Shown: positions 1-64,000 of the stretch, in pieces
Layout: each line of letters starts with the position of its first letter
Position numbering within the stretch: position 1 is the stretch's first letter
IMG/VR virus record: IMGVR_UViG_3300020202_000064
Location: 30,000-93,999 of that record
Strand: one strand, 5' to 3'
Source: a virus
Length of the DNA: 64,000 nucleotides
Translations under genes and position numbers: made by a program
The notes under the pieces: model-generated
The model's input: only the letters and a program-made list of their open reading frames with translations
Told to the model about the DNA's origin: nothing
Databases searched by the model: none

Positions 1-553
1 GCAAATCTTGAGTGTGAGGATAACTTGGCTTATAACTAGGGTCTTTCTTATCCCTTTTTTGGATTAGAAGACGGCGGACGTTCATAAGCGCCACACCGAG
101 TAAATTGCGGCCAAGCCAATTACGTTCATCCAAAATTTCGGGGTCGCTCTCGTACCAGCCCACACCCCAAATCTTGTCCCTACGGGAAGCTTCAACTAAA
201 ATACGGTTGCCGGTTTGTAGAATCTGTTTTTCGAATTCTGGGTTTTGCGAGAATTTTAAATAGTTGACATAGGTCATGTAGCCAAGCGCAACACAATCCC
301 AAGCGTATTCATCGAAGTTCTTTACCTGACGCCCGAGACTTTTAACCATTGATGGGTCTGTTTCCATGGCGATAATTTGCGCTGATTCCTTATCTCCAAA
401 GAACAGCGCTTTGTACATCATGAAGGCTTGTTCTGTGGAATCGAACGGAGCGTCGCCCAACAAGGGGTCTATGAATTGCTTGGGTGTCGAGTGCCAATTC
501 GAATAGATTTCTCCACCCGAATAAAAGTATACGTGTGTATCGGTTGTTTTCAT
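1..553 (-). CDS. NADAR (YbiA/DUF1768-like) family protein, 3' end runs off window
   Basis: Manual translation from ATG at 553: MKTTDTHVYFYSGGEIYSNWH...STEQAFMMYKALFFGD...ILVEASRRDKIWGVGW...WLGRNLLGVALMNVR. NADAR motifs present; no stop before position 1, so absent from the ORF track. Confidence 0.9.
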   Translation of the reverse strand, partial: MKTTDTHVYFYSGGEIYSNWHSTPKQFIDPLLGDAPFDSTEQAFMMYKALFFGDKESAQIIAMETDPSMVKSLGRQVKNFDEYAWDCVALGYMTYVNYLKFSQNPEFEKQILQTGNRILVEASRRDKIWGVGWYESDPEILDERNWLGRNLLGVALMNVRRLLIQKRDKKDPSYKPSYPHTQDL

Positions 554-855
554 TTGTTAAGTTCCGCCTTTATCTCTATATAGATTCCGCGATATTTATT
601 ATAAACATTTGCGTCGAAACCAACTTCTCTCCAATTTTTGACAAACTCAATAATATTAATTTCTTTATAATCATTCAATTCGTCATTTTTGATACATACC
701 GGACTGCCATTATCTCCATGGTAGGTCGCGATAACCGTATATATTGGGGCGTGCTTATTCATGAATAAAATCCAGCGCGAACCAACAGTTGGAAGTTGAT
801 AACTTAGCCGAGGATTAAAACACCGTTTCAGAGCATCGATTATTACATCAATCAT
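550..855 (-). CDS. hypothetical protein
   Basis: ORF packed between neighbours; likely start ATG 855 (MIDVII...). Confidence 0.6.
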   Translation of the reverse strand: MIDVIIDALKRCFNPRLSYQLPTVGSRWILFMNKHAPIYTVIATYHGDNGSPVCIKNDELNDYKEINIIEFVKNWREVGFDANVYNKYRGIYIEIKAELNK

Positions 856-856
856 A

Positions 857-2017
857 TTAACGAAATTTAAAATAGCGATGGTTTGTATAATACGAGGGAT
901 ATCGATGTCCGTTACCATCTTTATCGTATTCGTTTTTATGGAAGAATATCCATAGAGCTACTTGTGATACAAGCATGAATATAATAAAAGACCATAGCGC
1001 CCACATCGGGACCGGAACAGAAATATGCGAAAAATCGTTCCAATTTTTCAACTTATAATTAGCGCGAATTTCCTTACCGATAAGCGGCAATACGTCATTC
1101 GATATACCATTCTCTAGGACAATCTGTTCCAAATTGCGCTTACAAGTCTCTTCGTCCGTCCAACCGAAACATTTTACCCAATTTGGTTTTTTATTATCGC
1201 CGCCCCAAACTATAACAACATCATTCTTTTTGCCGCCAATCCAAGCCGCGCGCTGCCATTCCGCCATCATTGAATCAACATCCCCCATTCCAACGAGGAT
1301 AACGTTCACCTTGCATAACGGACCTAAAACGGCATTAAACTGGTCGAAAGTAAGATAATCAACTGTGTTCGCCGCCGTACCCACTAATCGGTCAGAGCGA
1401 AACGGGTCCGCATTGACGGGATACGGAAATACCTTTATATCGATTGGAACCTTTTCAAATGAGAAGACGGAGGGTGCGGCCTTAACGCGATTTTCAAAAT
1501 AACGTGTGTCGGTCACTGGCTCCAACCAACCTGTTTTGTTGTGAGCGATATAAATGTTGTGGTCACCCTTGTGAAAGCCGCTTTTATGCACCCAGCGAGT
1601 TTCAATATGGTTGCCAAATTTTTGCGCTAATTCATGATACTTGTCTTCTGAAATACGAATGTTACTTATTGTAGTTTCGGCTACCCAATATTCATGATGG
1701 GTGCGGTATTCAGTTGTGTAATAAATCTCGGTTCTCGTGCCACCACGACCATCAGAGACAGTACGAGTATGCATCTGTTGATACTGTTCAACCCAACGAG
1801 GATGGAAAACAGCCTGTTCAACTCGTCCACTCCAAGTTTCCGTATCGATTGTCTGACCGTATAAACCGACGAAATGGAAGACACCCGCTAACGCGAAACA
1901 AAGCGCCGCATTACCAATCCACTCAATCCAATGGACGCGTTTGCCTAGCGCCCACATAATGCCGCCATATACGAATGGAATGACGGCAAGAATGTAGAAT
2001 ATGACTGCGGGAATCAT
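857..2017 (-). CDS. membrane protein with N- and C-terminal TM segments (partner of LemA-like gene)
   Basis: 386 aa; two N-terminal and one C-terminal hydrophobic helices; W.GGKKNDVV motif. Confidence 0.7.
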   Translation of the reverse strand: MIPAVIFYILAVIPFVYGGIMWALGKRVHWIEWIGNAALCFALAGVFHFVGLYGQTIDTETWSGRVEQAVFHPRWVEQYQQMHTRTVSDGRGGTRTEIYYTTEYRTHHEYWVAETTISNIRISEDKYHELAQKFGNHIETRWVHKSGFHKGDHNIYIAHNKTGWLEPVTDTRYFENRVKAAPSVFSFEKVPIDIKVFPYPVNADPFRSDRLVGTAANTVDYLTFDQFNAVLGPLCKVNVILVGMGDVDSMMAEWQRAAWIGGKKNDVVIVWGGDNKKPNWVKCFGWTDEETCKRNLEQIVLENGISNDVLPLIGKEIRANYKLKNWNDFSHISVPVPMWALWSFIIFMLVSQVALWIFFHKNEYDKDGNGHRYPSYYTNHRYFKFR

Positions 2018-2098
2018 TTTAGATTTTGAGCAGCCAAAAACACAGCTATACAGAGCGATACAAGCATTAAACAGAAGATAAGTATTCGAATTTTCATA

Positions 2099-2662
2099 TT
2101 ACTTCTTCGCTCCCATGTTTAGATTAACATCGTCATCCTTGCCAGTGGCGAACGCGGCTTCGGTTCGAGTAGACGTAATAACCTTGGGAACGATTTTCTG
2201 AAACCCCATCATAGGCAAGATAAAATTGCCGGGAAAGACGGATAGCCGCTGATTGTATTGTTCAGAGATACTTACAAGTTCGCGCTGGTTACGCGTCCAA
2301 CCATCACGAGAACCCGTAATGATATTCATAAGCTGACCATAGAGCCGCAAATCAACCGTGGGTGCGGCTTCCTTAATCCATGTCATCACGCGCCCCTGAC
2401 CCTCACTCGTGCGAGCATTTGCATACCCCTCAAAAATTTCGCGGAAGGCGTTCTTCTGTGCCTCGGGCACTTGCGCCGTCTGCTGAATCTTCTTCCACAT
2501 GTTATCAAATTCGGCAGAATTAGCCGCCACCTTTGATTCATATTGGTTTCGAAGGGTTGCGGCATCATTATAAGTACCTATCAGCCAAAGACCAAGGACG
2601 AGAGCTAGCAGCGCAAAACCGCCAGCGAAGATACCGCCGACAATGAGGAATGTTTTATTCAT
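2099..2662 (-). CDS. LemA-like membrane-anchored helical protein
   Basis: N-terminal TM helix followed by YNDAATLRNQ...YNQRLSVFPGNFI, a LemA-like pattern; likely start ATG 2662. Confidence 0.6.
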   Translation of the reverse strand: MNKTFLIVGGIFAGGFALLALVLGLWLIGTYNDAATLRNQYESKVAANSAEFDNMWKKIQQTAQVPEAQKNAFREIFEGYANARTSEGQGRVMTWIKEAAPTVDLRLYGQLMNIITGSRDGWTRNQRELVSISEQYNQRLSVFPGNFILPMMGFQKIVPKVITSTRTEAAFATGKDDDVNLNMGAKK

Positions 2663-2708
2663 AGGAATTTGAGGTAAAATCAAAGAGCGGCGCACGTCAA
2701 GAATTATT

Positions 2709-2945
2709 TTAAACTTTTGTAGCGCCAGTCGTCGTTTTTACAAGTCCAATTGTAATAACTGGAATGGGAGTGTCGTCAATTTCTTGCGGTTTTGAAAAAT
2801 GGGTCGCCGTAAAAGAATGGTGGATTTCTGGATTTTTCAGCCAAAGGTTGAAAGCTTTCATGAGATTTCTTTTATTCGCGTAAATGCCGCCCATCGAGGA
2901 ACTAGCCCCAAATTGACTCCAAATGTAATTATACTTGGTTTTCAT
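2709..2945 (-). CDS. hypothetical protein
   Basis: 78 aa ORF in a tightly packed minus-strand run. Confidence 0.55.
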   Translation of the reverse strand: MKTKYNYIWSQFGASSSMGGIYANKRNLMKAFNLWLKNPEIHHSFTATHFSKPQEIDDTPIPVITIGLVKTTTGATKV

Positions 2946-2947
2946 AT

Positions 2948-3163
2948 TTATCTTTCTTCAAGCCAAATACTCATATCATCCCAAATAGAATAATCGCTAT
3001 CATTATATCGATTTTTCTTTTCCAAATCCTTTTTTACTACATCCCTAAAATCTTTCGTCACCAATAAAAGCGCATTGTTTATTGCCTGTTCTTTGGTTTT
3101 AAAGGGGCCACGTCTTTTCCTTCCATCATCGCCAAAAGATTCTTTGTAAAGAAAATATTTCAT
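2948..3163 (-). CDS. hypothetical protein
   Basis: 71 aa ORF, ATGA overlap with upstream gene. Confidence 0.6.
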   Translation of the reverse strand: MKYFLYKESFGDDGRKRRGPFKTKEQAINNALLLVTKDFRDVVKKDLEKKNRYNDSDYSIWDDMSIWLEER

Positions 3164-3612
3164 ATCTTCGTTGGGTCGATTTGTAAATGAGCAACTTCGT
3201 CCCGGTTTACCGCAAACCCATACGCTTCATACGTCGCATTCTTTACCCGCTTCGGTTTCATAGTTTTGATTTTCTCATCCAAGAACTTGGCCAATTCACA
3301 TGCATTGAACCAGAAAAGTTTCTTGTCGTATAAAAACAGATAGACGAAATAATCAATATTGTCCTTACACGTTCTCCAAGGGCCACCAATTGCGCCAGAT
3401 TTTGTATTTCCAACATACTCCATAAAGAAGTTTGGCGTCTTCGCCATAGAATACGTATCGGTTTTCAACTCTATCCGTTTCCCGTTTAAAACGAAGTCAT
3501 CCACGCGCCCGTTCGTCTTAACGGCTGAAGGGTATAACGTTTGAAAATAACGTTCTCCCTTATTACCTACACTTAATTGTTCATGCCATCCAAATACTTG
3601 GTCTTCCGCCAT
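3160..3612 (-). CDS. PD-(D/E)XK-like nuclease / hypothetical
   Basis: GE...DDFVLNGKRIELKTD motif (D-x(n)-E-x-K). Confidence 0.55.
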   Translation of the reverse strand: MAEDQVFGWHEQLSVGNKGERYFQTLYPSAVKTNGRVDDFVLNGKRIELKTDTYSMAKTPNFFMEYVGNTKSGAIGGPWRTCKDNIDYFVYLFLYDKKLFWFNACELAKFLDEKIKTMKPKRVKNATYEAYGFAVNRDEVAHLQIDPTKI

Positions 3613-3615
3613 AAA

Positions 3616-3810
3616 TTATAATTTAGAATGTTCGTAGGTAGCCCAACACGACGCAATAAAAGCTGAAACCTTTGCCGAAAGACCAAGATACCATATTGTG
3701 GGCGACGGTAGTGGTATTATGTTCAAAAGAACACAACCAAACCAAATTGCAATAAGCAGATATATAATAATGCAAATCCAAGTTAGATTATAGAGTATTG
3801 TTTTCTTCAT
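3616..3810 (-). CDS. small membrane protein
   Basis: 64 aa with two hydrophobic segments. Confidence 0.55.
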   Translation of the reverse strand: MKKTILYNLTWICIIIYLLIAIWFGCVLLNIIPLPSPTIWYLGLSAKVSAFIASCWATYEHSKL

Positions 3811-4583
3811 TATGAAACTTCATTAAGCGCGCGATTTATCGCATTATTACGTTCTATAGCTTTGTCTGTTGCTATCTTACATATCTCAATAATCCTCTCA
3901 TAAAGTTCTCGCTCTCTTAGAATGGATTTAACAATATTAATTTGATAGATTCCGCCCAAAATTTCCGCAATGTATCCTTTTTGCAAACCACTTCCTGTTT
4001 CGTAAGTTTTGACAGTGAGCGTCAAAACTTCCAAAGTTGATTCGCCACCAACCAAAGGAACTCCGCTAAATACAAGTTGTGAACGAGTTAGTGGTTGATG
4101 AATACGTGTAAAAATAGTCTTAAGAGCGTTTCCGATAACCGCACCGCTGCGCGTTGTTATTTCTCGGGTTGTGGCAATAAGCGCAATTAACTCATTAAAT
4201 GAAATACCGGCATCTCTAGCCGTCCCACCAACTCTCTCCAATGCTTCAACTAAATCACGCGTGGAGGCGGCAAAATGTGTATCGACTTTCGATAGCTTAT
4301 TTAATGTAGTTGTGGTGGTAAGCTTATCAAAAGTTTTTAGAGTATTTGTTAACACTGTTATAGATTCACTAATACACAGACCGGACAGACGCGATAGAAT
4401 AAGAGCGGCTCGCGTTTTTTTTAATATATCGTCCATATTAAGTCCCTGCCTCATAAATTCTCTTATGGTACTTGCGATAGTATCAGCGTTACTATTCGTG
4501 TCATGTGCGATATCGAACAAATCCCTTGTGAAATCCGCTAAATTATCTGAGTTTAAGTGGAATATTCCATTATCGTTTTTCAT
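3810..4583 (-). CDS. stand-alone tape-measure (TP901-type core) domain protein
   Basis: NKLSKVDTHFAASTRDLVEALERVGGTARDAGISFNELIALI...RSGAVIGNALKTIFTRI resembles the TMP core region, but the protein is only 257 aa. Confidence 0.7.
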   Translation of the reverse strand: MKNDNGIFHLNSDNLADFTRDLFDIAHDTNSNADTIASTIREFMRQGLNMDDILKKTRAALILSRLSGLCISESITVLTNTLKTFDKLTTTTTLNKLSKVDTHFAASTRDLVEALERVGGTARDAGISFNELIALIATTREITTRSGAVIGNALKTIFTRIHQPLTRSQLVFSGVPLVGGESTLEVLTLTVKTYETGSGLQKGYIAEILGGIYQINIVKSILRERELYERIIEICKIATDKAIERNNAINRALNEVS

Positions 4584-4584
4584 A

Positions 4585-5589
4585 TTATTCCTTATAATTT
4601 TGATTTATAATCTTCACGCTTAACATACCCTGTAATGATTCTGAATATCGTGAAAGGACGGGCCGCACAACAATACCCTCCGCAGGTTTACCATTTGGGT
4701 AGGTAAGGTTGTTTGCAAATTCGCGCAACCTCTCAATATTCCAAGTCTCATCCCAACGGAACGTATGCAAAACTGGAACCATACGCAAGGCCAAACTTCC
4801 ACAAATAGAATATAATCCCGAAAGACCAACATATTCCATAGTGCTGAAGTCCCTATATGTGAACACGTAATAGTCCAATTCGGTAAGGTCCATTTTATTG
4901 CCGTTTATCTTCGGTCCACAGACTTCACCCTGTAACGCTCCATTGATACCAAGTTGACGCATTTTATTGAAGACATCATATTTACGTTGCATTTGCCAAA
5001 ATGCGCTATCACCCTCTTTCAAAGTCAGACGGCGAGAACACACCATTTCTTCCGTCTCATTACGAATCATCGTACAACTGCTACCATCCATCTTCATCGA
5101 TATATAGCAGGTTAATCCGTCAAATTCCTTAAGAGTACGAGGGGCCGAAAGAAGATTTGTTTCGTCTGTGATGGAAACATATTTTGTTGGGAAATTCCCT
5201 TTTGCCATACCCATCACTTCGGCGGCGAGCGGCTTTTCATAGTGGGTACACTTGAGTAGTTCGGACACTTCTGTTCCCTCAATACAATCCTCCAATTTCA
5301 TACCCTTTTTCAACACAAGTTTAAGAGGACATACCAAACCCGAACTCGGTTCGCCACGAAACCGTGCGTTCCAAGTCCGCCATTTCTGCTTTTCCATAAA
5401 AGCAAAATAAGGATTATCCTTATCTACAATTGTATCAATTTGAATGAATACAACCAAGTCACCATCTTTATAATTATCGTCTTTCTTGATGACAACGGGC
5501 CATTCGAGCACTTTGGCACATGCTAATTTATCAGCGTTCGGATGAACTCTTATAGAATGAATTTTCTCAATCGTCGCTATTTTATTCAT
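4585..5589 (-). CDS. RNA ligase, DRB0094-like family
   Basis: N-terminal OB-like HPNADKL..., nucleotidyltransferase motif KMDGSS, LQGEVCGPKINGN, EGIVVR, SVKIIN. Confidence 0.9.
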   Translation of the reverse strand: MNKIATIEKIHSIRVHPNADKLACAKVLEWPVVIKKDDNYKDGDLVVFIQIDTIVDKDNPYFAFMEKQKWRTWNARFRGEPSSGLVCPLKLVLKKGMKLEDCIEGTEVSELLKCTHYEKPLAAEVMGMAKGNFPTKYVSITDETNLLSAPRTLKEFDGLTCYISMKMDGSSCTMIRNETEEMVCSRRLTLKEGDSAFWQMQRKYDVFNKMRQLGINGALQGEVCGPKINGNKMDLTELDYYVFTYRDFSTMEYVGLSGLYSICGSLALRMVPVLHTFRWDETWNIERLREFANNLTYPNGKPAEGIVVRPVLSRYSESLQGMLSVKIINQNYKE

Positions 5590-5764
5590 TTTTTATAATA
5601 GTAGTTGAGTTTTTATTCATTTGTGTCCAAATGGAGTCGAATACATTCTTACGTGCTTCCATTGTAAAACCCCAAATCGTGGCCCCATCATGGATACTTA
5701 GTGAACCGCGCAAAGTATCAAATAGAACTTGCCACTGTGCTTCCGTTATCGTTATTTTGCTCAT
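5582..5764 (-). CDS. hypothetical protein
   Basis: 60 aa ORF in operon. Confidence 0.5.
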   Translation of the reverse strand: MSKITITEAQWQVLFDTLRGSLSIHDGATIWGFTMEARKNVFDSIWTQMNKNSTTIIKNE

Positions 5765-5996
5765 TTGGTATCAATCCTAGTTCTTTCAATTTCTTTTCTA
5801 GTTCGGCGGCAAGCGCCAATCTAACCCTCAATCGGGAATATCCAGTCTGAGAAATGACAATATTCTTTGGGAGATATTTTAGCGTCAATCTAATTGGAGA
5901 GGTAGAATTAGCTCGGAATTCCCTAACTTCTATCTCACCCGGCTTTATTTCAAACTTAGGCTTTTCAACTGGTATGGTTGTATCTGTAGATGACAT
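5718..5996 (-). CDS. hypothetical protein
   Basis: 92 aa ORF in operon. Confidence 0.55.
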   Translation of the reverse strand: MSSTDTTIPVEKPKFEIKPGEIEVREFRANSTSPIRLTLKYLPKNIVISQTGYSRLRVRLALAAELEKKLKELGLIPNEQNNDNGSTVASSI

Positions 5997-6337
5997 TAAT
6001 AATCCTTTTGTTCGGGTAAATCAATACCTTGTTCATTAATTAAGTTAAAAGTGGATGGGGGCATGGCAACAATACGTAAGCCGCTTTCAGCTTCCCAAAA
6101 TTGGATGCAGTCCATCATGAGGTGGATTCTTGTGTCTTCTGGAGTTTTCTTTTGGTCTAACCATGAAAATGCGCCAGAATATGTCTCATTTGGTAGCGTA
6201 TATCGAAGATAAAATGGAACCTTATACTTAGAAAGGAATTCCATATATTCTTTTGTTTTCTCTAGGACCGCTGCGGTAACGTCATTTGTTACCTTTTCGG
6301 TATCGGTAATTGCCCCGCCACGATGTTCGATTTTCAT
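5996..6337 (-). CDS. hypothetical protein
   Basis: 113 aa ORF with coupled stop/start. Confidence 0.6.
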   Translation of the reverse strand: MKIEHRGGAITDTEKVTNDVTAAVLEKTKEYMEFLSKYKVPFYLRYTLPNETYSGAFSWLDQKKTPEDTRIHLMMDCIQFWEAESGLRIVAMPPSTFNLINEQGIDLPEQKDY

Positions 6338-6918
6338 GTAATGATTGTTTTATTGTGTAGCTCTGACGGAATAGATAGATTGTAACCAGCAAGATTGAGT
6401 TTTTTAAACGCGAAGTCAACAATATATTGGTGTCCTCCAAGAACATAGTCCGCAAGTTTAATCATCCAGATATTTGGATTAGCTTGTGGACGGACCACAA
6501 AAACATAATTCCAAGCATACTCAAGATGCGCACGCGTTGGATAAGCGTCGGGATAACATATTAATGCTATAAAAGCCGCCGCAGTGGAACGGGAAATTCC
6601 GGCATGACAGTGAAAAAGGATGTGCGCATTTTTTTCTTCTTCCCATGTCAGCGCTTTGATAAATCGAATCAGGCGGCGAATATCAGATTCTTTTGCAAAG
6701 AGGAAGTCACTGTCAATAATCTGAGGAATTAAAGCGGCGTTAACATCGTCTACATCATCAAATTCTAAACGCAAAATGGCATCAAGCTTTTTATTGATGC
6801 CAAAAAATCCCCCAATAGGAGGGAAGTGGTCACCCGGACCACCAATAGAAACCAAATGAGTTACGCCCTTATCATAATAGGTTGGAACCTCATTAAAAGA
6901 GCATATCGAAATTTTCAT
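6334..6918 (-). CDS. Cys-based (tyrosine/dual-specificity-like) phosphatase
   Basis: HCHAGISRS (CX5R) motif, LEFDD, and RPQANPN. Confidence 0.85.
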   Translation of the reverse strand: MKISICSFNEVPTYYDKGVTHLVSIGGPGDHFPPIGGFFGINKKLDAILRLEFDDVDDVNAALIPQIIDSDFLFAKESDIRRLIRFIKALTWEEEKNAHILFHCHAGISRSTAAAFIALICYPDAYPTRAHLEYAWNYVFVVRPQANPNIWMIKLADYVLGGHQYIVDFAFKKLNLAGYNLSIPSELHNKTIIT

Positions 6919-6991
6919 AGGGAAGATTTTTCATATCTTGCCCCATACGTCAAGTAATTTTATTTACATTTGACGATTTTGTGCCAGAAAG

Positions 6992-7068
6992 TGGTGGCAC
7001 TGCCCGAAATCGAATCGGGATTGACGCACCTTATGAGAGTGCCGCTCTACCAGTTAAGCTACAGTGCC
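6992..7068 (-). tRNA. tRNA-Met/Ile2 (CAT)
   Basis: GGCACTG...GCACT-CTCATAA-GGTGC...CAGTGCC-ACCA cloverleaf. Confidence 0.9.
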
Positions 7069-7247
7069 GTAAGAAGTGAGAATTGGAACCCGAAGTAATA
7101 AGGGTGTGGATTTTACCCACATATGACGCGCCTTCCGCCTCACTTCTTGACCATTAATAAAACACATGATTCGAAATCAATCTTGTTATTTGGTATATTT
7201 TGCGAAAGAACGTTTTCCGTCACACTACTATTTACACGCGAAACTAT

Positions 7248-7553
7248 CTAGATTTTCTTTTGATAGTTCTGCGCGTTAAATTTTTCTGATTGGCGTAACG
7301 CTTGCTGTAGGAATTCGATGTAAGTATTGATTGCCTGCACGTCTTCTTGCATGATAGCAATTTGCGCCTCAAGTAATTCTATTTTCTGTTGTTTTATGAG
7401 AACTTGTTCAAATGCCTGTTTCTGAAACAATGCCAACTCTAATTGACGCTTTTGGATTATAAGCTTATCATCGATGGCATGAAGCCATCCAACGATATGA
7501 AAGAGGATAGCCAAAAAGAATACGCCGCCGATAATAAGGAGTCCTTTAATCAT
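7248..7553 (-). CDS. membrane-anchored coiled-coil protein
   Basis: N-terminal TM helix then Q/L-rich coiled coil; likely start 7553. Confidence 0.6.
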   Translation of the reverse strand: MIKGLLIIGGVFFLAILFHIVGWLHAIDDKLIIQKRQLELALFQKQAFEQVLIKQQKIELLEAQIAIMQEDVQAINTYIEFLQQALRQSEKFNAQNYQKKI

Positions 7554-7831
7554 GAGATTAGTTTTTTTAAGTCGTCTGGATGATAACCAATTTCCCAAAT
7601 CGCGCCGTTAGTTTGATGAAACTTTTCTGCTTTTAAATGACAAGATGGGCATAGACTGATACCGTTGTCAAGTTCGTAACCCCCATCCTCGATAAGATTT
7701 CTATTAATGATATGATGGGCGTCCAAACTTATATCATCGTCAAATTTATCGCAAACTCGGCAGCGATGACCGTCGCGTTCAAAAACGGCTTTCCGAAACG
7801 CCGCCCTAATTTGTTTTTTCTTTACGGACAT
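7550..7831 (-). CDS. small HNH endonuclease
   Basis: RDGHRCRVC...AHHI...NGISLCPSCH. Confidence 0.85.
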   Translation of the reverse strand: MSVKKKQIRAAFRKAVFERDGHRCRVCDKFDDDISLDAHHIINRNLIEDGGYELDNGISLCPSCHLKAEKFHQTNGAIWEIGYHPDDLKKLIS

Positions 7832-8369
7832 ACCAACTTGGCAAATTATCCTCGGTTGTAGACCAAATCATTCCTTTATCAAAGAAGAAGTTGTCTACAC
7901 AGCGTTTCACTTCAACAAGGTTACGACGAACAAATGAGTTTTTGTAATCATGCCCCGCAATTATGCCGCCTACTTTTACTTTTGGATACCACGCTCGTAA
8001 GTCCGTACTAACTGAATGATAGTCGTGCCGCGCATCAAGATAAACAAAATCAATTGAATTATCCTGAAAAGTCTTTGCGGCATCAATCGAAAATTCCCGC
8101 ATAATGACTGAACGTGTGCCAAATTGCTTAAGCATGTCCCGACATACGTTATACGCTTCATCATGTTCCTGCTGCGAAACATTTGATGCATCAAACATCA
8201 CATCTTCCTGATGTTTCCACGGGTCCACCGAAAACAACCTTTTACCTTTCCAATGTTCAAGTATGAACCACGAAAAAAAACCATCGTGAACTCCGACTTC
8301 TACAGCATCGCCGGTCAGTCCAAGTTGATTTAAGAGAGTAGGGAAGCAGTCTCTATCTGGGATTTGCAT
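7806..8369 (-). CDS. class I SAM methyltransferase (Methyltransf_24-like)
   Basis: VEVGV..G, VDPW, DFVYLDARHDY, GGIIAGHDY. Confidence 0.85.
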   Translation of the reverse strand: MQIPDRDCFPTLLNQLGLTGDAVEVGVHDGFFSWFILEHWKGKRLFSVDPWKHQEDVMFDASNVSQQEHDEAYNVCRDMLKQFGTRSVIMREFSIDAAKTFQDNSIDFVYLDARHDYHSVSTDLRAWYPKVKVGGIIAGHDYKNSFVRRNLVEVKRCVDNFFFDKGMIWSTTEDNLPSWYVRKEKTN

Positions 8370-8713
8370 TACTTTGTTTGCAAAGCCAACCAGAATGCAT
8401 CAGGATGGTCAAGATATTTTTCTATATTTTTCTCGTCGCCAGTATCATCCTCTAACTCGTTCTCTGTCTGGGGTTTATTTTCTGCTTCCATAGTTGGAGC
8501 CGATAGCGGGCACGACTCCGCGACATTCTCATTACCAATGAGACATTCTACATCTGAATTATATCGGCAAAAATTTGTTTCTTGGCGGCTTGACGGGTAG
8601 TCTTTTTTAAACGTTTATGTTCCATATTCGAACATATCGGGCAACCAGAACCATGAGGTTTGGAATGCAGATTACCCGATTTTTTCTTTCGCAATCCATA
8701 GGGCTTCATAAAT

Positions 8714-8789
8714 TGGTGGATAAGGAGAGTTTCGAAATCTCAACCTCTAGAGTGTCGTTCTAGCCGTCTGCCTTTGACTATACTTATCC
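8714..8789 (-). tRNA. atypical tRNA, apparent anticodon GAC (Val)
   Basis: GGATAAG/CTTATCC-ACCA acceptor; CTAGA-ACGACAC-TCTAG anticodon arm lacks U33; T-stem mismatch. Confidence 0.6.
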
Positions 8790-8791
8790 GT

Positions 8792-8885
8792 TGGCGGAAG
8801 ATACAGGATTCGAACCTGTGGGGCCATATTTCAGACCCAAAACTTTAGCAAAGTTTCTCGATAAACCGGACTCCGACAATCTTCC
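8792..8885 (-). tRNA. tRNA-Ser(GCT)
   Basis: AAACT-TTGCTAA-AGTTT, long V-arm, GCCA end. Confidence 0.92.
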
Positions 8886-8886
8886 A

Positions 8887-9408
8887 TTAATTAAATATTT
8901 TCAAAAACATAAATACAAGTTTTACAACCCACTTAGGATAAACAATAACCTTAACATTACCACCTTCCACAGTCGGCTTATCGGCGTTTAAAACGCGAAC
9001 ACGCACCGGCTTGCCATCTGAAGAAGTAACATTTCGTAAAACAACGTTTGTTGTGCGCGCCTTTGTAATTGGGGTGAAATTCCCCAAATCGATATCAACG
9101 GTCTTACCATGTTGTTCAATTATAACATTTTCAAGCGCAACCAAATCGCAACCACCTTTGATTGTAACAACATATTTACCAGCGCCATACAGCCGACAAT
9201 TTTTGAGATGGATAAGTTGCGAGTAGCGCATGATATCAATTGCGTCTTCCTGAGAGCCGAAGATTGTGGTGTCGTATATCGCCGCTCGATTTACGTGGCT
9301 TAACTTCAGGGTATCACTGTAACTTTCATCAGGAGGGGAAATACTTTCCCCAATAATAACAACATCTTCAGTGTCAGCGTAACTTCGGTAATTTTTATCT
9401 GCGGCCAT
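8887..9408 (-). CDS. hypothetical protein, possible right-handed beta-helix
   Basis: Repetitive beta-type pattern (EDAIDI, VTIKGG, VVLRNV); GTGTAA motif upstream. Confidence 0.55.
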   Translation of the reverse strand: MAADKNYRSYADTEDVVIIGESISPPDESYSDTLKLSHVNRAAIYDTTIFGSQEDAIDIMRYSQLIHLKNCRLYGAGKYVVTIKGGCDLVALENVIIEQHGKTVDIDLGNFTPITKARTTNVVLRNVTSSDGKPVRVRVLNADKPTVEGGNVKVIVYPKWVVKLVFMFLKIFN

Positions 9409-9479
9409 ACTCTAATTTACACTAAAAATATTGCAAACGTAACATATTTTCTTGTAGAATAATTTTGTACTCTAAAGAT

Positions 9480-9989
9480 ATGAAAACTTCCATAAATCAA
9501 GAAAAAATTGAAATGATGAAATCGTTAAAATTAAGTGGTCTCAGCTATAGGTTAATTGCGGAGCAAATCAAGTGTTCTATCGGAACTGTAAAGTATCACT
9601 TGGACCCCAATTTTAAAGAGAGTGTGAAAAAGCGACACAAAATGAACACAAAAAAGTATTATCACATGTACAAAGGAAAATATTGCACATGCGGTTTATC
9701 GAAAAAGGTCGCCTTCTTTTTTAGAAAGACTGGTCGAAAATTTACAACAAAAGACCTACGTAACAAGCTTGGTGATAATCCAATGTGTTATTTAACAGGA
9801 ATTCCGATTAACCTCGATAAAACAGAAACTTATCAATTAGACCATATTATGCCGCGGTCTAGGGGTGGAGACAATTCATTAGAAAATTGTGGGCTGGTTA
9901 CAAAAGAAATTAATTTGGCAAAATCAGATAAAACACCAGAAGAATTTATAGCGTTATGTAGGAAAGTTGTAGAACGAGTCAATAAATAA
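9480..9989 (+). CDS. HNH homing endonuclease with N-terminal HTH
   Basis: GLSYRLIAEQIKCSIGTVKYHL HTH; CYLTG...LDHIMPRSRGGDNSLENCGLV; opposite strand to the tRNA array. Confidence 0.85.
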   Translation: MKTSINQEKIEMMKSLKLSGLSYRLIAEQIKCSIGTVKYHLDPNFKESVKKRHKMNTKKYYHMYKGKYCTCGLSKKVAFFFRKTGRKFTTKDLRNKLGDNPMCYLTGIPINLDKTETYQLDHIMPRSRGGDNSLENCGLVTKEINLAKSDKTPEEFIALCRKVVERVNK

Positions 9990-10365
9990 TATCGTTGCAA
10001 ACAATTTATTACGTCGTTTACAACGTCAACCATAGATTATTAATCACTCCAGAGAACTTGCTTAATGTCAATTAAGCTTTATTCATAACCTATTTCACTC
10101 ATTGACCGGTTAGTGAACTCATTTTCAGCACTTATGATGAAAATGTTTTCGGTTGAAATGGCAGCTTTTCATCGAATATTATCGATTGTTCTCATACTAC
10201 CCTTGTCTCTATTTATACTGAGCTTTCGGTTGAAATTATAAAAATTCTGCATCTAGCGGAACAGCGAAACCCCGCAAGCCTTTCCGGTTTGGAAACGCTA
10301 TTAACGCCATTTTTCCCACACTATGCTGCACTCTCGTATGGAAGTGGTCTTTTAGCTATAGATGC

Positions 10366-10443
10366 TGGTGGTTATGGAGGGATTTGAACCCATCACTATA
10401 CTCGTTTTGAGTGAGGTGTCTCTACCGGTTGGACTACATAACC
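10366..10443 (-). tRNA. tRNA-Leu(CAA), short variable arm
   Basis: GGTTATG/CATAACC-ACCA; loop CTCAAAA; weak anticodon stem. Confidence 0.75.
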
Positions 10444-10446
10444 AAA

Positions 10447-10560
10447 CTAAGCCCTTTTTTTTGGATGCTACCATTACATTAGAGCGGCTTCCAACTCCGC
10501 TTGCCGACTCGAACGGCTCTCCTTGTTTCGTAGACAATTTTTGTTTGCTGTATGGGCTAA
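10447..10560 (-). ncRNA. Y-RNA-like (CAGC-motif) RNA with permuted tRNA module
   Basis: TTAGCCC-ATA-CAGCAA...GCCG-TTCGAGT-CGGC (T arm), AGCGG-loop-CCGCT (closed acceptor), ATGT-AATGGTA-GCAT (D arm)...GGGCTTAG. Confidence 0.8.
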
Positions 10561-10566
10561 TGGAAG

Positions 10567-10644
10567 TGGAGTTGACGGAGGCACTCGAAACCTCATGATA
10601 TCCTCTTTACAAGAGAGGTGCTTTTCCTCTTAAGCCACGTCAAC
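10567..10644 (-). tRNA. tRNA-Thr(TGT)
   Basis: CCTCT-CTTGTAA-AGAGG; GTTGACG/CGTCAAC-TCCA. Confidence 0.9.
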
Positions 10645-10703
10645 GTTAAATCGATACAAAATTTCGTGTAATCTAATTCGAGCCTAAATAAAGGATTCGA
10701 ATT

Positions 10704-11102
10704 ATGAATATTAAAGAACAATGTCTGAAACTAAAATCAGAAAATCCAAAAATGTATTATAAAGAAATCGCAAAGATTGTCGGGTGTCAACCAAGCACTG
10801 TTTGCTATCATTTGAATGAAGACACGAGAAAAAATTACCGACATCGCCAATCTAAAAACAGAAGAATTAATAATAATGCATTAAAAAGTGTTAACGGCGG
10901 TAAATGTAAACTTTGTGGTTACTGCAAATCTTTGTCCGCTCTGCATTTTCATCATTTAGACCCAGATACGAAAACCGATGAAGTTTCAAGAATATTGAGA
11001 ACGCGCGGAAAATTAGCAGCCACGAACGAAGCAAAAAAATGTATTCTTATTTGTGCTAATTGTCATCATGAAATCCACGACGGATTAATAAAATTAGAAT
11101 GA
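10704..11102 (+). CDS. HNH homing endonuclease with HTH
   Basis: GGKCKLCGYCKSLSALHFHHLDP...KCILICANCHHEIH. Confidence 0.88.
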   Translation: MNIKEQCLKLKSENPKMYYKEIAKIVGCQPSTVCYHLNEDTRKNYRHRQSKNRRINNNALKSVNGGKCKLCGYCKSLSALHFHHLDPDTKTDEVSRILRTRGKLAATNEAKKCILICANCHHEIHDGLIKLE

Positions 11103-11104
11103 AA

Positions 11105-11179
11105 TGGAGTCCCGTATCGAACTTGAATCGATTTATTCGCGTTACGAATGCGAGGCATCACCATCAATGCTTACAGGAC
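11105..11179 (-). tRNA. tRNA-Thr(CGT)
   Basis: TCGCA-TTCGTAA-CGCGA; GTCCTGT/ACGGGAC-TCCA. Confidence 0.85.
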
Positions 11180-11337
11180 GAAAAATTATTTTCTTTGGCG
11201 ATTTCTAAATATGATTTTTCGCCGGGTTTTTGCTGTATAAAATAATCCAACACCCTTGCTATTTCAAGGGGGTCTGTTCCTCGCTCAACCGAAGTAATTG
11301 TTAACTCCAATAGTTCCTTTTTCTTTTGATTATTCAT
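11164..11337 (-). CDS. small hypothetical protein
   Basis: MNNQKKKELLEL... fills the spacer between two tRNAs. Confidence 0.45.
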   Translation of the reverse strand: MNNQKKKELLELTITSVERGTDPLEIARVLDYFIQQKPGEKSYLEIAKENNFSSCKH

Positions 11338-11340
11338 AGA

Positions 11341-11417
11341 TGGCGCGACCAGCCCGATTCGAACGGGCACTAAAGCTACTTAGAAGGAAGCTTGACTTTC
11401 CAATTGCCGATGGTCGC
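11341..11417 (-). tRNA. tRNA-Arg(TCT)
   Basis: GCTTC-CTTCTAA-GTAGC; GCGACCA/TGGTCGC-GCCA. Confidence 0.88.
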
Positions 11418-11422
11418 AAAAA

Positions 11423-11653
11423 TTATTTATCGATTCTACGGATGGATTGATGTTCCTTAACGCGCATTTTGTCAAGTTCTTTCTGACTATAAATTTTGCG
11501 CACTGCTACACCAACATATTTCTTTGGCAGAAAACCAATTGCACAATGTAAACCGATGCGAAATGGAATCTCCGCAATCAACCTTTCGCTTTCTCGCTTG
11601 GCGGCGCTTTCCTCAAATTCGCCAATATTATCATCTACCATCCAATTTTTCAT
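11423..11653 (-). CDS. hypothetical protein
   Basis: 76 aa ORF exactly filling a tRNA spacer. Confidence 0.55.
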   Translation of the reverse strand: MKNWMVDDNIGEFEESAAKRESERLIAEIPFRIGLHCAIGFLPKKYVGVAVRKIYSQKELDKMRVKEHQSIRRIDK

Positions 11654-11654
11654 A

Positions 11655-11749
11655 TGGTGGTTCCTGTCAGAATCGAACTGACGCTCGGCGGCAATCTACC
11701 GCATACAGGTTATAAATCTGTCGGTGCTCTCCAATTACACTAAGGAACC
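11655..11749 (-). tRNA. tRNA-Ile(TAT) with long variable arm
   Basis: ACAGA-TTTATAA-CCTGT then GCGGTAGATTGCCGC V-arm; GGTTCCT/AGGAACC-ACCA. Confidence 0.88.
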
Positions 11750-11870
11750 AAGCGAACCGTTTGCTTGAAGGCACTTTTACCCATCTACCCACAAACTTAA
11801 TTTTGCACCACGGTTCGACAGACAACTCACCCTCACATAACAGGTATTCTTCTGTGAGGGGACTAGCAAA

Positions 11871-11948
11871 TGGCATCCACGGTGAGCCTTGAACTCACAT
11901 ATGACCAACTTGAGAGGTTGGTGACTTTGCCAATTTGTCAACGTGGAC
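11871..11948 (-). tRNA. tRNA-Glu(CTC)
   Basis: CCAAC-CTCTCAA-GTTGG. Confidence 0.88.
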
Positions 11949-11960
11949 AAAAGGTCCAAC

Positions 11961-12224
11961 TTAATGAACTGATTTATCAGAAGGATTTTCTATACTTCTT
12001 TGAATTACTTTTGCACTTAGTAAGGTTAGCAAATAACTACCTAACGTTGCACCTACACTCGCGGGTATTTCCACAAGCGCGCCCGTCTTAATACAGGCGA
12101 ATAACCAGCCGCCGCAGATAGTTGTAAGAATCAGCATCGTACCAAGGAACACAACCAAACGTGTCGTGGAAGGGGTGTCAGGGGCTTCTTCCAAAGCCTT
12201 GCCTAACCAAGTAAAAAAGTTCAT
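11961..12224 (-). CDS. small two-TM membrane protein (holin-like)
   Basis: PSTTRL followed by two hydrophobic helices; GTGTAA motif upstream. Confidence 0.6.
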   Translation of the reverse strand: MNFFTWLGKALEEAPDTPSTTRLVVFLGTMLILTTICGGWLFACIKTGALVEIPASVGATLGSYLLTLLSAKVIQRSIENPSDKSVH

Positions 12225-12259
12225 AATCTGAATTACACGTAAGAATCAATCATTTAGCA

Positions 12260-12342
12260 TGGTGGTCAAGGTGGGACTCGAACCCACAAGCCGAAGCATA
12301 TGCACCTCAAGCATACGTGTATGCCAATTTCACCACATGACC
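12260..12342 (-). tRNA. tRNA-Leu(GAG)
   Basis: TATGC-TTGAGGT-GCATA, V-arm GCTTCGGC. Confidence 0.92.
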
Positions 12343-12381
12343 ATAACGGATTTTAACGTAGAAAGCCGCAAACGCACAATA

Positions 12382-12660
12382 TCATGTCCAATCCCAAGCG
12401 TTATCTCTTGGTTCTCTGGGTAAATTAACTTCTTCCTCGTCTATATTTCCCGCGCGTAGGTTTTTTAGTTCCTGATTGCGCTCGGCGCGACGGGCGCGCT
12501 CTCTCATTTGTTTGTGCCATTTTGGCGATTTATCCCAACGCTTTTTATCGCGAGTAAATTTCCATTCTGGCGTATTGTCAACAAGCGGTTCTCCCCACAT
12601 CATTATAGTGGGGCGCTTGCCACGTAGTTTCCTATCGTCAAAACGGCGTGTTCTGCTCAT
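12382..12660 (-). CDS. basic hypothetical protein
   Basis: MSRTRRFDDRK...AWDWT; likely start 12660. Confidence 0.6.
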   Translation of the reverse strand: MSRTRRFDDRKLRGKRPTIMMWGEPLVDNTPEWKFTRDKKRWDKSPKWHKQMRERARRAERNQELKNLRAGNIDEEEVNLPREPRDNAWDWT

Positions 12661-12700
12661 AGGAAGAAGCCTTTCGGCTGAGGTTTGTATTGGTAGAAGA

Positions 12701-12780
12701 TGGGGTATACGACGGGGCTTAAACCCGCAGGGACCAAGCTTCACAGGCTTGTGCGTCTAATCAATTTCGCCACGTATACC
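12701..12780 (-). tRNA. tRNA-His(GTG)
   Basis: CAAGC-CTGTGAA-GCTTG; G-1:C73 extended acceptor. Confidence 0.88.
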
Positions 12781-12784
12781 ATAA

Positions 12785-12912
12785 CTAAGTTCATTTTTAT
12801 ATTGTCGCCTAAACCAGACTAGGCTACTTCCGCATATTGTAAATGGTGCGGAAGGTGGGATTTGAACGCCACGTATAACAATTTCCATGAAATTGGATGC
12901 TGTTAGAACTTA
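12785..12912 (-). ncRNA. Y-RNA-like (CAGC-motif) RNA with permuted tRNA module and internal ACCA
   Basis: TAAGTTC-TAA-CAGCAT...GTGGCGTTCAAATCCCAC (T arm), CTTCCGC-ACCA-TTTACAATAT-GCGGAAG (acceptor), TA-GCCT-AGTCTGGTTT-AGGC (D arm)...GAACTTAG. Confidence 0.85.
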
Positions 12913-12992
12913 AATTGGTTTTTGATTTTATTATAAATCGTCATTTTTCTTCGTGTAATCTTTTATGGCAGGACCATAAGGATTCGAAAAAG

Positions 12993-13718
12993 ATGATTAA
13001 ACTATTTACTGATAAAGAATTTAATTCGGCTAAATCGCGGGATTTACTACCTCTTAAATGCGAAAAATGTGGAAAAACTTTCCACAAGGCAAAACACAGA
13101 ATACAGGATGCCTTATCGACCAAGACGAAGCTTTTCTGGAAATTTTGTTCTAAACGATGCAGTGATGAACACTTCGAAACATCCATAGAAGTCGAATGTT
13201 GCCAGTGCAAACGGAAAACATTCAAAACCCCGTCAGAGATAAAAAAAGTAAGACGCCCATTTTGTTCACAATCTTGTGCAGCTTTATATAACAACACGCA
13301 TAAAACACACGGAACATCTCGTTCAAAACTAGAAAAATGGTTGGAATCTAAATTAATAACTGAATATCCCGAATTAGAATTTCATTTCTCAAGAAAAGAT
13401 GCTATCAACGGTGAACTAGATATTTATATTCCATCATTAAAATTGGCATTTGAGTTAAACGGGATTTTCCATTATGAACCAATTTATGGTAAGGAACAAT
13501 TAATCAAAATGCAGAACAACGATAAACGAAAGTTCCAAGCGTGTTTAGAAAATGGAATAGAACTATGTATTATAGATACAACGTCTCAAAAGTATTTTAA
13601 AGAAAATACCTCTTTAAAATTTCTTAATATCATCCGAGATATAATCGAAAGAAAAATGGCAGGACATGTAGGTGAGGAACCCACTTCTTCGCGTTTGGAG
13701 TGCGAGGCACATACCTAA
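12993..13718 (+). CDS. homing endonuclease: Zn-ribbon repeats plus Vsr/DUF559-like PD-(D/E)XK domain
   Basis: CEKCGK...FCSKRC, CCQC...FCSQSC; ELDIYIPSLKLAFELNGIFHY; C-terminus overlaps the antisense of tRNA-Trp. Confidence 0.8.
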   Translation: MIKLFTDKEFNSAKSRDLLPLKCEKCGKTFHKAKHRIQDALSTKTKLFWKFCSKRCSDEHFETSIEVECCQCKRKTFKTPSEIKKVRRPFCSQSCAALYNNTHKTHGTSRSKLEKWLESKLITEYPELEFHFSRKDAINGELDIYIPSLKLAFELNGIFHYEPIYGKEQLIKMQNNDKRKFQACLENGIELCIIDTTSQKYFKENTSLKFLNIIRDIIERKMAGHVGEEPTSSRLECEAHT

Positions 13719-13732
13719 TATACCAATGTCCT
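13657..13732 (-). tRNA. tRNA-Trp(CCA), atypical T-loop
   Basis: TCGCA-CTCCAAA-CGCGA; AGGACAT/ATGTCCT-GCCA; T-loop TTCCTCA. Confidence 0.8.
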
Positions 13733-13738
13733 ATAAAG

Positions 13739-13900
13739 TCATTTCTGACCATCTAAATATTTCTTGAACGCATCTTGATTTTTAATCGCCGCCCGAAGTT
13801 CTGGCGTCGTATCATCAATATACAACGGACATTGTACTGGTTCGTGATAACAGCCTTCGGCCAATATTTCTTTTATTTCTTCAATAGTCGTCTGATTCAT
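13739..13900 (-). CDS. small hypothetical protein
   Basis: MNQTTIEEIKEIL... in a tRNA spacer. Confidence 0.5.
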   Translation of the reverse strand: MNQTTIEEIKEILAEGCYHEPVQCPLYIDDTTPELRAAIKNQDAFKKYLDGQK

Positions 13901-13903
13901 AAT

Positions 13904-13980
13904 TGGTGCAAATGGAAGAAATCGAATCCTCAGTATAACTACGTTCGAAGCGTAGGTGGCTCTCCTGTGCCAGCATTTGC
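13904..13980 (-). tRNA. tRNA-Arg(TCG), atypical D arm
   Basis: CTACG-CTTCGAA-CGTAG; GCAAATG/CATTTGC-ACCA. Confidence 0.78.
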
Positions 13981-14011
13981 GTGTTTTAATTTTAGCTACG
14001 TATGTATTAAA

Positions 14012-14088
14012 TGGTGGGGGCCGAGCGAATTGAACGCTCACATCAAGATTTTCAATCTAGCATGCTCACCAGTTTACATCAAACCCCC
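14012..14088 (-). tRNA. tRNA-Phe(GAA)
   Basis: CTAGA-TTGAAAA-TCTTG. Confidence 0.85.
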
Positions 14089-14237
14089 AAAGGCTAGCAG
14101 CCACCCCACAACTTCGGGTATGTGACACCTGAAAGTCGGTTTCGCGCTATGCGCTAATCAAACACCGAACCTTTCCTTTATTGTAGTCCTTGTGGACTAT
14201 CCTTTCCTTTTCCTTACCTACGGTATTTAACCATAGG

Positions 14238-14423
14238 TTATGCGCGGTTACCAGCCGCGACTTTATATCCCGGTAACCAGCCGGGAAATTTGTGAAATTT
14301 ATACATAAACGGCGGATTTAATTCGTCATTCATTCTGTTACAGTGTTCTCTGAGTAATCTTTTTAAATATACAGACTTAATCCATTGGTCTATAAACTCG
14401 CGCGCTTTATCTTGTTTATTCAT
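14238..14423 (-). CDS. hypothetical protein
   Basis: 61 aa ORF in a spacer. Confidence 0.5.
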   Translation of the reverse strand: MNKQDKAREFIDQWIKSVYLKRLLREHCNRMNDELNPPFMYKFHKFPGWLPGYKVAAGNRA

Positions 14424-14541
14424 GAATATACTGGTGTGTCTTTTCGTTGGTCTCCGACTAAAATCAATATTGCTTTGACCGCCTCAGTGAAGATATTCTA
14501 TTCATCGGGTTTTCTGCGACCCACTCTCCTTTTATATTCAT

Positions 14542-14618
14542 TGGTAGTCGCAATGGGATTCGAACCCATACTGAAAAGTTTTTAAGACTTTTGCTTCTGC
14601 CGGTTGAGCGATGCGACC
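14542..14618 (-). tRNA. tRNA-Leu(TAA), short variable arm
   Basis: AAAGT-CTTAAAA-ACTTT. Confidence 0.88.
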
Positions 14619-14623
14619 ATAGC

Positions 14624-15187
14624 TTATTTCAGAGGGAATGCAACTGTATTTGTTGGGGCGCTATTGCCAGAAGAATTATAAGCGAACACACGATACCAAT
14701 ATGTACCAACGCCTATATTCGTATCAATAAATGTATTTATGTTAGCTGAAGTCGTACCTATAACAACAAAATTTTCCCCATCATTACTACGCTCTATTTT
14801 AAAACCAGTTTCGTTGCTGGAATTATCACTCCAAGTTAATGTTACTGACGATGGGACGCTTCTAACACTCACACTTTCTAATTTTAAATATGTATATAAA
14901 CTGTCAATTTTTCGCAATACTGTTTGTAAATCTGTATTTGTATTATTTTGATTTTCCTTCAAAGCCGCTAACTCTTGCAATGCCAAATCTCTCTCTTGTT
15001 GAGCTTGCGCTACAAGCTTTTCTTGATACACAGCATATAAATGCCATGCTATAATCTGAGAATTTTTTGCATCCCACGCGGATTGTGCTGGATAAGCGGG
15101 GCGAGGAACGGGGGTAATAGATGTAACTTGAGCTAATAAAACACTCGCCAAAGCAACAACGAAGAAACTAATAAGAATTTTTTTCAT
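14624..15187 (-). CDS. secreted fibronectin type III domain protein
   Basis: Signal peptide MKKILISFF...; LTWSDNSSNETGFKIERS...YWYRVFAYNSSGNS. Confidence 0.85.
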   Translation of the reverse strand: MKKILISFFVVALASVLLAQVTSITPVPRPAYPAQSAWDAKNSQIIAWHLYAVYQEKLVAQAQQERDLALQELAALKENQNNTNTDLQTVLRKIDSLYTYLKLESVSVRSVPSSVTLTWSDNSSNETGFKIERSNDGENFVVIGTTSANINTFIDTNIGVGTYWYRVFAYNSSGNSAPTNTVAFPLK

Positions 15188-15196
15188 AAAACAACT

Positions 15197-15272
15197 TGGT
15201 GCGATATAGGAGATTTGAACTCCTACCCCATGCTTGGAAGGCGCGTGTGCTGCCATTAAACACTAATATCGC
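15197..15272 (-). tRNA. tRNA-Gly(TCC)
   Basis: Loop CTTCCAA; GCGATAT/ATATCGC-ACCA. Confidence 0.88.
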
Positions 15273-15282
15273 AAAATGGGTA

Positions 15283-15438
15283 TTAGCCCAAGATAAATCC
15301 GAGTACGAAAGCAACTACTGTCGAAATTAACGTCACTTTCATGCTAACCTGCTTGGCAAGAAACTGCTGAGTTTCCTCTTTGGCTTCATGCTTTAAGCGC
15401 GCTTTTGCCTCTTCAACGTGTTCTTTTAAATCGCTCAT
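15283..15438 (-). CDS. small tail-anchored membrane protein (51 aa)
   Basis: Manual translation: MSDLKEHVEEAKARLKHEAKEETQQFLAKQVSMKVTLISTVVAFVLGFILG*; GTGTAA motif upstream. Confidence 0.55.
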   Translation of the reverse strand: MSDLKEHVEEAKARLKHEAKEETQQFLAKQVSMKVTLISTVVAFVLGFILG

Positions 15439-15586
15439 AGTATTGTTATGTTCAATCTAAATTACACTTTAAACTAGGGGCTTTACTCTAGCCCGACGGT
15501 ACAACAATCCACTGTTGCCATTGCGCCGCTTTTACATTAGCGGCAGAAAGCCCGCACATTTAAGCTGGCGGGGACTAACTATAGTC

Positions 15587-15662
15587 TGGTGGGCATGGCA
15601 GGAATCGAACCCGCAATCTTCACCGTGTAAAAGTGCCGCGTTAACCGTTACGCTACACGCCC
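15587..15662 (-). tRNA. tRNA-Val(TAC)
   Basis: Loop TTTACAC; GGGCGTG/CATGCCC-ACCA. Confidence 0.92.
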
Positions 15663-15664
15663 AT

Positions 15665-16029
15665 TTTCTATTCCAGTTTAGCCGCGATTCTGGTTTATCT
15701 CTACATTTCTCTAATCGGCTTTCGCCAATTCCCACCGTCAATAGATGGGTGCATCAACCCGGCCTCATCGATAAGCACTAATCTCAGCCTGTTTGACTTG
15801 CTACTACCATGAGGTATTAACGAATACGTGATAGGCTATGGTTTGTAAGCCATGCCGAGTATTCTCCCTATCGGTTGCTTTGTAGTCGCGAACTTCCTCT
15901 GACTTATGGAATGCGGGGTTCCTCTCTTTCGAGTTTGGCATACCGCATCTTACGTCCCTTTACGCACCATTCTCAGGCCGTGGCCTGATTAAAGGTTTCA
16001 CCTTTCGTCAGCGTAGAGTCGAATAGAAA
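15665..16029 (-). ncRNA. rnpB: RNase P RNA (compact, reduced S-domain)
   Basis: P1 TTTCTATTC/GAATAGAAA; CR-I GAGGAAGTTCGCGAC; GTAGCAAG; CR-IV TAGAGAAATG; CR-V ACCAGAATCGCGGCTA; P4 pairing (T)CGCGA/TCGCGG. Confidence 0.85.
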
Positions 16030-16081
16030 TTTTGCACCCCGGACGTAACAATCTATAGTCATTGGAATCCGGCCCGTCTCC

Positions 16082-16567
16082 CTATAGTGTTTGTGCGGCC
16101 ACCCTCGACCGTAAAGTAAATTCATAATGAAGCATCGTTGAACGGGACAATAACCCCGGCGACACTTCCCAAGCTTTCGTATTATTTAGTAAAGAAATTC
16201 CTGCGTGTTCAAACGCCGCATAAATCAATTCAGAGCAAAACCACTTGTCTTTCGAACCGCCCGATTCAGATTCACGAGAAAGGAAACGAAGTACCATGGT
16301 AATGTCGTACTTCTTACCCACTTGAGCATAAAGGAACTGGCTGATTTTACGGAATTGTTCCGACGTAACTTCAGTCGAATACATATCAATATATTCGTCC
16401 TTCTTAAATTTGTACTTCTGGAATTTACGAACACCGTAAAAACGGGTGGCCTCAATTACGTCTTTTTCCAATGATATACTTACATGTGAATATTTACTAC
16501 GAGTTTGCCAACGAATAATTTTATCAAAAATAGAGTTAGCTGAATGTAATCCAATGTAGATTTTCAT
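16082..16567 (-). CDS. permuted papain-like NlpC/P60 amidase (YiiX/YaeF-like)
   Basis: SKYSHV...GKKYD...KWFCSELI...VSPG. Confidence 0.85.
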   Translation of the reverse strand: MKIYIGLHSANSIFDKIIRWQTRSKYSHVSISLEKDVIEATRFYGVRKFQKYKFKKDEYIDMYSTEVTSEQFRKISQFLYAQVGKKYDITMVLRFLSRESESGGSKDKWFCSELIYAAFEHAGISLLNNTKAWEVSPGLLSRSTMLHYEFTLRSRVAAQTL

Positions 16568-16587
16568 ACATTAAGTTACACTAAATT

Positions 16588-16665
16588 TGGCGCGGGAGGT
16601 GGGCTTCGAACCCACAACCTTGAAATTTAGAGTTTCCTGCTCTGAACCAGTTGAGCTACTCCCGC
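16588..16665 (-). tRNA. amber suppressor tRNA (anticodon CTA)
   Basis: GCGGGAG-TA-GCTCAACTGGTTCAGAGC-A-GGAAA-CTCTAAA-TTTCA-AGGTT-GTGGG-TTCGAAG-CCCAC-CTCCCGC-GCCA; canonical cloverleaf. Confidence 0.9.
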
Positions 16666-16724
16666 AATAAGCCCGAATAAATCGGGCACTAAATTACTAT
16701 TTCTACGATGTATCCTATTTCAAA

Positions 16725-17003
16725 TCAATCACCCCCTTTCTTGCCGCTCGCGGCTCGAATATGGGCAGTGCCATCCGAAATATCTATATCAACATTTTTA
16801 AATCTCAAACTTCCCTTAGTATGTTGATTATCAGGGGTTTCTTTTGTGGAAAAGGGAACTTCGCAATCCACATGGTTAACGTAGTACGTTATACCTTTTG
16901 TCTTAATTACCCACGGGGCAATTCGACTATCGAACAAGTGTGCCTTATTAAAATGGAACACTGCTTCTTTACAATTCTGAACCTAATGTTCTTCCTATTT
17001 CAT
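16725..17003 (-). CDS. hypothetical phage protein, probably starting at 17003 with two in-frame TAG codons
   Basis: ATG AAA TAG GAA GAA CAT TAG GTT CAG AAT TGT AAA GAA GCA GTG TTC CAT TTT AAT AAG... is in frame with track ORF 16725..16961; GTGTAA motif 11 nt upstream of this ATG. Confidence 0.6.
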
Positions 17004-17082
17004 GTCAGTATATATTACACTTATTTTTGTTGTTCGTGCAAACTAAAATCTTCAATTTTACATCAAACCGAAGGTTTGAAAA

Positions 17083-17158
17083 TGGAGGCAGCGCCGTGAA
17101 TTTAACAACGGTTCTTCCAACTTTGCGGTCGGACGGATTAGCGTCTTCCTCCGCTGCC
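17083..17158 (-). tRNA. tRNA-Cys(GCA), atypical
   Basis: GGCAGCG/CGCTGCC-TCCA (U73); TCCGA-CCGCAAAG-TTGGA irregular loop; degenerate T arm. Confidence 0.65.
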
Positions 17159-17308
17159 ATATTTATAACCTAGCAGCCCCACTGCAACCCGTATAGCATA
17201 ACAATTTAGGTTAGAACTGTTCGTATGCCGATTACTTCATGATTAGGAGCAACCCTATTATTTTTCATACTACACCCGATGGTGCCACCGATTTTTGTCA
17301 TTATAAAT

Positions 17309-17384
17309 TGGTGTGCCGTGCGAGACTCGAACTCGCGATATCCAACTTGGCAAGCTGGCGCAATAGCCACTATGCGAACGACAC
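17309..17384 (-). tRNA. tRNA-Gly(GCC)
   Basis: CCAGC-TTGCCAA-GTTGG. Confidence 0.88.
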
Positions 17385-17433
17385 AGAAGAACGCCTCTTA
17401 ATCGGAGACGAGAATCGAAATTCTTTATTTTTA

Positions 17434-17508
17434 TGGTAGCACACGGCGGCGTTTGAATCCGCTGCTCCAACTTATGAGGATGGCGAGTTACCTATACTCT
17501 ACGGTGCA
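17434..17508 (-). tRNA. tRNA-Met(CAT), initiator-like
   Basis: Loop CTCATAA; mismatched 1:72; GAGT/ACTC D stem. Confidence 0.75.
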
Positions 17509-17549
17509 ATAAGGGGAATCGATATTGTTAGGTATCTATTCCCATCGTT

Positions 17550-17915
17550 TCAACCCTGCATCTTTTTCAACTTATCTTCTAACTGCTTTAATTGATATTC
17601 CAACTGATTCACTTTACCAGCATATTGCATGTTCTGGAATTGAACCAGAGCAATTTGTTTTTCAAGCTGTAATTTCTCGTTCAATAATTCATTATATTTA
17701 TCAGATACATCAGGATTTGCTTTTAACTTTGAAATCTCCAACTCCAATGAAGTAATTTTTTCTTTAAGAACATCTGATGCAGAAAGTTTTAAGAAAAAAC
17801 TATTAATAAATTCCAACTTGGTCTTTAAAATCGAAATTTCAGTATCAAGAGATTCAATTGTCGCTTTGAGTTGAAGGTTATTCGCTAATAAGGCGGTGCG
17901 TGTGACATAGGTCAT
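17550..17915 (-). CDS. coiled-coil hypothetical protein
   Basis: Heptad-rich 121 aa; GTGTAA motif upstream. Confidence 0.65.
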   Translation of the reverse strand: MTYVTRTALLANNLQLKATIESLDTEISILKTKLEFINSFFLKLSASDVLKEKITSLELEISKLKANPDVSDKYNELLNEKLQLEKQIALVQFQNMQYAGKVNQLEYQLKQLEDKLKKMQG

Positions 17916-17938
17916 ATATATAGTTACACCAAAAATAA

Positions 17939-18016
17939 TGGTGGCTACATAGGGATTCGAACCCTAAAAATTCACGTTCTAAGCGCGACACGTCTAGCCA
18001 GTTGCGTCATGTAGCC
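17939..18016 (-). tRNA. tRNA-Leu(TAG), short variable arm
   Basis: TCGCG-CTTAGAA-CGTGA. Confidence 0.88.
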
Positions 18017-18195
18017 TAATAGCACGCACAAGTTTTACGTTGTGCGGCTTTGTTGTCTTACTTATCGCGAGGACGGTATTCGTTGTCATAAATGACAATA
18101 AGACCGAGCATCACGAGGACAGAGAAGAAGGCAATCATCTTGCTTTCCTTTCTTGTTTTAGGTGCCGTCGTCCCGTAGGATAGGCGGCAGATAAA

Positions 18196-18272
18196 TGGCT
18201 GTCTTGTTTGAATTTGAATCAAAATATTTCGGGTCAGAGCCGAATGTAATAACCAAGTTATACGACAAGACA
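18196..18272 (-). tRNA. tRNA-Gln(CTG)
   Basis: TTCGG-CTCTGAC-CCGAA; U1:A72, G73. Confidence 0.88.
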
Positions 18273-18277
18273 ATAAC

Positions 18278-18402
18278 GATGCCCAAATCCATCAACGCTG
18301 GATAAACGCGAATTACTTTCATTCCACCTTTCGGCGCGGGCGTAATCGACCATTTTTACTTCACGTAGTAGTTGTTTTTATTTGATTTGCTGTGTGGGCG
18401 TC
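18278..18402 (-). ncRNA. Y-RNA-like (CAGC-motif) RNA, variant stem
   Basis: GACGCCC-ACA-CAGCAA...GGGCATC. Confidence 0.6.
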
Positions 18403-18440
18403 TACGAATCTACGATTCTATTATAAATCGAAGATTTAAT

Positions 18441-18531
18441 TGGCAGTCCTCCCCGGACTCGAACCGGGACATCTATTTCTAGATATGACAGCTTCAAAGG
18501 CTGTTGTGCTAACCAATTACACTAGAGGACA
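18441..18531 (-). tRNA. tRNA-Gln(TTG) with long variable arm
   Basis: ACAGC-CTTTGAA-GCTGT followed by an ATCTA-GAAA-TAGAT V-arm. Confidence 0.85.
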
Positions 18532-18579
18532 ATAAAATCGGTCATGATTTGCGTGTAATTAACATGAGTAAGTTAATTT

Positions 18580-19032
18580 ATGAGTAAATCATCAGAGGCC
18601 GTTAAAAAATGGAGAAAAGCAACTAAACAACGAATAATTGATGCTATGGGCAAACAGTGTCAATGTTGTGGGTATAATAGATGTAACGAGTGTTTAGATT
18701 TACATCATTTGGACCCAAACGAAAAGGAACTAAGTTTTGGAGCGATAAGGGCGAACCCAATCGCTTGGTCGAAAATTGTAGAAGAGTTAAGAAAATGTAT
18801 ATTAGTGTGTAGAAATTGCCATGGAGAAATACATAATAACAATCTTCCAATTCCAAACAACTATTGTAAATTTGACGAATCCTATTCAGAATACAAAATT
18901 GTATCCGAAGAACTTGCGTCTAAGTGTCCAAAATGCGGGGACCAAAAATTAACAATACATAAATTCTGTTCCCAGAATTGTGCAAAACGTGGACGTAAAT
19001 TGGCTATACAGGTTGGAGCCGCCCCAACATAA
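18580..19032 (+). CDS. HNH homing endonuclease
   Basis: CQCCGYNRCNECLDLHHLDP...KCILVCRNCHGEIH; C-terminus overlaps the antisense of tRNA-Asn. Confidence 0.88.
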   Translation: MSKSSEAVKKWRKATKQRIIDAMGKQCQCCGYNRCNECLDLHHLDPNEKELSFGAIRANPIAWSKIVEELRKCILVCRNCHGEIHNNNLPIPNNYCKFDESYSEYKIVSEELASKCPKCGDQKLTIHKFCSQNCAKRGRKLAIQVGAAPT

Positions 19033-19094
19033 GATTTTATTCTTCACTCGCTTAACAGGCGAAGCCAGCTAACTTAGCTATCTGGGTCTGCATA
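19001..19094 (-). tRNA. tRNA-Asn(GTT), atypical (long V-arm, odd T-loop)
   Basis: TTCGC-CTGTTAA-GCGAG; AAGA-ATAAAA-TCTT V-arm; GTTGG-GGCGGCT-CCAAC. Confidence 0.7.
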
Positions 19095-19099
19095 ATAGA

Positions 19100-19173
19100 T
19101 GGCTCCGGAAATTCGGGTCGAACGAATGATTTTTGGGTAACAGCCAAACGTGATGCCACTTCACTATACCGGA
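19100..19173 (-). tRNA. tRNA-Asn(GTT)
   Basis: TTTGG-CTGTTAC-CCAAA; TCCGG/CCGGA-GCCA. Confidence 0.85.
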
Positions 19174-19179
19174 ATAAAA

Positions 19180-19258
19180 CTAAGTTCCTTGTGCCTTTTA
19201 TTAACCGGTGGCAAAGCCCGTCTCCTGATTATGTCATAGATATTGCTGTATGAACTTA
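19180..19258 (-). ncRNA. Y-RNA-like (CAGC-motif) RNA
   Basis: TAAGTTC-ATA-CAGCAA...GAACTTAG. Confidence 0.78.
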
Positions 19259-19262
19259 AAAG

Positions 19263-19400
19263 TGGAACGTATGGGATTCGAACCCATATCGACGAACTTT
19301 ACGCCCGTCTCGTAAGATTATCTTATATATTCTTTTACCGGTGCGAATATATCACTTCATCAAACTACTTGTGGAGCTTTGACCATTAAGCTAACGTCCC
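19263..19400 (-). ncRNA. tRNA-like RNA with Ala identity elements and the anticodon arm replaced by an ~85 nt domain
   Basis: GGGACGT/ACGTTCC-A (G3:U70, A73); canonical D arm GCTT-AATGGTCA-AAGC; T arm ATGGG-TTCGAAT-CCCAT; no anticodon stem-loop. Confidence 0.65.
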
Positions 19401-19436
19401 ATAAATCGTAGATTTACATAAACCTACGGTTTAATA

Positions 19437-19583
19437 CTAAGCGCAACGCATTTACAGCGCGCGACTGAATGGCTTTTGTATTAGGCACCATCATTTCCTC
19501 GTGCAACCCGCCTCACTTCATCTTTCGATGGTGATTGGATGTTTGCACATCATCGATAAGTTTATTATCGCTGTATGCGCTTA
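19437..19583 (-). ncRNA. Y-RNA-like (CAGC-motif) RNA
   Basis: TAAGCGC-ATA-CAGCGA...GCGCTTAG. Confidence 0.78.
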
Positions 19584-19587
19584 AAAC

Positions 19588-19729
19588 CTAAGTATAACGA
19601 AAAGTTTAGGCTCTTTTCGCGTTCCTAAAAAGCATGGAGAAGCTTTTCAATCTAACAGTTATGGAATGTCAGCCGGTGCCGCCCCGAAGGGTAGCGTCTT
19701 GTTAAGATAAGGATTGCTGTATATACTTA
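19588..19729 (-). ncRNA. Y-RNA-like (CAGC-motif) RNA
   Basis: TAAGTAT-ATA-CAGCAA...ATACTTAG. Confidence 0.78.
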
Positions 19730-19821
19730 TGGCGGTGAGGGCGAGAATCGAACTCGCGGGGCAACTTTCGTCACCCTTTTGCTTTCCAAGCAAATGCATT
19801 AGGCCGCTCTGCCACCTCACC
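19730..19821 (-). tRNA. tRNA-Ser(GGA)
   Basis: TTTGC-TTGGAAA-GCAAA, long V-arm. Confidence 0.93.
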
Positions 19822-19825
19822 AAGA

Positions 19826-20026
19826 TTACGCAATTTCTGCGAATCGCTTTTTAAAATAATTACTGGTCTCGTCCGGGGTGTGCCGCAAGAACAGTTGCTC
19901 GTCAATCTCATCAAACGCTCTGAAATCACCATTAGATGCGGCAATCAACGCGTCGCTAAGTTCTGGCGAACATTCGAACCTAAAGCCGAATGAATCCCAG
20001 ATTTCTTTAAATCTTTCGTATGTCAT
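19826..20026 (-). CDS. hypothetical protein
   Basis: 66 aa ORF filling a tRNA spacer. Confidence 0.55.
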   Translation of the reverse strand: MTYERFKEIWDSFGFRFECSPELSDALIAASNGDFRAFDEIDEQLFLRHTPDETSNYFKKRFAEIA

Positions 20027-20029
20027 AAT

Positions 20030-20117
20030 TGGTGGTCCCGGTGGGATTCGAACCCACAGTGAGCTTACGCTTTCGGCTTAAGAGGCCGGACTAATCAACC
20101 GTTCTAGGCACGGAACC
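20030..20117 (-). tRNA. tRNA-Lys(CTT) with extended variable arm
   Basis: CGGC-CTCTTAA-GCCG then an AGC-GTAA-GCT V-arm. Confidence 0.8.
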
Positions 20118-20121
20118 AAAT

Positions 20122-20471
20122 TGGTGGAGATGGAGGGCTTCGATTCCCTCGTGTCCGATACTTCGTATTTCCATTCTTGTTACATGCTTAGAATCACTTG
20201 ATAATATCGTTTTCGGTTTGATTCTACCAAACGACATTTGACGGTTATATAATCAGCTTCTATCAACCAGTCAATTTTAAAGCTGATTCCCGATGATGAC
20301 GAGTGGCCCAATTTATCGGCGGTCAATTGGAACTCGGTTAGCCGCAATTAAGCAGCGTAAGCATAAACTTCTGTTTTCTTAGCGTTTATTTTGTGATACG
20401 TTTTACGACGTGGCATCATTGTCGGCATGGAATGTAAACCTACGTATTGGATAGAATCCAAATACATCCCC
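20122..20471 (-). ncRNA. ssrA: tmRNA
   Basis: GGGGATG...CATCTCC-ACCA (G3:U70); resume context ATAAAC-GCT; tag AKKTEVYAYAA*. Confidence 0.92.
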
Positions 20472-20482
20472 AAAAGAAATAT

Positions 20483-20560
20483 TGGTGCGCCCCGAGGGAG
20501 TTGAACCCTCACGATGGTCCGCTTAAAAGGCGGCTGCTCGTCCACTGTAGCTTGAGGCGC
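20483..20560 (-). tRNA. tRNA-Lys(TTT)
   Basis: CCGC-CTTTTAA-GCGG. Confidence 0.85.
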
Positions 20561-20569
20561 ATATTAAAA

Positions 20570-20644
20570 TGGAGTCCCTAGCGGCTTACGAGACCGCGTA
20601 TGAATCTTTTGCAGAGATTTGCATTTCCTCTTTGCTATAGGGAC
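20570..20644 (-). tRNA. tRNA-Cys(GCA)
   Basis: AATCT-CTGCAAA-AGATT; U73. Confidence 0.8.
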
Positions 20645-20652
20645 ATAAAAAT

Positions 20653-20755
20653 TGGCGGAAGAGGCAAGATTCGAACTCGCACGCGCTATGGTTTACATAT
20701 CGCCCTCGCATTTCAAGTGCGCTGCCGCTAGGCCATATCCTCGGCTTACTCTTCC
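20653..20755 (-). tRNA. tRNA-Ser(TGA)
   Basis: CGCA-CTTGAAA-TGCG; enlarged D loop and V-arm. Confidence 0.85.
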
Positions 20756-20757
20756 AT

Positions 20758-20815
20758 CTAAGCGGGCGCAATTTTCCCTTTCGGGATGGCGATTTATATT
20801 TTGCTGTATCCGCTT
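20758..20815 (-). ncRNA. Y-RNA-like (CAGC-motif) RNA, short
   Basis: AAGCGG-ATA-CAGCAA...CCC-GAAA-GGG...CCGCTTAG. Confidence 0.75.
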
Positions 20816-20873
20816 GTTGCTTTAATTGCGCGAAATCTTAAAACCTTCGGTTTTATTATAAATCGAAGATTTA

Positions 20874-20950
20874 TGGTGGCCGAGGGTGGGTTTGAACCAC
20901 CAACCGTTCGTCTATCAAACGAATGCACTAGCCAATTGTGCTACACGGCC
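20874..20950 (-). tRNA. tRNA-Ile(GAT)
   Basis: TTCGT-TTGATAG-ACGAA. Confidence 0.88.
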
Positions 20951-20955
20951 ATTAT

Positions 20956-21048
20956 CTAAGCTCTATTATTGTGCGGGCATCGAATCCCGCTCAATTCGTG
21001 TTTTTGAAACGAATTTTTATCCATTTAAGGTTTTGCTGTGAGAGCTTA
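20956..21048 (-). ncRNA. Y-RNA-like (CAGC-motif) RNA with a T-arm-like hairpin
   Basis: TAAGCTC-TCA-CAGCAA...GCGGG-ATTCGATG-CCCGC...GAGCTTAG. Confidence 0.78.
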
Positions 21049-21088
21049 TTGTGGAGCTTACTCCACCGTTCCAGCAAAGCTGGAAATA

Positions 21089-21145
21089 CTAAGCGCATTT
21101 TGTTTTTCATTAATCATTGAATTTTTAATTCGCTGTTAGCGCTTA
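21089..21145 (-). ncRNA. Y-RNA-like (CAGC-motif) RNA, minimal
   Basis: TAAGCGC-TAA-CAGCGA...A-rich...GCGCTTAG. Confidence 0.75.
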
Positions 21146-21328
21146 TAAGGAAACGAAAACTTGTTATGTTTTTGGCTTCTGATTCGAAGCATATTTGACG
21201 AAACGTTTATAATTTTTTAAATCGCGGCTAGCGTCTGTGCGCCGGGAATATGGACCGTAATCTAAATCCCCCCATTGATTTTTAAACCAAAACTTTCCAT
21301 CTCGCTTGAAAATTTTCATACTCTAAAA

Positions 21329-21403
21329 TGGCGGGACCAACGAGTGCTACCCTCGCTTCTGTATCGTGACAGGATACCGCTTTTGTTGATAAGCTATGGC
21401 CCC
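21329..21403 (-). tRNA. tRNA-Asp(GTC)
   Basis: GTATC-CTGTCAC-GATAC; atypical D and T loops. Confidence 0.8.
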
Positions 21404-21510
21404 AAAATTACAAAGGTCACTCCATCCCTTTGAATGGCAGTTTATAAACGTGGAAACGTTTAAAGGTTTTATTTTTCGCCGGTTCTGCTTTACCCTGAAC
21501 CTAGAGAAGT

Positions 21511-21589
21511 TGGTAGCGCGTGTGGGGCTCGAACCCACGCATGACCGATTTGAAAGACCGGTGACTTGAACCTGCTTGTCAAACGCGCC
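21511..21589 (-). tRNA. tRNA-Glu(TTC)
   Basis: CCGGT-CTTTCAA-ATCGG. Confidence 0.9.
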
Positions 21590-21725
21590 GTAAAGATATT
21601 CTTTTGTATCCATCTATTCGGATTAACAACAACCCCAATGTTCGATACAAATAAACTACAATAACAGTTGTTTTTGATATATTATTATAGAAGAACTGAG
21701 GTGGAAATAAGTGTAATTACACTAT

Positions 21726-22301
21726 ATGTCCACTAAAATATTATCTGAATTTTCTCGATGTGACTCCTTTGGAACGCAGCGTAAATACGTTTCTTACCAT
21801 TGTACTCGATGCGGTGTCGAACATTCCAAACCAAAACGTAACTTTTGGTTAGATAGACCCAACTTCTGTTCCGTTAACTGTGCAAGAGAACATCAAAAAA
21901 TTTTGCATTCATTTGAAGCTGAGTGCGCATGGTGCGCAAATAAATTCCACAAAAAGATATCAACAAAGGGAAATAGTCGTTCCGGTTTATATTTTTGTTC
22001 CAGACTATGCAAAGACAAGGCTCAAAGCTTGGAAGGTGGTATAAAGGAAATACAGCCAAATCATTACGGAGAAATTAAAAAGAATTATCGCGAAACTGCA
22101 TTTAAAAATCTGCCAGCACGCTGTAATCGATGCGACTTTGCTGCTTACCCAGAGATACTAGAGGTTCATCACAAAGACCATAATCACCATAATAATACCG
22201 TAGATAATTTGGAAATTTTATGTCCAAACTGCCACGAAATTCATCACTTCGAAACGAAATCGGGTAAATATGCCAAAAGTGGTGGACTGGAAGGGGATTG
22301 A
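21726..22301 (+). CDS. HNH homing endonuclease with Zn-ribbon repeats
   Basis: FCSVNC, FCSRLC repeats; CNRC...LEVHHKD...NLEILCPNCHEIHH; ends inside the antisense of tRNA-Ala. Confidence 0.88.
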   Translation: MSTKILSEFSRCDSFGTQRKYVSYHCTRCGVEHSKPKRNFWLDRPNFCSVNCAREHQKILHSFEAECAWCANKFHKKISTKGNSRSGLYFCSRLCKDKAQSLEGGIKEIQPNHYGEIKKNYRETAFKNLPARCNRCDFAAYPEILEVHHKDHNHHNNTVDNLEILCPNCHEIHHFETKSGKYAKSGGLEGD

Positions 22302-22355
22302 ACCCTCCACACGAACATTGCAAATGTCTGTCGCCTCCGAGGAACATGCCAGCCC
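22280..22355 (-). tRNA. tRNA-Ala(TGC)
   Basis: Loop TTTGCAA; G3:U70. Confidence 0.85.
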
Positions 22356-22358
22356 AAC

Positions 22359-22435
22359 TGGTGTTTCCACTCGGAATTGAACCAAGATGATACAGTTTAG
22401 GAAACTGTTGCCTTATCCAGTTAGGCGATGGAAAC
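22359..22435 (-). tRNA. tRNA-Arg(CCT)
   Basis: ACAGT-TTCCTAA-ACTGT. Confidence 0.9.
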
Positions 22436-22436
22436 G

Positions 22437-22670
22437 TTAACTCAAAATTACACCCAAATCATTAACTTCGTTTTCAAACTCGTCGAACGTCGGTTCAATA
22501 TCTTCCATTGAGGCATCGATTCTTTTCTGCTTCATGCGACGATACTGAGTGTGACAGACTGCCAATCTTTGTTTATCATTACCATATTCCTTTTGCATCA
22601 AATCCGAATCCATACAACGATTGATGAATTCAGTCTGTTTTTCATTGGACTTTGGTGTAGGCAGTGGCAT
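22437..22670 (-). CDS. small phage hypothetical protein
   Basis: MPLPTPKSNEKQTEFINRCM...QRLAVC; GTGTAA motif upstream. Confidence 0.7.
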   Translation of the reverse strand: MPLPTPKSNEKQTEFINRCMDSDLMQKEYGNDKQRLAVCHTQYRRMKQKRIDASMEDIEPTFDEFENEVNDLGVILS

Positions 22671-22700
22671 ACACTATATTACACTAAATGTCACCTAAAA

Positions 22701-22787
22701 TGGTGGTCCCGGTGGGATTTGAACCCACAGTGCCCGAAGGCGGCAGATTTACAGTCTGCTACGTCTACCAATTGACGCGTCGTGACC
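22701..22787 (-). tRNA. tRNA-Tyr(GTA)
   Basis: GCAGA-CTGTAAA-TCTGC, V-arm GCCTTCGGGC. Confidence 0.88.
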
Positions 22788-22945
22788 ATCATACGAACTA
22801 CGGTACATATGATTTATCATCACCCCAATGCCTTGGGCCGATTTTTTGCGAGGTTGTACATTCCTCCGTTCGTATTCTGTATTAGGGATGCCTCCCTTTT
22901 AACATATGAGAGATAGGTGAGTTAATTACACTCACTTATCTTTGA

Positions 22946-23039
22946 CTAAGTATATTTTTATCACCCCATAAATTTGAAATGGCGGGGTGTGAAGGAATTG
23001 AACCTTCTGTTTCCAGAAAAGTCATGCTGTTAATACTTA
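22946..23039 (-). ncRNA. Y-RNA-like (CAGC-motif) RNA with permuted T arm/acceptor and internal GCCA
   Basis: TAAGTAT-TAA-CAGCAT...GAAGG-TTCAATT-CCTTC-ACACCCC-GCCA-TTTCAAATTTAT-GGGGTG...ATACTTAG. Confidence 0.82.
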
Positions 23040-23040
23040 A

Positions 23041-23117
23041 TGGTGCGGTCAGAGGGACTCGAACCCCCACTAAAAGATTCGTAATCTTTCGTGCTAATTC
23101 CATTACACTATGTCCGC
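23041..23117 (-). tRNA. tRNA-Arg(ACG)
   Basis: AAAGA-TTACGAA-TCTTT. Confidence 0.92.
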
Positions 23118-23167
23118 ATATCGACGGGCCTACCCGCCGTGGTTTAACCAATTTTTAGGAAAAATAA

Positions 23168-23290
23168 CTAAGTTCGTTTTTTTCGTTGTTCTGCTTTAAA
23201 CTAACTTGCTGAAATTGAAATTGGTGGCAAGTGAAGTGCGCTACGCTCCATCTCCGTCTTATGTGATGATTTAACCGCTGTTAGAACTTA
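23168..23290 (-). ncRNA. Y-RNA-like (CAGC-motif) RNA with permuted tRNA module and internal ACCA
   Basis: TAAGTTC-TAA-CAGCGG...ACTTGCC-ACCA-ATTTCAATTTC-AGCAAGT-TA-GTTT-AAAGCA-GAAC...GAACTTAG. Confidence 0.8.
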
Positions 23291-23291
23291 A

Positions 23292-23365
23292 TGGTCCACC
23301 TAGAAAGATTCGAACTTTCACCTTACCGCCCCAAACGGTAAACGCTGCCTTTACGCTATAGATGG
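23292..23365 (-). tRNA. tRNA-Pro(TGG)
   Basis: TACCG-TTTGGGG-CGGTA; C1:G72. Confidence 0.88.
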
Positions 23366-23620
23366 ATAATTACTCTGAATCCCAACCGATTAGTTGGGCA
23401 AGTCAAGTCTGCCTGCTCGCACGGACTTTCGTTAAAGTATCGCTGGCGCTCGATACCAAAGCGGAAATTTTTCCCTCTCCCCTCTCCCGAGGTTTGAGTT
23501 GGCGGTGACATACTAACTTCCAAAAGTCACCCTTCGTAATCTGTTAAAATGAACGTCCTTCCTTTCGGTCGGATGTACGAGCCGCATTTTTTAAGATACG
23601 CTCGATAAACTATGCCCAAC

Positions 23621-23648
23621 ACCTTACCATAGGTTTTGCATTCGTCAA
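23621..23648 (-). promoter_or_regulatory. sigma70-like promoter at the head of the tRNA/ncRNA operon
   Basis: TTGACG-N16-TAAGGT with an extended TG, ~260 nt upstream of the first tRNA. Confidence 0.55.
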
Positions 23649-23712
23649 GAGATTTTCTTGATTTCCTTTGCATTACTTACGTAAACCGTTGAACTTTAAA
23701 GAACTAAAATGG

Positions 23713-23744
23713 GAAAGCCGGGGGGTTTTATTCCACCGGCTTTC
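23713..23744 (-). terminator. probable intrinsic terminator hairpin
   Basis: GAAAGCCGG...CCGGCTTTC inverted repeat after ORF 23779..24024. Confidence 0.55.
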
Positions 23745-23778
23745 GAAGCTTTCTTTGCTTTGGGCTTTTTAGCCGGTG

Positions 23779-24024
23779 TTATTCATCAATCACTAATCCG
23801 AGTTTGGAGGCGACGAGATTAAATACGTATTCGTCATCTGTACCCCAATTTTCATATTCTACGCCTTCAATTGTAACTCGGTTTACGGTTAGGGTCGCAG
23901 CGCTCGAATCTAATAAGGCCCATTGAACACTAGCAGATTGTGAAAGAACAAGATGAACATCGTCAACGCGCAATTGCGTTGCGGTATTGGGGAATACTGT
24001 GACTGGCTCGATGTTCTTTATCAT
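23779..24024 (-). CDS. hypothetical phage protein
   Basis: 81 aa; GTGTAA motif upstream. Confidence 0.7.
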   Translation of the reverse strand: MIKNIEPVTVFPNTATQLRVDDVHLVLSQSASVQWALLDSSAATLTVNRVTIEGVEYENWGTDDEYVFNLVASKLGLVIDE

Positions 24025-24074
24025 ATTGTCTGTATAGGATATTACACGTAAAAAGGGAGAATTTGCAACAAAAC

Positions 24075-24911
24075 TTACAATTTTCTCAATTTAAACTCTT
24101 CAATCTTCTCATCAGGAACAAGGAGAATGTCCTGTCGCCATTCTGAATAGATGGTAAGCGGCTCAAGGCAATAGCCACAATACATACTGTAACCAATGTA
24201 ATCCTGCAATTGTTTGATTGCCATATGCGTGCGCGGGAACCACTCGGCATGAATCACGGGACGATGTTCCTTAATAATATCCCTGAAACTCCACAAGATG
24301 TGGAAGTCATGCCCCTCAGTATCGATTTTAATAAACGAGATATCGGCAAAGTTAACCTGTGGCCCAAGAAACTTTTCAAAACTGACAGCGCGAATCAAAC
24401 GGGGTACTGTGTAAGTTCCAACCCAAGAATTCGTAGAAGGATGCCCGCCATTATCATCGGTGGCCGAATATAGAAATTGGTGGATACCTTCATGTTCCAT
24501 AACGGCATAAGGACAACCAACAATATTCATACTTGGGTTAAGCCCCAAATTGATATTAAGTTGTGACGAAAAGCTCGGACTACATTCGAAAGCAAATACT
24601 TTACCACCATCCGTGAGGATAGAAATGGCCAAACTCGTGTCACCATCGTAGGCACCAATATCAACCGCCACTGAACCAGAACGAACGAATCGATGATTGA
24701 CGTTGATGAAATTATTTACGAACTCTGAGTATGGAGTTGGTAACGAGCCGCGTTTCTGTGGCGCTTTATGACAGAAGGCTATCTTATAATCTTTATCTTT
24801 ATAATTTACCTTAAATTTCTCAACATGAGTCAGGATATCATTACCTTTTAATTCCTCGATGTGAGGAAGACCATCAATATAATTCTTTTCGTTGACGTAA
24901 GGGGGAGACAT
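24075..24911 (-). CDS. FkbM-family methyltransferase
   Basis: VDIGAYDGD, VFAFE, FIKIDTEGHD. Confidence 0.88.
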   Translation of the reverse strand: MSPPYVNEKNYIDGLPHIEELKGNDILTHVEKFKVNYKDKDYKIAFCHKAPQKRGSLPTPYSEFVNNFINVNHRFVRSGSVAVDIGAYDGDTSLAISILTDGGKVFAFECSPSFSSQLNINLGLNPSMNIVGCPYAVMEHEGIHQFLYSATDDNGGHPSTNSWVGTYTVPRLIRAVSFEKFLGPQVNFADISFIKIDTEGHDFHILWSFRDIIKEHRPVIHAEWFPRTHMAIKQLQDYIGYSMYCGYCLEPLTIYSEWRQDILLVPDEKIEEFKLRKL

Positions 24912-24918
24912 AATAAAA

Positions 24919-25065
24919 TTATTGAGCCATCAGACCACCAAGCGCAATGCCGCCGATTAGAGTAAATCCAATGTCGTTTTGAATACCACCAGCAATGATG
25001 AACACAGCCGCAATTAATCCTAAAATCACGGCCCTAAACAAATCGTGTAGTTTCTTCTGCGTCAT
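24919..25065 (-). CDS. small membrane protein (48 aa)
   Basis: Manual translation: MTQKKLHDLFRAVILGLIAAVFIIAGGIQNDIGFTLIGGIALGGLMAQ*. Confidence 0.5.
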   Translation of the reverse strand: MTQKKLHDLFRAVILGLIAAVFIIAGGIQNDIGFTLIGGIALGGLMAQ

Positions 25066-25069
25066 AAAT

Positions 25070-25098
25070 AATGAAACCCGTCGCTGTTATACGACGGG
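25070..25098 (-). terminator. probable intrinsic terminator of the Ro60-like gene
   Basis: CCCGTCG-TATAACAG-CGACGGG followed by TTTCATTATTT. Confidence 0.55.
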
Positions 25099-25109
25099 AA
25101 TCAGTTTCC

Positions 25110-26645
25110 TTAAGCCTTAATCGGTTCGTACCTTTCGGTATTCACCGTCTGCAAGAACATGTCCCATGGGGAAGTAATCTTGCCACTCATAATTGTCTTG
25201 AGGATGCTTGGGGAAGCACCCGAACACAACATGACACCCTTTTCGTCAAACTTCACCGGACTGTCTGAGTAGGCGTTAACCTGCCAGAATACAATATCAG
25301 GAAGTTTATATCCTGCTTGCGCATATTGCCGCTTAATTGCTTCGTGGTTTGTTCCACCATTAACACAATTAAACTGCATATCAGATATGATAACAATCTT
25401 TGATGGCATTTCAGACTGTGGCACGTTATTTTGGATAGCGTGGCGAAGAATTGCTTGGAACGAAGATTGTACATTCGTGGAGCCGCCCCAATCAGCCGAA
25501 TTAAGGTTAATCAATTTCTCCTTGAGATTTCCGCCAACAACCTTCTGCAAACGGGAGTCGTCTGAGAAAGTTAGGAAATAACCGTTGAATGCGCCGCGAT
25601 TACGCTCTGCCGTATAAAGGGCGAGTGAAACGCAGATATCGATTGGGCTTACACTTTCGCCATAACGAACACCCAAATTTCCCATGGAGCCGGAAACGTC
25701 CGCAACAACAAGGATATTGTCGTTCTTCCCTTCTGTGTAGTCGGGAAGTGCATTCCATTGCGCTTCGATTGTACGAAGGTCGTTACCGTCCTTCTGTGTA
25801 ATTCCGCGCATCAAATCATACGGATATAGCGTTGCAGAATTAATCTTCGCTTCGCCCTTCTCGACCTTGGTCAAGAACTTCTCATAGCGCTTTGGGTCGT
25901 GCTTGTTAAAGGCAGACTTGTAAATAAGCGCAGCACGAGATGGTACTTGCTCAAAGTTAATCTTGCTCCATTCACCACTGGTCATCAACCGTTCAACGAT
26001 ACCGATTTCCTCACGAAGACCGGACAACATCTTACGATATGCCTTTGGTGACATTTTCATTGCGGCGCGAACCTTTTCAGCCAAACGACGTGTCGTCGCG
26101 CTGGAAGCCTGCGCAGATGGTGCCCATTTTGCAGCCAATGTAATCGCTTCGCCCTTTGCCTTCTTATAAGCATCGGTCTTCAATTGGGACGCAACGAAAA
26201 CCAATGCATCCTTCTCCAATGGAGTGCCCTCCAAGGATTCAAGAACATTGTCGAAACGGGTATATTCAGGAACGTGCTGAATAAGCTTCTTTGCCACAGG
26301 CGCGTCATTCTTCGCGAGCCAGTTAAGACCCAAGCGAAAAAGACGACGTTCACCCTGTCCGCCGCGCACGTCACCCAAATAGAATAACGTCCTTAGTGCA
26401 AGGGTTTTATCTTCTGCATATGCGGCGCTGAAAAGCTTTGTAACTTCGGCATCGGCTTGATTGCGCAATGCGCCACCTCGCGAGAACAAGTCCAGCAAGG
26501 ATGTGCCAGTGGTTGAATGTGATACTGCGCCGTTTAAGGTTGTAGTATCTTTCGTTTGCATAGCGCTAATAAGCGCATTCTGCTTCTTAGGGGTTGCAGT
26601 GTTACGGGTAAACTGCCCCAATGAGTTTCTCTTTATATTCTTCAT
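25110..26645 (-). CDS. Ro60/TROVE-like helical + vWA protein (DUF2828-like)
   Basis: T.NGA.SHSTTG..LLDLF; DVRGGQGERRLF; AAKWAP; INFEQVPSRA; LYPYDL; MIDAS VADVSGSM; DWGGSTN; ISDMQF; IVFWQV. Confidence 0.88.
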   Translation of the reverse strand: MKNIKRNSLGQFTRNTATPKKQNALISAMQTKDTTTLNGAVSHSTTGTSLLDLFSRGGALRNQADAEVTKLFSAAYAEDKTLALRTLFYLGDVRGGQGERRLFRLGLNWLAKNDAPVAKKLIQHVPEYTRFDNVLESLEGTPLEKDALVFVASQLKTDAYKKAKGEAITLAAKWAPSAQASSATTRRLAEKVRAAMKMSPKAYRKMLSGLREEIGIVERLMTSGEWSKINFEQVPSRAALIYKSAFNKHDPKRYEKFLTKVEKGEAKINSATLYPYDLMRGITQKDGNDLRTIEAQWNALPDYTEGKNDNILVVADVSGSMGNLGVRYGESVSPIDICVSLALYTAERNRGAFNGYFLTFSDDSRLQKVVGGNLKEKLINLNSADWGGSTNVQSSFQAILRHAIQNNVPQSEMPSKIVIISDMQFNCVNGGTNHEAIKRQYAQAGYKLPDIVFWQVNAYSDSPVKFDEKGVMLCSGASPSILKTIMSGKITSPWDMFLQTVNTERYEPIKA

Positions 26646-26648
26646 AAA

Positions 26649-26685
26649 CTAAGTAATTTTTAATTGTTAATGCTGACATTACTTA
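26649..26685 (-). promoter_or_regulatory. minimal CAGC-motif stem in the 5' leader of the Ro60-like gene
   Basis: TAAGTAA-TGT-CAGCAT...TTACTTAG-TTT-ATG; same architecture as the 11 ncRNA units. Confidence 0.75.
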
Positions 26686-26747
26686 AATAACTAAATTCTA
26701 CGTTGTAGGACATTTTAGTGTCCGTCAAGACATTTGTGCAAATTATT

Positions 26748-27416
26748 TTATGCCGCTGCCATAGCGCCCATCAAATATTCTGCCCATTCATGACGAGGCG
26801 TCACGTTAGGGGGAAGAGTGTAGTGAACGGGACGAATTTTCATCTTTGCTTCGATTGGCTTGCCAAAGATATCCAATTTGGGCATGGCGTGTCCAGCACG
26901 GGAATTACAAGACTTGCAAGCAAGCGCAATGTTATCCTCGTGATTTTTACCACCAAAAGCCTTTGAATGAATATGTTCGCGACTAGCCTCACTCAGTTTG
27001 ATTTTCGTATAGCAGAAGCAGCACTTACCATCATAGTAATCATATACTTCTCTAAGTGGTGGCAATGCAACTTGGCCATCCTTGTTTTCCTTTCGTTCCT
27101 TCAGCAGTTTTTTCCGCTTGAAGAAGAAATCTTCGTTTGCAACAAAGATGGTTGGAATAACCCAAATATTATCCTTGTACGAAGCATTAAAGCCGCTCCG
27201 CATGAAGGGTTGGTCAGGTAAAACCGAAATGTTTCGAGAAATGTAACGGTCCCACTTATATGGAACACCATTGGCATCGATACCCGTCCCCTTACCCTTC
27301 AGTAGAGAGTAGAACGCCGCCCGAGCCGTAGCGATACCAAATGGCATGTACGCCGGGTCAAGGAGTAGCGTCGTTATTTGTTCTGGATTTACAACTTTCA
27401 TTTCAGACGTGAGCAT
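26748..27416 (-). CDS. HNH endonuclease (McrA-like)
   Basis: TLLLDPAYMP; YDGKCCFC...SREHIHSKAFGGKNHEDNIALACKSCNSR. Confidence 0.82.
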   Translation of the reverse strand: MLTSEMKVVNPEQITTLLLDPAYMPFGIATARAAFYSLLKGKGTGIDANGVPYKWDRYISRNISVLPDQPFMRSGFNASYKDNIWVIPTIFVANEDFFFKRKKLLKERKENKDGQVALPPLREVYDYYDGKCCFCYTKIKLSEASREHIHSKAFGGKNHEDNIALACKSCNSRAGHAMPKLDIFGKPIEAKMKIRPVHYTLPPNVTPRHEWAEYLMGAMAAA

Positions 27417-27459
27417 ATGGAAACAGCGTGGCCAATGTCAAGAACTTACAGAAAAAATA

Positions 27460-27699
27460 TCACTCTTTCGACATATCTTCCTCTTCATCAGGAAGTTGCA
27501 AATTTCCATTTTTCTCTAACTTTTCCAGCGAGTTATTATCACCGAGAATAATCGCGTTCATAGTTGGTATCATTGCGATAAAACTAAGTAGGTTGTACTC
27601 CTTCTCCCCTTTATCGTTTAAAGTTACCAGAATTACATGGCTTTCATCGTCGTCTGCGCCAAATTTGGCCAGACCTCGTTTCAGGTCTTTCAATTTCAT
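27460..27699 (-). CDS. hypothetical protein
   Basis: 79 aa; ATGA overlap with dnaE. Confidence 0.6.
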   Translation of the reverse strand: MKLKDLKRGLAKFGADDDESHVILVTLNDKGEKEYNLLSFIAMIPTMNAIILGDNNSLEKLEKNGNLQLPDEEEDMSKE

Positions 27700-30308
27700 T
27701 TTGGGTCTTTCTCAAGTTCTTTCAAATCTGCTAATTTCGTATAAATCTTTTCATCTTGAACAACGATTGTATGTGCAAACACCGTATTACCATCCTTCTT
27801 AGTTCCTTCAAATACAACAATGTTATCTTCATCTGGTAAAGAACCACCGTTTTTTTCCTTCATCGAATCGATGTTACCAACGGTACTACCACGACCAACC
27901 GTATTAAATATCATCAAAGTGATTTCACCACGTTCATCAGCGACGCGATACTTTACATATTTATTCTTATTCTTACTAATACCGGTACGTTTTTCCAGTA
28001 TCGTTCCAATACCACGAACTTTCACACCTTCAACCTCGGTGTTAATCTCATCTAATGGCATAAGGTTTTCGAAATGCTCACTAAAAATTGACATCAGTGT
28101 CCCCGAATAAGAGAAGCCAAGTAGCAACTTTTCGAAGTAATAATTGGCAAACTTTTCGTGCTTTCTATTCTGTTCCCAAATCTGTTTATACTTACTATAC
28201 TTGGACATGAATGTTGTCCATCGCTCTGGTTTAATCAGAGGTTTGCCCTTTTCGTTTTTCGCATCCTTAATAAAAGCCAAGGTGTCCAAAATATCATATT
28301 TGAAACGAGGGGCATACTCGTTAACAAGCTGGCGCTCCTTATCTGATAACATACCGGGAGACGAAGATAGGTATGTCTGTAATTCTAGTACGGTACGGAT
28401 TCGACTCGCGCCAACACTCTGTAGACATCCCGCTTGAGCAAGCGCGGCGCCCACCCCAACAGACAGTCCTGATTCGCGCAGAGCGTTAAACATGGAAATC
28501 TTATTAGGTTTGTCTTTTGACCTAAACATTTTTACCTTCTCAATGGTCTTGTCGGAGATACCCTTAATAAATCCCAATCCATAACGAATGTTTCCATTCT
28601 CCATTGTAAAATCAATGTCGGATAGTGCCAAGTCGGGCGGCAGGATTTTAATCCCAAAATGATGCATCTCACGCTCCACTTTCGCGACTTCTTCCTGCGG
28701 TGTGCGACCAGATTGAGATTTAGATTCGCATAAACAGGACCAATAAAATTGTAATGGGTACTTATACTTTAGATAAGTGGTGAGCGCCGAAGTCATGGAG
28801 GTAGCAAGACTATGTGAGGCATTAAATGAATACCTAGAACTGTCTTCTAGAATCTTCCACAACACATCGCCAACTCTGTCATCAAAGCCGTTTTTCTTCG
28901 CCGTTTCATAGATACGCTGTTTCCACGCGTTGATTTCATCTACCTTCTTCTTACCAACAATGCGGCGAATTTGTTCGGCCTCTTCACCTGTAAAACCAAG
29001 CTTCATCGCCATATTAAGGAATTGCTCCTGATATAGACATACGTTGCGGGTTGGACCTAGAATGTCAGCAAACGCAGGATGGGGGCATACTGCCTTTCTT
29101 TCGGCATAATCATCAACATAGGCCAATGCACCCGGACGCGCTGTCGCGGAAACGTCAGAAAGTTCGTCCAGATTCTTCGGTCTGAATTTATTCAATACCC
29201 GATATGCGGTGTCAGCCGAAATTTGATATAATCCATAGGGAAGTAGCCGCCCATTCTGATAGGGACCATAAATAATGGGGTCGTTCTTCAACTTAGGGCG
29301 AATGTCTGACAGTTTCTCGGGGATTACATCTTCAATTCGCTTAAGAATTGCATTAGTAGAAAGACCTAGAAGGTCGAGTTTAATGGCAAATTCGGCGGCA
29401 TCTTCTTTTGCCAAACCACATGTCACTTCACCTTCTTTGTTAAGTTGGAGTGGTACGTAACCATACAACGGTCGTGCACAAATAAGATATCCACTGGCGT
29501 GTTTACCTTCCTGAGATATCAGGTCACGTAACGACAAACAAATATTGTAGGTTTCGGGATGTGATTCGGCCCAAGCTTTAAATTCTTCGCTCTTTTCGGG
29601 CATCTTCTCGATATCTTCAACGATACCCTGATTCTTTTCGACCATGTTCGAAATACGCTTGGCTTCATCCGGGTCAACTTCGTCATAACATTTGTATACA
29701 TCGGTAACAAGCGCTTTACCAGTGAATGTACCTAATGTCATAATCGCAGAAAGACAGCCGGGATAGGTTTCGTGCAGCCACCGCTTAACCTTATCACGTG
29801 TCGGACCAAGGTTCAAATCTGCGTCTGCAATCAGGTCGCCCTTCAAATACATTACCCCACCAATCATTTCTTTCTTCGAACGTGCCCGGTTAACAAACCG
29901 CTCGAAAATCAAATGATGTTCAATTGGGTCTGCGCCAGTAATATCTAGTAGATAAAAGCACAAGCTACTGACCATAGAGCCACGTCCATAGTCAATGAAT
30001 GCGCCGAATTCCCGCGCTTTCTCAATAACCTGCCAAACAAGAAGACAGTAATCAATAAAGCCAAGTTCTTCAAGAATCTTTAACTCGTGATTTATGCGCT
30101 GTTCATATTTGGACAACAATTCTGGTTTGAATTCAGCTTTCTTTATATCATAAGAACTACGAACAAGTGCGCCGAAAAATTCAATTGTATTTGCGCCCTC
30201 CTTAAGACCAACCTTAGTATACGATTCGGGGGCAATATGAATTTTTGGCAATTGTACATAGCCAAATTTGTCAATTTCTATCTGTTCAAAATCTTGTGTG
30301 AAACTCAT
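27696..30308 (-). CDS. dnaE: DNA polymerase III alpha-like catalytic subunit lacking the PHP domain
   Basis: GRGS, FERFVN, DADLN, HASG, KLDLLGL, YQEQ, YSFNASHS, IRYGL, C-terminal OB fold. Confidence 0.92.
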   Translation of the reverse strand: MSFTQDFEQIEIDKFGYVQLPKIHIAPESYTKVGLKEGANTIEFFGALVRSSYDIKKAEFKPELLSKYEQRINHELKILEELGFIDYCLLVWQVIEKAREFGAFIDYGRGSMVSSLCFYLLDITGADPIEHHLIFERFVNRARSKKEMIGGVMYLKGDLIADADLNLGPTRDKVKRWLHETYPGCLSAIMTLGTFTGKALVTDVYKCYDEVDPDEAKRISNMVEKNQGIVEDIEKMPEKSEEFKAWAESHPETYNICLSLRDLISQEGKHASGYLICARPLYGYVPLQLNKEGEVTCGLAKEDAAEFAIKLDLLGLSTNAILKRIEDVIPEKLSDIRPKLKNDPIIYGPYQNGRLLPYGLYQISADTAYRVLNKFRPKNLDELSDVSATARPGALAYVDDYAERKAVCPHPAFADILGPTRNVCLYQEQFLNMAMKLGFTGEEAEQIRRIVGKKKVDEINAWKQRIYETAKKNGFDDRVGDVLWKILEDSSRYSFNASHSLATSMTSALTTYLKYKYPLQFYWSCLCESKSQSGRTPQEEVAKVEREMHHFGIKILPPDLALSDIDFTMENGNIRYGLGFIKGISDKTIEKVKMFRSKDKPNKISMFNALRESGLSVGVGAALAQAGCLQSVGASRIRTVLELQTYLSSSPGMLSDKERQLVNEYAPRFKYDILDTLAFIKDAKNEKGKPLIKPERWTTFMSKYSKYKQIWEQNRKHEKFANYYFEKLLLGFSYSGTLMSIFSEHFENLMPLDEINTEVEGVKVRGIGTILEKRTGISKNKNKYVKYRVADERGEITLMIFNTVGRGSTVGNIDSMKEKNGGSLPDEDNIVVFEGTKKDGNTVFAHTIVVQDEKIYTKLADLKELEKDPK

Positions 30309-30943
30309 ATTTCGAATGCCCAAATCATTTTCTTAAACACCTCTACGTTTAGAAGTACATCGTAAAGCGCTTCGTGCAAGCGTTCTTCTTCATAAGGCAC
30401 CTTAAATTCTTTTGTCATTAAACCCAATCTCCACTTTACCCCCTCACGCATCGAAAGCATACGATACTGCCAAGCGAGGAAATTAGTCCGGTCCGGTTTT
30501 AGTTGTTTTTGATATGCCTTAGCAAGTGCACCAGTATCAATGTATCTAAGGGTTCGACTATAATCATCAGGTGGCAACCCAAGATAACGCCGCCAAACTT
30601 GATGAATCATAGAGTCGTAACCAAGAATATTATGACCAACAATAAGATATTGAGGGTCATTTGTATAACTCTCAAACTTCTCTAGGATGGGTTTTGGGTC
30701 AACCGCTTTTTCTTTATATAAGAAAGGGTTGAAGCGCGTCTTTTCCGCCGCCCCCTTACTTACATTCAAGTCGGCCCAATATAAATAATGGTCGTGCTGT
30801 TCCAAAATTTCGGATTGGGTGAATACCACGAAAGAAATCTGATAGGGTCGAGCATAAAACTTGTTTAGGGATTCAGTCTCCTTGTCGAAACAGATATACT
30901 TCTGTTCTTTGTTAAATCTGAGTAAATTATCACCTAGAGTCAT
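30305..30943 (-). CDS. DEDDh 3'-5' exonuclease (epsilon-like)
   Basis: FDKETES, VGHNILGYD, IDT, LHEALYDV. Confidence 0.88.
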   Translation of the reverse strand: MTLGDNLLRFNKEQKYICFDKETESLNKFYARPYQISFVVFTQSEILEQHDHYLYWADLNVSKGAAEKTRFNPFLYKEKAVDPKPILEKFESYTNDPQYLIVGHNILGYDSMIHQVWRRYLGLPPDDYSRTLRYIDTGALAKAYQKQLKPDRTNFLAWQYRMLSMREGVKWRLGLMTKEFKVPYEEERLHEALYDVLLNVEVFKKMIWAFEI

Positions 30944-31716
30944 GTGGAAAGATTCCTCCAAACCTCGAAGCAGAAGGCATCCGAGCAAAAATATTCAATA
31001 TCTGGGTCAGCGAAACTACCACCATTTTGGATAGCTCGATAAACTGTGTATGCTCTAAAATCTTTTCTATTTTTGTAGTAAATAGTCTTTGTTTTCTGAA
31101 CTTTGTTGTTTGATGCGGCCACGTATTTACTGATAGCATCAGATATTAATAGTTCATGCGGATGTTCGGTGCCGACTTCTTGGAACAATGAAATGTTTTT
31201 ATTACAAAATGACAAATCTGGCAAAATATTCGTATTAAAGCCGAGAAGGTTTCGAGCAATAAATCCATCAAAGAATGGCACAGACATATACAAGTCAGGC
31301 GTCCATAATGCCGCCAGTTGATTATAATCAAAGCGCTGACGGTAATATTTATGAGTTGGGTCTGTATGATACGAAGAATACACTTTAAGTAAATCAGAGT
31401 ATCCCTTACTGTTTCGCGCAAATACTATAATCTTATGTTCGTTATATCGACTCTCTGGTGTTTGAGCCTTAGCATCATCACACATTATAATTTCGACACC
31501 AAATATCAATTTGATATTCCGTGATTTACAACCCTTCCAAGCTTCAAGAAAGGTGGCGAAACTTTTAGATACAAACACTATCTCCTTTAACTTAGCCTCT
31601 TCCGCCATACTAAAGATGGATTGTGGTCCATTCGCATAGCAATCCTTTGGGTTCCAAAAGGTTAATATGCTCTTTTCTGAAGAATGGTCGTAGAATATTG
31701 GGATAATGTCACTCAT
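30940..31716 (-). CDS. stand-alone PHP domain (DnaE N-terminal part)
   Basis: DHSSEKSIL, KLIFGVEI, IIVFARNSKGYSDL. Confidence 0.82.
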   Translation of the reverse strand: MSDIIPIFYDHSSEKSILTFWNPKDCYANGPQSIFSMAEEAKLKEIVFVSKSFATFLEAWKGCKSRNIKLIFGVEIIMCDDAKAQTPESRYNEHKIIVFARNSKGYSDLLKVYSSYHTDPTHKYYRQRFDYNQLAALWTPDLYMSVPFFDGFIARNLLGFNTNILPDLSFCNKNISLFQEVGTEHPHELLISDAISKYVAASNNKVQKTKTIYYKNRKDFRAYTVYRAIQNGGSFADPDIEYFCSDAFCFEVWRNLST

Positions 31717-32618
31717 TCGAAAATATAACCCTCGCGTCGTCCCATTAGATTTTCATTAAGCGTCTGCTTGCGCGCGGCAACCCATTTGTTATCGTCAATG
31801 AATTCGACAGGTTTTACATAAAAATCACCAATCACATCGGGAAATTTGTATATGGAGCCGAAAGATATATCGCCATTTGGTTGTATAATTGCGTATGTGC
31901 TCTGTCCCCCATCTATACAATAGGAACCGCCAATACTTCTAACAGTATTATGTTTTGGTGTGTGTCCAACAATTTGTTTAACGGGAAGATTGTCTTCAAA
32001 ATCGTGATTCCAATCAGCCCAAATCGGGCCACCGAGTGCCACACTTCCGCCGCGAGAGAATCCGACCGCAAAAAGTGGGTGCTTGCCAAAATGGACCAGT
32101 TGTAGCGCTTCCTCCGATTCGGTATTCAATTTTTCGTAGTTTTCCTCTACCGAAGCAAACGGACGCCAGTTATTTTCACGAAAACCAGCATGTGACGCAA
32201 GCCACCCATTTACAACTGTAAACAGACGCATCTTTCGCCAATCTTTAATAGTTAGAACGTCATTAATTTTATGCGCCTTATTATTAGTATAACCAGAGCA
32301 ATAATTATAAAGTTTCTTTATTGAATAACCCCTCCGAAGGTGATAGGCGGCTTCTAAATAAGCAATATCATGATTCCCCAGAAGTAGAGTTGCGTTACCA
32401 TACGCTCCATCAAGCATTTGTTTGACGAACGTTGCAGTTTCAGCGACCCCTGAAACAATCGGAGGTTCGTTGAAACTATCAAACCAATCCCCCAAAAACA
32501 CAATATGGTCAAAATTACCACGCTCCTGTTCGAGCACAGCCTTTACCCAATCGATACGTTGGTGCGCATCACTCAGCACGAGTGCGCGAACGCCATCAAT
32601 TTTCCATTTTGGATTCAT
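31713..32618 (-). CDS. calcineurin-like metallophosphoesterase
   Basis: SDAH, LGDWFD, GNHD, SHAG, GHTP. Confidence 0.9.
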   Translation of the reverse strand: MNPKWKIDGVRALVLSDAHQRIDWVKAVLEQERGNFDHIVFLGDWFDSFNEPPIVSGVAETATFVKQMLDGAYGNATLLLGNHDIAYLEAAYHLRRGYSIKKLYNYCSGYTNNKAHKINDVLTIKDWRKMRLFTVVNGWLASHAGFRENNWRPFASVEENYEKLNTESEEALQLVHFGKHPLFAVGFSRGGSVALGGPIWADWNHDFEDNLPVKQIVGHTPKHNTVRSIGGSYCIDGGQSTYAIIQPNGDISFGSIYKFPDVIGDFYVKPVEFIDDNKWVAARKQTLNENLMGRREGYIFE

Positions 32619-32649
32619 CCAAATAATATCTAGGACTTTGAAAGGATAG

Positions 32650-33645
32650 TCAAGAGTAGTTTCTTAGTTTTCCATCTGGGCTATAAAAATAAGGACACCC
32701 CGAATAAAAATGTTCCGTAATTATTTCGCCTCCAACGGGTTGAATGGGAGTCTTGGATGTTCGGGTAATTTTGCCATTTTGTAAGGCGGCAAAGTATGTA
32801 AACGGCGCACGATATCCGCAAACGTTAAAACAAAACCCCTTATCTTCGATAGCGCGAAGATTGAGTTTCGCCTTTTCCACAGTAAACGTTTCGAATTCAC
32901 CATGTAAATTTTCGACATATGAGACCAAGCCTTTAAGTTGGGAATCGGTATATGGTTCAACAACTTGTAAAAACTTCTTGGGGTCTTTCTTATTTGCGGC
33001 GTGACGTAATAGAATAAATTCCACTTTTGCGGGGACACCAAACACTTCCTTAACGGCGAGTTGATAAATGGCCGCTTGAATGTTATTTTCCAATTCGTCT
33101 TCGGTAAATTTGTTCTTCTGTGTTTTATAATCTCGAATTATAGCATAACCATCATAGAAAGCAAGACGGTCAACAAATCCTTTAATTTTCGCCTTTCCTA
33201 TAAGCAATTCAAAACGCCATTCAGGAGGTAGAACCTTGGTTGCCCCAGTAAAATAGAAATCATAACCAAGTGCTACCATTAACAAGTCATCTAAATCGGC
33301 AGAATGCTTATCTTCCATTAATGGATTATCTCGTTTAAAATTCTCGACTAATCGAGCTATAGATGGGACGGATTTATGTGTGCCAGTACGAATAATCGTT
33401 TCGACATATTCTTTACGTCTTAGATTATCTTTCGCAAGACATTCCAAAACGATATGGCATAAGGAACCAACAAATGTTTTACTCCAAACCCGTTCTGGAA
33501 GTTTTAAGCATGCAGAGCAATAAAATTCCCAACTACAGCTTTGCAATCCCTTTATGCGGGAAGCGGACAGCCTTGGTTTCTCCGAAGGCATCGGAGGATA
33601 AGTTTTCTTAGGAAAAGTATCTTTAATTTGTGAGCCGAAAGCCAT
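32650..33645 (-). CDS. PD-(D/E)XK exonuclease (RecB/Cas4-like)
   Basis: LSASRI, GFVDRL, IRDYKT, QAAIY, Cys cluster. Confidence 0.85.
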   Translation of the reverse strand: MAFGSQIKDTFPKKTYPPMPSEKPRLSASRIKGLQSCSWEFYCSACLKLPERVWSKTFVGSLCHIVLECLAKDNLRRKEYVETIIRTGTHKSVPSIARLVENFKRDNPLMEDKHSADLDDLLMVALGYDFYFTGATKVLPPEWRFELLIGKAKIKGFVDRLAFYDGYAIIRDYKTQKNKFTEDELENNIQAAIYQLAVKEVFGVPAKVEFILLRHAANKKDPKKFLQVVEPYTDSQLKGLVSYVENLHGEFETFTVEKAKLNLRAIEDKGFCFNVCGYRAPFTYFAALQNGKITRTSKTPIQPVGGEIITEHFYSGCPYFYSPDGKLRNYS

Positions 33646-33647
33646 GG

Positions 33648-34028
33648 TTATATTGGGAGGGTTTCCTTGGGTACATACGTAATAAGTTTGTACTTGCGTT
33701 GTTTTTTATCACATTCCTTGCAGACATTGTTGGCATTTTCACTTTCGCCATCGGCAATAACATATACGAAGTCGGAATTTTGAACGATTTGAGAATTGGA
33801 AATTAGCGCGCCGCCCACTTTATGTGGTACGGGAAAAACTGTAAATGGAACAGTGGCCTTTTTTGCAAAAGTCTGAACCGTCTCGCCGCCACTAACGACG
33901 TTATTAGTCACGATGTGGCTTACATAGTCTAGTTTATCCTTAAGTAATTCTTCAAGAAAACCCAAGTCGCAAAACGTGCGTGGGGCTACAATACCCAACT
34001 TATATACTTTATTTTTTTTGTCTAACAT
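33648..34028 (-). CDS. SLOG/YspA-like protein
   Basis: RTFCD...SGGE...GALISNSQIVQNSD pattern. Confidence 0.55.
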   Translation of the reverse strand: MLDKKNKVYKLGIVAPRTFCDLGFLEELLKDKLDYVSHIVTNNVVSGGETVQTFAKKATVPFTVFPVPHKVGGALISNSQIVQNSDFVYVIADGESENANNVCKECDKKQRKYKLITYVPKETLPI

Positions 34029-34899
34029 ATAAATCCTTCCCCCATTCCATAATCTCTTCGTTATTCATGATACCAAAATCTTTCTTGGGTGGAAGCTTAA
34101 TTTCAACAACTCCATCATCAAAAAAATTATCAAGTTTACCCTTTATTTTCCGTGCCGCGTCTTGACCGGCAGTATGCTTTACATCGTTATTTGTCGCAAC
34201 GTAAATCTTATCGGGATTCAGGCCGACAAGTCGAGCAATTAATATTTGTGATATCGATGCCCCAAAAATAACCAGAACACACTTAAAGCCCGCCTCCCAA
34301 AGCGCCAACATATCACCCACGGATTCCACCAAAATTACGTGGCCGCTTTTTCGAATGTCTTCTTTATTAAAATACAGTGGATAAACCCAAGTAGAACTTT
34401 TTCCAATTTTCTTCCACGGTATAGAATGTTTACCCGGCTGCGCCCAACGTCCAGTCATCCCGTGAATACGTCCTTTTTCATCAAATATTGGAAAACAGAA
34501 ACGTCCATTCATGCTGTTATTAATGGACAGTCCACCACGAAAAAATTCTAACGTTCGACTGCTGACCCCTCGTCCGTTCCAATAATCATAAACCGGCATC
34601 AGGCGATTTAGGTCTTCCTCTTTAAAGAACACTTCAATCTCTAACTCTGGTTTTGTATAAGAATATTCCTTGGGTGCTTCGTTAGATTGGTCACCCTCTT
34701 GTTTACCAGCTAGCCGAAAAATGAGTTCAGTATGCTCTTTGTTATCTTGGTTGGCCGCACATCCATACGCCCCATCCCTAAAAATAAACAGGTGCGTCTT
34801 CTCGGGGTCACCCCCCGATGCCATACAAGCGGGGCAACCGGCGCGAAAGCCGTTGCTCATCTTGCGAAGATTAATAAGCTTGGAATGGTCTAAGGCCAT
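34009..34899 (-). CDS. DNA primase (Zn-binding + TOPRIM)
   Basis: CPAC, RFCFPI, TGR, LVESVGD, ATNND. Confidence 0.8.
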   Translation of the reverse strand: MALDHSKLINLRKMSNGFRAGCPACMASGGDPEKTHLFIFRDGAYGCAANQDNKEHTELIFRLAGKQEGDQSNEAPKEYSYTKPELEIEVFFKEEDLNRLMPVYDYWNGRGVSSRTLEFFRGGLSINNSMNGRFCFPIFDEKGRIHGMTGRWAQPGKHSIPWKKIGKSSTWVYPLYFNKEDIRKSGHVILVESVGDMLALWEAGFKCVLVIFGASISQILIARLVGLNPDKIYVATNNDVKHTAGQDAARKIKGKLDNFFDDGVVEIKLPPKKDFGIMNNEEIMEWGKDLYVRQKK

Positions 34900-34901
34900 T
34901 T

Positions 34902-36413
34902 TTAAATCGGAACAGTGTTACTATTATCGGTATGGTGGTGTAGGTCTGCTTTTCCTATCGAATTATTTTTAACCCATGTGCGGAAATCGGTCAACTCTTT
35001 TACATTGAATGATTCGATATTAAACAATAGGAAGTTGTCTGAATACTTATCCTTTCCATCTGAACCTTTATATTTAACAAACGAACTAAAACCCTGAGAC
35101 TGCGGCCCCTGATTACGAGTATAAAGAGGGAGAAGCATATGTGTGGCAAGTTCCTTAAATTGAGCATACTGTGCGTTGGTAAGTCGCTGTAACAGATAAA
35201 TGTTGGATGCAAATTGGCTGATTTGGTCAGAGAGACCAACTGCACGTCCATCTGAAATGATTTCGGATTCGTCTCTACCTTCGTTCAATCGATTAGCCTG
35301 TCCAGCGGTGAGGCAGTGATATCTTAATTCTACGGCTAGTTGTTTATGTGCATCAACTTTTTGCCCAACAAGTTGATAATCTTTAATGCCACCACCAAGG
35401 TCGTCTTGGCTACCCAATTTCACATAGTCAAGACATACAATCGTGTCGGTATCATCATTGACACCAACGTTCTTACCGTGCCAGCGACGAATAACACTGA
35501 GAATCTCTGGCAACTTCATATTGCCAACGTAGATATGGTCAATTGTATTATACCACGGTTTGATTAGCGCCCACACCGCACGAACCTTCTGTACCATCTC
35601 TTCGTTCTTACGCCAGAAACCAGTACGTAACCAATACTCCCCAACTCCACTTAACGAAGATACCATGCGGCGAACCTCACGCTCATAATCTAATTCGGTA
35701 TCGAGTACAAGAGTCTTGAAGCGACGATTATTCTTCTTAGATTGTTCAACACATTTGATAAGCGTACTAAGAAGCCAAGTTGACTTACCCGCCTTTGCAC
35801 GTGCGATAATAAAACTCATATCGCCAACGCTAAAGTCGCCAAACAATTCTCGGAACATCGGATATGGCGCTTCAACACCGTCAATACGAGGGTTATTACC
35901 AATAGTTTCAATGTGTTCCTCGGCACCCGAAAACAAATCCCGTGGTTCATTTTTACGAACTGAATCGAGAATATTTACTTCCCGATTAAATATCGAGTTA
36001 ACTTCGTTAAGTAGTTCAAGCCCGTTTTTGGTCTCTGTGTGATTTGTCTTGGCGACAATCTGCTGTCCCAAATTATTAAGCTTACGCTGGACGGTCTTAT
36101 TTGTAAGTTCGAGAACAATTGAATGTACCGATTCCTCAGATATACTAAGCTGGTCTAATCCCTCAATATAAATATCAGGTTCTACTTCTTCGCCAATACG
36201 CTGATTGCACGCTTTTAGATAATCGATTACAAGTAGCTTATTACAATCGCCCTTCTCCTTCTTTACAATCTTTATCGCCTGATAAATCGTTTGATGCGTC
36301 TTGCTAAAATCATCTTTGCTGATAATATTCGCATACTCGTCGATAAGAGAGGGGTTTTTTAATGCGGCGCTTAGAAAGTATTTTTCGTATTTAAGATGAT
36401 AAAGATTAGACAT
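34902..36413 (-). CDS. dnaB: DnaB-like replicative helicase
   Basis: ARAKAGKS, DTEL, LDYVK, GQANR. Confidence 0.88.
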   Translation of the reverse strand: MSNLYHLKYEKYFLSAALKNPSLIDEYANIISKDDFSKTHQTIYQAIKIVKKEKGDCNKLLVIDYLKACNQRIGEEVEPDIYIEGLDQLSISEESVHSIVLELTNKTVQRKLNNLGQQIVAKTNHTETKNGLELLNEVNSIFNREVNILDSVRKNEPRDLFSGAEEHIETIGNNPRIDGVEAPYPMFRELFGDFSVGDMSFIIARAKAGKSTWLLSTLIKCVEQSKKNNRRFKTLVLDTELDYEREVRRMVSSLSGVGEYWLRTGFWRKNEEMVQKVRAVWALIKPWYNTIDHIYVGNMKLPEILSVIRRWHGKNVGVNDDTDTIVCLDYVKLGSQDDLGGGIKDYQLVGQKVDAHKQLAVELRYHCLTAGQANRLNEGRDESEIISDGRAVGLSDQISQFASNIYLLQRLTNAQYAQFKELATHMLLPLYTRNQGPQSQGFSSFVKYKGSDGKDKYSDNFLLFNIESFNVKELTDFRTWVKNNSIGKADLHHHTDNSNTVPI

Positions 36414-36418
36414 GCAAA

Positions 36419-36841
36419 TTAGAGGACAATTTTATGGTTAGTCCAGAACCAAGCGGACGATAACTGTTCAATATCATCATCATATATCTCGATGAACATG
36501 ATGTTGTTTTGTTCACACCATTTTTGTTTATCTAAATCTCGCTTAACCGTTGATAAAAAATTCCATCTGCTACCCCGATGGAAATGAGGGTTATATTTTC
36601 TATGTGTGGCTTCCGGAGAAACTTCTATAGCTATGCGTTTATGAAAATTTAGCAAGTCTATTCGGAGTAAAGAGCCGGGAATTAGGAATTCCTCGCAAAC
36701 GGCAGGATGATTTTTCCAAAACGGATAAAGGAAATCCTTGACCGCTTTTTGAGGCTTACTTACCGCCCTATCCCAATTTATAAGATATTTCGCAATCGGC
36801 CAAGAGACTTCACGAGTTGAATTAAGTTTCTTTAATTTCAC
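36419..36841 (-). CDS. Vsr/DUF559-like endonuclease
   Basis: EEFLIPG..RIDLLN...IAIEV...RDLDKQKWC. Confidence 0.7.
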   Translation of the reverse strand: MKLKKLNSTREVSWPIAKYLINWDRAVSKPQKAVKDFLYPFWKNHPAVCEEFLIPGSLLRIDLLNFHKRIAIEVSPEATHRKYNPHFHRGSRWNFLSTVKRDLDKQKWCEQNNIMFIEIYDDDIEQLSSAWFWTNHKIVL

Positions 36842-37962
36842 GTGATGGTGTTCTGGACCTTCTTTAAGAAGAAACTAAGTATTTCCTTATTTTCCTCAAG
36901 ATAATCATATAGTTGATTTACACCTTGTACTTTTTCCTTAAGTTCGATTTTGGCGGCTTTAGCTTCTTCAATAATCTCCTTTTCAAAGGTCAGCCAAGAA
37001 CCAGCTTTGGTCGCCCAACCAAGACCGATAATAAAATCGACCACTTCTTTTTCAATCCAGATAGCGCAACCAACCCGTCCCTTCTTAATAGGAATCTTAA
37101 CCTTGGTTCCTGTCGCGTCGGTGGAGCCTTTCTTGATTTCGATAGATGAATATACACCGATAATCTTATTCTTCTGATAATCGGGTTGCTCATCTGGTTT
37201 TTCAAGAATATAATCACTCTTGAAACGGATACCGTATTCGAAGATATAATCAGATTGATGTCCAGCCGACGAGCCGCCGCCGCCAGCGGTTTGGTTAATA
37301 ACCGGATTATATTTATCCAATTGAATAACAACGCTGTATTGGCTCGTCATAAGGAGCATCGCGTCGTAGTAATTGATAGGGAGCGCCAAACGTCGAAACA
37401 TTAACTTCGTCAGTTTTTGAACGCCTGCGACTTGAGTTGTGTTTGTATAACCCTTGGTTGTCAAATCATCCTTGAGAATAAGACCGTCCAAGCTATCAAT
37501 AATAACGCATAGATGTTCTCCCAACTCATGCATTGACTTCAACAATGTCTCGATTGTATCTGCCACCGTCTCAAACACATTACATGGGAAGATGAAGACC
37601 GTACCATACTCCCAATCCTTCGCCTCGGTACAGAACTTGTGCCCACTCCGCATTTGCATTTCGGGAGACAAACGAGCTTCTGCCTTAATATAAATGGTCT
37701 TACTCTTGGGCATTTCCTTCATATAATTAGCAGCGAAAACGAACCCCTGCGAACTTTTACCCAATTCAAAACCCTTACCCGTAAGACGCACTGTGGAACC
37801 GCTACGTACCTTTACAATACTATCAAGAATCAAGCTGCCCGTAGATATAATCCTATTCTTCGGCGCTTCGAATGCATAGTGGTCTGCTTTTGTCGCTTTC
37901 AAAATCTTTTCCAAAACTTCGTTTGACGATTCTTTCTTTTCTTCTTTGTCTGCTTTAGCCAT
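36838..37962 (-). CDS. recA: RecA/UvsX-like recombinase
   Basis: ISTGSLILD, GKSS, IIDSLDGL, KAGSWL. Confidence 0.85.
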   Translation of the reverse strand: MAKADKEEKKESSNEVLEKILKATKADHYAFEAPKNRIISTGSLILDSIVKVRSGSTVRLTGKGFELGKSSQGFVFAANYMKEMPKSKTIYIKAEARLSPEMQMRSGHKFCTEAKDWEYGTVFIFPCNVFETVADTIETLLKSMHELGEHLCVIIDSLDGLILKDDLTTKGYTNTTQVAGVQKLTKLMFRRLALPINYYDAMLLMTSQYSVVIQLDKYNPVINQTAGGGGSSAGHQSDYIFEYGIRFKSDYILEKPDEQPDYQKNKIIGVYSSIEIKKGSTDATGTKVKIPIKKGRVGCAIWIEKEVVDFIIGLGWATKAGSWLTFEKEIIEEAKAAKIELKEKVQGVNQLYDYLEENKEILSFFLKKVQNTIT

Positions 37963-37964
37963 AA

Positions 37965-38396
37965 TTATTTAGTTGTTAAAATGTCCCGTAGAGAAAGTTG
38001 CTTCTTTGCGGGAACATAATCCTCCCCCACTTTTTCTTTACCCTCTACAATGTAGTCTTTGGCTTTCCAGTCAAGCTTACTCAGCCACCAAGCTTTTTCG
38101 ATTTCCGACTTACCCTGCCCGACAAACCATAACATACTTTTGATTTTATATGAAATGCGGAAATTGCGCCAGAACGTCGCATCTGGGTAACGCTTACATA
38201 AATTGTAAAACGTTCCCATTTCCAGTGACCAATTAACACCTTCCTCACTAACGAGGAAAGATTTTATAATTGCCAAGCATTCATCCTTGGAGAAAAGACC
38301 TTTGCGGGTGCGTTTGGGCACTACCGAATTGGGGTCTTTACGCGGACGACCACGCTTCTTTTTTACTTCTTGAGGAAAGATTTCGATTTGTTCCAT
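37965..38396 (-). CDS. hypothetical protein (AT-hook-like KRGRPRK)
   Basis: ORF in the replication operon; likely start 38396. Confidence 0.6.
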   Translation of the reverse strand: MEQIEIFPQEVKKKRGRPRKDPNSVVPKRTRKGLFSKDECLAIIKSFLVSEEGVNWSLEMGTFYNLCKRYPDATFWRNFRISYKIKSMLWFVGQGKSEIEKAWWLSKLDWKAKDYIVEGKEKVGEDYVPAKKQLSLRDILTTK

Positions 38397-38884
38397 AAGC
38401 CTTTTAAACCCAATTCTAGCATAAACTGTTTCCATTTATTAGCTGGGGTTTCTGACCGACCTAGATTGGCCCAGAAACAACACAATACTATATTATCTAG
38501 AGTATAAGGTTTGTCTCCATCAATTCTATCGGCGCTCACCGCTTTAGGATTTTTTCTAAATCCGTGAACTTTATCCATTTTCATACCGGTCCAATAACAA
38601 ACACCATCTTGCTTCTCCCATAAAGACTCTAAATCTTTAATAAGAGGTGGTTTGGGCCATCCGCGTTTAAAACATGTTTTCTTCATGTTCTTGCGAATAG
38701 TATTAAAAATGTTATTTTTCTGATAGAGTTTAGACAACTCTCTAACTCTATCAATATTTTTATCTCTCCATTTTTTTATTTTTTTATTAGTGCAATCTCT
38801 ACACCACGATGCGTAACCATCCCCTCTTATACCAAAACATGATTGGTGGCGATTGGTTTTACATTTTGGGCATCGCTTTTTCAT
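38363..38884 (-). CDS. His-Me finger/HNH-like homing endonuclease
   Basis: CPKC...CRDC; QDGVCYWTG...SADRIDGDKPYTLDNIVLCC...N. Confidence 0.75.
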   Translation of the reverse strand: MKKRCPKCKTNRHQSCFGIRGDGYASWCRDCTNKKIKKWRDKNIDRVRELSKLYQKNNIFNTIRKNMKKTCFKRGWPKPPLIKDLESLWEKQDGVCYWTGMKMDKVHGFRKNPKAVSADRIDGDKPYTLDNIVLCCFWANLGRSETPANKWKQFMLELGLKGLWNKSKSFLKK

Positions 38885-39876
38885 TTACGCACAACCCGTG
38901 GTTCTTTAAGATTCTGGTCTGCAAAAAGATACCTATATTGACGCCATCCGTAGAAATTTCCAATTTGTTCTTCACTATCTAAACATTGTGCTACATGTTC
39001 TGTTGGCGAAAGGTGACGTGGAACGCTGCCGAAAAGCCGGTCGCAAAGCTTGATATCAGCTTCGTAATCGTCTTTACCTTCAAAATTAAGATATGAAACA
39101 CGAGCGCATCGCGCAATAGCAATTTTGGCTTTTGAAATTTCGATTTGTTGGGGAGATGGCGCCCATCCACCATTCTGGGAAACTAATGATGTAACTAATC
39201 GATTAAATTCAATCTTATCCCCAAATGGTATATGCCATTCACCCGGTTGGAGTTTCTTAGGTTCGGATGTATTATACAATTCCAACATCTTATACGCAAG
39301 TGCTTGAAATTCGGGCTGGGCGTCAGGATGTGCACGGAGAGCGAAGAAGTTTTCGAATTCAGTTCCAGATAGGATAATACGAATATTGAACCACGGCTCC
39401 AAAATACGATTGGCAATTTGTTTATGAAGACCAAGCGCCATCAAGCCTTTAACTTTTTCAATAGCATCATCTCTAGCTTGCAGCCATTTAATTTGCGCCA
39501 ACTGCAAATCAGTCAGACCAAAATAATAACCTTCACCTTGCCGACGAGTCATCAACCCTTTTGGATAATACTTACTATCGGTTTCTAAAACATAATCAGA
39601 AACAAATACTTCTTTGTGGATAGTATTATCTAATTCCTCTTTAGCCTGCATTCCAGACTGATTCTTTCCCCACCAAACAGGCATGGCCGGATTATCAAGA
39701 ACCGATTGAATAATCTTCTCAACGGGAATTGCGCGCGAGGACGCCGCGTTCTTTGAAAAGACGCGATGCGTCATTAGCTCGCTATGAATAAAGCGAGGAT
39801 ATTCAAGGATAAACGTAGTAAGACGCTTCCCCTTTGGATTGATGCTATCTGCAATAATTTCGGCTTTAATACTCAT
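38881..39876 (-). CDS. thyX: FAD-dependent thymidylate synthase
   Basis: YPRFIHSELMTHRVFSKNAASSRAIP; HKQIANRILEP; LRAHPDAQPE. Confidence 0.92.
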   Translation of the reverse strand: MSIKAEIIADSINPKGKRLTTFILEYPRFIHSELMTHRVFSKNAASSRAIPVEKIIQSVLDNPAMPVWWGKNQSGMQAKEELDNTIHKEVFVSDYVLETDSKYYPKGLMTRRQGEGYYFGLTDLQLAQIKWLQARDDAIEKVKGLMALGLHKQIANRILEPWFNIRIILSGTEFENFFALRAHPDAQPEFQALAYKMLELYNTSEPKKLQPGEWHIPFGDKIEFNRLVTSLVSQNGGWAPSPQQIEISKAKIAIARCARVSYLNFEGKDDYEADIKLCDRLFGSVPRHLSPTEHVAQCLDSEEQIGNFYGWRQYRYLFADQNLKEPRVVRK

Positions 39877-40886
39877 GGATATAATTCAAATACTGGTTTT
39901 CTTACTGGATGCAAGCCATCTTCTAATCTCATATCCCATTCACACATCAAATGAATGTGGTCCTTGAACGGCATACGATTTGGGCGCCACCCAAGTTCCC
40001 TCTGCGCCAGTGAACTATCACCAACCAACTTTACAACTTCATTTGGACGAAAACGGGATTTGTCAATCTTCACATAGTCTTGCCAGCGGAGATTGAAATA
40101 TCCAAAAGCCAAGTCAAGGAATTCTTCGCCGCTATGGCAAGTTCCCGTGCAAATCACATAATCCTTTGGAGTTTCGCGCTGCAACATTTTCCACATCATT
40201 TCGCAGCCGAAATCAGACCAGTGTTCGTCACGGAAGAAATCGAGATTTCCAAGGGTTAGCTCCTTTAATTTACCAAGGTGGATTTGCGCCGCCGCATTGG
40301 TCACACGCCGAATGAAGAAGTCCTTTCCGCGATATTGGTTCGAATGATTAAAAAGAACGCCGTAACAAGCAAACAACCCCATCTGTCGATAAAACTTCAC
40401 CCATCGTGTTCCCATCTCCTTGCCGATGGAATAGGGTGAGCGGCAATCGTATTCAGATTCCTCATTATATGGACCGGGATTTGCCCCTCCAAATAGTTCA
40501 CTGGTTGCGGCGAAATATACTTTAGATTTTGGACAAATGTTTCTTACATTCTCCAATACATAGAAGACCGACATGCCATTTGTAATGGCGGTTGATTCCT
40601 GAGAGGTGAAGGAAAACCCAACGTGGCTCTGCGCGGCCAGCAAATAGATTTCATCTGCATCAGGATGCTTGGTTAGCAGCGTCTTGACCGACTGCATATC
40701 GGTCACATCACATAATTCAAAAGATAGGTTGGGGTTGTGGTTAAACAACGAATGGACCTCATCTCTCAGATTGATTGTATTGCGACGATACGTCCCAACA
40801 ATATTATAATCCTTAGCGAGAAGGAAATGCGAAAGACTCTTCGCATCCATTCCATTAATACCAAAAATAATTGCTTTTTTTCTCAT
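39873..40886 (-). CDS. gmd: GDP-mannose 4,6-dehydratase
   Basis: GINGMD, LAAQSHV, TSELFG, RSPYSIGK, LFNH, RFRPNEV. Confidence 0.9.
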   Translation of the reverse strand: MRKKAIIFGINGMDAKSLSHFLLAKDYNIVGTYRRNTINLRDEVHSLFNHNPNLSFELCDVTDMQSVKTLLTKHPDADEIYLLAAQSHVGFSFTSQESTAITNGMSVFYVLENVRNICPKSKVYFAATSELFGGANPGPYNEESEYDCRSPYSIGKEMGTRWVKFYRQMGLFACYGVLFNHSNQYRGKDFFIRRVTNAAAQIHLGKLKELTLGNLDFFRDEHWSDFGCEMMWKMLQRETPKDYVICTGTCHSGEEFLDLAFGYFNLRWQDYVKIDKSRFRPNEVVKLVGDSSLAQRELGWRPNRMPFKDHIHLMCEWDMRLEDGLHPVRKPVFELYP

Positions 40887-40941
40887 GCTATAAAACGATA
40901 AATGATATACCCAATCCATTTGAAAGGACTGGGAATATGAT

Positions 40942-41943
40942 TTATAGCATCACGAGAAGCTGTGTACCACCAACCAACTTACGATTAGTAGAAGTAGACT
41001 GAACGAATACTCTGAACTTACCGTGCGTCGCAGGATTTACTTTTACTTCGTGACTTGGCAAACCAAGCAACTGGCGAGCCTCAAGCCCTGCATAAATCTT
41101 GCCGCTAATCTTATCCTGTACGGCAACCTGCTTACCAGATTGGATTGTTTCTGGTTTCATCAGTTCATAATAGGCCGCGCCTTGGCGGAATGGAAGCTTC
41201 CATGATTCGACAAAGGGCTTTATGACCGCTTCTTTATGAACGTTCAAAATCTTGTAATCCACGCCATCTTTAAGCTCTACAAGATTCTGCTTAATCTGAG
41301 TTGCGCTTAGTTTTGTTGCATCCAAAGTAAAGAGCGATTTTGTACCACGGACACCAGTTGCGCGTGCGGCCATATAACTATTCGTTACATCGCGCATGAC
41401 ATTACCAACTTCCTGAATACCCTTACTATCGGTACTCCACTGTTTGATATTTTCCGCTGGGAATCCAAACTTCTTCGCCTCTGAAACACCAAGCGCATCC
41501 GGAACGAAGACTCCCAATGTCCAATTATCTGGAAGAGATTTAATCTTTCTTGCCAATTCAGACGCCGTTTTTGTACTCTGATTTTCTTGTCCATCGGTGA
41601 GGACGAAAATCAAAAATGCATGGTCGCCATATAGGGTTGCGGTCTTTTCCAAATCCTCAATCGATTTAAATGTAGCGTCGATAAGTGGCGTTCCACCATC
41701 TGGACGATAATCACTCGCGATACTTGGAAGCCGAAGAACATCCAAATCGTATGCAATACATTCTGTCTTAAATTGACTAAACGTATAAACGGATACACGA
41801 GTTTCCTGATTTGTTTCCTTTGAACGTTGCGCCAAATTTTGTATCTGGGCATCAAACACCTTGATTACCTCATCGGTTAGGTGTTGCATCGAACCGCTGG
41901 CGTCTAGCACCACGGCGATATGGTTAATGTAACTTTGCTTCAT
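40942..41943 (-). CDS. vWA domain protein
   Basis: VLDASGSM, GGTPLIDA, LTDGQEN. Confidence 0.88.
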   Translation of the reverse strand: MKQSYINHIAVVLDASGSMQHLTDEVIKVFDAQIQNLAQRSKETNQETRVSVYTFSQFKTECIAYDLDVLRLPSIASDYRPDGGTPLIDATFKSIEDLEKTATLYGDHAFLIFVLTDGQENQSTKTASELARKIKSLPDNWTLGVFVPDALGVSEAKKFGFPAENIKQWSTDSKGIQEVGNVMRDVTNSYMAARATGVRGTKSLFTLDATKLSATQIKQNLVELKDGVDYKILNVHKEAVIKPFVESWKLPFRQGAAYYELMKPETIQSGKQVAVQDKISGKIYAGLEARQLLGLPSHEVKVNPATHGKFRVFVQSTSTNRKLVGGTQLLVML

Positions 41944-41946
41944 ACT

Positions 41947-42960
41947 TTAATTTTTTCCTACTTTAACATAGTCCACACTTTTTAAGCCGTTAAGGTCTGA
42001 TGACCCGGCATAAGAGCATGCACTTTGCAAACTTTGTTCTATTTCAAGCAGCTTTTGCTTGTACATAAGATTATTACACGGAATTTGTGCTTCGAATCCT
42101 TCAATATTCCTAACTTCTTGACCAGCAAGGAGTTTATTTTTTTGTGACGCCGAACCGAAAAATGATTTATATTTGCGCTTTTCGTCTTCGTGGGTGAATT
42201 CCGCTGGACTGTCAATACATGCCGCAAAAATGCTTCCAGCCATTACCATTGTAGCACCGGCACGAATAGCCTTTGCGATGTCTCCGTTATTCCTAATGCC
42301 GCCATCTGCAATAATTGGAATCGGGGTAGTGGTTGGATATATTTCATTTTGTAAATATATTACAGAAGAAAAACAACCCCGAATGCAAGAAAACATTGGA
42401 ACGTGAAAGCCCGTTTGTGTTTTGGTGGAGCATACCCCGCCGCCAGCTATTCCAACTTTGGCTGCATCAGCGCCCCAAACCGCTAAATCGTTAACCGCTT
42501 GGGGGGTTGCCACGTTTCCAGCAATTATTCGAGGCTTCCTATCGTCAAAGTGTGACCGGATGTGTCGAATGGTATCTTTAACCTGTTGGGAATGACCATG
42601 CGCGACATCAATAGTAACGAAATCAACTCGATGATTTGTATTGTGGAATAACCATTCAATAAAATCCCAATCTGTAGATTTTACACCAACACTTATGCTA
42701 ATAGTGTTCCAGTTTTCCTCATTGGCGCGTTTTACAAACTCCTTATTATCACCAAATCTATGCATGATGTAGAAATATCCATTTTCAGACATCCATTTGG
42801 CGATGTTTGTGGATATTACCGACACCATGTTTGCCGGGACAACCGGTAGCTTCCACTTCTTACCCAAAAACCATACCCCAACATCAACATTGGAGCGGCT
42901 TTCTACTTCCGTATATCTTGGAACTAGATAAACCTCTTGATAACTTAGTGACTCTTCCAT
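41947..42960 (-). CDS. guaC: GMP reductase
   Basis: PVVPANM, MHRF, IDVAHGH, KVGIAGGGVCST, IADGGIR. Confidence 0.9.
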   Translation of the reverse strand: MEESLSYQEVYLVPRYTEVESRSNVDVGVWFLGKKWKLPVVPANMVSVISTNIAKWMSENGYFYIMHRFGDNKEFVKRANEENWNTISISVGVKSTDWDFIEWLFHNTNHRVDFVTIDVAHGHSQQVKDTIRHIRSHFDDRKPRIIAGNVATPQAVNDLAVWGADAAKVGIAGGGVCSTKTQTGFHVPMFSCIRGCFSSVIYLQNEIYPTTTPIPIIADGGIRNNGDIAKAIRAGATMVMAGSIFAACIDSPAEFTHEDEKRKYKSFFGSASQKNKLLAGQEVRNIEGFEAQIPCNNLMYKQKLLEIEQSLQSACSYAGSSDLNGLKSVDYVKVGKN

Positions 42961-43001
42961 TTCGCCATATTAGGGCGACTTATGGAAAATCTGTCAAGGG
43001 A

Positions 43002-43319
43002 TTACTTAGCTTTGCTTGAAAAATACACGTAAAGCCCTATGCCCGCCCACGTAACCAAGTGCGGCAAAAGGAGTTTAAAAACATCCCATTCCTTACCCTT
43101 ACGCTCGGTATCCTTGCTCTCTAATACCTTAAGACGACTTTCTAAGTCTTGAGTTTTTAGCGCCGCCGCCTGATGCGCTGCACTCCACTCAGCAAGATTT
43201 TGAGCCAATCTACTAAATTGGTTCTCAAACGCCGCGAAGCGCTCTTTCAGTGCGGTCAACTGAACTAAAATACTTATGTTATCGTCTTTTTGCATAGGAT
43301 GATTAGAATCCGAATTCAT
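43002..43319 (-). CDS. coiled-coil protein with C-terminal TM helix
   Basis: 105 aa; GTGTAA motif upstream. Confidence 0.6.
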   Translation of the reverse strand: MNSDSNHPMQKDDNISILVQLTALKERFAAFENQFSRLAQNLAEWSAAHQAAALKTQDLESRLKVLESKDTERKGKEWDVFKLLLPHLVTWAGIGLYVYFSSKAK

Positions 43320-43368
43320 GTGGTAAAAATAGGTATCTATATTTACACTCTAAAATGAGTAGATTATA

Positions 43369-45012
43369 TCACGATTCGCAACTTGTACAGGTAAGTATCT
43401 TACGCGATAGATTTTGTGCTGGATTTGCACCGCGTTGGTAGTAAAATGTCTTTATACCAAGCCTCCAACCCTCAATTAGTAAATCGCTAACGTCTTTTGG
43501 TTTTACATCAAATGCCACCATCAAATTGAGACTTTGAGACTGGTCAATAAACTTCTGACGTGTAGCGGCTTGTATTACAATTTCCTTCTGGCTTATTTCA
43601 CCGAAAGTTTTAAATACATCCTTTTCATGCGGAGAAAGAAATGTTAGATGTTGTACACTACCACCATGCAAGAGAATTGAAGCCCAAGTTTCATCATCGT
43701 TTTTGTTGTGTTTTGACAGCAACTCGATAAGATATGGATTTTTGTATGTGAAATTACCCTTTTCGAGCTTCTTAACAAAATAGTTACTATCCAAAGGTTC
43801 GATACTTTGAGAAACTTGACCTAATATGAAGGAAGAGGAAGTTGTCGGAGCGACAGCCATAGTTGTCACATTTCGCCGTCCCGTTCCCTTCAACAACTCT
43901 GGTTCACCGAAAATCGATGCTAATTGAGTAGTTGCTAGGTCACAACGTTCACGAATTGCCTTAAATATACGAGTATTGAGTAGCTTTGCCTCCAAACTTT
44001 CAAACGAAATCATCTTCGATTGTAGCAGAGAATGCCAGCCTAAGACACCCAAACCGACTGCACGCTGCGTTTTAGCAAAATTATGCGCCGATTCCATGTA
44101 CTTCATATTGGCTGTCTTATCAACAAATTCCTGATTTACGGCATCAAGAAAATAAATAAGAGTCTCCACCGCATCCGTCTTCTCAATTTCTTCCCAATGT
44201 AAGAGGTTAACCGAAGAAAGTACACATACGAATGATTCCGTCTCGGAAGTGGCCAACGCAATTTCGCTGCATAAGTTTGAAGCCCGAATCTTACGTCCAG
44301 TATCCTTATAAACTTGTGGCGCGTTATTATTAATGGTATCGGTAAAAAAGAGATACGGATAGCCGCTAGCAAACCGCTTCTTGATAATTTCACCCCAAAT
44401 TTTACGCTTTGCGCTATCGCCGCTGACCATATCCTGCATCCATGCGTCGGTTATTGTAACACCAATATTAATATCCTGAATAGGAAAACCGTCCGATTTA
44501 ATACGGAGAAATTCCAAGATATCAGGATGGTCCACTGGAAAGTAGGCCGCAAATGCCCCGCGACGGGCTGAAGACTGACTAACAACCTTGGCGCAGGAAT
44601 CGAATAACTCCATGAAATGAACAGGACCACTCGATTCACCACCCACGCTAATGGGACTGCCACGGGGCCGCAAATCGCCAAAATAAGCTGATGTGCCGCC
44701 ACCACGCTTTGTCATAATACCAATTTCGGAAACCTTATCGAAGATGGATTCAATATTATCTCCAACATAACTTCCATAACATGACACGGGCAAACCGCGC
44801 GACGTGCCGAAATTAATCCAAATGGGGGTCGCCAAGCTATAGAAGCCACGAGTTAAGTAATCCTCAAACTTCGCGGCAAAGCCGGGAATGTTGAGAATCC
44901 TTTCTGCGTTTTGGGCAATTTCAGTCATTCGAGCCTCGGGTGTGACGCCGGGGCGCAAATAATCGCGTTTCAAAAACAATCTAGAATCTTCGTTAAGCCA
45001 GTAATTTTTCAT
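43369..45012 (-). CDS. nrdA: ribonucleotide reductase class Ia alpha subunit
   Basis: RGLPVSC, GGGTS, SNLCSEI, APTTSSS, KTFYY, C-terminal CTSCES. Confidence 0.95.
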   Translation of the reverse strand: MKNYWLNEDSRLFLKRDYLRPGVTPEARMTEIAQNAERILNIPGFAAKFEDYLTRGFYSLATPIWINFGTSRGLPVSCYGSYVGDNIESIFDKVSEIGIMTKRGGGTSAYFGDLRPRGSPISVGGESSGPVHFMELFDSCAKVVSQSSARRGAFAAYFPVDHPDILEFLRIKSDGFPIQDINIGVTITDAWMQDMVSGDSAKRKIWGEIIKKRFASGYPYLFFTDTINNNAPQVYKDTGRKIRASNLCSEIALATSETESFVCVLSSVNLLHWEEIEKTDAVETLIYFLDAVNQEFVDKTANMKYMESAHNFAKTQRAVGLGVLGWHSLLQSKMISFESLEAKLLNTRIFKAIRERCDLATTQLASIFGEPELLKGTGRRNVTTMAVAPTTSSSFILGQVSQSIEPLDSNYFVKKLEKGNFTYKNPYLIELLSKHNKNDDETWASILLHGGSVQHLTFLSPHEKDVFKTFGEISQKEIVIQAATRQKFIDQSQSLNLMVAFDVKPKDVSDLLIEGWRLGIKTFYYQRGANPAQNLSRKILTCTSCES

Positions 45013-45980
45013 TAAAATAGAGAATTTTCGTCAAAGGAATGAGACTTTTTGCTATAGTTTGTACTACGTGAATGAAAGAAATCAACATGGGAATTCCCAA
45101 GAATCTCTTCATCGAACCACCGGGTCTTAGCAATCATTTCCTTATCGACTTCAAAAATCTTTGTAAACCCAATGTGTACAAGAGATTCGTTAATCCTATT
45201 TTTAACAAATTCTTTCAAAAGTGGGGCGTTCAGTCTCTCGTCGTTGATACCATTAACCATCCAATCAATAATCTTGGATTCAGCCTTAAACGCCTCTGTC
45301 GCCTCCTGTAGAATTTTCTGTGTCAATTCTTCATCGAATAGTTCAGGGTGTTCTTCCCGAATGACATTTACCAATTTCATGCCAACAAGTGCATGAAGCT
45401 GTTCTTCGCGAGCCGTATAAGCGACCTGCTGATTGGTATCTTTTAGGAGTCTCTTTCGGCCAAACCAGTTAACAATGTAGAACTGGCTAAAAAGTGAAAC
45501 ATTTTCAACGAAAAGTGTAAACAGAATAAGTGCGTAAACATACTGTTTCTTGCTATCTTTATAATACTTATGGGTGTATTTCTTAAGATACTTAACCCGA
45601 CCTGATATCCAGTCGAGTTTAAGATTCTTTTCGAATTGGTCTTCCAGACCTAAGACATCAAGAAGCCTTTCATAAGCATTGTTATGAATGACTTCAATAT
45701 GAGCTAGGCAATAACCTAAGTCGGCCAACGACGGATGGGGTAAATTCTCTCCCAGCTTCGCCCAGAAAGTCTTAACTGCAATCTCAATCTGACCAATAGC
45801 GGAAAGTGTACGGACGATAATTTCACGTTCTTCCTCTGTCAAATGGACTTTAAAATCCTGTATGTCAGAAGAAAAACTGAATTCTTTATCTGTCCAGAAC
45901 CCCGCATGGGCAGCTTCAATGAATTCCTTTGACCAAGGATAATTATCAGGCTTACGTGCTATCTGTTCGTCAAAAATCAT
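45012..45980 (-). CDS. nrdB: ribonucleotide reductase class I beta subunit
   Basis: FW, EVIHNNAY, ENVSLFSQF, EEQLH, DFF. Confidence 0.95.
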   Translation of the reverse strand: MIFDEQIARKPDNYPWSKEFIEAAHAGFWTDKEFSFSSDIQDFKVHLTEEEREIIVRTLSAIGQIEIAVKTFWAKLGENLPHPSLADLGYCLAHIEVIHNNAYERLLDVLGLEDQFEKNLKLDWISGRVKYLKKYTHKYYKDSKKQYVYALILFTLFVENVSLFSQFYIVNWFGRKRLLKDTNQQVAYTAREEQLHALVGMKLVNVIREEHPELFDEELTQKILQEATEAFKAESKIIDWMVNGINDERLNAPLLKEFVKNRINESLVHIGFTKIFEVDKEMIAKTRWFDEEILGNSHVDFFHSRSTNYSKKSHSFDENSLF

Positions 45981-46120
45981 AAATAGAGTACGCAGTAGCG
46001 TATGGTTTTATAAGATTACACCATCACATTTCAGGATAAATCCAAAAGAAAAAAACTATTCTTTTGTTTTCAACCCGTTATATCTGCGTGTAAGAATGGA
46101 ACTGGGTTTTGCCCATTCGG

Positions 46121-46894
46121 TCAAGCGGGAATTTTGACAATTTCCGGGAGCGCCAGACCACGAGAACGGTAATATTCTGTGTTGAATTCCAAACGCGCCA
46201 ATTCGTAATTCCATTTAAAACTGCATTGCCAGCCACGAGCAGTCTGATATTCGACCTTATGTTTGGAGCGAAAATCAGATAGCCATGTAAGATGTTTAAC
46301 CCAAGCCACGGTCTTCGGTATGGTAAGATTGGCTAATTGGATATCTCTAACTTCAACACCATCATTATCATACATGATATTGTTATCGTCCCAAAACTTC
46401 GTGATAACGCATGAATTAAACTTCGTGCGATGAATTCGCATTGGGTTGAAGGGTTCAGCTAGATAGGTGTCTTGGTCAAAGACGAAATTTTTCAAGCAAA
46501 GTCGAAAGGCAGGAATGAAAGATTGTCGTTCCACATATCGAATAATTTTAGAAATCTCATCTATTGTGTAAAATTCATCTGAGTCAACCTGCCAAACGAT
46601 ATCTACACCATATGCGAATGCACTCGTCAATCCCCAACCCCGTGCCACAGTTTCTTTAACTGGATGTGTTTCAGAATGTACTATATCGATTTTCTCATTA
46701 GATACCAACTCTATAAGTTTACCATGCGTGTCATCCATCCTCGATTGACCAAACTTATCAAAGGGAGCGCAAATCGCCGCGATATAGAACTCATGACCGC
46801 CTAACTTATTCGACCTTGCTTCTATCCAAGCTTGGAGAGAATCAGCTATGTAATGTTCTGAGTTAAAAGCTGTATATATAATTCCGATTTTCAT
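46121..46894 (-). CDS. GT-A fold glycosyltransferase
   Basis: IYTAFNSE..., WQVDSDE. Confidence 0.7.
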   Translation of the reverse strand: MKIGIIYTAFNSEHYIADSLQAWIEARSNKLGGHEFYIAAICAPFDKFGQSRMDDTHGKLIELVSNEKIDIVHSETHPVKETVARGWGLTSAFAYGVDIVWQVDSDEFYTIDEISKIIRYVERQSFIPAFRLCLKNFVFDQDTYLAEPFNPMRIHRTKFNSCVITKFWDDNNIMYDNDGVEVRDIQLANLTIPKTVAWVKHLTWLSDFRSKHKVEYQTARGWQCSFKWNYELARLEFNTEYYRSRGLALPEIVKIPA

Positions 46895-47469
46895 GAATTA
46901 ACTCTGTGGAAGTTGCGATGATACCAAGTGGCGTTAGAACCGTACTTCATATACTTTAAAGCGTGTGGTAACTCTTCTGAGACGGCACGACGAACGGGGT
47001 CGTGACCCAAATCATGCCCAGCAATGATTCCACCTAGCTTTATCTTGGGAAGCCAAAGACGAATATCTTCCTTTACTGATTCATAATCATGAGAGGCATC
47101 AATGTAAACAAATTCAAGAGAACCATCTTGAAATTTTGTCGCTGCTTCCGAACTTAACATACGTAGTGGATTAACAACACCATCTAAGCCACTTTCGCGA
47201 ATATTATTCATGAAAGTTTCATATGCGTCACCTCCCAAAGCTTTCAGCCGCGCTGCAACCACTTCATCGGGAACAGGACCGTTCTGCCAAGTATCGACTG
47301 CGTAAAATTTAATATTTTTACCTGATTTCTTAATCAAATCTCCCATGAACGCGGCGCTTCGACCAAGCCATGAGCCTACTTCAACAAAAGTTGCGTTATC
47401 ATATAATGCAACAATCTCTTCATATACATCTTCAAAATCAAACCATCCATCAATATCTTTATAATTCAT
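46891..47469 (-). CDS. class I SAM methyltransferase (Methyltransf_24-like)
   Basis: VEVGSWLGRS, YIDASHDY, GGIIAGHD. Confidence 0.88.
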   Translation of the reverse strand: MNYKDIDGWFDFEDVYEEIVALYDNATFVEVGSWLGRSAAFMGDLIKKSGKNIKFYAVDTWQNGPVPDEVVAARLKALGGDAYETFMNNIRESGLDGVVNPLRMLSSEAATKFQDGSLEFVYIDASHDYESVKEDIRLWLPKIKLGGIIAGHDLGHDPVRRAVSEELPHALKYMKYGSNATWYHRNFHRVNS

Positions 47470-47471
47470 AA

Positions 47472-48080
47472 TTAATCCTTGTAGAACCAAACATCTGTGT
47501 ATTGGTTAAGAAACACTTTATATTTGTTTTCAACCAACCACTTCTTTATTTCTTCAAAACCGGGGGTTGTATACACCTTCTTTTGTTCATCGTTTTTCAT
47601 AAACATTTCCATAACCAGTAAACGAGGGCGACTTACAATCTGTGATATCACATTCCATTCGCTACCCTCCACATCGATAAGCGCCACATCAATCTGACCA
47701 TGGTCAAATCGCGACAATTTACAACATGGTACTTTGGCTTTTTCTCTAGGTGGGTTGCCAAAGAATACAGTAGGAGACGTTACACCTTCAACCCAAGAAC
47801 ATTCATTATCGTGATTGAATTCTATTTCTCCATCTTTATCAAATACGGCAATGTTAAATATATCAACGTTGGGAAAAGAACCATACGCCTCTGTTAATTT
47901 TTTATAATTTGGGTAAAATGGTTCGAATAATTTAATCGGAATCCCGGTTGGCATAAACGCCTGAGAACGACACAATTCAGGTTGTCCAACTCCAATCTCC
48001 CATATATTCTTGGGGTTGAAAGCCGCCAGTAATTCGAGTATAGTGTACTCACGTTCTTCCAAAACTGGCAAATTACTCAT
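47472..48080 (-). CDS. FkbM-family methyltransferase
   Basis: WEIGVG, FEP, IDVEGSE. Confidence 0.82.
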   Translation of the reverse strand: MSNLPVLEEREYTILELLAAFNPKNIWEIGVGQPELCRSQAFMPTGIPIKLFEPFYPNYKKLTEAYGSFPNVDIFNIAVFDKDGEIEFNHDNECSWVEGVTSPTVFFGNPPREKAKVPCCKLSRFDHGQIDVALIDVEGSEWNVISQIVSRPRLLVMEMFMKNDEQKKVYTTPGFEEIKKWLVENKYKVFLNQYTDVWFYKD

Positions 48081-48949
48081 GGCACCAACTCCTTCACTTT
48101 ATTTATGACTTCATTTACGTGAATATTACTGGCCCCGTTAGGGGCGAAGAAATTGTAATTCTTCGTGCTGTTGGTTGCAAATGCATAAGGATTATTCACG
48201 TGTCCCGGCCAATGGTTTGTAAGTAAGCTAATCGTGGGGTGTTCGTAGGCACCAAAAATCAAGGTGGAACCACTATCGGTCCCAACTACCAAATCACATC
48301 CGAGCGACAACTTAATCTGGTCAAAAAACGACAGCAAACGATAATCTTTGAAATAACTTGGTGTCCACCAATAATCAAAAGTATAATCTCGGGGGTGACC
48401 AAATTGATAAATTGTATAACCGGCCTTGATTAATTCATCCGTAAATGTATCGTACCATTCTCGACTAGGATTGCGTTTATTCTCCTTCCCATAACCGGCA
48501 CAAGGCCAAAGCGCTATCGTTTTCCGCTTTTGGATTTCTACTGGAAACCATTTGTATAATTTTGGCCTCTTCTCTTCTTCGGTCATTTCTGCGTATTGAG
48601 CATCGCTAAACCCAGCCATGCGAAATGTCTCATGATAAATATCTCGAATATTTGGCCAATTATCTCCTTCTGGATGCTGCGGCATGACATTAAAAACATA
48701 TTGACACTGTTTAGCGATTTCAATATCTCGCGGCCCCATCCCTTCATCACAATCACTTATCACAATTTGGTCGATAAGGGGATGATTAATGTAAAGAGGC
48801 GCAGCTTGGCTGCATTTACGAGCTACCTGCCAATATTTGTAGCACCCCGGCGCTTTCTTGTCGATATAATTTAAGACGGGTAACGCCATAATCGAATCTC
48901 CGATTAGACTTCCACGAATACCAAACACTTTAAAATTCTTACCTGTCAT
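48077..48949 (-). CDS. GT9 (heptosyltransferase-like) glycosyltransferase
   Basis: LIGDSIMALP...VGTDSG. Confidence 0.8.
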   Translation of the reverse strand: MTGKNFKVFGIRGSLIGDSIMALPVLNYIDKKAPGCYKYWQVARKCSQAAPLYINHPLIDQIVISDCDEGMGPRDIEIAKQCQYVFNVMPQHPEGDNWPNIRDIYHETFRMAGFSDAQYAEMTEEEKRPKLYKWFPVEIQKRKTIALWPCAGYGKENKRNPSREWYDTFTDELIKAGYTIYQFGHPRDYTFDYWWTPSYFKDYRLLSFFDQIKLSLGCDLVVGTDSGSTLIFGAYEHPTISLLTNHWPGHVNNPYAFATNSTKNYNFFAPNGASNIHVNEVINKVKELVP

Positions 48950-49752
48950 GCTAGCGCGCGATTAATTGTTTCTTCTAAATTATATTTCTGGACAAAGCCC
49001 AATGCTTGAAGCTTGTCGGTATTCATGAAGAAATTTGGAGCCTGAACTTTTTTGTGAAAATCTGGTACGGGAACTATTTTAATCTTACTAGATGATTTGG
49101 TTTTCCAAATAGCATAGTGCACTATATCATATATACGATGGCTTTGGATAGACCCAATATTATATGTATCATTTAGATTGCCCTTTTCTAATACCAACTT
49201 AATGGCGCGACAGCAATCTTCGATATCTAGATAATTACGATAGTTATCACCCTCGTAAACCGAAATATCTTCACCACGTTTAATTTTGGCCAATAGAAAT
49301 TCCAATGCGTTATTTTTGGAACTCGTAGAGGGATTCTTTCCTATTACGTTAGAAAGTCGAAGAATTCTATAATTATGGTTAAATGTTGAACAATATGATT
49401 TCGTAAGTTGTTCGGCGCACAATTTGGTGATTGGATAGAAGCCTCTCGGATTACATACCGTGTCTTCCCGTATATCGTGCATACCTCTGTCACCTACACA
49501 ATTTATCGTACTAACATAATTGAACGTACCACCAATTCGGGGTAGGTCTCCCATAAGACGAACCAAGTTTACCCTAACATCCAGAGTTGGGTCATTAAAA
49601 ACATTATAATTATTAGTGGTTGAAATCAGGTAAAGTGCATCGCCCGCCTGAAACTCCTTGTTTTCACGAGGGACAACATGCGTTTCGGGATACAGCGCAT
49701 GAAAATGCGAACCAATAAATCCCGTTCCACCAAATATTTTTAAGCTTTCCAT
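48946..49752 (-). CDS. NAD-dependent nucleotide-sugar epimerase/dehydratase
   Basis: GGTGFIG, YPITK, RLSNV. Confidence 0.88.
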   Translation of the reverse strand: MESLKIFGGTGFIGSHFHALYPETHVVPRENKEFQAGDALYLISTTNNYNVFNDPTLDVRVNLVRLMGDLPRIGGTFNYVSTINCVGDRGMHDIREDTVCNPRGFYPITKLCAEQLTKSYCSTFNHNYRILRLSNVIGKNPSTSSKNNALEFLLAKIKRGEDISVYEGDNYRNYLDIEDCCRAIKLVLEKGNLNDTYNIGSIQSHRIYDIVHYAIWKTKSSSKIKIVPVPDFHKKVQAPNFFMNTDKLQALGFVQKYNLEETINRALA

Positions 49753-51053
49753 GCCGTTAATACCTTCTCAATGTAATCGATATTCTCTTGGGTAATCGTA
49801 GGTGCACAACCCACAAAAAACACTAAATCGAGAACTTTGTTAGCTTCTGGATAGTTTGCAAAATTGTCAAGATGCTTATATCCTTCATGCAACAAAAGAT
49901 TTCCTGCAAAATAATTTCTGGTTTGTATACCGTTAAATTCCAGATATTTAACCAATTTGCGCTTCTGTTCAGCCGACTTGCAAATCAATGGAACGCCGAA
50001 TGGCACCCAATACGCCCGTTCATAGACGGATGGGAATGAAACCGATTCCACATTAAGGGTAAATAATTTTTGAATTTTTGCAATATTCTGCCTGCGCTTT
50101 TCACAAAACGAATCCAGTTTTTTTAATTGTTCCAATCCTATTGCCGCTTGCAGGTCCAAAGGTTTTAAGTTCCAACCGATTCTATTGAATACATACTTGT
50201 GGTCTATGATAGTTTCAGGAAGGTTTGGTAGCCAGTTCGAAAAACGTTTCCCACAAACGCCGTTTGGAATGAGATTGGCGGCTCCAACACAAAAACAATC
50301 GCGCCCCCAACTAGCAAAGCTACGCGCCAGACGAATTATTTCAGTATGACGGGAGGATACCATACCTCCCTCAAGAGTTGTAATTTCATGAGAGGGGTAG
50401 AAAGAACAGGATGATGCTTCCGCATATTCGTTTAAGAATTTCCCGTTCCACTTCGTGCCGAGGGAATCGCAGTTATCTAAAAGTAGCGTAATATCTCTAT
50501 CATTGCAAAACGTGGTTAAATAATCCATGTCTGGCGGATTACCAAGCACGGGGCTTAAGAATATAGCGACCGGTTTTTTATCTAGTTCGGAAACTTTCTT
50601 GGTCAGTAGACGCAAATCGAAGTTAAGTGTATGCCACTCTATATCAATAAAGATTGGTTTTAATCCATTTTGTACAATGGCGGAAATGGTTGTCGGAAAG
50701 CCGACCGGAGATACAAGAATCGAATCGCCATCTTGCCATTTGAAATGTTCCTTGCAGGCGGCAATAAGGAGAAGGTTGGCACTTGAGCCGCTGTTACAGA
50801 AGAAAGAGTATGGAGTATTTATATGTTTACTAAAAGCATTTTCGAACCGCATGCACACTTCACCACTGGAAGCCCATTTTCCAAATAGCAGTGTTTCTAT
50901 CGCCGCCGTTAATTCGCTTTCATCAAAACAAGGACCGGCATAATACACCTTATTTGCCGACTTTGAATTGTGCGCAAATTTTGGAAGTGTCCCATATTTC
51001 TGAGACATTTCAGAAATAAAGCGCGCGATATCTTCTTTAAACGATTTTTCCAT
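49740..51053 (-). CDS. PLP-dependent 3-dehydrase, RfbH/DdhC-like
   Basis: NSGSSANL, DNCDSLG, SFYPSHEITTLEGG, WGRDCFC, DHKYVF. Confidence 0.88.
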   Translation of the reverse strand: MEKSFKEDIARFISEMSQKYGTLPKFAHNSKSANKVYYAGPCFDESELTAAIETLLFGKWASSGEVCMRFENAFSKHINTPYSFFCNSGSSANLLLIAACKEHFKWQDGDSILVSPVGFPTTISAIVQNGLKPIFIDIEWHTLNFDLRLLTKKVSELDKKPVAIFLSPVLGNPPDMDYLTTFCNDRDITLLLDNCDSLGTKWNGKFLNEYAEASSCSFYPSHEITTLEGGMVSSRHTEIIRLARSFASWGRDCFCVGAANLIPNGVCGKRFSNWLPNLPETIIDHKYVFNRIGWNLKPLDLQAAIGLEQLKKLDSFCEKRRQNIAKIQKLFTLNVESVSFPSVYERAYWVPFGVPLICKSAEQKRKLVKYLEFNGIQTRNYFAGNLLLHEGYKHLDNFANYPEANKVLDLVFFVGCAPTITQENIDYIEKVLTAWKA

Positions 51054-51732
51054 CTAGAACTTCCTTACACTTCTCAATAAAAAGTGGAACACTGCGCGAA
51101 TCCGCCGCCTGCATTGCATGATAAAATAAATTTGGGCCAAACGTATTACCAAGACCAAATTTCATACCATTATCCAAATCACAATTTGCGTCAACCACAT
51201 GTGAGGGATAATATAGACAAACTCCGTAACCAAGTTCTTTAGTCCGATACGTCAATTCTTCCGCAATATCACTACGAGGATTAAAGTGGTCCAAATCTGG
51301 TCTTCCAAGTTTATCATAAAGGCTAGAAGAGAAACAAAGAATTGCTTGGCTTGCATACGCATGTTGTATGTTCCCGTTTGGACCTTTCAGATGATTGCTT
51401 TGCTGGGCTAATCCAAAAACCGTAGTTTTATTTTTTACAATATCATAAATCAACTGCATACAATTCGGTTTAAGGAAAATTGCGTCATAATCGATAAATA
51501 AATAGTAATCAGGGCGATTTGGTGTATCAATTGTATTTTTTAAAATATGGTTCATGAAGAACCCGTTGGAATAGGCCGGAAAAGGACAGCCAACATAATT
51601 AATATTTAACCCAAAATGTTCGGTCATAACCTTTTGATGCCATTGCAACGCTTCAATTTTCCGGTTATTACCGAATAAGGTTATAGCGAGAATCTTCTCA
51701 CCACCAATTTCGATATTTATTAAGTTGTTCAT
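51037..51732 (-). CDS. putative GT-A glycosyltransferase
   Basis: YLFIDYD (DxD) within the sugar island. Confidence 0.55.
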   Translation of the reverse strand: MNNLINIEIGGEKILAITLFGNNRKIEALQWHQKVMTEHFGLNINYVGCPFPAYSNGFFMNHILKNTIDTPNRPDYYLFIDYDAIFLKPNCMQLIYDIVKNKTTVFGLAQQSNHLKGPNGNIQHAYASQAILCFSSSLYDKLGRPDLDHFNPRSDIAEELTYRTKELGYGVCLYYPSHVVDANCDLDNGMKFGLGNTFGPNLFYHAMQAADSRSVPLFIEKCKEVLDGKIV

Positions 51733-51959
51733 GGTGCCTTCCTGTGCGTTCTCCTTGTAGCAGATTTCGCATATTCGTCAATCTCTTTTAAAAGTTTATT
51801 TAGGGTGATGCCCCCACAGGTACGACTATATGTGGGCCAAACAATTTTCGCTTCCCACATACCATGATATTTGAAGTATCTTTTTAAAGATTTCAATTTA
51901 CCATGTCGCTTTTCGACGTACTTGGTAATAAAGCTTTTTGTTCTGGGGGAGATATTCAT
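51729..51959 (-). CDS. hypothetical protein
   Basis: Likely start 51959, coupled with neighbours. Confidence 0.5.
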   Translation of the reverse strand: MNISPRTKSFITKYVEKRHGKLKSLKRYFKYHGMWEAKIVWPTYSRTCGGITLNKLLKEIDEYAKSATRRTHRKAP

Positions 51960-53176
51960 CTTGTCAAGATATTTAATCCAGACGCCAATCTGAGAATGTG
52001 TTTCTGTGTCACGTTTTGGTGTAGCCCAACATAGCACGCATTATGATGCAGCCATTCCGCACCCGGAAAATCAAGAGGGTTTCCATATTTCTTGAACGCT
52101 GTTTGGCGCAATAAGTTTCCACTAATCAACGGACGAGATTCAACTCCAGCCAAATCTAACGTCATACGCACTTGCCTCATCAAACCCGGCTTCGCCTTTT
52201 GGGATGCAACGATGGGTAAAGCAAATGGGGCATTATCATCATAATCCTGAAGATGTGGCTTTAAATAACTATCGTTCAACGCCGACATGAATAGATTGGA
52301 AAGTCTAATTCGACTATGATATTTATCTGTGTTCGTGGAAAAATCCAGCGCTCGTTCGAAGTCTAACAGACCCATAAAAGCCGCCAGATTATGACTGCGA
52401 TAATTCGAACCCATCATGTAGAAATCAAAGAGGGGGTCAACTTCAGGATTCTTGTATTTGTTGGGTAAACCGCGCGTCATACCATGTGCTCGCGCCATCT
52501 TATACCATTCGTATTCTTCATCATCTCGACAAAATACCATTCCACCCTCAGTACCAGTTGTTGTAAGATGTGAGAAATACATTGACGTTGAACTTGTTAC
52601 AAAAGCACAAAGATGCGTAGCCTTCTTAATATTATCTGCCACCCAGCTAAAAGAGGATTCACAATTATCTAACATTAATGCAACATTCCTTTCGTTGCAT
52701 AAATCTTTGATTTTCATCAAATCTTCTGAAAAGCCGAGAAGTGAAGTATAGAATACTGTACTGATTTCACCGGCTGTATCAGCATCCAAAACCTTCTTAA
52801 CGTCGTTGTAACAAGAGTTAAGTGTTGCTCCGGTTACATCCATAAATACTGGTTCAAAATCAAAATTAACCCAAGGTGAAATTGAGCTTATCCATGTAAC
52901 GGCGGGAAACACAACCTTACGCCGTTTTGGCCATGATGCAACACGACGTAGTTCTTCCCGCCGCCGAAGGGCAATCAACTCATTGGCGGCACTACCACTC
53001 GCAACAAAAACGGCGTGATTTGCACCAGTATATTCCTCCCAAGTTTCTTCGTACTTACGAACCCATTCCCCCTGTGTCCAACGGTCTTCCGTAAATATGA
53101 ATTTACTTATCTTGAGTTTATCAAGAAATGTAAATGATGGAGCATTAAGCGGCCAGAAATAAGATGGAGATTTCAT
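51956..53176 (-). CDS. DegT-family PLP enzyme, ColD-like (His at the catalytic position)
   Basis: SGSAAN, DNCES, YFSHLTTTGTEGG, RAHG, GNLLRQ. Confidence 0.82.
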   Translation of the reverse strand: MKSPSYFWPLNAPSFTFLDKLKISKFIFTEDRWTQGEWVRKYEETWEEYTGANHAVFVASGSAANELIALRRREELRRVASWPKRRKVVFPAVTWISSISPWVNFDFEPVFMDVTGATLNSCYNDVKKVLDADTAGEISTVFYTSLLGFSEDLMKIKDLCNERNVALMLDNCESSFSWVADNIKKATHLCAFVTSSTSMYFSHLTTTGTEGGMVFCRDDEEYEWYKMARAHGMTRGLPNKYKNPEVDPLFDFYMMGSNYRSHNLAAFMGLLDFERALDFSTNTDKYHSRIRLSNLFMSALNDSYLKPHLQDYDDNAPFALPIVASQKAKPGLMRQVRMTLDLAGVESRPLISGNLLRQTAFKKYGNPLDFPGAEWLHHNACYVGLHQNVTQKHILRLASGLNILTR

Positions 53177-53862
53177 TGAAATTTTGGACTGGTTCTACCC
53201 TGATGGTTTTGCCCATGTCTTCCGATATGATAAACGTAAAACGGTAATTCTGCAAGGTTTCCTATAACCCTAGTATAATCATTGGGGGCATGGTCTCCCC
53301 ACTGATTTCGGAACATCCAATCACTTTCGCAAACATCGCCTCTAGGTGATGCTGGATATAACATAGTTCTATTCTTGATATGATTCTGAACTACAGAAGA
53401 ATTCCAATTGAACATTTGGAAAAAGCCATACCCAATACCAAGTGGAATTTCAAAATCACTTTCCTTCTTGGCGCCCGAAACGAAATCGAGATAGTCTTGA
53501 TAAGTATTTAGAAGTACGCGACGTGAACCATAAAAGAATTCGCGGTTCAACTCTGGCATTTTATCCCGCCAATTCGGAGGTACGAATACATCACAATCAG
53601 CATGAATTACCCAATCAGCATCATGGGCTATAGTATACCATGCCGCATTCAGCGCCAAACCTCTATCGAACTTCCTACCTTGATGGTAAAACAGTTCGGT
53701 TACAATCACATTGATACCGTTATCGCGGCAAAATTCTTGGGTTTCAGGGTCACGTTCAGATGTAACCACAGTAAATCTATCAAATTCGTTTTTATTATGT
53801 TTGAACGAAACTTGTAAATAATCCAATGTATTTACACAAGCTGTAATATAATCTAATTTCAT
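53173..53862 (-). CDS. GT-A glycosyltransferase
   Basis: HADCD; GFFQMF; HIG. Confidence 0.72.
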   Translation of the reverse strand: MKLDYITACVNTLDYLQVSFKHNKNEFDRFTVVTSERDPETQEFCRDNGINVIVTELFYHQGRKFDRGLALNAAWYTIAHDADWVIHADCDVFVPPNWRDKMPELNREFFYGSRRVLLNTYQDYLDFVSGAKKESDFEIPLGIGYGFFQMFNWNSSVVQNHIKNRTMLYPASPRGDVCESDWMFRNQWGDHAPNDYTRVIGNLAELPFYVYHIGRHGQNHQGRTSPKFQ

Positions 53863-54227
53863 TTATAACCTAATTTCTGTTCTACAAAATCCGAATCGGG
53901 AAAGAACTTAGTTTGCAATGCGTGCTTAAGTTGAGCGCGTTCGAAATTCATAGGGTCTGGGTCTTCAATTGGGTCTCCACGGTCCTTCCTACGATGATTT
54001 TCATCAATCAAATCAAAGAGCGCGGAGTTGATAGCAAAAAGTTTTTTGTATTCTGGGGATGCGTATACTTCGTTAAGCTTTTTAACGCCAATCTCCCGTT
54101 CGATTTCACTTACAAAAAAATCATAGTTGTGCTTTGCTCGTTTATTCGCGGGGAACTTCGTCAGTTTAACATCTAGAACAGATAAAATATCAAAAATAAA
54201 ACCTTCACCTAAAGAAACTCTAATCAT
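53859..54227 (-). CDS. hypothetical protein of sugar-modification clusters
   Basis: VSLGE..D.LSVL..K...N.ER..LK pattern. Confidence 0.6.
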   Translation of the reverse strand: MIRVSLGEGFIFDILSVLDVKLTKFPANKRAKHNYDFFVSEIEREIGVKKLNEVYASPEYKKLFAINSALFDLIDENHRRKDRGDPIEDPDPMNFERAQLKHALQTKFFPDSDFVEQKLGYK

Positions 54228-54250
54228 TTTAATCTTTCCATGAAAATTAT

Positions 54251-55012
54251 TTATTTGTAATCCGGCAACGTATGATGTTCACAATAATGTTCTACCTTGA
54301 AATCGGCGTTCCAATATATCTCATTATGGCCATTGGCGCGAAAATTCTCACAAATAACTGCGGTGTCGCAATCAGGCTTATTTAAGCGATTATTAAATCC
54401 TCCAAAACTGATACCACGCTTTATCGGCTCGGCATTATATAAGGCAAAACAATTGAATACACTCCATAATGGTTCAATACCTTTTGAATCATGTGATTCG
54501 TCACACGCCTCCACATTATTTGTTTTACGGGTGCCCCATGAATCATAGATATTATTTGGTAGATTCGGATGATGACTAAAACCTGTCAAAATATCAAATT
54601 TCTTTCCGTAGACAGCTTCATGGTCGCATAAAATTAATTTTGCTTTTTCAGCATCATACCTTACGTCGGTTTCGATAGAGAGGACAAAATCCATCTCTTT
54701 CAAAAAGTAAAACCCATAGATGCTGCTATTTCTGGCGTAAGCCAATATTTGGGTACGCATGGGGTGCATACCACCAATAAAATATGGAACTGACAATCTC
54801 TCTGAAGTTAAGCGATGCCGACCAAAGAAACTATAGTCAAACGAGGATAGTTTTTCAAAACTACCGTCTTTAGAGTCGTTCTCGTAAACACTTAGAAAGA
54901 ACTCAAAATTTTGCGAATTGGATTCGACTAATTTCTTAACGTGGAAATACCACATGTCTAAGAATTTAGCCTCATCCCTAACTATCGTTGAAATTAAAAT
55001 CTTTTTCTTCAT
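54251..55012 (-). CDS. GT-A glycosyltransferase
   Basis: IVRDE, YENDSKDGS, ARN, IETD, YDSWG, SVFNCFALY. Confidence 0.75.
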   Translation of the reverse strand: MKKKILISTIVRDEAKFLDMWYFHVKKLVESNSQNFEFFLSVYENDSKDGSFEKLSSFDYSFFGRHRLTSERLSVPYFIGGMHPMRTQILAYARNSSIYGFYFLKEMDFVLSIETDVRYDAEKAKLILCDHEAVYGKKFDILTGFSHHPNLPNNIYDSWGTRKTNNVEACDESHDSKGIEPLWSVFNCFALYNAEPIKRGISFGGFNNRLNKPDCDTAVICENFRANGHNEIYWNADFKVEHYCEHHTLPDYK

Positions 55013-55779
55013 TTAAAAATCTTTTCGTAATTTTTGAAATTTACATACCAAACGCGAACTGCTCTGTTGTCGGCTGGGTTAAAACTACTAGGAAAACAAT
55101 CTCTCGTATATAAATGCATCTTATAGTCGTAATTCCAAGCGTTATCAGGAATTAATGTTACACAGCGACCACCAACCCCAATCATCAAATGATAGTCACC
55201 AGTGTCAGGGCCAATATAGCGACCAATAACTTGGTACATGGCCGCAAGTTTGGCAATAGGAAGGTCCGGAACTGCAATTGCACCATCATACGTTTCTTGA
55301 TTTCCAGTGATGCCGAATGTAATTGGGGTGAAGCCCGACTTTAGAAGTTGTTGAACTATCCATTCCATCGTTTCACGCGGCGGCTTACGATAGAATCTTA
55401 ACGGATGGTCGCTGTTACCCCCGCCCACGGCACCATTGACGACGATTGGTGATTTGATATCACGTGAACGAATCCACTCGATTGCTTCATTTATGTCGTC
55501 ATCCTTCGGTTTCACATACGGCGTCCCGTAATCTTTTATACCCAAAGCATTTAAAACTCGCTTCGCTGCTGGACCCTCACCCGCCAGAGGCATTGGAGAA
55601 GTAACAGCGGGTACAAATTTTACTTCCGCTATCTCGTTAAAAATAGCAGAAAAATTTCGAATTCTTGGTTCGTCAGTAAGGGTGACGGAGCCAGTGCGGC
55701 CATTCTTAAAAACGGCTGTGGCGGCTAGCATATCACCCAAGGAACCCGCTTCGCAAGGAATATGATATTCGTTACTCAT
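55009..55779 (-). CDS. GT9-like glycosyltransferase
   Basis: SLGD...YIGPDTGDYHL. Confidence 0.72.
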   Translation of the reverse strand: MSNEYHIPCEAGSLGDMLAATAVFKNGRTGSVTLTDEPRIRNFSAIFNEIAEVKFVPAVTSPMPLAGEGPAAKRVLNALGIKDYGTPYVKPKDDDINEAIEWIRSRDIKSPIVVNGAVGGGNSDHPLRFYRKPPRETMEWIVQQLLKSGFTPITFGITGNQETYDGAIAVPDLPIAKLAAMYQVIGRYIGPDTGDYHLMIGVGGRCVTLIPDNAWNYDYKMHLYTRDCFPSSFNPADNRAVRVWYVNFKNYEKIFK

Positions 55780-56432
55780 TTCTTATAAGCCCCCGCTAAA
55801 CCTGCCGCAAAACCCCAACCTTCAAACTTATCCGTGGCGTCTCGTACAAATTCATTAAGTACGCGCTTCAATTCTTCAAATCCGCCGTTCGGGTCATCTG
55901 GATGTGGGTAGTCGTGGAAAAGCATCGGTGCTCCCTTTTTCAACTTTGGATACCATGCAAGAATATCCGATTTAACATTCTCATAATCATGTGCCGCGTC
56001 AATGAAAGCAGCATCCAGCGATTCATCAGCGTAGTCCTTCGCTGCCTCTACAGATGGCATCTGAACAATGGTTACATTATCCTGATACCCATGGTTGAAA
56101 ATATTAAACTCAAACTCTTCACGCGTCGAAGCACCTTTGAGGGTTTCTTGATGTTCGGCGGAACCGGTAAAAATATCAACCACATCCAAATGAAATCGGG
56201 TTAGGTCTGCACCACTGAGCAATGTAAGCGACGTTCGTCCTTTCCAAGCGCCAACCTCTACCATTCTTCCGCGAATCTTGCCAGCCATATCCCACATGAT
56301 AGGAATTTGTGCATTGCACAGCCATCCATCTATTTGGGTGATTTCTTGAATTAATTTCTGAATGAACTCAGGTCTGTAAAGATTGAGAGCGCGAACAGAG
56401 CACGCAAAAGGGCCAAGAGGATATTTACTCAT
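55776..56432 (-). CDS. class I SAM methyltransferase (Methyltransf_24-like)
   Basis: VEVGAWKGRT, FIDAAHDY, FHDY. Confidence 0.88.
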   Translation of the reverse strand: MSKYPLGPFACSVRALNLYRPEFIQKLIQEITQIDGWLCNAQIPIMWDMAGKIRGRMVEVGAWKGRTSLTLLSGADLTRFHLDVVDIFTGSAEHQETLKGASTREEFEFNIFNHGYQDNVTIVQMPSVEAAKDYADESLDAAFIDAAHDYENVKSDILAWYPKLKKGAPMLFHDYPHPDDPNGGFEELKRVLNEFVRDATDKFEGWGFAAGLAGAYKK

Positions 56433-56464
56433 TGATTAATGAATCTTATAAGTTGTTAAACATG

Positions 56465-57208
56465 TCAATACTCTTTTAATGGGTCGAATTCCTGACTTCC
56501 AATATGGATATGGCGCAATTTATCCAAATGAAAACAGGCGAATGGAACCCCGTCCCCGGAAATCGCTCGTAAAACTTCAGTTGCATATCGCTCAATATGA
56601 ATCCCTTGCACGGTTGGAAAATTATTTTTAAAAAACGAACCGAGTGTCCAAGCGTCGCGAGAACGCATCACGTTAGCGCGGAAGCTAAAACAGTCAAGAT
56701 GTGGGAAGATTAAATCATCACCCTTGTCCGAAATAAGAAGAGAAGGGAGTATGTCTTCCCGGTCGAGTACCCGAACGCACATTTTTTCCGGATGCTTATC
56801 CAGATAATCCATAGCTTGAACAATTCGAGCTTTCACGTGTTCAAAACCCTCTGGCGCTTTTAGAATAACATCATCCTCAATCCAGAATACATACGGGTTG
56901 GATTGAACCTGACTAGATTGCATCAGTCTACATATATCTTTAGAATGTTCTACATAGTGACTATTATCATTATGCTTCCATTGACCTTCATTCTCAATTA
57001 CATCGAAACTATGTTGCCGAAAGAACCCGTTCATGGCGACTCTTTTATATGCATCCTTTGTACCTTCATACTTAATATGGGCTACCATCTTACGAAAGAA
57101 GGGTGGATGTTTTATAGTTTCTAGATACTTGACTGTTGTAGGATAGGTATCCTTGTCGTAATGTCCCTTTGTAGAGGTAAACATTGCTAATGTAATAGGC
57201 AAACTCAT
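56465..57208 (-). CDS. putative GT-A glycosyltransferase
   Basis: YVFWIEDD; HIG near the C-terminus. Confidence 0.6.
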   Translation of the reverse strand: MSLPITLAMFTSTKGHYDKDTYPTTVKYLETIKHPPFFRKMVAHIKYEGTKDAYKRVAMNGFFRQHSFDVIENEGQWKHNDNSHYVEHSKDICRLMQSSQVQSNPYVFWIEDDVILKAPEGFEHVKARIVQAMDYLDKHPEKMCVRVLDREDILPSLLISDKGDDLIFPHLDCFSFRANVMRSRDAWTLGSFFKNNFPTVQGIHIERYATEVLRAISGDGVPFACFHLDKLRHIHIGSQEFDPLKEY

Positions 57209-58086
57209 ATTTTCACCAAATCCTTCCAATCGTGGTTATCCTTGAATTGTCTATCGCCAACCACATGAAAACGATAAAAGTCATTCAATATCTTCTCAGT
57301 GTTAAAGTGACGACGAATATTTGGGTCCATATCATCTGGCTTAGTCTTCAAAATATACTCTTTCAAAGCTTGTACCGTATTGGAAATACCCGCCTCCCGG
57401 AGACAACGCTTGAAGTCTAAGCGCTGTGCATCACGTTTTTGGAAGTTTTCCGATATATTCTGACCACGGTTCTCAATGCCAAGCAAACAGTGATTCGCGC
57501 CCCACGGGTATAGGTAATATTTTACGTAATGGTCTACGAAATGGTATGGGTCTGGCCGCTTGATTGGGCGCACGTTAAACCGCACGTTATTCTCAATTGG
57601 AAAGATTTGAGAAAGTTCAACCCCCGCACCCTTACCATCAAGTCGCTTTAATCCCTCGTGTGGATTGCCGAAGTATTGAAGGCTCTCATGAAATTCAAAT
57701 AAGAACGGCTTGTTATAATAAAAGATGATGTTAGCGCCCTGCTGCTGGAAGAAGTCCGCGTGTGCTCGCGCGTCTTTTGCAAACTCTGGATTCAACCGTT
57801 CCAGCACATCTATTTGTAAACACCAATCACCCTCCTTAATTGGGCCGCAATAAAGATAATGATTTCGACTGAAATCGTGTCGGCGGCAAAACGGAAGATA
57901 GATTATCTGTCCGGCGCCTTTGACTGATTCCAAATATTCAGCTTCATCATCAAAATCTCGACCATGATATACCGCCACAATACCATCGAAGTATTGCTTG
58001 ATTGGTTCGACCAATTCTTTCAAGTCTTCTAGAGAGCCGGGACCGGCCATAAACACCAACCAAAACTTTTTATTTATGATTTCCAT
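57205..58086 (-). CDS. putative GT-A glycosyltransferase
   Basis: HDFSRN, LQIDVLE, PHE. Confidence 0.6.
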   Translation of the reverse strand: MEIINKKFWLVFMAGPGSLEDLKELVEPIKQYFDGIVAVYHGRDFDDEAEYLESVKGAGQIIYLPFCRRHDFSRNHYLYCGPIKEGDWCLQIDVLERLNPEFAKDARAHADFFQQQGANIIFYYNKPFLFEFHESLQYFGNPHEGLKRLDGKGAGVELSQIFPIENNVRFNVRPIKRPDPYHFVDHYVKYYLYPWGANHCLLGIENRGQNISENFQKRDAQRLDFKRCLREAGISNTVQALKEYILKTKPDDMDPNIRRHFNTEKILNDFYRFHVVGDRQFKDNHDWKDLVKI

Positions 58087-58280
58087 GTATTTGTTAAATT
58101 CCTATTTTCTAACCATCTGTCCAGCCAAAATTCAAAATCCTTATCCTCTAGATAGAACACGGGTGGTGAATCACTCGGAATAATATTAAGTATAAGTTGG
58201 TTGAAACGAAGGTCTGGCGCAGCCGCCCAAGCCGTTTCAATTTTATTTAAAATTCGTTTAATTCGAAGTGGATTTCTCAT
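58074..58280 (-). CDS. hypothetical protein
   Basis: MRNPLRIKRIL...PDLRFNQ..., a common phage small-protein pattern. Confidence 0.65.
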   Translation of the reverse strand: MRNPLRIKRILNKIETAWAAAPDLRFNQLILNIIPSDSPPVFYLEDKDFEFWLDRWLENRNLTNTWKS

Positions 58281-58281
58281 T

Positions 58282-58737
58282 TTATTTTTTTTTCGGCAAG
58301 TAACCATTGTACCAGTTTCCACCCCAACCCTGTTTACAAACGTAAATCAATTCACATTTCCATCGCAAAGGAACTCCACCATCTTTCTCATCGCCATAAA
58401 ACTTCCTACCGGGCCTACCCATGTTTGGGTCGAATATAGTCATTCCAAAATCATCCTTGCGCACAATTATGTAATGTCCACCACCTTCAAAATTCAATGA
58501 TGGAACCGAGGCTAGATAATGACCATTGAATACAAAATACTCAAATAGAAGTGCGTTCCACCAGAACCTACATTTATTAAGTGCGTTGTATACGTCATAC
58601 GAACTCATTGGAATATCACCAAATACAGAAATAAAATCCTGTACTGGGACACCAAGTAACATCGCCAAGCATGTTTGACCACACGTATTATTATCTGGTT
58701 GTTGCTGGTGAATTATTTCGAATTTGTCGTTTTCCAT
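58282..58737 (-). CDS. C39-like peptidase domain protein
   Basis: QQPDNNTCGQTCLAM...HYII...FDP. Confidence 0.75.
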   Translation of the reverse strand: MENDKFEIIHQQQPDNNTCGQTCLAMLLGVPVQDFISVFGDIPMSSYDVYNALNKCRFWWNALLFEYFVFNGHYLASVPSLNFEGGGHYIIVRKDDFGMTIFDPNMGRPGRKFYGDEKDGGVPLRWKCELIYVCKQGWGGNWYNGYLPKKK

Positions 58738-59507
58738 AATGGTAGTCCATGCGCTTTTGTCGCGCGTTTCAATAACTCTTCTTCAGAAGTAACATGTTTA
58801 TTTGGGTCGCCTCCCGTAGCTTCTTCCCAAAATTTCTTCCACCACGTTGCGCGGGAAGCGCGGTCCTTCAAATTAAGATACCCTAAGTGCATCGTATATG
58901 GCATACCCTGTTCTGCATAAGCTCGTAACGAATCAATAGTTAAATTATCAAGCAGGGATACAGTGGGTACAAGTGCGCCATTTTTATCGATAAGTTCATC
59001 CGTACTCGTCTTGTTATAGTCAGGTCTACCGTCAGACTTAAGACCAAATCGAACCGCACCGCGATATAATCCACGTTTATGAATATACCACTTACGACCA
59101 ATGTTTACAAAATTATTCGGGTCGCCATACAAATCAATGGTTGGAACGAAGAAAGCCTGAAAACTTCCATCCAACAAATGCTGACCGAGAATATGGAGAA
59201 TTTCCTTATCGCCGCACCAGCGTTCATCCAAATTCTGCTGAATAAGTAAATCGCCAGTACATTGCTGCAATGCATTATTTTCCATTTTACCATAGTAGAA
59301 CGGGTCAGAATGGATAAGTGGCGGCTGAGTTATTAGAATGGGGAAATTTTTCTCTTCCTCCTTAAGAGCATCGAGTGTGCCGTCGTCACTTGGACCAACT
59401 GATATACTTATCTCATCTGCGTATAAAGACCAATTAGCAAGGGCGTCTTTATAATCAAAGCCGTATTTTAATATATTCCAAGCTGTTGTATATATAGAAA
59501 TTTTCAT
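58713..59507 (-). CDS. GT-A glycosyltransferase
   Basis: SDDGT, ALQQCTGD, NLDE, HLGY. Confidence 0.75.
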   Translation of the reverse strand: MKISIYTTAWNILKYGFDYKDALANWSLYADEISISVGPSDDGTLDALKEEEKNFPILITQPPLIHSDPFYYGKMENNALQQCTGDLLIQQNLDERWCGDKEILHILGQHLLDGSFQAFFVPTIDLYGDPNNFVNIGRKWYIHKRGLYRGAVRFGLKSDGRPDYNKTSTDELIDKNGALVPTVSLLDNLTIDSLRAYAEQGMPYTMHLGYLNLKDRASRATWWKKFWEEATGGDPNKHVTSEEELLKRATKAHGLPLWKTTNSK

Positions 59508-59510
59508 AAA

Positions 59511-59861
59511 TTAGTCTATCCACTTTCCAATCGTGCGGAGAAACGCTTCTGCACGCATTGCGGCACTAGCGTGACACTGGAATCCGGCAATTCGATGTGG
59601 TTGTTTTTTGAAATTTAATCTCATTGTCACTTTAGAAAGTTCCATTATATATCGATTAACTAATTTTTCGTCTAATAGTTTTTCGACATCGTGCATGGCG
59701 TTGAGGTCGGCGGTATAAAACGGTAGCATCTGTGCGTTGTCATATGTCCTAAACCTGTCCGGTATATTTGGTGGCCAACCCATACCAGCAAGTGGCGGTA
59801 CGGTGTTGATTGTCCACCCGCACGCCTCCGCAATCGCAATACGTTGTGCTTCGGGTGTCAT
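59511..59861 (-). CDS. hypothetical protein, paralog A of a tandem pair
   Basis: AIAEACGW...YTADLNAMH...RAEAFLRTIGKWID; likely start 59861. Confidence 0.7.
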   Translation of the reverse strand: MTPEAQRIAIAEACGWTINTVPPLAGMGWPPNIPDRFRTYDNAQMLPFYTADLNAMHDVEKLLDEKLVNRYIMELSKVTMRLNFKKQPHRIAGFQCHASAAMRAEAFLRTIGKWID

Positions 59862-60247
59862 TAGTCTATCCACTTGTTAAGGGTTCGAAGGAAGGCTTCG
59901 GCGCGTTGGGCGGCGGTTGCGCGAACAGCACGAACGAATGCCCAGCGATTGAGGTTAATTGAGCCGATAGTGGATTTGTAACCTAAGACAATCTTACAAA
60001 GATGGTCCGCAAAGTCTTCCATTTGTTCGTGGGACTTTATCACGGTTTCCTCCGCCTCGTGCATGGCGTTCAAATCATTTACATAATCTTTAACACCAGT
60101 ACGAATTGTTCCTAAATCATGACCCTGCCAGATTTTCCCACCTTTGGGGTTAAACCAAATGTCCGTAGATTGATTATCCTTATCATCATACAGTGGTTTC
60201 CATCCGGCGGCGAGCGCAATAGTTAAATTTTGATGTTCTGGATTCAT
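59861..60247 (-). CDS. hypothetical protein, paralog B of a tandem pair
   Basis: TIALAAGW...YVNDLNAMH...RAEAFLRTLNKWID. Confidence 0.7.
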   Translation of the reverse strand: MNPEHQNLTIALAAGWKPLYDDKDNQSTDIWFNPKGGKIWQGHDLGTIRTGVKDYVNDLNAMHEAEETVIKSHEQMEDFADHLCKIVLGYKSTIGSINLNRWAFVRAVRATAAQRAEAFLRTLNKWID

Positions 60248-61047
60248 AGATTCAAATTATCCCAACAACTAAACGATAATTTTTTATCGATATATATTTG
60301 GGGAATTTTCCCCACTGGCCATTTTCCAGCAATTGCCAACTCCCATTCTTCGTCCGTATGTTCTGGGAATACATATTTTTCAGTTGGTGCAATTTCCCAA
60401 GTAACAGCTTTCGTATCTGTGCGCATGCGCACGCGCCCGCCCGCGCAGTCGCGAATGGTCCACTTACCAATATCGACCGCCAAAGGGGGATGCCCTGTAA
60501 AATGTAAGTAGCTATTTTCCTTGTAATATTTCTGAATCTGTTCCTCGCGCCAAGGTCCATGGTGATACGGGCCAGCGCCATAGGGTCCGAGAGGAATAGA
60601 GAACTCCATCAGTCGATAGAAATCAGTCTTTATAATATGGGCGCGCTCAGAGTATATGTCTGCGCCAGCGGTTGGTCCGGCTAGCGCCACGGACTTCACG
60701 TTGTCTTGCTCGACCAATAATTTAAGAAACTCGAATTCTTCCTTTTCAAATGCGCGGCCAACTACTTGGTCATTCTGGAAATAAATCGTATATGGCGTGA
60801 ATACAGACGCCATCAAATCCCGCGTTCCAACTCCAAGACCGTTATTTTCCTTAGATTGAATGAATGTGTCAATCAATCCGGCGCGATAAAGTTCATATGC
60901 GTAGTCACTTTTACCATTATGTAGATAAGCTATACGATATGGAAATTTTACCTGATTTCTAATAGAAGAAATGCAGTGTTTAGTTTCCTGTGGTTTCTGG
61001 AAATCCAAAATGGCAAACGTTACCTCTGGCTCTAAATAATCTTTCAT
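60244..61047 (-). CDS. putative GT-A glycosyltransferase
   Basis: LHNG, ENNGLG, YFQND. Confidence 0.62.
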   Translation of the reverse strand: MKDYLEPEVTFAILDFQKPQETKHCISSIRNQVKFPYRIAYLHNGKSDYAYELYRAGLIDTFIQSKENNGLGVGTRDLMASVFTPYTIYFQNDQVVGRAFEKEEFEFLKLLVEQDNVKSVALAGPTAGADIYSERAHIIKTDFYRLMEFSIPLGPYGAGPYHHGPWREEQIQKYYKENSYLHFTGHPPLAVDIGKWTIRDCAGGRVRMRTDTKAVTWEIAPTEKYVFPEHTDEEWELAIAGKWPVGKIPQIYIDKKLSFSCWDNLNL

Positions 61048-61637
61048 GATTTTTGTTTATTTGCTACAACACGAACCAACTCGATAACATCCAAACAATC
61101 TTGAACGGCGGTGTGTGCGGTTTCGGTATTTCTTAGTCCAGCGCGAATTCTACATTCCTTTAAACTTGGCTTAACTTCGTCCTTATCGTAAATTATGAAA
61201 TTTTCTGTCGGGTCAAGAAATCGATGCGAAACACTTTTTCTCAAAAAATTTTGAAATTTCGGCTCGCGGCTCAGAAACGGCACATCGAACGAACCAATAT
61301 TCTTTCCCGCTAGAGTAATTCTTTTGTTTAAACCGAAAACACCCATGTATTCGGACCCAAAGTTTTCACTAACGAATCGCAAGAACTGTGTGATAGCAGA
61401 TGTAAGAGAGTAACGGCAGGAACTTTGCCACTTATTCAATAGACCGGTTTTGAGATGTAATTGTATTGCATCGAAATTTCCGCGCACTTGACCCTCATCA
61501 ATATACATTTCGAATTTTGGCAATTCGTTTAATGGTATTTGATTTGACGTATCATCAATAACGGCGCCGAGTTGTATTATAGAATCTGTCTCTGGATTAA
61601 GGCCAAGAGTTTCGATATCTATTGCTATATATTTCAT
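61044..61637 (-). CDS. DEDDh 3'-5' exonuclease
   Basis: IDIETLGL, AGKNIGSFD, AHTAVQD. Confidence 0.85.
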   Translation of the reverse strand: MKYIAIDIETLGLNPETDSIIQLGAVIDDTSNQIPLNELPKFEMYIDEGQVRGNFDAIQLHLKTGLLNKWQSSCRYSLTSAITQFLRFVSENFGSEYMGVFGLNKRITLAGKNIGSFDVPFLSREPKFQNFLRKSVSHRFLDPTENFIIYDKDEVKPSLKECRIRAGLRNTETAHTAVQDCLDVIELVRVVANKQKS

Positions 61638-62539
61638 GTTGAAAGTTTAAGGATTTTTGAAGCCACCGCTATCCCACTAAATTTTTCTTTATGATGGGCG
61701 AGGTAGTAAGCATGGAGTCTATTCTTAAATTTTTGCTTTGCGTCGTTATCCTGCATAAATTGCGCGATAAACATAGCGACTGAAGATGGGGTTGGGTCAA
61801 CTTCATCGTACTCAGGGAATACATCAGATGGTAATAATTCTTGACGAGTTGTCATATCATTGCAGATAACGGGGATTGACCCCGTAGCCATCGCCTCAAT
61901 TACTGGTAGATTCAAACCCTCAAATTTACCAAGGCACATTACGAAATCGGCGCCATTATAAAATGCATTGAGGTTAGCCTTCTTAACTAGGCCGAAATTT
62001 GTACCCCAATCAATATTTTCATGTCCAATCATCGCGACTTCCTTCGATTCAACGCCGAGAAGGAGTAATGCATGATACCCAATTCCAACGCGCTTATTCG
62101 GGTCGTATTTCCTGCCCGCAAATAGGAAGCGCCACTTCCAATCTAGATTTTCCGGCCTTTCTTCCCACATTCTATAAACTGGCATGATGGGTTGATGAAT
62201 GATTTCGGAATCAAATCCTGTATATTTCACGAGTTCATTTTTTGTGAACTTAGAAATAGAGGTAATGACATGCGCCCCACCTATCTGACGCTTAAGTTTA
62301 TTCTCGTCAAAATGGGGATGAATCGACTTCGGAACATCGAGAACGTTAAAGACGCATTTTCCTAAAGCGCCAGTTTTTTCAATTTTTTCTAAAATTTCGT
62401 CGTACCACCCATTATTAGCATAGATGATATCGGCTTCTTCGATTGTTTCAGTTATCGTATGTCCCAATTCCACAAATCCTTTTTCGATTTGCGGCAACTG
62501 GCACCATTCACATTTTCCTCCGTATGTAAAAATCTTCAT
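61634..62539 (-). CDS. GT4 (GT-B) glycosyltransferase
   Basis: GRKYDPNK, EGLNLPVIEAMATG. Confidence 0.85.
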   Translation of the reverse strand: MKIFTYGGKCEWCQLPQIEKGFVELGHTITETIEEADIIYANNGWYDEILEKIEKTGALGKCVFNVLDVPKSIHPHFDENKLKRQIGGAHVITSISKFTKNELVKYTGFDSEIIHQPIMPVYRMWEERPENLDWKWRFLFAGRKYDPNKRVGIGYHALLLLGVESKEVAMIGHENIDWGTNFGLVKKANLNAFYNGADFVMCLGKFEGLNLPVIEAMATGSIPVICNDMTTRQELLPSDVFPEYDEVDPTPSSVAMFIAQFMQDNDAKQKFKNRLHAYYLAHHKEKFSGIAVASKILKLST

Positions 62540-63106
62540 TTTTATCTAAATCATTCAACCATATGTTTTTGCCGTATGTCCTCTCGGCTATTTCCTACAT
62601 AAATTCTCATATTTTCTATATCCTGCAAGACTTTGTAGTTTTGGTCAACCTCAAAAATATTGCATTTTCTTATAAAAAATGCTTGACACACTCCCAAACT
62701 ATTATATTTATCGAAGCGTAGCGGAGATAAATACCTCCTAACCCAGCGTAGCTTGTGGAATCAAAGACGCAAACGTACCAATGTTGTTTCGGAATACAAC
62801 CCCAAAAGAAAGAGATAACCGAATCCCGCAGGCGAAGCCGAGGAATGCAGGTTTTCCCCCGATAGGGGGAACATAGGATATACGAACCTCGGGGCGCTTA
62901 CATGTTGGGTTGGGCTTAAGGCGAGGTGTATTCAAACATCTTTTCATTTTTCGGTTTCCGCGAGGCCAAAGGCCGAGGTATTTGAACATCAAACAATTGT
63001 GTGGGTTTTTTACAATTTTTTTACAATTAGATATGGACAAATGTCAGATGGTCGAAAGAAATATCCTTGACACATCTAACAATAAGATGAGATTAGATTC
63101 ACTTAT

Positions 63107-63535
63107 ATGACACTTGTAGAAATCAAAAATCAGGTTGTGGAGGTTCTAATCAAGAAGCAAACGTTCGATGTGAACGACTTTGAAAAAATCAAAGTATCAG
63201 AAGATTTGGTAAAAAGCCGCGATTCTCTTATTAGAGAGGCTCTGAAAGACTTAGTTGAAACAAAGTTTGTCCGAGCAGGTAAAGCTGATGGTGATATTGA
63301 ATCTTCAGTGTGGGTTATGGAGTTTCCAGTTGGGTTCCATGGTCAACAGGTGGAAATTGACCTGCAAACCGCCAGCTTAGTAGCAAGTGTTATAAATCGA
63401 TATCGAGAAGCCAATAAGATTGAAGACCAGTATTGTAATGTACTGGCTATAAACCAAGCCGATATACAAAATCTTTGTGGAATAGCACTGGAATTGTTAA
63501 ACGATAGAGAAGAAGTTCAAGAAGAAACTGAATGA
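63107..63535 (+). CDS. hypothetical protein
   Basis: 142 aa; first gene after the strand switch; TTGACA upstream. Confidence 0.7.
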   Translation: MTLVEIKNQVVEVLIKKQTFDVNDFEKIKVSEDLVKSRDSLIREALKDLVETKFVRAGKADGDIESSVWVMEFPVGFHGQQVEIDLQTASLVASVINRYREANKIEDQYCNVLAINQADIQNLCGIALELLNDREEVQEETE

Positions 63536-64000
63536 ATAACGACGCAATTGTAATTGGAATCGCTGGGGTGGCACGCGCTGGTAAGGATACCTTTGCCAGT
63601 CTAATAAAAAAATCAAAAAAGTTTGAAGGAAAGAAAATCCGACAACTTGCTTTTGCCGATGACCTGAAAGCTACGGCGGGAGAATTTCTTAAGGAATACT
63701 GTAACGTACCAGATGTAACCAAACTTACTGGCGACGCCAAGACAGATGTGCGTCCATTTTTGGTGTGGTATGGATGTTACATGAGAAAGCAAAACCCTCT
63801 TCATTGGGTTCAGCCTGTAGCGCAAAAAATTCTTCAGGATTCAGATACCGATGTATTTGTTGTAACGGATATACGTTTCAAGAACGAAGCCGATTGGATT
63901 CATGATATCGGAGGCAAGCTTATCCATGTGAAACGTTTCCAACCAGAGCCATTGCAGGCGTCGGTAGTCCCGCCAGCTAATGAAGAAGAAGCTAAAAACG
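63532..64000 (+). CDS. deoxynucleoside monophosphate kinase (runs off window)
   Basis: Manual translation: MNNDAIVIGIAGVARAGKDT...AFADDLK...RPFLVWYG...VTDIRFKNE. Confidence 0.88.
   Translation, partial: MNNDAIVIGIAGVARAGKDTFASLIKKSKKFEGKKIRQLAFADDLKATAGEFLKEYCNVPDVTKLTGDAKTDVRPFLVWYGCYMRKQNPLHWVQPVAQKILQDSDTDVFVVTDIRFKNEADWIHDIGGKLIHVKRFQPEPLQASVVPPANEEEAKN

What the first reader, a model, noticed from the sequence alone, without database searches (positions are those of the whole stretch)
10447..26685. Phage Ro60/TROVE-like protein with an array of 11 Y-RNA-like ncRNAs sharing a non-canonical co-varying CAGC stem
Seen in sequence: eleven minus-strand units between tRNAs (starting at 10447, 12785, 18278, 19180, 19437, 19588, 20758, 20956, 21089, 22946, 23168) share TAAGnnn-NNN-CAGCR...nnnCTTAG, with small outer-stem variants at 10447, 18278 and 20758. 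The three inner stem pairs co-vary (TTC/GAA, CCC/GGG, CGC/GCG, TAT/ATA, CGG/CCG, CTC/GAG). The 3-nt spacer and CAGC are fixed, while the interiors (57-147 nt total) are unrelated. A 12th copy precedes the Ro60-like DUF2828/vWA gene at 25110-26645. Established: Ro60/Rsr binds the terminal stem of Y RNAs, whose other end is a variable effector module. The bacterial YrlA Rsr-binding motif I recall (GNCGAA-type) is not this one. Inference: a modular RNP system in which one phage protein loads many RNA cargos, possibly tRNA decoys or tethers for RNA decay/repair enzymes. I cannot confirm that it is undescribed.
Basis: partly seen in the sequence, partly recalled or inferred. Interest (0 to 1): 0.95.

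Follow-up and report, generated by a model that had tools for sequence, protein, structure and literature searches.

The report
Phage Ro60-like protein with handle RNAs
A large soil phage scatters twelve small RNA genes with one shared "handle" through its tRNA cluster, next to a gene for a ring protein shaped like the RNA-binding protein Ro60; this pairing recurs in many unrelated phages, and I found no paper or Rfam family describing it.

Summary
Twelve minus-strand units between 10447 and 26686 share a 7-bp terminal stem, a 3-nt spacer and an unpaired CAGC(A/G). Their interiors are unrelated to each other. Three carry a permuted tRNA-like module, and a fourth has only an acceptor-like stem-loop.

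ORF 25110-26645 matches Pfam DUF2828 and DUF7788, not TROVE. Its model nevertheless folds like Ro60 over its full length (Z 25).

In 166 distant phage and metagenome loci, the same handle sits on the gene's strand beside this gene. Its density there is about 20-50 times background. No other neighbouring gene is conserved with it.

The RNAs match no Rfam family; YrlA scores 16 bits against a cut-off of 69. They lack the bacterial GNCGAA motif. Their design matches the published pattern of the Dictyostelium Class I RNAs.

Best reading (0.65): these are Y-RNA-like partners of a Ro60-like protein, released by tRNA processing. Binding and function are inferred, not shown. No RNA-seq run was available.

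This scan has noted the same family on other DNA before, in at least 39 genomes. I found only two papers that speculate about such RNAs and none that describes them.

The parts
25110..26645 (-). Gene for a 511-aa Ro60-like ring protein (Pfam DUF2828 + DUF7788/vWA). The start is ATG 26645 or TTG at codon 9.
   Evidence: Pfam matches: DUF7788 at 1.4e-42 and DUF2828 at 2e-37; no TROVE match. The AF2 model has pLDDT 91.7. The top 12 Foldseek hits are all Ro60. VIA-align gives Z 25.0 over 414 residues to 2i91_A. The MIDAS residues D316, S318, S320, T390 and D422 are invariant in 62 homologues.
26649..26686 (-). U0: handle-only mini unit (38 nt) that ends 3 nt before the ATG of the gene. It is a likely 5' leader and a possible operator.
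   Evidence: Found. A promoter-like site at 26724-26695 would place the transcript start at the unit's 5' end. The relative L098 has a 43-nt mini unit in the same place. In 30 of 141 loci a unit ends 30 nt or less before the predicted start codon.
23168..23291 (-). U1 (124 nt). It starts 1 nt after tRNA-Pro. Its cargo has an acceptor-like stem-loop with ACCA.
22946..23040 (-). U2 (95 nt). It starts 1 nt after tRNA-Arg(ACG). Its cargo is a T-arm plus a closed acceptor stem with G-CCA.
21089..21146 (-). U3 (58 nt), with a small hairpin as cargo.
   Evidence: It scores 52 bits with the mini-unit model R1, but it is one of the 15 sequences R1 was built from, so that score is by construction.
20956..21049 (-). 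U4 (94 nt). It ends 5 nt before tRNA-Ile(GAT). Its cargo includes a T-arm-like hairpin.
20758..20817 (-). U5 (60 nt). Its outer stem is CAAG instead of TAAG. It ends 2 nt before a tRNA-Ser(TGA)-like gene.
19588..19730 (-). U6 (143 nt). It starts directly after tRNA-Ser(GGA).
19437..19584 (-). U7 (148 nt), 3 nt after U6.
19180..19259 (-). U8 (80 nt). It lies between an insert-bearing tRNA-like gene and tRNA-Asn, 6 nt before the latter.
18278..18402 (-). U9 (125 nt), a variant handle: GACGCCC-ACA-CAGC...GGGCATC. It ends 5 nt before tRNA-Gln(CTG).
12785..12913 (-). U10 (129 nt). It ends 5 nt before tRNA-His. Its cargo is a full permuted tRNA mimic, in the order T-arm, acceptor 3' strand + A + CCA, linker, acceptor 5' strand, D-arm.
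10447..10560 (-). U11 (114 nt), a variant outer stem (TTAG). It lies between tRNA-Thr(TGT) and tRNA-Leu(CAA). Its cargo is a T-arm, a closed acceptor-like stem and a D-arm-like hairpin.
6992..23365 (-). The tRNA array that hosts U1-U11: 31 ARAGORN tRNAs, about 4 further Rfam tRNA matches, and a tmRNA.
4585..5589 (-). RNA ligase gene just beyond the end of the array. This is context only and may not be part of the system.
   Evidence: Pfam RNA_ligase at 2.1e-18. A homologue lies within 10 kb of the DUF2828 gene in only 9 of 166 loci.

Best explanation
The twelve units are genes for small non-coding RNAs of one family. I call them handle RNAs. Each folds so that its 5' and 3' ends pair into a 7-9-bp terminal stem. 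A single-stranded box, N3-CAGC-A/G, follows the 5' strand. An often A-rich stretch precedes the 3' strand. Between them sits a freely variable cargo: a hairpin, unknown folds, or a circularly permuted tRNA mimic.

U1-U11 are most likely co-transcribed with the tRNAs. They would be set free by the same enzymes that trim the tRNAs, because nine of eleven abut a tRNA gene within 0-6 nt. The handle is most likely the binding site of the Ro60-like ring protein encoded at 25110-26645. Each RNA would then form a Ro/Y-RNA-type particle that presents a different cargo.

By analogy with Rsr-Y RNA-PNPase, the cargos would tether or divert tRNA-binding enzymes or nucleases during infection. U0 sits on the protein's own translation start and may give feedback control.

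Shown here: the RNA family, its covarying stem, the protein fold, and the genomic linkage. Inferred: expression, processing, binding, and every downstream function.
For: (1) The family is real. The 5' half of the handle occurs 7 times against 0.03 expected, always with a matching 3' strand. The stems covary while the box stays fixed.

(2) The protein is Ro60-like. All 12 top Foldseek hits are Ro60 (E 1.9e-9, TM 0.58-0.61). Z is 25.0 with 414 aligned residues, against about 10 for vWA-only matches.

(3) Linkage. In 86 viral loci, handles with stems of 8 bp or more reach 2.39 per kb in the 500 nt upstream of the gene on its strand. The opposite strand has 0.05 per kb, and four control cores have 0.05-0.12 per kb. 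141 of 166 loci have at least one unit within 1.5 kb. These include Bacillus phage PJN02, where there are no tRNAs nearby, Synechococcus phage B23 and Listeria phage cka15.

(4) None of the six neighbouring genes I tested travels with the protein: they occur in 0-9 of 166 loci.

(5) Close relatives (56-63% identity) keep the same TTAAG/CTTAG handle, a mini unit before the gene, and units wedged between tRNAs.

(6) U2, U10 and U11 have the YrlA-like order T-arm, closed acceptor, then D-arm (the D-arm in U10 and U11 only) (Chen 2014, PMC4201824).

(7) In published work, the Bas63 homologue gp130 counters the ppl defence (PMC11482910). The Listeria homologue CKA15_055 lies within 2 kb of three very abundant non-coding transcripts (PMC12282133).
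Against: There is no expression data for this phage; no RNA run was listed. There is no binding data for any member of the family.

The handle shares no sequence with known Ro60 sites: GGUCCGA in animals, and GNCGAA or CGAA in bacteria and phage phiLo.

The protein fails the TROVE Pfam model.

The one abundant Listeria region whose coordinates are published (26,236-26,727) has no handle. That paper therefore does not yet prove that handle units are expressed.

The units used were chosen by a scanner that demands pairing. Their 100% pairing is by construction, and only the enrichment and the variety of pairs count as evidence.
Confidence: 0.65

Rival explanations
1. The units are punctuation or processing signals of the long tRNA precursor, for example sites for a host or phage endonuclease. 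They would have no link to the Ro60-like protein.
For: Nine of eleven units abut tRNA genes within 0-6 nt. Relatives show the same placement.
Against: In Bacillus phage PJN02, five units lie in a tRNA-free gap directly before the DUF2828 gene. In many loci the units sit only before the gene. A mere cleavage signal would not need 40-130 nt of varied, partly tRNA-like cargo. U0 is not next to any tRNA.
Confidence: 0.08
2. The RNAs are real, but they act through another partner, either a host RNA-binding protein or a nuclease. The DUF2828 gene is merely co-regulated with them or acts on their products.
For: No binding data exist. In Dictyostelium, the look-alike Class I RNA DdR-21 binds an RRM protein directly (CIBP/Rnp1A).
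Against: The linkage to DUF2828 holds across phages of Firmicutes, Cyanobacteria and Proteobacteria and across uncultured soil phages, which share no host factor. The outer handle sequence changes with the protein's lineage: TAAG/CTTA in this clade, TAGA/TCTA and AAGAC/GTCTT elsewhere.
Confidence: 0.15
3. The handle is only a cis-acting leader or operator that controls translation of the DUF2828 mRNA.
For: U0 ends 3 nt before the ATG. In 30 of 141 loci a unit ends 30 nt or less before the predicted start.
Against: Eleven units in this window lie 1.8-16 kb downstream of the gene, among tRNAs, and cannot act in cis. This reading can be true of U0 as an addition to the main explanation.
Confidence: 0.05
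4. The units are selfish miniature repeats or targets of the HNH endonucleases that sit in the array.
For: HNH or zinc-finger ORFs lie on the + strand inside the array.
Against: The interiors are unrelated. All units lie on one strand. The stems covary instead of being copied. The same design is kept at 35-45% protein identity in loci without such ORFs.
Confidence: 0.02

Closest known systems
Bacterial and phage Ro60 (Rsr, TROVE + vWA) with YrlA/YrlB, Yrn1 and phiLo Yrl1/Yrl2 Y RNAs (Chen 2014, PMC4201824; PMC12135203)
   Same: Both pair a ring protein (HEAT-repeat ring plus a vWA domain with a MIDAS site) with small RNAs encoded next to it on the same strand. In both, the RNA ends pair into a stem, a conserved single-stranded motif sits on the 5' side, and the module is variable. 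That module can be a permuted tRNA mimic with a T-arm, a closed acceptor stem and a D-arm.
   Different: The protein belongs to another sequence family (DUF2828/DUF7788): there is no TROVE Pfam match and identity to solved Ro60 structures is 11-18%. The RNA motif is CAGC(A/G), not GNCGAA or CGAA. The YrlA covariance model scores 16 bits against a cut-off of 69. Here there are up to twelve RNAs per genome, spread through a tRNA array, and most lack a tRNA-like part.
Dictyostelium Class I RNAs (Aspegren 2004; Kjellin 2021, PMC7919456; search pattern in PMC5054030)
   Same: Both have a short terminal stem joining the 5' and 3' ends. A conserved unpaired box lies directly 3' of the 5' strand and ends in ACAGCAA. 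The published pattern is GTTGRC-CTTACAGCAA...GTCAACTG. The rest of the RNA is variable, there are many gene copies, and the stems show compensatory changes.
   Different: Class I RNAs were reported as unique to Dictyostelia. They are 42-65 nt long and have their own promoters. Their known direct binder is an RRM protein. Whether Dictyostelium has a DUF2828 protein could not be settled here. The likeness may be convergence.
Phage T4 stable RNAs species 1 and 2 (rnaC, rnaD) in the tRNA cluster
   Same: They are small stable RNAs of unknown function encoded inside a phage tRNA cluster, directly beside tRNA genes.
   Different: They have no handle: there is no terminal stem followed by N3-CAGC near the 5' end.

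Membership tests
Ro60 / TROVE protein family | Full-length fold: a HEAT-repeat ring closed by a vWA domain | tested here: met
   Foldseek's top 12 hits are all Ro60, with TM 0.58-0.61. VIA-align gives Z 25.0, rmsd 3.8 A and 414 aligned residues to 2i91_A.
Ro60 / TROVE protein family | Match to the Pfam TROVE model (PF05731) | tested here: not met
   There is no TROVE hit at E <= 0.01 for the protein. There is none at E <= 10 in the whole record, while the control genomes do score. A profile search of PDB sequences also found nothing. Some UniRef names of eukaryotic DUF2828 proteins read 'TROVE domain-containing'.
Ro60 / TROVE protein family | MIDAS motif in the vWA domain (DxSxS, T, D) | tested here: met
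   D316, S318, S320, T390 and D422 are invariant in 62 homologues.
Ro60 / TROVE protein family | Binds Y RNA on the outer surface and RNA 3' ends in the central hole | not testable with these tools
   This needs biochemistry or a solved complex.
YrlA-type bacterial Y RNA (Rfam RF02553) | Reaches the family's covariance-model score | tested here: not met
   The best score is 16.4 bits against a cut-off of 69, and that hit overlaps a tRNA. No unit gave a hit at E <= 5.
YrlA-type bacterial Y RNA (Rfam RF02553) | GNCGAAN0-1G motif near the 5' end | tested here: not met
   All units carry N3-CAGC-R in that place.
YrlA-type bacterial Y RNA (Rfam RF02553) | tRNA-like domain with a T-arm, a closed acceptor-like stem and a D-arm | tested here: inconclusive
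   It is present in U10 and U11, partly in U2 and U1, and absent from the other eight units.
YrlA-type bacterial Y RNA (Rfam RF02553) | Encoded within a few kb of the Ro60 gene on the same strand | tested here: met
   This holds for the DUF2828 gene here and in 141 of 166 loci.
Dictyostelium Class I RNA | Short terminal stem plus an 11-nt box (CCUUACAGCAA) next to the 5' strand | tested here: inconclusive
   The window's boxes read (U/A)(A/U)ACAGC(A/G)A. The family consensus is tACAGCAA, which shares 7-8 of 11 positions, including the positions the paper calls invariant. No Class I model was at hand to score them.
Dictyostelium Class I RNA | Length 42-65 nt, own upstream DUSE promoter, restricted to Dictyostelia | tested here: not met
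   Units here are 38-148 nt and lie in a phage tRNA operon.

The most novel reading that the evidence does not exclude
The handle RNAs and the DUF2828 ring protein form an ancient ribonucleoprotein. It is a second branch of the Ro/Y-RNA particle and spans phages, giant viruses, bacteria and eukaryotes. On this reading the Dictyostelium Class I RNAs are its eukaryotic members. The protein of unknown function DDB_G0281243, which was pulled down with Class I RNA DdR-21, would then be the amoeba's DUF2828 homologue. That would turn an existing pull-down into the first experimental evidence for the pairing. In this phage, the twelve-member array would serve as a set of tRNA-mimic baits working with the phage's RNA ligase against host tRNA-cutting defences.
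Probability: 0.1. Interest if true: 0.9.

Novelty: new variant of a known kind. Interest (0 to 1): 0.72.

Why it matters
Ro60 and its Y RNAs are a classic RNA-surveillance particle whose bacterial and viral roles are still poorly understood. This looks like a second, sequence-unrelated version of the same design.

It is found in well-studied, culturable phages: Felix O1-type phages, Listeria P100/A511, Enterococcus, Staphylococcus and Campylobacter phages, cluster L mycobacteriophages and T4-like cyanophages. In these genomes the RNAs lie in stretches annotated as empty or as tiny ORFs.

It gives a concrete candidate for the speculated Y RNAs of Bas63 gp130, a counter-defence protein, and of Listeria phage CKA15. 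It also offers a natural series of one handle with many cargos for studying how such particles choose their targets.

It also shows most clearly that the units are cut out along with tRNAs.

Tried and rejected
Close relatives had to come from the search for related loci instead.
- MAFFT could not anchor both ends of units of unequal length (A1, A2, A4, A5). Only A6, with similar ends, was usable.
- Covariance model R1, built from mini units, recovers only U3, one of its own seed sequences, and weakly U5 in the window. A single-hairpin model cannot span the long cargos, so detection rests on my own scanner with controls.
- No RNA holder was listed for the window, only two soil DNA runs.
- Megablast of the region against GenBank phages found no relative.
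- The super-abundant non-coding region of Listeria phage CKA15 (26,236-26,727) has no handle. The text does not give coordinates for the paper's two other abundant regions.
- T4 rnaC and rnaD are not members.
- The search for a Dictyostelium DUF2828 protein was inconclusive. It covered the longer forms, the top 150 of a eukaryote profile, the names of the ten most AT-rich hits, and a Naegleria query. It found Naegleria, plants, fungi, Chromera and a pacmanvirus, but no Dictyostelium. The lists are cut at 120-150 rows.
- Avesson 2011 is not in the paper library.
- A candidate at 17303-17475 overlaps two tRNAs and was rejected as chance.

Full report
SETTING

The window is bases 30000-93999 of a 94-kb IMG/VR virus record that CheckV rates 46% complete. 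The only sequencing runs that hold it are two soil metagenomes. Its minus strand from 6992 to 23365 is a tRNA array. ARAGORN finds 31 tRNAs, Rfam adds about four more, and there is a tmRNA at 20122-20471. Replication and nucleotide-metabolism genes follow from 27.7 kb onward. Megablast found no close relative among GenBank phages.

THE OBSERVATION

A regex for AAG-n3-N3-CAGC...n3'-CTT returns ten exact units on the minus strand and one unrelated short match on the plus strand. Two more units are variants with one mismatch in the stem: 10447-10560 and 18278-18402.

A test that does not assume pairing uses the 5' half alone, TAAGNNNWWACAGCR. It occurs seven times, all on the minus strand inside the array, against 0.03 expected. 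All seven have the complementary 3' strand nearby.

The outer four pairs (UAAG/CUUA) are nearly fixed. The inner three take seven different complementary forms. The interiors share no similarity with each other.

CAGC is not in the stem. It lies 3 nt beyond the 5' strand and is mostly unpaired in the MFE folds. The sequence before the 3' strand is A-rich in most units.

The twelfth unit, U0 (26649-26686), is a bare handle of 38 nt that ends 3 nt before the ATG of the protein gene. A promoter-like site at 26724-26695 would start transcription at its 5' end.

A possible thirteenth, divergent unit lies at 11183-11248. It sits inside a plausible 53-codon ORF, so I leave it open.

PLACEMENT

Nine of eleven array units touch a tRNA gene. 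U1, U2 and U6 begin 0-1 nt after the CCA of tRNA-Pro, tRNA-Arg and tRNA-Ser. U4, U5, U8, U9, U10 and U11 end 2-6 nt before the next tRNA. This fits co-transcription with the tRNAs and release by the enzymes that trim them. That step is an inference.

CARGO

- U10 holds a complete permuted tRNA mimic in this order: T-arm with a canonical UUCAAAU loop, acceptor 3' strand, discriminator A, CCA, a 10-nt linker, acceptor 5' strand, D-arm.
- U11 has the same order without CCA.
- U2 has a T-arm plus a closed acceptor stem with G-CCA.
- U1 has an acceptor-like stem-loop with ACCA.
- The T-arm parts match the T-arm positions of the phage's own tRNAs.
- The other eight units carry hairpins or folds that match nothing in Rfam.

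This is the order described for YrlA (PMC4201824).

THE PROTEIN

ORF 25110-26645 matches Pfam DUF2828 and DUF7788 and weakly matches a vWA family. It does not match TROVE. A profile search against PDB sequences finds nothing.

An AlphaFold2 model built on 62 homologues has pLDDT 91.7. Its twelve best Foldseek matches are all Ro60, from Xenopus, human, Deinococcus and Thermus phage phiLo. VIA-align gives Z 25.0 over 414 residues to Xenopus Ro60. vWA-only matches stay near Z 10. The MIDAS residues are invariant.

The protein is therefore a full-length structural relative of Ro60 in a separate sequence family.

LINKAGE ELSEWHERE

The protein family is found in 705 GenBank phage records. These include Felix O1-type phages, Listeria P100/A511, Enterococcus, Staphylococcus, Campylobacter, Aeromonas and Vibrio phages, and cluster L mycobacteriophages. 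In the last group it is annotated 'Ro-like RNA binding protein'.

I fetched 166 loci around homologues of 35-63% identity and scanned them for stem + 1-3 nt + CAGC + matching strand. In 86 viral loci, the results for handles with stems of 8 bp or more were:

| Region scanned | Handles per kb |
|---|---|
| 500 nt upstream of the gene, same strand | 2.39 |
| Same region, opposite strand | 0.05 |
| Same region, four control cores | 0.05-0.12 |
| Just downstream of the gene | 0.9 |

141 of 166 loci have at least one unit within 1.5 kb. Together they hold 330 units, 294 of them distinct, with the consensus tTaAGg..C.tACAGCAAt.

Particular cases:
- Bacillus phage PJN02 has five units in a tRNA-free gap before the gene, and Synechococcus phage B23 has four units around it.
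- Listeria phage cka15 has three units at 25,248-25,599, behind a sigma-A-like promoter and just before CKA15_055.
- The closest relatives (56-63% identity) keep the TTAAG/CTTAG handle, a mini unit before the gene, and units wedged between tRNAs next to a tmRNA.

None of six neighbouring genes of this window travels with the protein. They occur in 0-9 of 166 loci.

One caution applies. The units were picked by a scanner that demands pairing. Their pairing rate proves nothing; the enrichment and the variety of pairs do.

COMPARISON WITH WHAT IS KNOWN

No Rfam family matches any unit at E <= 5. The YrlA model reaches 16 bits against a cut-off of 69. The bacterial and phage Ro60 motif GNCGAA/CGAA is absent.

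The full-text library holds no paper on DUF2828 in phages and none describing this RNA family. Two papers come close:
- PhageMaP found that Bas63 gp130, which has a Ro60-like fold and sits upstream of the tRNA genes, counters the ppl defence. Its authors guessed that some 'tRNA genes' are Y RNAs.
- The CKA15 study found its homologue in purified virions. It also found three very abundant non-coding regions within 2 kb upstream and proposed that they are Y RNAs. The one region with published coordinates lacks the handle. That paper therefore does not yet show that handle units are expressed.

Class I RNAs have a short terminal stem, an unpaired 11-nt box next to its 5' strand, and a variable remainder. 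The published search pattern is GTTGRC-CTTACAGCAA...GTCAACTG. That is the same design and the same ACAGCAA core.

None of the earlier notes I searched mentions the following lead. The pull-down with Class I RNA DdR-21 gave four proteins, one of which is DDB_G0281243, of unknown function. I could not find out whether it is a DUF2828 protein. The family exists in Naegleria, plants, fungi, Chromera and a pacmanvirus. No Dictyostelium sequence appeared in the truncated lists I could obtain.

T4's stable RNAs rnaC and rnaD are not members.

MECHANISM

I consider it most likely (0.65) that the handle is the binding site of the Ro60-like protein, and that each RNA forms a particle showing a different cargo.

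The rest is analogy. Rsr and Y RNA tether PNPase, and rsr-yrlA sits with the RtcB ligase in Salmonella. Here an RNA ligase (4585-5589) and a phosphatase-like gene (6334-6918) close the array. Long fused forms of the protein also exist, one of them with a 2'-5' RNA ligase domain. These facts point to RNA repair or protection of tRNAs. The ligase link is weak, however, at 9 of 166 loci.

U0 on the translation start, together with similar placement in 30 of 141 loci, suggests feedback control.

VERDICT

This scan has met the same family on other DNA many times, in at least 39 genomes. One such note was later checked, and what it saw stood.

This window adds four things:
- the clearest evidence for release by tRNA processing;
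- the leader unit on the start codon;
- the DDB_G0281243 lead.

Noticed in passing
window 16588-16665 (-): A tRNA with anticodon CTA, an amber-suppressor type that ARAGORN labels 'Pyl'. The long ORFs of the window read through normally under the standard code, so any TAG recoding would concern other genes.
   Followed up: no
window 19263-19400 (-): A tRNA-like gene (Rfam tRNA, 42.8 bits) with a roughly 65-nt insert in place of the anticodon arm and no encoded CCA. It lies directly before unit U8.
   Followed up: partly
window 20657-20755 (-) and 22283-22356 (-): Two tRNA-like genes that ARAGORN missed. The first reads as tRNA-Ser(TGA) with an odd D-arm. The second reads as a tRNA with a GCA anticodon. 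Both fall below Rfam's cut-offs.
   Followed up: partly
window 20830-20873, 18400-18440 and 19400-19432 (-): A second small repeated element: a pair of short hairpins (AAATC-TTC-GATTT, then AAACC-GAA-GGTTT or a variant). It occurs after tRNA-Ile, after tRNA-Gln and before the insert-bearing tRNA.
   Followed up: no
window 4585-5589, 6334-6918, 7806-8369, 24075-24911 (-): An RNA ligase, a dual-specificity-phosphatase-like protein and two methyltransferases (Methyltransf_24 and FkbM) flank the tRNA/handle array. This may be an RNA-repair or RNA-modification set.
   Followed up: partly
window 11183-11248 (-): A possible thirteenth unit with a different stem (GATTATTTT-ATA-CAGC-AAAA...AAAATAATT). 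It ends 4 nt before tRNA-Thr(CGT), but it lies inside a plausible 53-codon ORF.
   Followed up: partly
L178 (Listeria phage cka15, OR088597) 26,236-26,727: The phage's most abundant transcript region, published as the mis-annotated ORFs CKA15_059-061. It has no handle motif and matched nothing I looked at, so it may be another, unrelated non-coding RNA.
   Followed up: partly
proteins P0121-P0123: Long fused forms of the DUF2828 protein exist: one with a 2'-5' RNA ligase domain, one with a CCHC zinc knuckle, and one with a RecQ helicase. The last may be a gene-call fusion.
   Followed up: no
window 10704-11102, 12897-13718, 18580-19032, 21726-22301 (+): Four ORFs on the opposite strand inside the tRNA array. 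Three were scanned: 12897-13718 matches a zinc-finger family above Pfam's cut-off, and 18580-19032 and 21726-22301 match only weakly. 10704-11102 was not scanned. They are possibly homing-endonuclease-like genes.
   Followed up: no

What the first reader, a model, noticed from the sequence alone, without database searches (positions are those of the whole stretch)
12785..12912. Circularly permuted tRNA inside a CAGC-motif RNA, with internal ACCA and a cleavable-looking linker
The order is T arm, 3' acceptor strand (CTTCCGC), ACCA, 10-nt AU linker, 5' acceptor strand (GCGGAAG), D arm. The CAGC stem takes the place of the anticodon arm. This topology matches YrlA, but the perfect 7-bp acceptor plus NCCA suggests RNase P and 3' trimming could yield a two-piece, chargeable, anticodon-less tRNA mimic.
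Basis: partly seen in the sequence, partly recalled or inferred. Interest (0 to 1): 0.8.

Follow-up and report, generated by a model that had tools for sequence, protein, structure and literature searches.

The report
Phage Y-RNA-like permuted tRNA mimic
This 129-base phage RNA is a complete tRNA body turned inside out on a conserved docking handle, most likely the partner of a Ro60-like ring protein encoded nearby, and its built-in CCA and spacer suggest that tRNA-processing enzymes cut it into two pieces, as already shown for one bacterial Y RNA.

Summary
On the minus strand, 12913-12785 holds, in order: handle 5' strand, ACAGCA, anticodon-stem 3' strand, T arm, 3' acceptor, ACCA, a 10-nt linker, 5' acceptor, D arm, anticodon-stem 5' strand, an A-rich strand and handle 3' strand. 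Rejoined in normal order, ARAGORN calls it a tRNA (0/200 shuffles do).

It is one of 11 handle RNAs in a 31-tRNA phage array. The nearby 511-aa DUF2828/DUF7788 protein has the Ro60 fold (Foldseek E 8.6e-9). It is not a YrlA member: there is no GNCGAA motif and no Rfam hit.

In relatives the same RNA occurs in both circular permutations: handle open (type A, as here) or acceptor open (type B). Type B copies carry NCCA only where that phage's real tRNAs encode CCA (3/4 against 0/11). The linker here scores like a genuine tRNA trailer plus leader.

M. smegmatis YrlA, which has a 7-bp acceptor stem, is cut by RNase P and gets CCA (PMC4201824). Two-piece maturation is therefore plausible here (about 55%). 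Charging has no support.

This scan has met the family before on other DNA.

The parts
12930..12959 (-). Promoter-like site ATTACA-18-TATAAT. It contains the motif CGATTTATAATA, which recurs upstream of two other handle units.
   Evidence: 10 of 12 matches; three exact copies, all on the minus strand, at 12929-12940, 18419-18430 and 20854-20865.
12906..12913 (-). Handle closing stem, 5' strand UUAAGUUC.
   Evidence: It pairs with 12792-12785. The inner 3 bp differ between the window's units in a compensatory way. In the family alignment, 6 of the 7 handle pairs change on both sides.
12898..12903 (-). Conserved handle motif ACAGCA (family consensus ACAGCAA).
   Evidence: The core CAGC is invariant in A2. 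ACAGCAA is conserved in all 18 type B units.
12883..12897 (-). Variable 5' spacer UCCAAUUUCAUGGAA. It can form a small hairpin.
12878..12882 (-). Anticodon-stem 3' strand AUUGU.
   Evidence: Perfect 5 bp with 12805-12801. It is the canonical distance (5-nt variable loop) from the T arm.
12855..12877 (-). Variable loop UAUAC plus the T arm, with T loop UUCAAAU and one bulged C in the stem.
12848..12854 (-). 3' acceptor strand CUUCCGC.
   Evidence: Pairs 7/7 with 12833-12827.
12844..12847 (-). Discriminator A73 plus encoded CCA.
   Evidence: All 31 real tRNAs of the array also encode CCA.
12834..12843 (-). 10-nt linker UUUACAAUAU. It starts like a tRNA trailer and ends like an RNase P leader. 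The proposed RNase P cut lies between 12834 and 12833.
   Evidence: trailer score at the 98th percentile and leader score at the 97th percentile of all 5-mers in the array region.
12827..12833 (-). 5' acceptor strand GCGGAAG.
12806..12826 (-). U8-A9, the D arm (GCCU / AGUCUGGUUU / AGGC, with G18G19) and G26.
12801..12805 (-). Anticodon-stem 5' strand ACAAU.
12793..12800 (-). A-rich 3' strand of the handle's internal loop, AUAAAAAU.
   Evidence: An A-rich stretch occupies this position in both type A and type B relatives.
12785..12792 (-). Handle closing stem, 3' strand GAACUUAG.
12701..12780 (-). tRNA-His(GUG) with encoded G-1, 4 nt downstream of the unit. RNase P processing of this tRNA would set the unit's 3' end.
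25110..26645 (-). 511-aa DUF2828 + DUF7788/vWA protein with a Ro60 ring fold, the presumed protein partner of the handle RNAs.
   Evidence: Pfam. (pLDDT 87.5, pTM 0.87); the top 13 PDB matches are all Ro60/Rsr/TROVE, best 1yvr at E 8.6e-9 and TM 0.59.

Best explanation
The unit is a small non-coding RNA of about 129 nt. It belongs to an uncatalogued phage family of Y-RNA-like partner RNAs for a divergent Ro60-like protein (DUF2828/DUF7788).

The RNA has two modules. The first is a conserved handle: a closing stem, ACAGCA(A) and an A-rich strand. I infer this is the protein docking site. The second is a complete tRNA body (acceptor, D, T and anticodon stems) without an anticodon loop.

In this copy the chain is open at the handle, and the acceptor is bridged by ACCA plus a 10-nt spacer.

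Likely maturation, all inferred:
- Transcription starts from the promoter-like site about 10 nt upstream.
- The 3' end is set when RNase P cuts at G-1 of the tRNA-His 4 nt downstream.
- More likely than not (about 55%), RNase P also cuts the linker at U|G1, and 3' exonucleases trim back to the encoded CCA.
- This would give a two-piece RNA of about 70 nt and 49 nt. The pieces would be held together by the acceptor, anticodon and handle helices.

The RNA then works like a Y RNA. It would tether or gate the Ro60-like ring and present a tRNA-shaped surface to tRNA-binding proteins. I do not expect it to be aminoacylated.
For: Family and handle:
- The window holds 11 units with compensatory inner stem pairs and ACAGC.
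- Covariance model R1 finds 93 matches in 87 sources, all on the strand of the Ro60-like gene.
- Covariation in A2 beats every shuffle: 86.9% of cells paired against 61.2%, 0/500.

Protein: Ro60 fold.

tRNA body: permute-back test and tertiary nucleotides.

Processing:
- All 31 array tRNAs encode CCA, and several units start directly after a tRNA's CCA or end 3-6 nt before a tRNA.
- The linker scores as a trailer plus a leader.
- Two other units in this window also carry NCCA followed by a similar 11-12 nt AU-rich linker, although their stems are unrelated.
- Relatives hold the opposite permutation, with an open acceptor end. Their leaders end in AU|G, 19 of 20 consensus pairs covary, and no acceptor pair is broken.
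- Their NCCA status follows the CCA regime of their own phage's tRNAs, 3/4 against 0/11.

Precedent: M. smegmatis YrlA (PMC4201824; 10.1101/312249).

Stability: the two-piece complex has a ddG of about -18 kcal/mol.
Against: - There are no expression or end-mapping data.
- No ortholog of this exact unit was found, so conservation of its ACCA and linker is untested.
- Other type A members close the acceptor with short CCA-less loops (UCCG, ACUCAC, CUGUUA; window 10448 and L087:11809). An open acceptor is therefore not required by the family.
- One near-identical ortholog pair differs exactly in the CCA: ACCAUAU against AUCAUAU.
- The T stem has a bulged C.
- The MFE prefers an alternative pairing of the anticodon-stem strand.
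- Binding of the handle by the DUF2828 protein is inferred from co-occurrence only.
- The gene lies 12 kb from this unit.
Confidence: 0.6

Rival explanations
1. It is the same Ro60-like partner RNA, but it stays in one piece as a closed YrlA-style mimic. The ACCA and linker are an evolutionary relic of a junction between two tandem type B copies, or between tandem tRNA genes, that became intramolecular. The linker is not cut.
For: - Tandem type B arrays (L074, L047) contain exactly this junction between neighbours, so a permutation by duplication and deletion would yield it.
- Many type A relatives have short or CCA-less loops, and one ortholog lost the CCA.
- Most YrlA RNAs are not RNase P substrates (PMC4201824; 10.1101/312249).
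Against: - Three units with unrelated stems in this one genome all keep NCCA plus a similar spacer.
- The spacer still scores like functional trailers and leaders.
- The acceptor is a perfect 7-bp helix, the determinant named for RNase P cleavage of M. smegmatis YrlA.
Confidence: 0.33
2. It is a two-piece tRNA mimic that is also aminoacylated and engages EF-Tu or the ribosome, in a tmRNA-like use of the acceptor end.
For: - It has a perfect acceptor stem, A73 and an encoded CCA.
- The family's type B members mature like tRNAs.
- Chen et al. raise the possibility for M. smegmatis YrlA.
Against: - No anticodon-independent identity set is present, read from the sequence. There is no G3:U70 (Ala), no long variable arm (Ser) and no G-1 after the cut (His).
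- There is no tag ORF, and the Rfam permuted tmRNA model scores only 11 bits against a cut-off of 47.
- CCA is dispensable in several family members.
Confidence: 0.07
3. It is a circularly permuted tRNA gene of the Cyanidioschyzon kind. The handle is excised, the ends are ligated to make an anticodon loop, and the acceptor is opened to give a working tRNA.
For: The topology is the same as permuted pre-tRNAs. The array lacks Ala, Asp and Cys tRNAs.
Against: - The handle is conserved in units that carry no tRNA body at all, e.g. the 56-nt unit 21090-21145.
- No consistent 7-nt anticodon loop can be formed across copies.
- No RtcB ligase is found in the held 94 kb.
- Bacteria are not known to have a splicing endonuclease (10.1101/312249).
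Confidence: 0.03
4. It is a decayed or rearranged tRNA pseudogene, or a false positive from a tRNA dimer, with no function.
For: Dimeric tRNAs are known false positives in YrlA searches. I saw such hits in L087.
Against: - Neither half belongs to a whole tRNA.
- All helices are perfect and the tertiary nucleotides are intact.
- The handle is shared and covaries across distant phages.
Confidence: 0.02

Closest known systems
Mycobacterium smegmatis YrlA (Y RNA-like A; Chen et al. 2014, PMC4201824)
   Same: - It is a circularly permuted tRNA-like domain (T arm, 7-bp acceptor-like stem, D arm) on a protein-binding stem.
- It is encoded near a Ro60-type gene.
- RNase P cleaves it in the acceptor loop.
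- The tRNA-3'-like end carries CCA.
- Both halves remain in the RNP.
   Different: - The docking module here is a closing stem plus ACAGCA(A) and an A-rich strand, not the GNCGAAN0-1G motif.
- The protein is DUF2828/DUF7788. It has the Ro60 fold but no Pfam TROVE match.
- CCA is encoded here, not added.
- The unit sits in a 31-tRNA phage array and is flanked by tRNA processing sites.
- Cleavage here is only inferred.
Salmonella Typhimurium YrlA (crystal structure of the tRNA-like domain; 10.1101/312249)
   Same: L-shaped tRNA mimic with a closed acceptor, no anticodon loop, and an anticodon stem that continues into the protein-binding stem.
   Different: The Salmonella RNA has a 6-bp acceptor stem, no CCA, and is not cut by RNase P. 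This unit has a 7-bp stem, ACCA and a 10-nt spacer.
Two-piece (circularly permuted) tmRNA
   Same: The gene order is T arm, 3' acceptor, CCA, intervening segment, 5' acceptor. The intervening segment is removed to give two base-paired pieces with a free CCA end. One-piece and two-piece forms coexist in different lineages, like types B and A here.
   Different: There is no mRNA-like tag frame and there are no pseudoknots. Rfam tmRNA_permuted scores only 11 bits. The phage has an ordinary one-piece tmRNA at 20122-20471.
Thermus phage phiLo Ro60 with Yrl1/Yrl2 (PMC12135203)
   Same: A phage-encoded Ro60-fold protein with phage-encoded partner RNAs next to the gene. It is among the structural matches of the protein here (9l5y).
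   Different: The phiLo protein is a recognisable TROVE protein, and its RNAs were picked by the CGAA motif. No tRNA-array context or permuted tRNA with CCA is described there.

Membership tests
YrlA (bacterial/phage Y RNA-like A) | Ro60-binding module with the conserved GNCGAAN0-1G motif in the 5' strand of the stem | tested here: not met
   No GNCGAAG match inside 12785-12913. The unit contains no CGAA at all (sequence).
YrlA (bacterial/phage Y RNA-like A) | Match to the curated Rfam covariance model | tested here: not met
   No YrlA or Y RNA hit at the gathering threshold over the window, nor at E up to 10 on 12600-13100.
YrlA (bacterial/phage Y RNA-like A) | tRNA-like domain in permuted order: T arm, acceptor-like stem-loop, D arm, with the anticodon stem closing onto the termini | tested here: met
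YrlA (bacterial/phage Y RNA-like A) | Encoded beside a Ro60/Rsr (TROVE) gene | tested here: inconclusive
   There is no Pfam TROVE match in the 94-kb record. A Ro60-fold DUF2828 protein lies 12 kb upstream on the same strand.
ACAGCAA-handle RNAs next to DUF2828 Ro60-like genes (uncatalogued; seen earlier in this scan) | A 7-8 bp stem with covarying inner pairs, ACAGC(A/G)A 1-3 nt after its 5' strand, and an A-rich strand before its 3' strand | tested here: met
ACAGCAA-handle RNAs next to DUF2828 Ro60-like genes (uncatalogued; seen earlier in this scan) | Co-occurrence with a DUF2828/DUF7788 gene, on the same strand | tested here: met
   All 93 R1 matches in 87 sources lie on the gene's strand, and many lie within 2 kb of it.
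ACAGCAA-handle RNAs next to DUF2828 Ro60-like genes (uncatalogued; seen earlier in this scan) | Physical binding of the handle by the protein | not testable with these tools
   Needs co-immunoprecipitation or EMSA.
Canonical tRNA gene | Contiguous cloverleaf with a 7-nt anticodon loop | tested here: not met
   Neither ARAGORN nor Rfam calls a tRNA at 12785-12913. A tRNA is called only after artificial re-permutation with an added loop.
Permuted tRNA gene (Cyanidioschyzon/Thermofilum type) | Termini form a bulge-helix-bulge motif whose excision and ligation recreates an anticodon loop | tested here: not met
   No consistent anticodon loop can be formed. The handle is also conserved in units without a tRNA body.
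Two-piece tmRNA | tRNA-like domain plus a tag-peptide reading frame and pseudoknots | tested here: not met
   Rfam tmRNA_permuted scores 11 bits against a cut-off of 47, and covers only the T arm, acceptor and CCA.

The most novel reading that the evidence does not exclude
The handle RNAs are a tRNA-shaped RNA class that phages build in either circular permutation. The cell's tRNA machinery (RNase P, 3' trimming, the CCA enzyme) matures them to a genuine tRNA-like acceptor end. The two-piece form made from this unit carries a live CCA end. That end is either charged, or is used to dock the Ro60-like ring onto tRNA-handling machinery such as an aaRS, EF-Tu, the ribosome or tRNA repair. This would be a new link between RNA surveillance and translation during infection.
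Probability: 0.12. Interest if true: 0.9.

Novelty: new variant of a known kind. Interest (0 to 1): 0.62.

Why it matters
Ro60/Y-RNA particles are ancient but poorly understood, and the purpose of the tRNA-like module is still an open question.

This unit belongs to a large phage branch that is absent from Rfam and from the papers I could search. That branch has a different docking handle and a Ro60 fold hidden under DUF2828. In it the tRNA module is a near-perfect tRNA.

The same RNA is built in both circular permutations, and the open-acceptor form copies the CCA habit of its phage's real tRNAs. This argues that the acceptor end is matured like a tRNA's, not merely tolerated.

The copy studied here, with its encoded CCA and an authentic-looking spacer, is a convenient test case. 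A single RNase P assay and a northern blot would show whether the two-piece maturation seen once in M. smegmatis is a general design of viral Y-like RNAs.

Tried and rejected
- blastn of 12600-13100 against the phage collection found no match.
- An exact-junction pattern search in viral contigs found no match.
- Pfam TROVE and RtcB searches of the 94-kb record found nothing.
- phmmer of the protein against PDB sequences gave only noise. The Ro60 relation appears only at the fold level.
- My first handle regex and first permuted-tRNA descriptor were too loose. The descriptor gave 163 hits against 24 on reversed sequence, and many hits were junctions between real tandem tRNAs. I tightened both by masking ARAGORN tRNAs and requiring the handle.
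- The body is not a recent copy of any tRNA in the array. The suppressor tRNA(CUA) is only loosely similar.
- The metagenome scan gave relatives at 60-61% protein identity at best. L087 has a closed CCA-less unit and no ortholog of this one, and its other model hits are tmRNA/tRNA dimers.
The contigs of the closest proteins, P0002 at 77% and P0003 at 73%, could therefore not be read.
- Reading the A-rich strand as a latent anticodon loop (A-U-AAA-A-A) was rejected, because the pattern does not hold in relatives.

Full report
**Context.** The window is part of a 94-kb IMG/VR phage record estimated to be 46% complete. Between about 7 and 23.4 kb, the minus strand carries 31 ARAGORN tRNAs and a one-piece tmRNA. 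All 31 tRNAs encode their CCA.

**The observation.** Read on the minus strand, the region 12913-12785 contains, in order:
- handle 5' strand UUAAGUUC
- UA, then ACAGCA
- a 15-nt spacer
- AUUGU
- variable loop UAUAC
- a T arm with loop UUCAAAU and one bulged C
- CUUCCGC
- ACCA
- UUUACAAUAU
- GCGGAAG
- UA
- a D arm with G18G19
- G26
- ACAAU
- AUAAAAAU
- handle 3' strand GAACUUAG

The fold is far more stable than shuffles (z = -3.8, 0/200). When the two halves are rejoined in normal order with any of seven test loops, ARAGORN calls a tRNA, against 0/200 shuffled controls. The tertiary-interaction nucleotides of a class I tRNA are all present.

One caveat applies. The nearest-neighbour MFE prefers to pair AUUGUU with the handle's UAACAG. 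That pairing is not conserved in relatives.

**The family.** Eleven intergenic units in the array share a closing stem, UAAG-NNN with NNN-CUUAG. Its inner three pairs differ between copies in a compensatory way, and the stem is followed by ACAGC(A/G). Several units begin directly after a tRNA's CCA, or end 3-6 nt before the next tRNA. This unit ends 4 nt before G-1 of tRNA-His. A promoter-like site (ATTACA-18-TATAAT, 10/12) ends 17 nt upstream of the handle. Its core, CGATTTATAATA, recurs exactly upstream of two other units.

**The protein.** The 511-aa ORF 25110-26645 (minus strand) matches DUF2828 and DUF7788/vWA. The 94-kb record has no Pfam TROVE match. An AlphaFold model built from 40 homologs is confident (pLDDT 87.5, pTM 0.87). 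Its 13 best PDB matches are all Ro60, Rsr or TROVE, aligned over the full length (1yvr, E 8.6e-9, TM 0.59). They include the Thermus phage phiLo Ro60. The array therefore sits downstream of a cryptic Ro60-like gene.

**Relatives.** An alignment-driven search returned 80 viral loci out of at least 554 relatives. A covariance model built from 12 permuted units found 93 matches in 87 sources, all on the strand of the Ro60-like gene. On the seed alignment:
- 86.9% of cells pair, against 61.2% in shuffles
- no shuffle of 500 reaches the observed covariation score
- sliding the partner columns collapses the signal
- all seven acceptor pairs change on both sides

**Two circular permutations.** In L074 and L047 the 5' acceptor strand of one "unit" pairs 7/7 with the 3' acceptor strand of the next unit. 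In L074 the handle's variable pair (G-C, A-U, G-C) also links neighbouring strands into a short capped hairpin. These are normal-order tRNA-like RNAs in which an A-rich strand, a capped handle hairpin and UAACAGCAA stand in place of the anticodon loop.

A systematic classification found 32 modules of this type B, 13 of type A (handle open, acceptor capped, as in this unit) and 3 that were ambiguous. In 18 type B units:
- 19 of 20 consensus pairs show compensatory changes
- no acceptor pair is broken in any sequence
- ACAGCAA is invariant
- the 5' leaders end in AU|G, like RNase P substrates

Type B modules carry NCCA in 3 of 4 cases in phages whose real tRNAs encode CCA. The fourth has ACA. 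They carry it in 0 of 11 cases in phages whose tRNAs lack CCA. The numbers are small and the sequences are related, so this is indicative only. It is what maturation by the tRNA pathway would predict.

**What this means for the ACCA and linker.** In type B arrays, the segment T arm, 3' acceptor, NCCA, spacer, 5' acceptor is a junction between two molecules and must be cut. In this unit the same junction is intramolecular. Its spacer scores like the real trailers and leaders of this array (98th and 97th percentile of all 5-mers), above the mean of the real tRNAs' own leave-one-out scores.

Two further units in the window (22947-23039 and 23169-23290) also carry NCCA followed by similar 11-12 nt AU-rich spacers, although their stems are unrelated. 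For 23169, my own parse gives an A1-C72 mismatch followed by ACCA.

Published work supplies the mechanism. M. smegmatis YrlA has a 7-bp acceptor stem and is cut by M1 RNA in vitro. In vivo it exists as two Rsr-bound halves, and the tRNA-3'-like half acquires CCA. YrlAs with shorter stems are not cut (PMC4201824; 10.1101/312249). A two-piece complex of this unit would be stable (ddG about -18 kcal/mol).

**Evidence against obligatory cleavage.** Other type A members close the acceptor with short CCA-less loops. Examples are UCCG, ACUCAC, CUGUUA, window 10448-10560 and L087:11809-11918. The near-identical orthologs L059/L066 and L056 differ by ACCAUAU against AUCAUAU. The family therefore does not need an open acceptor, and the junction could be a relic of a type B tandem. 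I put cleavage at about 55%.

**Charging.** Nothing supports it. There is no G3:U70, no long variable arm, no G-1 after the cut and no anticodon.

**Membership.** The unit works like YrlA but is not a member of that family. The GNCGAAN0-1G Ro-binding motif is absent, and no Rfam family matches even at E up to 10. It is not a permuted tRNA gene either. The handle occurs in units with no tRNA body, no consistent anticodon loop can be made, and no RtcB is encoded in the held record. It is not a two-piece tmRNA.

**Literature.** I found no description of DUF2828 as Ro60-like, and none of an ACAGCAA-handle RNA. Phage TROVE proteins with tRNA-like partners are mentioned in general terms for jumbo phages (PMC7824862), and phiLo Ro60 with CGAA-motif RNAs is characterised (PMC12135203). 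Earlier notes of this scan describe the same handle family on other genomes. I re-derived the points I use.

**Limits.** All processing steps and the protein-RNA contact are inferred.

Noticed in passing
L074:9310-9640 and L047:6320-7200: Tandem arrays of type B handle RNAs: tRNA-like bodies with a capped handle hairpin in place of the anticodon loop. They are linked head to tail by 6-11 nt spacers, so that each T arm / NCCA / spacer / D arm junction mimics a permuted tRNA.
   Followed up: yes
window 12929-12940, 18419-18430, 20854-20865 (minus strand): Three exact copies of CGATTTATAATA, which contains a perfect -10 box, each a short distance upstream of a handle unit. They are probably internal promoters of the array.
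   Followed up: partly
window 19263-19400 (minus strand): Rfam calls a tRNA that spans 138 nt (42.8 bits), and ARAGORN does not report it. It may be a tRNA with a large insertion, or another handle-type arrangement.
   Followed up: no
window 22947-23039 and 23169-23290 (minus strand): Two more type A units with NCCA and an 11-12 nt AU-rich linker. The first is a minihelix (T arm plus acceptor) without a D arm. The second has an aberrant T region and an A1-C72 mismatch.
   Followed up: partly
A permissive Rfam scan (E up to 1) finds only the neighbouring tRNA-Val.
   Followed up: partly
window 12994-13718 (plus strand): An ORF with FCS-type zinc-finger matches lies antisense between the unit and tRNA-Trp and overlaps the 3' end of tRNA-Trp. 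A similar ORF is at 21726-22301, and an HNH endonuclease is at 9465-9989. They look like mobile insertions in the array.
   Followed up: no
window 12382-12660 (minus strand): A small, very basic ORF (about 93 aa from the ATG at 12660) lies between tRNA-His and tRNA-Leu(GAG). The listed 120-aa ORF overlaps tRNA-His. It was not searched.
   Followed up: no
window 24075-24911 (minus strand): An FkbM-type methyltransferase gene lies immediately downstream of the Ro60-like gene. It could be a modification enzyme for the RNAs.
   Followed up: no
window 16588-16665 and 20122-20471 (minus strand): The array includes an amber suppressor tRNA(CUA) and a one-piece tmRNA. The relative L087 also has a tmRNA (12256-12656) inside its tRNA array.
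   Followed up: no

What the first reader, a model, noticed from the sequence alone, without database searches (positions are those of the whole stretch)
16588..17020. Gene with two N-terminal in-frame TAG codons directly upstream of an amber suppressor tRNA
After a GTGTAA motif, ATG 17003 reads M-K-TAG-E-E-H-TAG-V-Q-N-C-K-E-A-V-F-H-F-N-K..., continuous with ORF 16725-16961. The next gene is a canonical CUA-anticodon tRNA. The long genes in this window have no internal TAG, so this is local rather than genome-wide recoding. Inference: a suppressor-dependent expression switch or sensor, or a relic or starting point of TAG reassignment.
Basis: partly seen in the sequence, partly recalled or inferred. 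Interest (0 to 1): 0.8.

Follow-up and report, generated by a model that had tools for sequence, protein, structure and literature searches.

The report
Stop-codon-gated phage gene with own tRNA
A small conserved phage gene starts with UAG stop codons and sits next to the phage's own UAG-reading tRNA; about 85 related phage sequences keep the same pairing, so the protein is probably made only when that tRNA overrides the stop, which gives 'orphan' suppressor tRNAs of normal-code phages a concrete target.

Summary

**In the window (minus strand):**
- ATG 17003 reads M-K-TAG-E-E-H-TAG and then an 85-codon frame that ends at TGA 16725.
- A canonical tRNA(CUA) lies 59 nt downstream, at 16588-16665.

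**In relatives:**
- In 84 of 86 loci from uncultured phages, and in the cultured Rhizobium phage RHph_I1_18, the same gene opens with ATG, 0-5 sense codons, then an in-frame stop.
- That stop is TAG in 62 of 62 distinct sequences, never TAA or TGA. The next base is A or G in 61 of 62.
- The residues right after the TAG are conserved as protein while their codons vary synonymously. In 46 of 77 loci there is no start codon between the TAG and the conserved motif.
- A CUA tRNA is co-oriented and nearby in at least 69 of the 80 loci screened. It is often the only tRNA in 20 kb.

**Genetic code:** these phages otherwise use the standard code.

**Exceptions and covariation:**
- In the four relatives that lack their own TAG, the gene follows a stop-gated PTH2-like hydrolase gene.
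- That leader stop is TAG in Phosso, which has CUA tRNAs. It is TGA in Atu_ph07, which has a UCA tRNA.

**Function and novelty:** the protein is an all-beta domain with no known fold or family, so its function is unknown. This scan has already found the same module on other DNA. I found no published description.

The parts
16725..17003 (-). Gated ORF of 92 codons with UAG at codons 3 and 7. Residues 8-92 form the conserved all-beta 'FHFNK' domain. The stop is TGA at 16727-16725.
   Evidence: Searches give the sequence. Homologues appear. The fold has pLDDT 88.
16995..16997 (-). First in-frame TAG (codon 3). ATG-NNN-TAG is the commonest layout in the family.
   Evidence: a leader of 2 codons in 35 of 62 distinct N-termini.
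16983..16985 (-). Second in-frame TAG (codon 7), 4 codons before the conserved Cys. It is followed by G.
   Evidence: RHph_I1_18 has its TAG at the same distance from the Cys.
16959..16961 (-). GTG that standard gene callers use as the start. It cuts off the conserved Cys-Lys-Glu.
   Evidence: the Atlas record starts here. One search shows Cys conserved in 55 of 57 sequences upstream of it.
16588..16665 (-). tRNA with anticodon CUA (amber suppressor). It has a canonical cloverleaf, an encoded CCA end and G73.
   Evidence: alignment with 43 related CUA tRNAs.
16671..16687 (-). A 6-bp GC-rich hairpin between the ORF stop and the tRNA. Its role was not tested; it could be a processing or pause site.
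   Evidence: Read. The terminator scan did not call it.
17015..17020 (-). GTGTAA(T) motif 17 nt before the ATG. The same motif lies 14 nt before the ATG of several neighbouring small genes. It may be a promoter or start signal.

Best explanation
This is a two-part module carried by many phages: a tRNA that reads UAG, and a small gene whose first few codons contain UAG. Ribosomes start at ATG 17003. Without the phage tRNA, release factor 1 ends translation after two residues. With charged tRNA(CUA), both UAGs are read as an amino acid and the 85-residue all-beta protein is made. Output therefore follows how well UAG suppression is working in the infected cell, and with two UAGs it follows roughly the square of that efficiency.

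Shown here: the anatomy, its conservation, the linkage to the tRNA, and the standard code of the rest of the genome.

Inferred: that the adjacent tRNA is the decoder, that the gate is regulatory, and what the protein does. In some relatives the same module gates a PTH2-like peptidyl-tRNA hydrolase instead, with this gene placed directly behind it. My best guess is therefore that the protein acts on translation: handling the consequences of readthrough, or tuning suppression.
For: (1) The leader stop is TAG in 62 of 62 distinct N-termini, and 84 of 86 loci have it.
(2) The base after TAG is A in 55, G in 6 and C in 1. From my own knowledge, a 3' purine favours amber suppression in E. coli.
(3) F, H, F, N, K, H and Cys just after the TAG are invariant or nearly so, while their codons vary (TTT/TTC, CAC/CAT, TGT/TGC, four Val codons). 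In 46 of 77 loci there is no in-frame ATG, GTG or TTG between the TAG and the motif.
(4) A good SD precedes the upstream ATG in 55 of 62.
(5) ARAGORN finds a CUA tRNA on the same strand in 55 of 80 loci. It is often 130-700 nt upstream or directly downstream, and often the only tRNA in 20 kb. A covariance model and whole-record searches add at least 14 more.
(6) The code is standard elsewhere.
(7) Natural covariation: Phosso has CUA tRNAs and a TAG in its PTH2-like leader. Atu_ph07 has a UCA tRNA, no CUA tRNA found by my pattern search (the paper lists the UCA tRNA as its only suppressor), and a TGA in the same leader. In both, the PTH2 domain starts upstream of the annotated ATG.
L048 and L081 lack the gate on this gene and have it on the PTH2-like gene just upstream. 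Where this gene is gated, PTH2-like paralogues are not.
Against: There is no direct evidence of translation: no proteomics, no ribosome profiling, and reads could not be fetched. The amino acid inserted is unknown, because the tRNA has no clear paralogue among the array's tRNAs. ATG 17003 has no SD, but neither do most genes of this phage. The window has two TAGs where most relatives have one. Six of 80 loci, mostly fragments, showed no CUA tRNA. The protein's function is unknown: no Pfam, PHROG or PDB match.
Confidence: 0.8

Rival explanations
1. Ordinary gene that starts at GTG 16961. The upstream ATG and TAGs are untranslated spacer, and the tRNA next door is a coincidence.
For: ORF callers pick GTG 16961. 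Valine at -1 is GTG in 22 of 57 relatives.
Against: Cys-Lys-Glu/Asp upstream of that Val is conserved with synonymous variation. In 46 of 77 loci there is no start codon there. The nearest upstream in-frame stop is always TAG and never TAA or TGA, although TAG is only about 22% of stop triplets in this genome. The tRNA linkage recurs.
Confidence: 0.03
2. Leader mini-ORF. ATG-AAA-TAG is a two-codon upstream ORF. The main frame is translated by reinitiation or non-canonical initiation after termination, without suppression. The tRNA serves another purpose.
For: Two-codon minigenes are known in phages (lambda bar, from my own knowledge). The codon after TAG is often ATT.
Against: The codon after TAG is also AAA, ACT, AAC, GTT and GAA, and in the window a second TAG follows. 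This does not explain why the stop must be TAG, why a CUA tRNA is linked, or why Atu_ph07 pairs TGA with UCA.
Confidence: 0.06
3. Partial or incipient genome-wide TAG reassignment, of the code-15 type. This gene is simply the first or last recoded gene.
For: A phage-encoded CUA tRNA is present. TAG is a rare stop here, at 5 of 101 ORFs. Some protein records show Q at the TAG position, probably because gene callers used TAG=Q: P0001 also shows Q at a TAG that is the terminal stop of the 99%-identical locus L004.
Against: No other gene in 94 kb needs TAG readthrough. In 80 related loci, coding density is the same under both codes, and TAG still ends about 10% of ORFs. The same single gene is gated across very divergent phages, which is not what drift towards recoding predicts.
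Confidence: 0.03
4. The TAG is decoded by the tRNA, but the dependency has no regulatory role. It would be a frozen accident or an 'addiction' that keeps the tRNA gene from being lost.
For: The tRNA and the gene are co-transcribed neighbours, so timing control seems weak. No function is known for either.
Against: Eight of nine single-base changes of TAG give a sense codon. Synonymous sites around it are near saturation, yet TAG is kept in 62 of 62. The gate moves between two different genes of the module rather than disappearing. Both points argue for selection on the gate itself.
Confidence: 0.08

Closest known systems
Stop-codon-recoded phages with their own suppressor tRNAs (code 15; crAss-like, Lak and others; Borges et al., bioRxiv 10.1101/2021.08.26.457843)
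   Same: A phage-encoded tRNA(CUA) reads in-frame TAG in phage genes. The authors propose that this regulates when proteins are made.
   Different: There, 26-71% of genes carry in-frame stops, mostly late and lysis genes. Here one small gene is gated, always within its first few codons, in phages that otherwise use the standard code.
bldA tRNA-Leu(UAA) and TTA-containing regulators in Streptomyces (own knowledge)
   Same: A single dedicated tRNA acts as the key for translating a few genes that carry its rare codon.
   Different: bldA reads a rare sense codon. Here the codon is a stop, so the tRNA competes with release factor 1, and the key and the lock are adjacent on a virus.
prfB (RF2) autoregulation through an early in-frame UGA, and ArfA control by tmRNA (own knowledge)
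   Same: An early in-frame stop, or a non-stop message, lets a gene sense the activity of the termination or rescue machinery.
   Different: In prfB the product is itself the factor that reads the stop, and bypass is by +1 frameshift. Here bypass is by a cognate suppressor tRNA, and the product's function is unknown.
Orphan suppressor tRNAs of standard-code jumbo phages (XacN1, PMC5852040; Atu_ph07, PMC6102473; phiKp24, PMC8386662)
   Same: Standard-code phages that carry CUA, UCA or UUA suppressor tRNAs.
   Different: Those papers report no identified target. The XacN1 paper says so outright. Here a conserved target with the stop at the N-terminus is identified, including a TGA-gated PTH2-like gene in Atu_ph07.
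Pyrrolysine (pylT with mtmB) and selenocysteine (selC with fdhF) decoding
   Same: A dedicated tRNA reads an in-frame stop in specific genes. ARAGORN labels the tRNA 'Pyl' only because of its CUA anticodon.
   Different: The tRNA is an ordinary cloverleaf scoring 62.6 bits against the general tRNA model. The position of the codon, in a variable leader outside the conserved domain, argues against a special catalytic residue.

Membership tests
Stop-codon-recoded (code 15) phages | A large share of genes carry in-frame TAG, and coding density rises when TAG is read as sense | tested here: not met
   only this ORF in 94 kb; density is unchanged in 80 related loci, and TAG ends 164 of 1704 ORFs.
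Stop-codon-recoded (code 15) phages | Phage-encoded tRNA with anticodon CUA | tested here: met
Amber-gated gene with own suppressor tRNA (module seen repeatedly in this scan; not found in the literature) | In-frame TAG within the first ~10 codons, after a plausible start, followed by a conserved frame with no start of its own | tested here: met
Amber-gated gene with own suppressor tRNA (module seen repeatedly in this scan; not found in the literature) | Co-oriented tRNA(CUA) in the same locus, conserved across relatives | tested here: met
Amber-gated gene with own suppressor tRNA (module seen repeatedly in this scan; not found in the literature) | The TAG is actually read by that tRNA in infected cells | not testable with these tools
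   Only indirect support: the TAG/CUA versus TGA/UCA covariation between Phosso and Atu_ph07.
PTH2 peptidyl-tRNA hydrolase (PF01981) | Sequence match to the PTH2 profile | tested here: not met
   no Pfam hit for the window protein. The PTH2-like genes are separate neighbours in Phosso, Atu_ph07, L048 and L081. None was found in the own contig.
Pyrrolysine system | Atypical pylT structure and pylS/pylBCD genes | tested here: inconclusive
   The tRNA fits the general tRNA model well. The pyl genes were not searched for.
LytTR-like or other known beta folds | Structural match clearly above background | tested here: inconclusive
   Best Z is 3.4 (3bs1_A, rmsd 3.0 over 51 residues). Foldseek gave nothing at E <= 0.001.

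The most novel reading that the evidence does not exclude
The module is a self-contained sensor of stop-codon suppression. The leader UAG(s) measure the balance between the phage's charged suppressor tRNA and host release factor 1. The gated products, this all-beta protein or a PTH2-like hydrolase in other phages, then act back on translation: clearing products of readthrough, or tuning the suppressor or RF1. It would be a natural feedback circuit built on an orthogonal tRNA, and it would explain why standard-code phages carry suppressor tRNAs.
Probability: 0.3. Interest if true: 0.9.

Novelty: new variant of a known kind. Interest (0 to 1): 0.8.

Why it matters
Suppressor tRNAs in phages that use the normal code have been a loose end. 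The XacN1 paper states that no target gene could be identified, and the Atu_ph07 paper names none.

A conserved gene whose opening codons are the matching stop gives these tRNAs a specific, testable target. It also shows a natural one-codon translational gate, the design that synthetic biologists build with amber suppression.

There are practical consequences for annotation. Gene callers truncate or miss these genes: the gene is unannotated in RHph_I1_18, and many database entries start at the internal Met.

Finally, it defines an uncharacterised all-beta protein family, about 176 clusters at 50% identity, that is linked to translation control in phages.

Tried and rejected
- **Family and fold searches:** Pfam, PHROGs, ESM Atlas, Foldseek against PDB and VIA-align wide gave no family or fold for the N-terminal domain. 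The C-terminal domain of the long forms is a common ferredoxin-like ACT/RRM arrangement at Z about 7, which is not informative.
- **Fusions:** searches for fusions to known domains found none that are credible.
- **Neighbourhood:** clustering of neighbouring genes found no conserved partner gene apart from the tRNA and, in a subset, a PTH2-like gene.
- **tRNA identity:** similarity to the other tRNAs of the arrays gave no consistent nearest type.
- **Other gated genes:** a scan of the own contig found none convincing.
- **Terminator and promoter scan:** nothing above background.
- **Cultured phages and genomes:** the near-identity megablast of the locus (window 16000-18000) against the phages collection found nothing. 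tblastn of the protein found only four records. Bacterial and archaeal genomes gave only six MAG contigs.
- **Literature:** three searches found no description of the module.

Full report
**What is there**

All genes in the window run on the minus strand. A 16-kb stretch (6992-23365) holds 31 tRNA genes, so this is a large phage; the record is a 94-kb viral contig, about 46% complete.

On the minus strand, ATG 17003 is followed by AAA, TAG, GAA GAA CAT, TAG and then an open frame of 85 codons ending at TGA 16725. A tRNA with anticodon CUA begins 59 nt further on, at 16665-16588. It is a canonical cloverleaf with loop CUCUAAA and an encoded CCA end, and it scores 62.6 bits against Rfam's tRNA model, whose threshold is 29. 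The description is exact.

**Is it local?**

Yes. In the whole contig, TAG ends 5 of 101 long ORFs and no long gene needs TAG readthrough. No other ORF has a start-proximal TAG with a plausible start.

**Relatives**

tblastn found the protein in Rhizobium phage RHph_I1_18. There it is unannotated and reads SD-ATG AGT GAG TTC ATG TAG, with the TAG four codons before the conserved Cys, exactly as for the window's second TAG. It is followed 12 nt after its stop by a tRNA(CUA).

Three scans of IMG/VR gave 20, 80 (of 405 relatives) and 9 loci.
- In 76 of 78 and 8 of 8 loci where the motif could be placed, the gene opens with ATG, 0-5 sense codons and an in-frame stop.
- Among 62 distinct N-termini the stop is TAG 62 times. 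The following base is A in 55, G in 6 and C in 1. An SD-like motif precedes the ATG in 55.
- As a control in the same loci, the pattern 'SD, ATG, up to 8 codons, stop, at least 50 open codons' occurs 55 times at this gene. Elsewhere it occurs 10 (TAG), 17 (TGA) and 12 (TAA) times.

**The stretch after the TAG is translated**

Cys (55 of 57), Lys/Arg, Asp/Glu, Val and the invariant F-H-F-N-K-x-H follow the TAG within 7-12 codons. Their codons vary freely: TTT 32 and TTC 25; CAC 39 and CAT 18; TGT 45 and TGC 10; Val uses all four codons. In 46 of 77 loci there is no in-frame ATG, GTG or TTG between the TAG and this motif.

Translation must therefore arrive from upstream, through the TAG. In the window, GTG 16961, the start that gene callers use, would remove the conserved Cys-Lys-Glu.

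ATG 17003 lacks an SD, but so do nearly all genes of this phage. The GTGTAAT motif that precedes it also lies 14 nt before the ATG of several neighbouring small genes.

**Linkage to the tRNA**

- ARAGORN finds a co-oriented CUA tRNA in 55 of 80 loci. It is typically 130-1300 nt upstream or directly downstream of the gene, and in about 35 loci it is the only tRNA in 20 kb.
- ARAGORN misses some. Rfam and a covariance model built from 44 of these tRNAs find CUA-loop tRNAs in 11 more loci, and tRNAs with an ambiguous UCU/CUA loop directly upstream of the gene in 5 more.
- Pattern searches of whole records find CUA tRNAs 11-50 kb away in three further cases.
- Six loci, mostly fragments, remain without one.
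- The tRNAs are very diverse. Most share G1-C2-G3 and a 3' strand ending C70-G71-C72 (G1, C72 and the CC of the CCA end are invariant). A73 is usual, G73 occurs in the window and a few others, and the CCA end is encoded.
- Their amino-acid identity could not be inferred from paralogy.

**Standard code in the relatives**

Across the 80 loci, coding density is the same with TAG as stop or as sense. ORF ends are TAA 1004, TGA 536 and TAG 164.

**Exceptions that fit the rule**

Two IMG/VR loci lack the gate on this gene (L048, L081). In both, the CUA tRNA is followed by a PTH2-like gene that opens ATG AAA TAG or ATG TTG TAG, and the present gene comes right behind it. In L048 its ATG is 1 nt after the upstream stop.

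The jumbo phages Phosso and Atu_ph07 have the same order: PTH2-like gene, a small ORF, then this domain fused to a helical N-terminus, with 4-nt overlaps between the genes.
- In Phosso the PTH2-like frame extends upstream of the annotated start to SD-ATG AAG TAT TAG. The phage has two CUA tRNAs, one of them 5 kb upstream.
- In Atu_ph07 the equivalent leader is ATG ATT GGC GAA CAC TTT TGA. My pattern search found no CUA tRNA there but did find a UCA tRNA. The published description lists that UCA tRNA as the phage's only suppressor and names no target.
- In both phages the Pfam PTH2 match begins about 10 residues before the annotated ATG, and no start codon lies between the stop and that point.

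This change of stop codon together with the anticodon is the strongest indirect evidence that the phage's own suppressor reads these leader stops. Conversely, where the present gene carries the TAG, nearby PTH2-like paralogues start normally.

**The protein**

AlphaFold gives a confident all-beta domain (pLDDT 88). It has no Foldseek match in the PDB, and its best VIA-align score is Z 3.4. There is no Pfam or PHROG family.

Many relatives add a ferredoxin-like (ACT/RRM-type, Z about 7) domain and an acidic tail. Others add an N-terminal helical domain.

The family comprises 1317 clusters at 90% identity and about 176 at 50%. It is essentially confined to phage contigs. Many database entries start at the internal Met or at the Val before FHFNK, which means they are truncated by the TAG.

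**Mechanism**

Shown: a conserved start, a conserved TAG, conserved coding sequence behind it, a linked CUA tRNA and a standard-code background.

Inferred, in three steps:
1. The tRNA decodes the TAG.
2. The gate is under selection. Eight of nine point changes of TAG give a sense codon, yet none is seen although neighbouring synonymous sites are near saturation.
3. Expression therefore reports how well suppression competes with RF1.

Two TAGs in the window would make the response steeper. The alternation with a gated PTH2-like gene suggests that the products deal with translation, but this is a guess.

**Known or new?**

The nearest published concept is stop-codon recoding as a regulator in alternatively coded phages. 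Those phages recode many late genes.

The XacN1 paper states that no target could be identified for its suppressor tRNAs. The Atu_ph07 and phiKp24 papers leave the targets open or call for further study. Three literature searches found no description of a single N-terminally gated gene paired with its own suppressor tRNA.

This scan has noted the same module before on other DNA. That includes this same protein family (e1-5402531) and PTH2-like versions (e1-3754321, e1-5525513). Those notes gave me the PTH2 lead, which I then tested here.

**Limits**

The own contig is incomplete. Counts of loci include related sequences, so they are not independent events, although 62 distinct leaders and 43 distinct tRNAs were seen.

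Noticed in passing
L003:1441-1461 (Atu_ph07, MF403008) and L002:1399-1410 (Phosso, PV764938): The PTH2-like genes of both jumbo phages are annotated too short. Their frames extend upstream to an ATG followed by an in-frame stop: TGA in Atu_ph07, which encodes a UCA tRNA, and TAG in Phosso, which encodes two CUA tRNAs.
   Followed up: yes
window 9422, 12238, 16581, 17020, 17929, 22684, 24047 (minus strand); 21711 (plus strand): A motif (T)A-GTGTAAT lies 14-17 nt (23 nt at 24047) before the ATG of small genes scattered through the tRNA array. It may be a phage promoter or a signal for short-leader or leaderless starts.
   Followed up: partly
window, whole: Most genes have no Shine-Dalgarno sequence; their upstream regions are A/T-rich. 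The related IMG/VR loci mostly have strong AAGGAG. This hints at a host that does not rely on SD.
   Followed up: partly
window 10366-10443, 14542-14618, 17939-18016; 11655-11749, 18441-18531, 20030-20117: tRNAs with Leu anticodons (CAA, UAA, UAG) are only 77-78 nt, too short for the usual long variable arm. tRNAs Ile(UAU), Gln(UUG) and Lys(CUU) are 88-95 nt, perhaps because of insertions or introns.
   Followed up: no
window 17040-17180 (minus strand): Between tRNA-Gly and ATG 17003 there is a long GGCAGCG...CGCTGCC stem that overlaps a 51-codon ORF ending 1 nt before the ATG. It looks like a structured RNA. Another first-stage note calls such units Y-RNA-like.
   Followed up: no
window 25110-26645 (minus strand): A 511-aa protein with DUF2828 and DUF7788 (TROVE/Ro60-like, with a VWA part) lies next to the tRNA array.
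   Followed up: no
L038:87-161, L039:9872-9946, L040:9613-9687, L060:3244-3320, L061:9822-9896: tRNAs directly upstream of the gated gene have the loop sequence GGATTCTAA(A/C)CC, which can be read as anticodon UCU (Arg) or CUA. They are clearly homologous to unambiguous CUA tRNAs of other loci.
   Followed up: partly
window 16082-16567 (minus strand): The gene after the suppressor tRNA encodes a permuted papain-like amidase (Peptidase_C92, E 5.5e-09).
   Followed up: no
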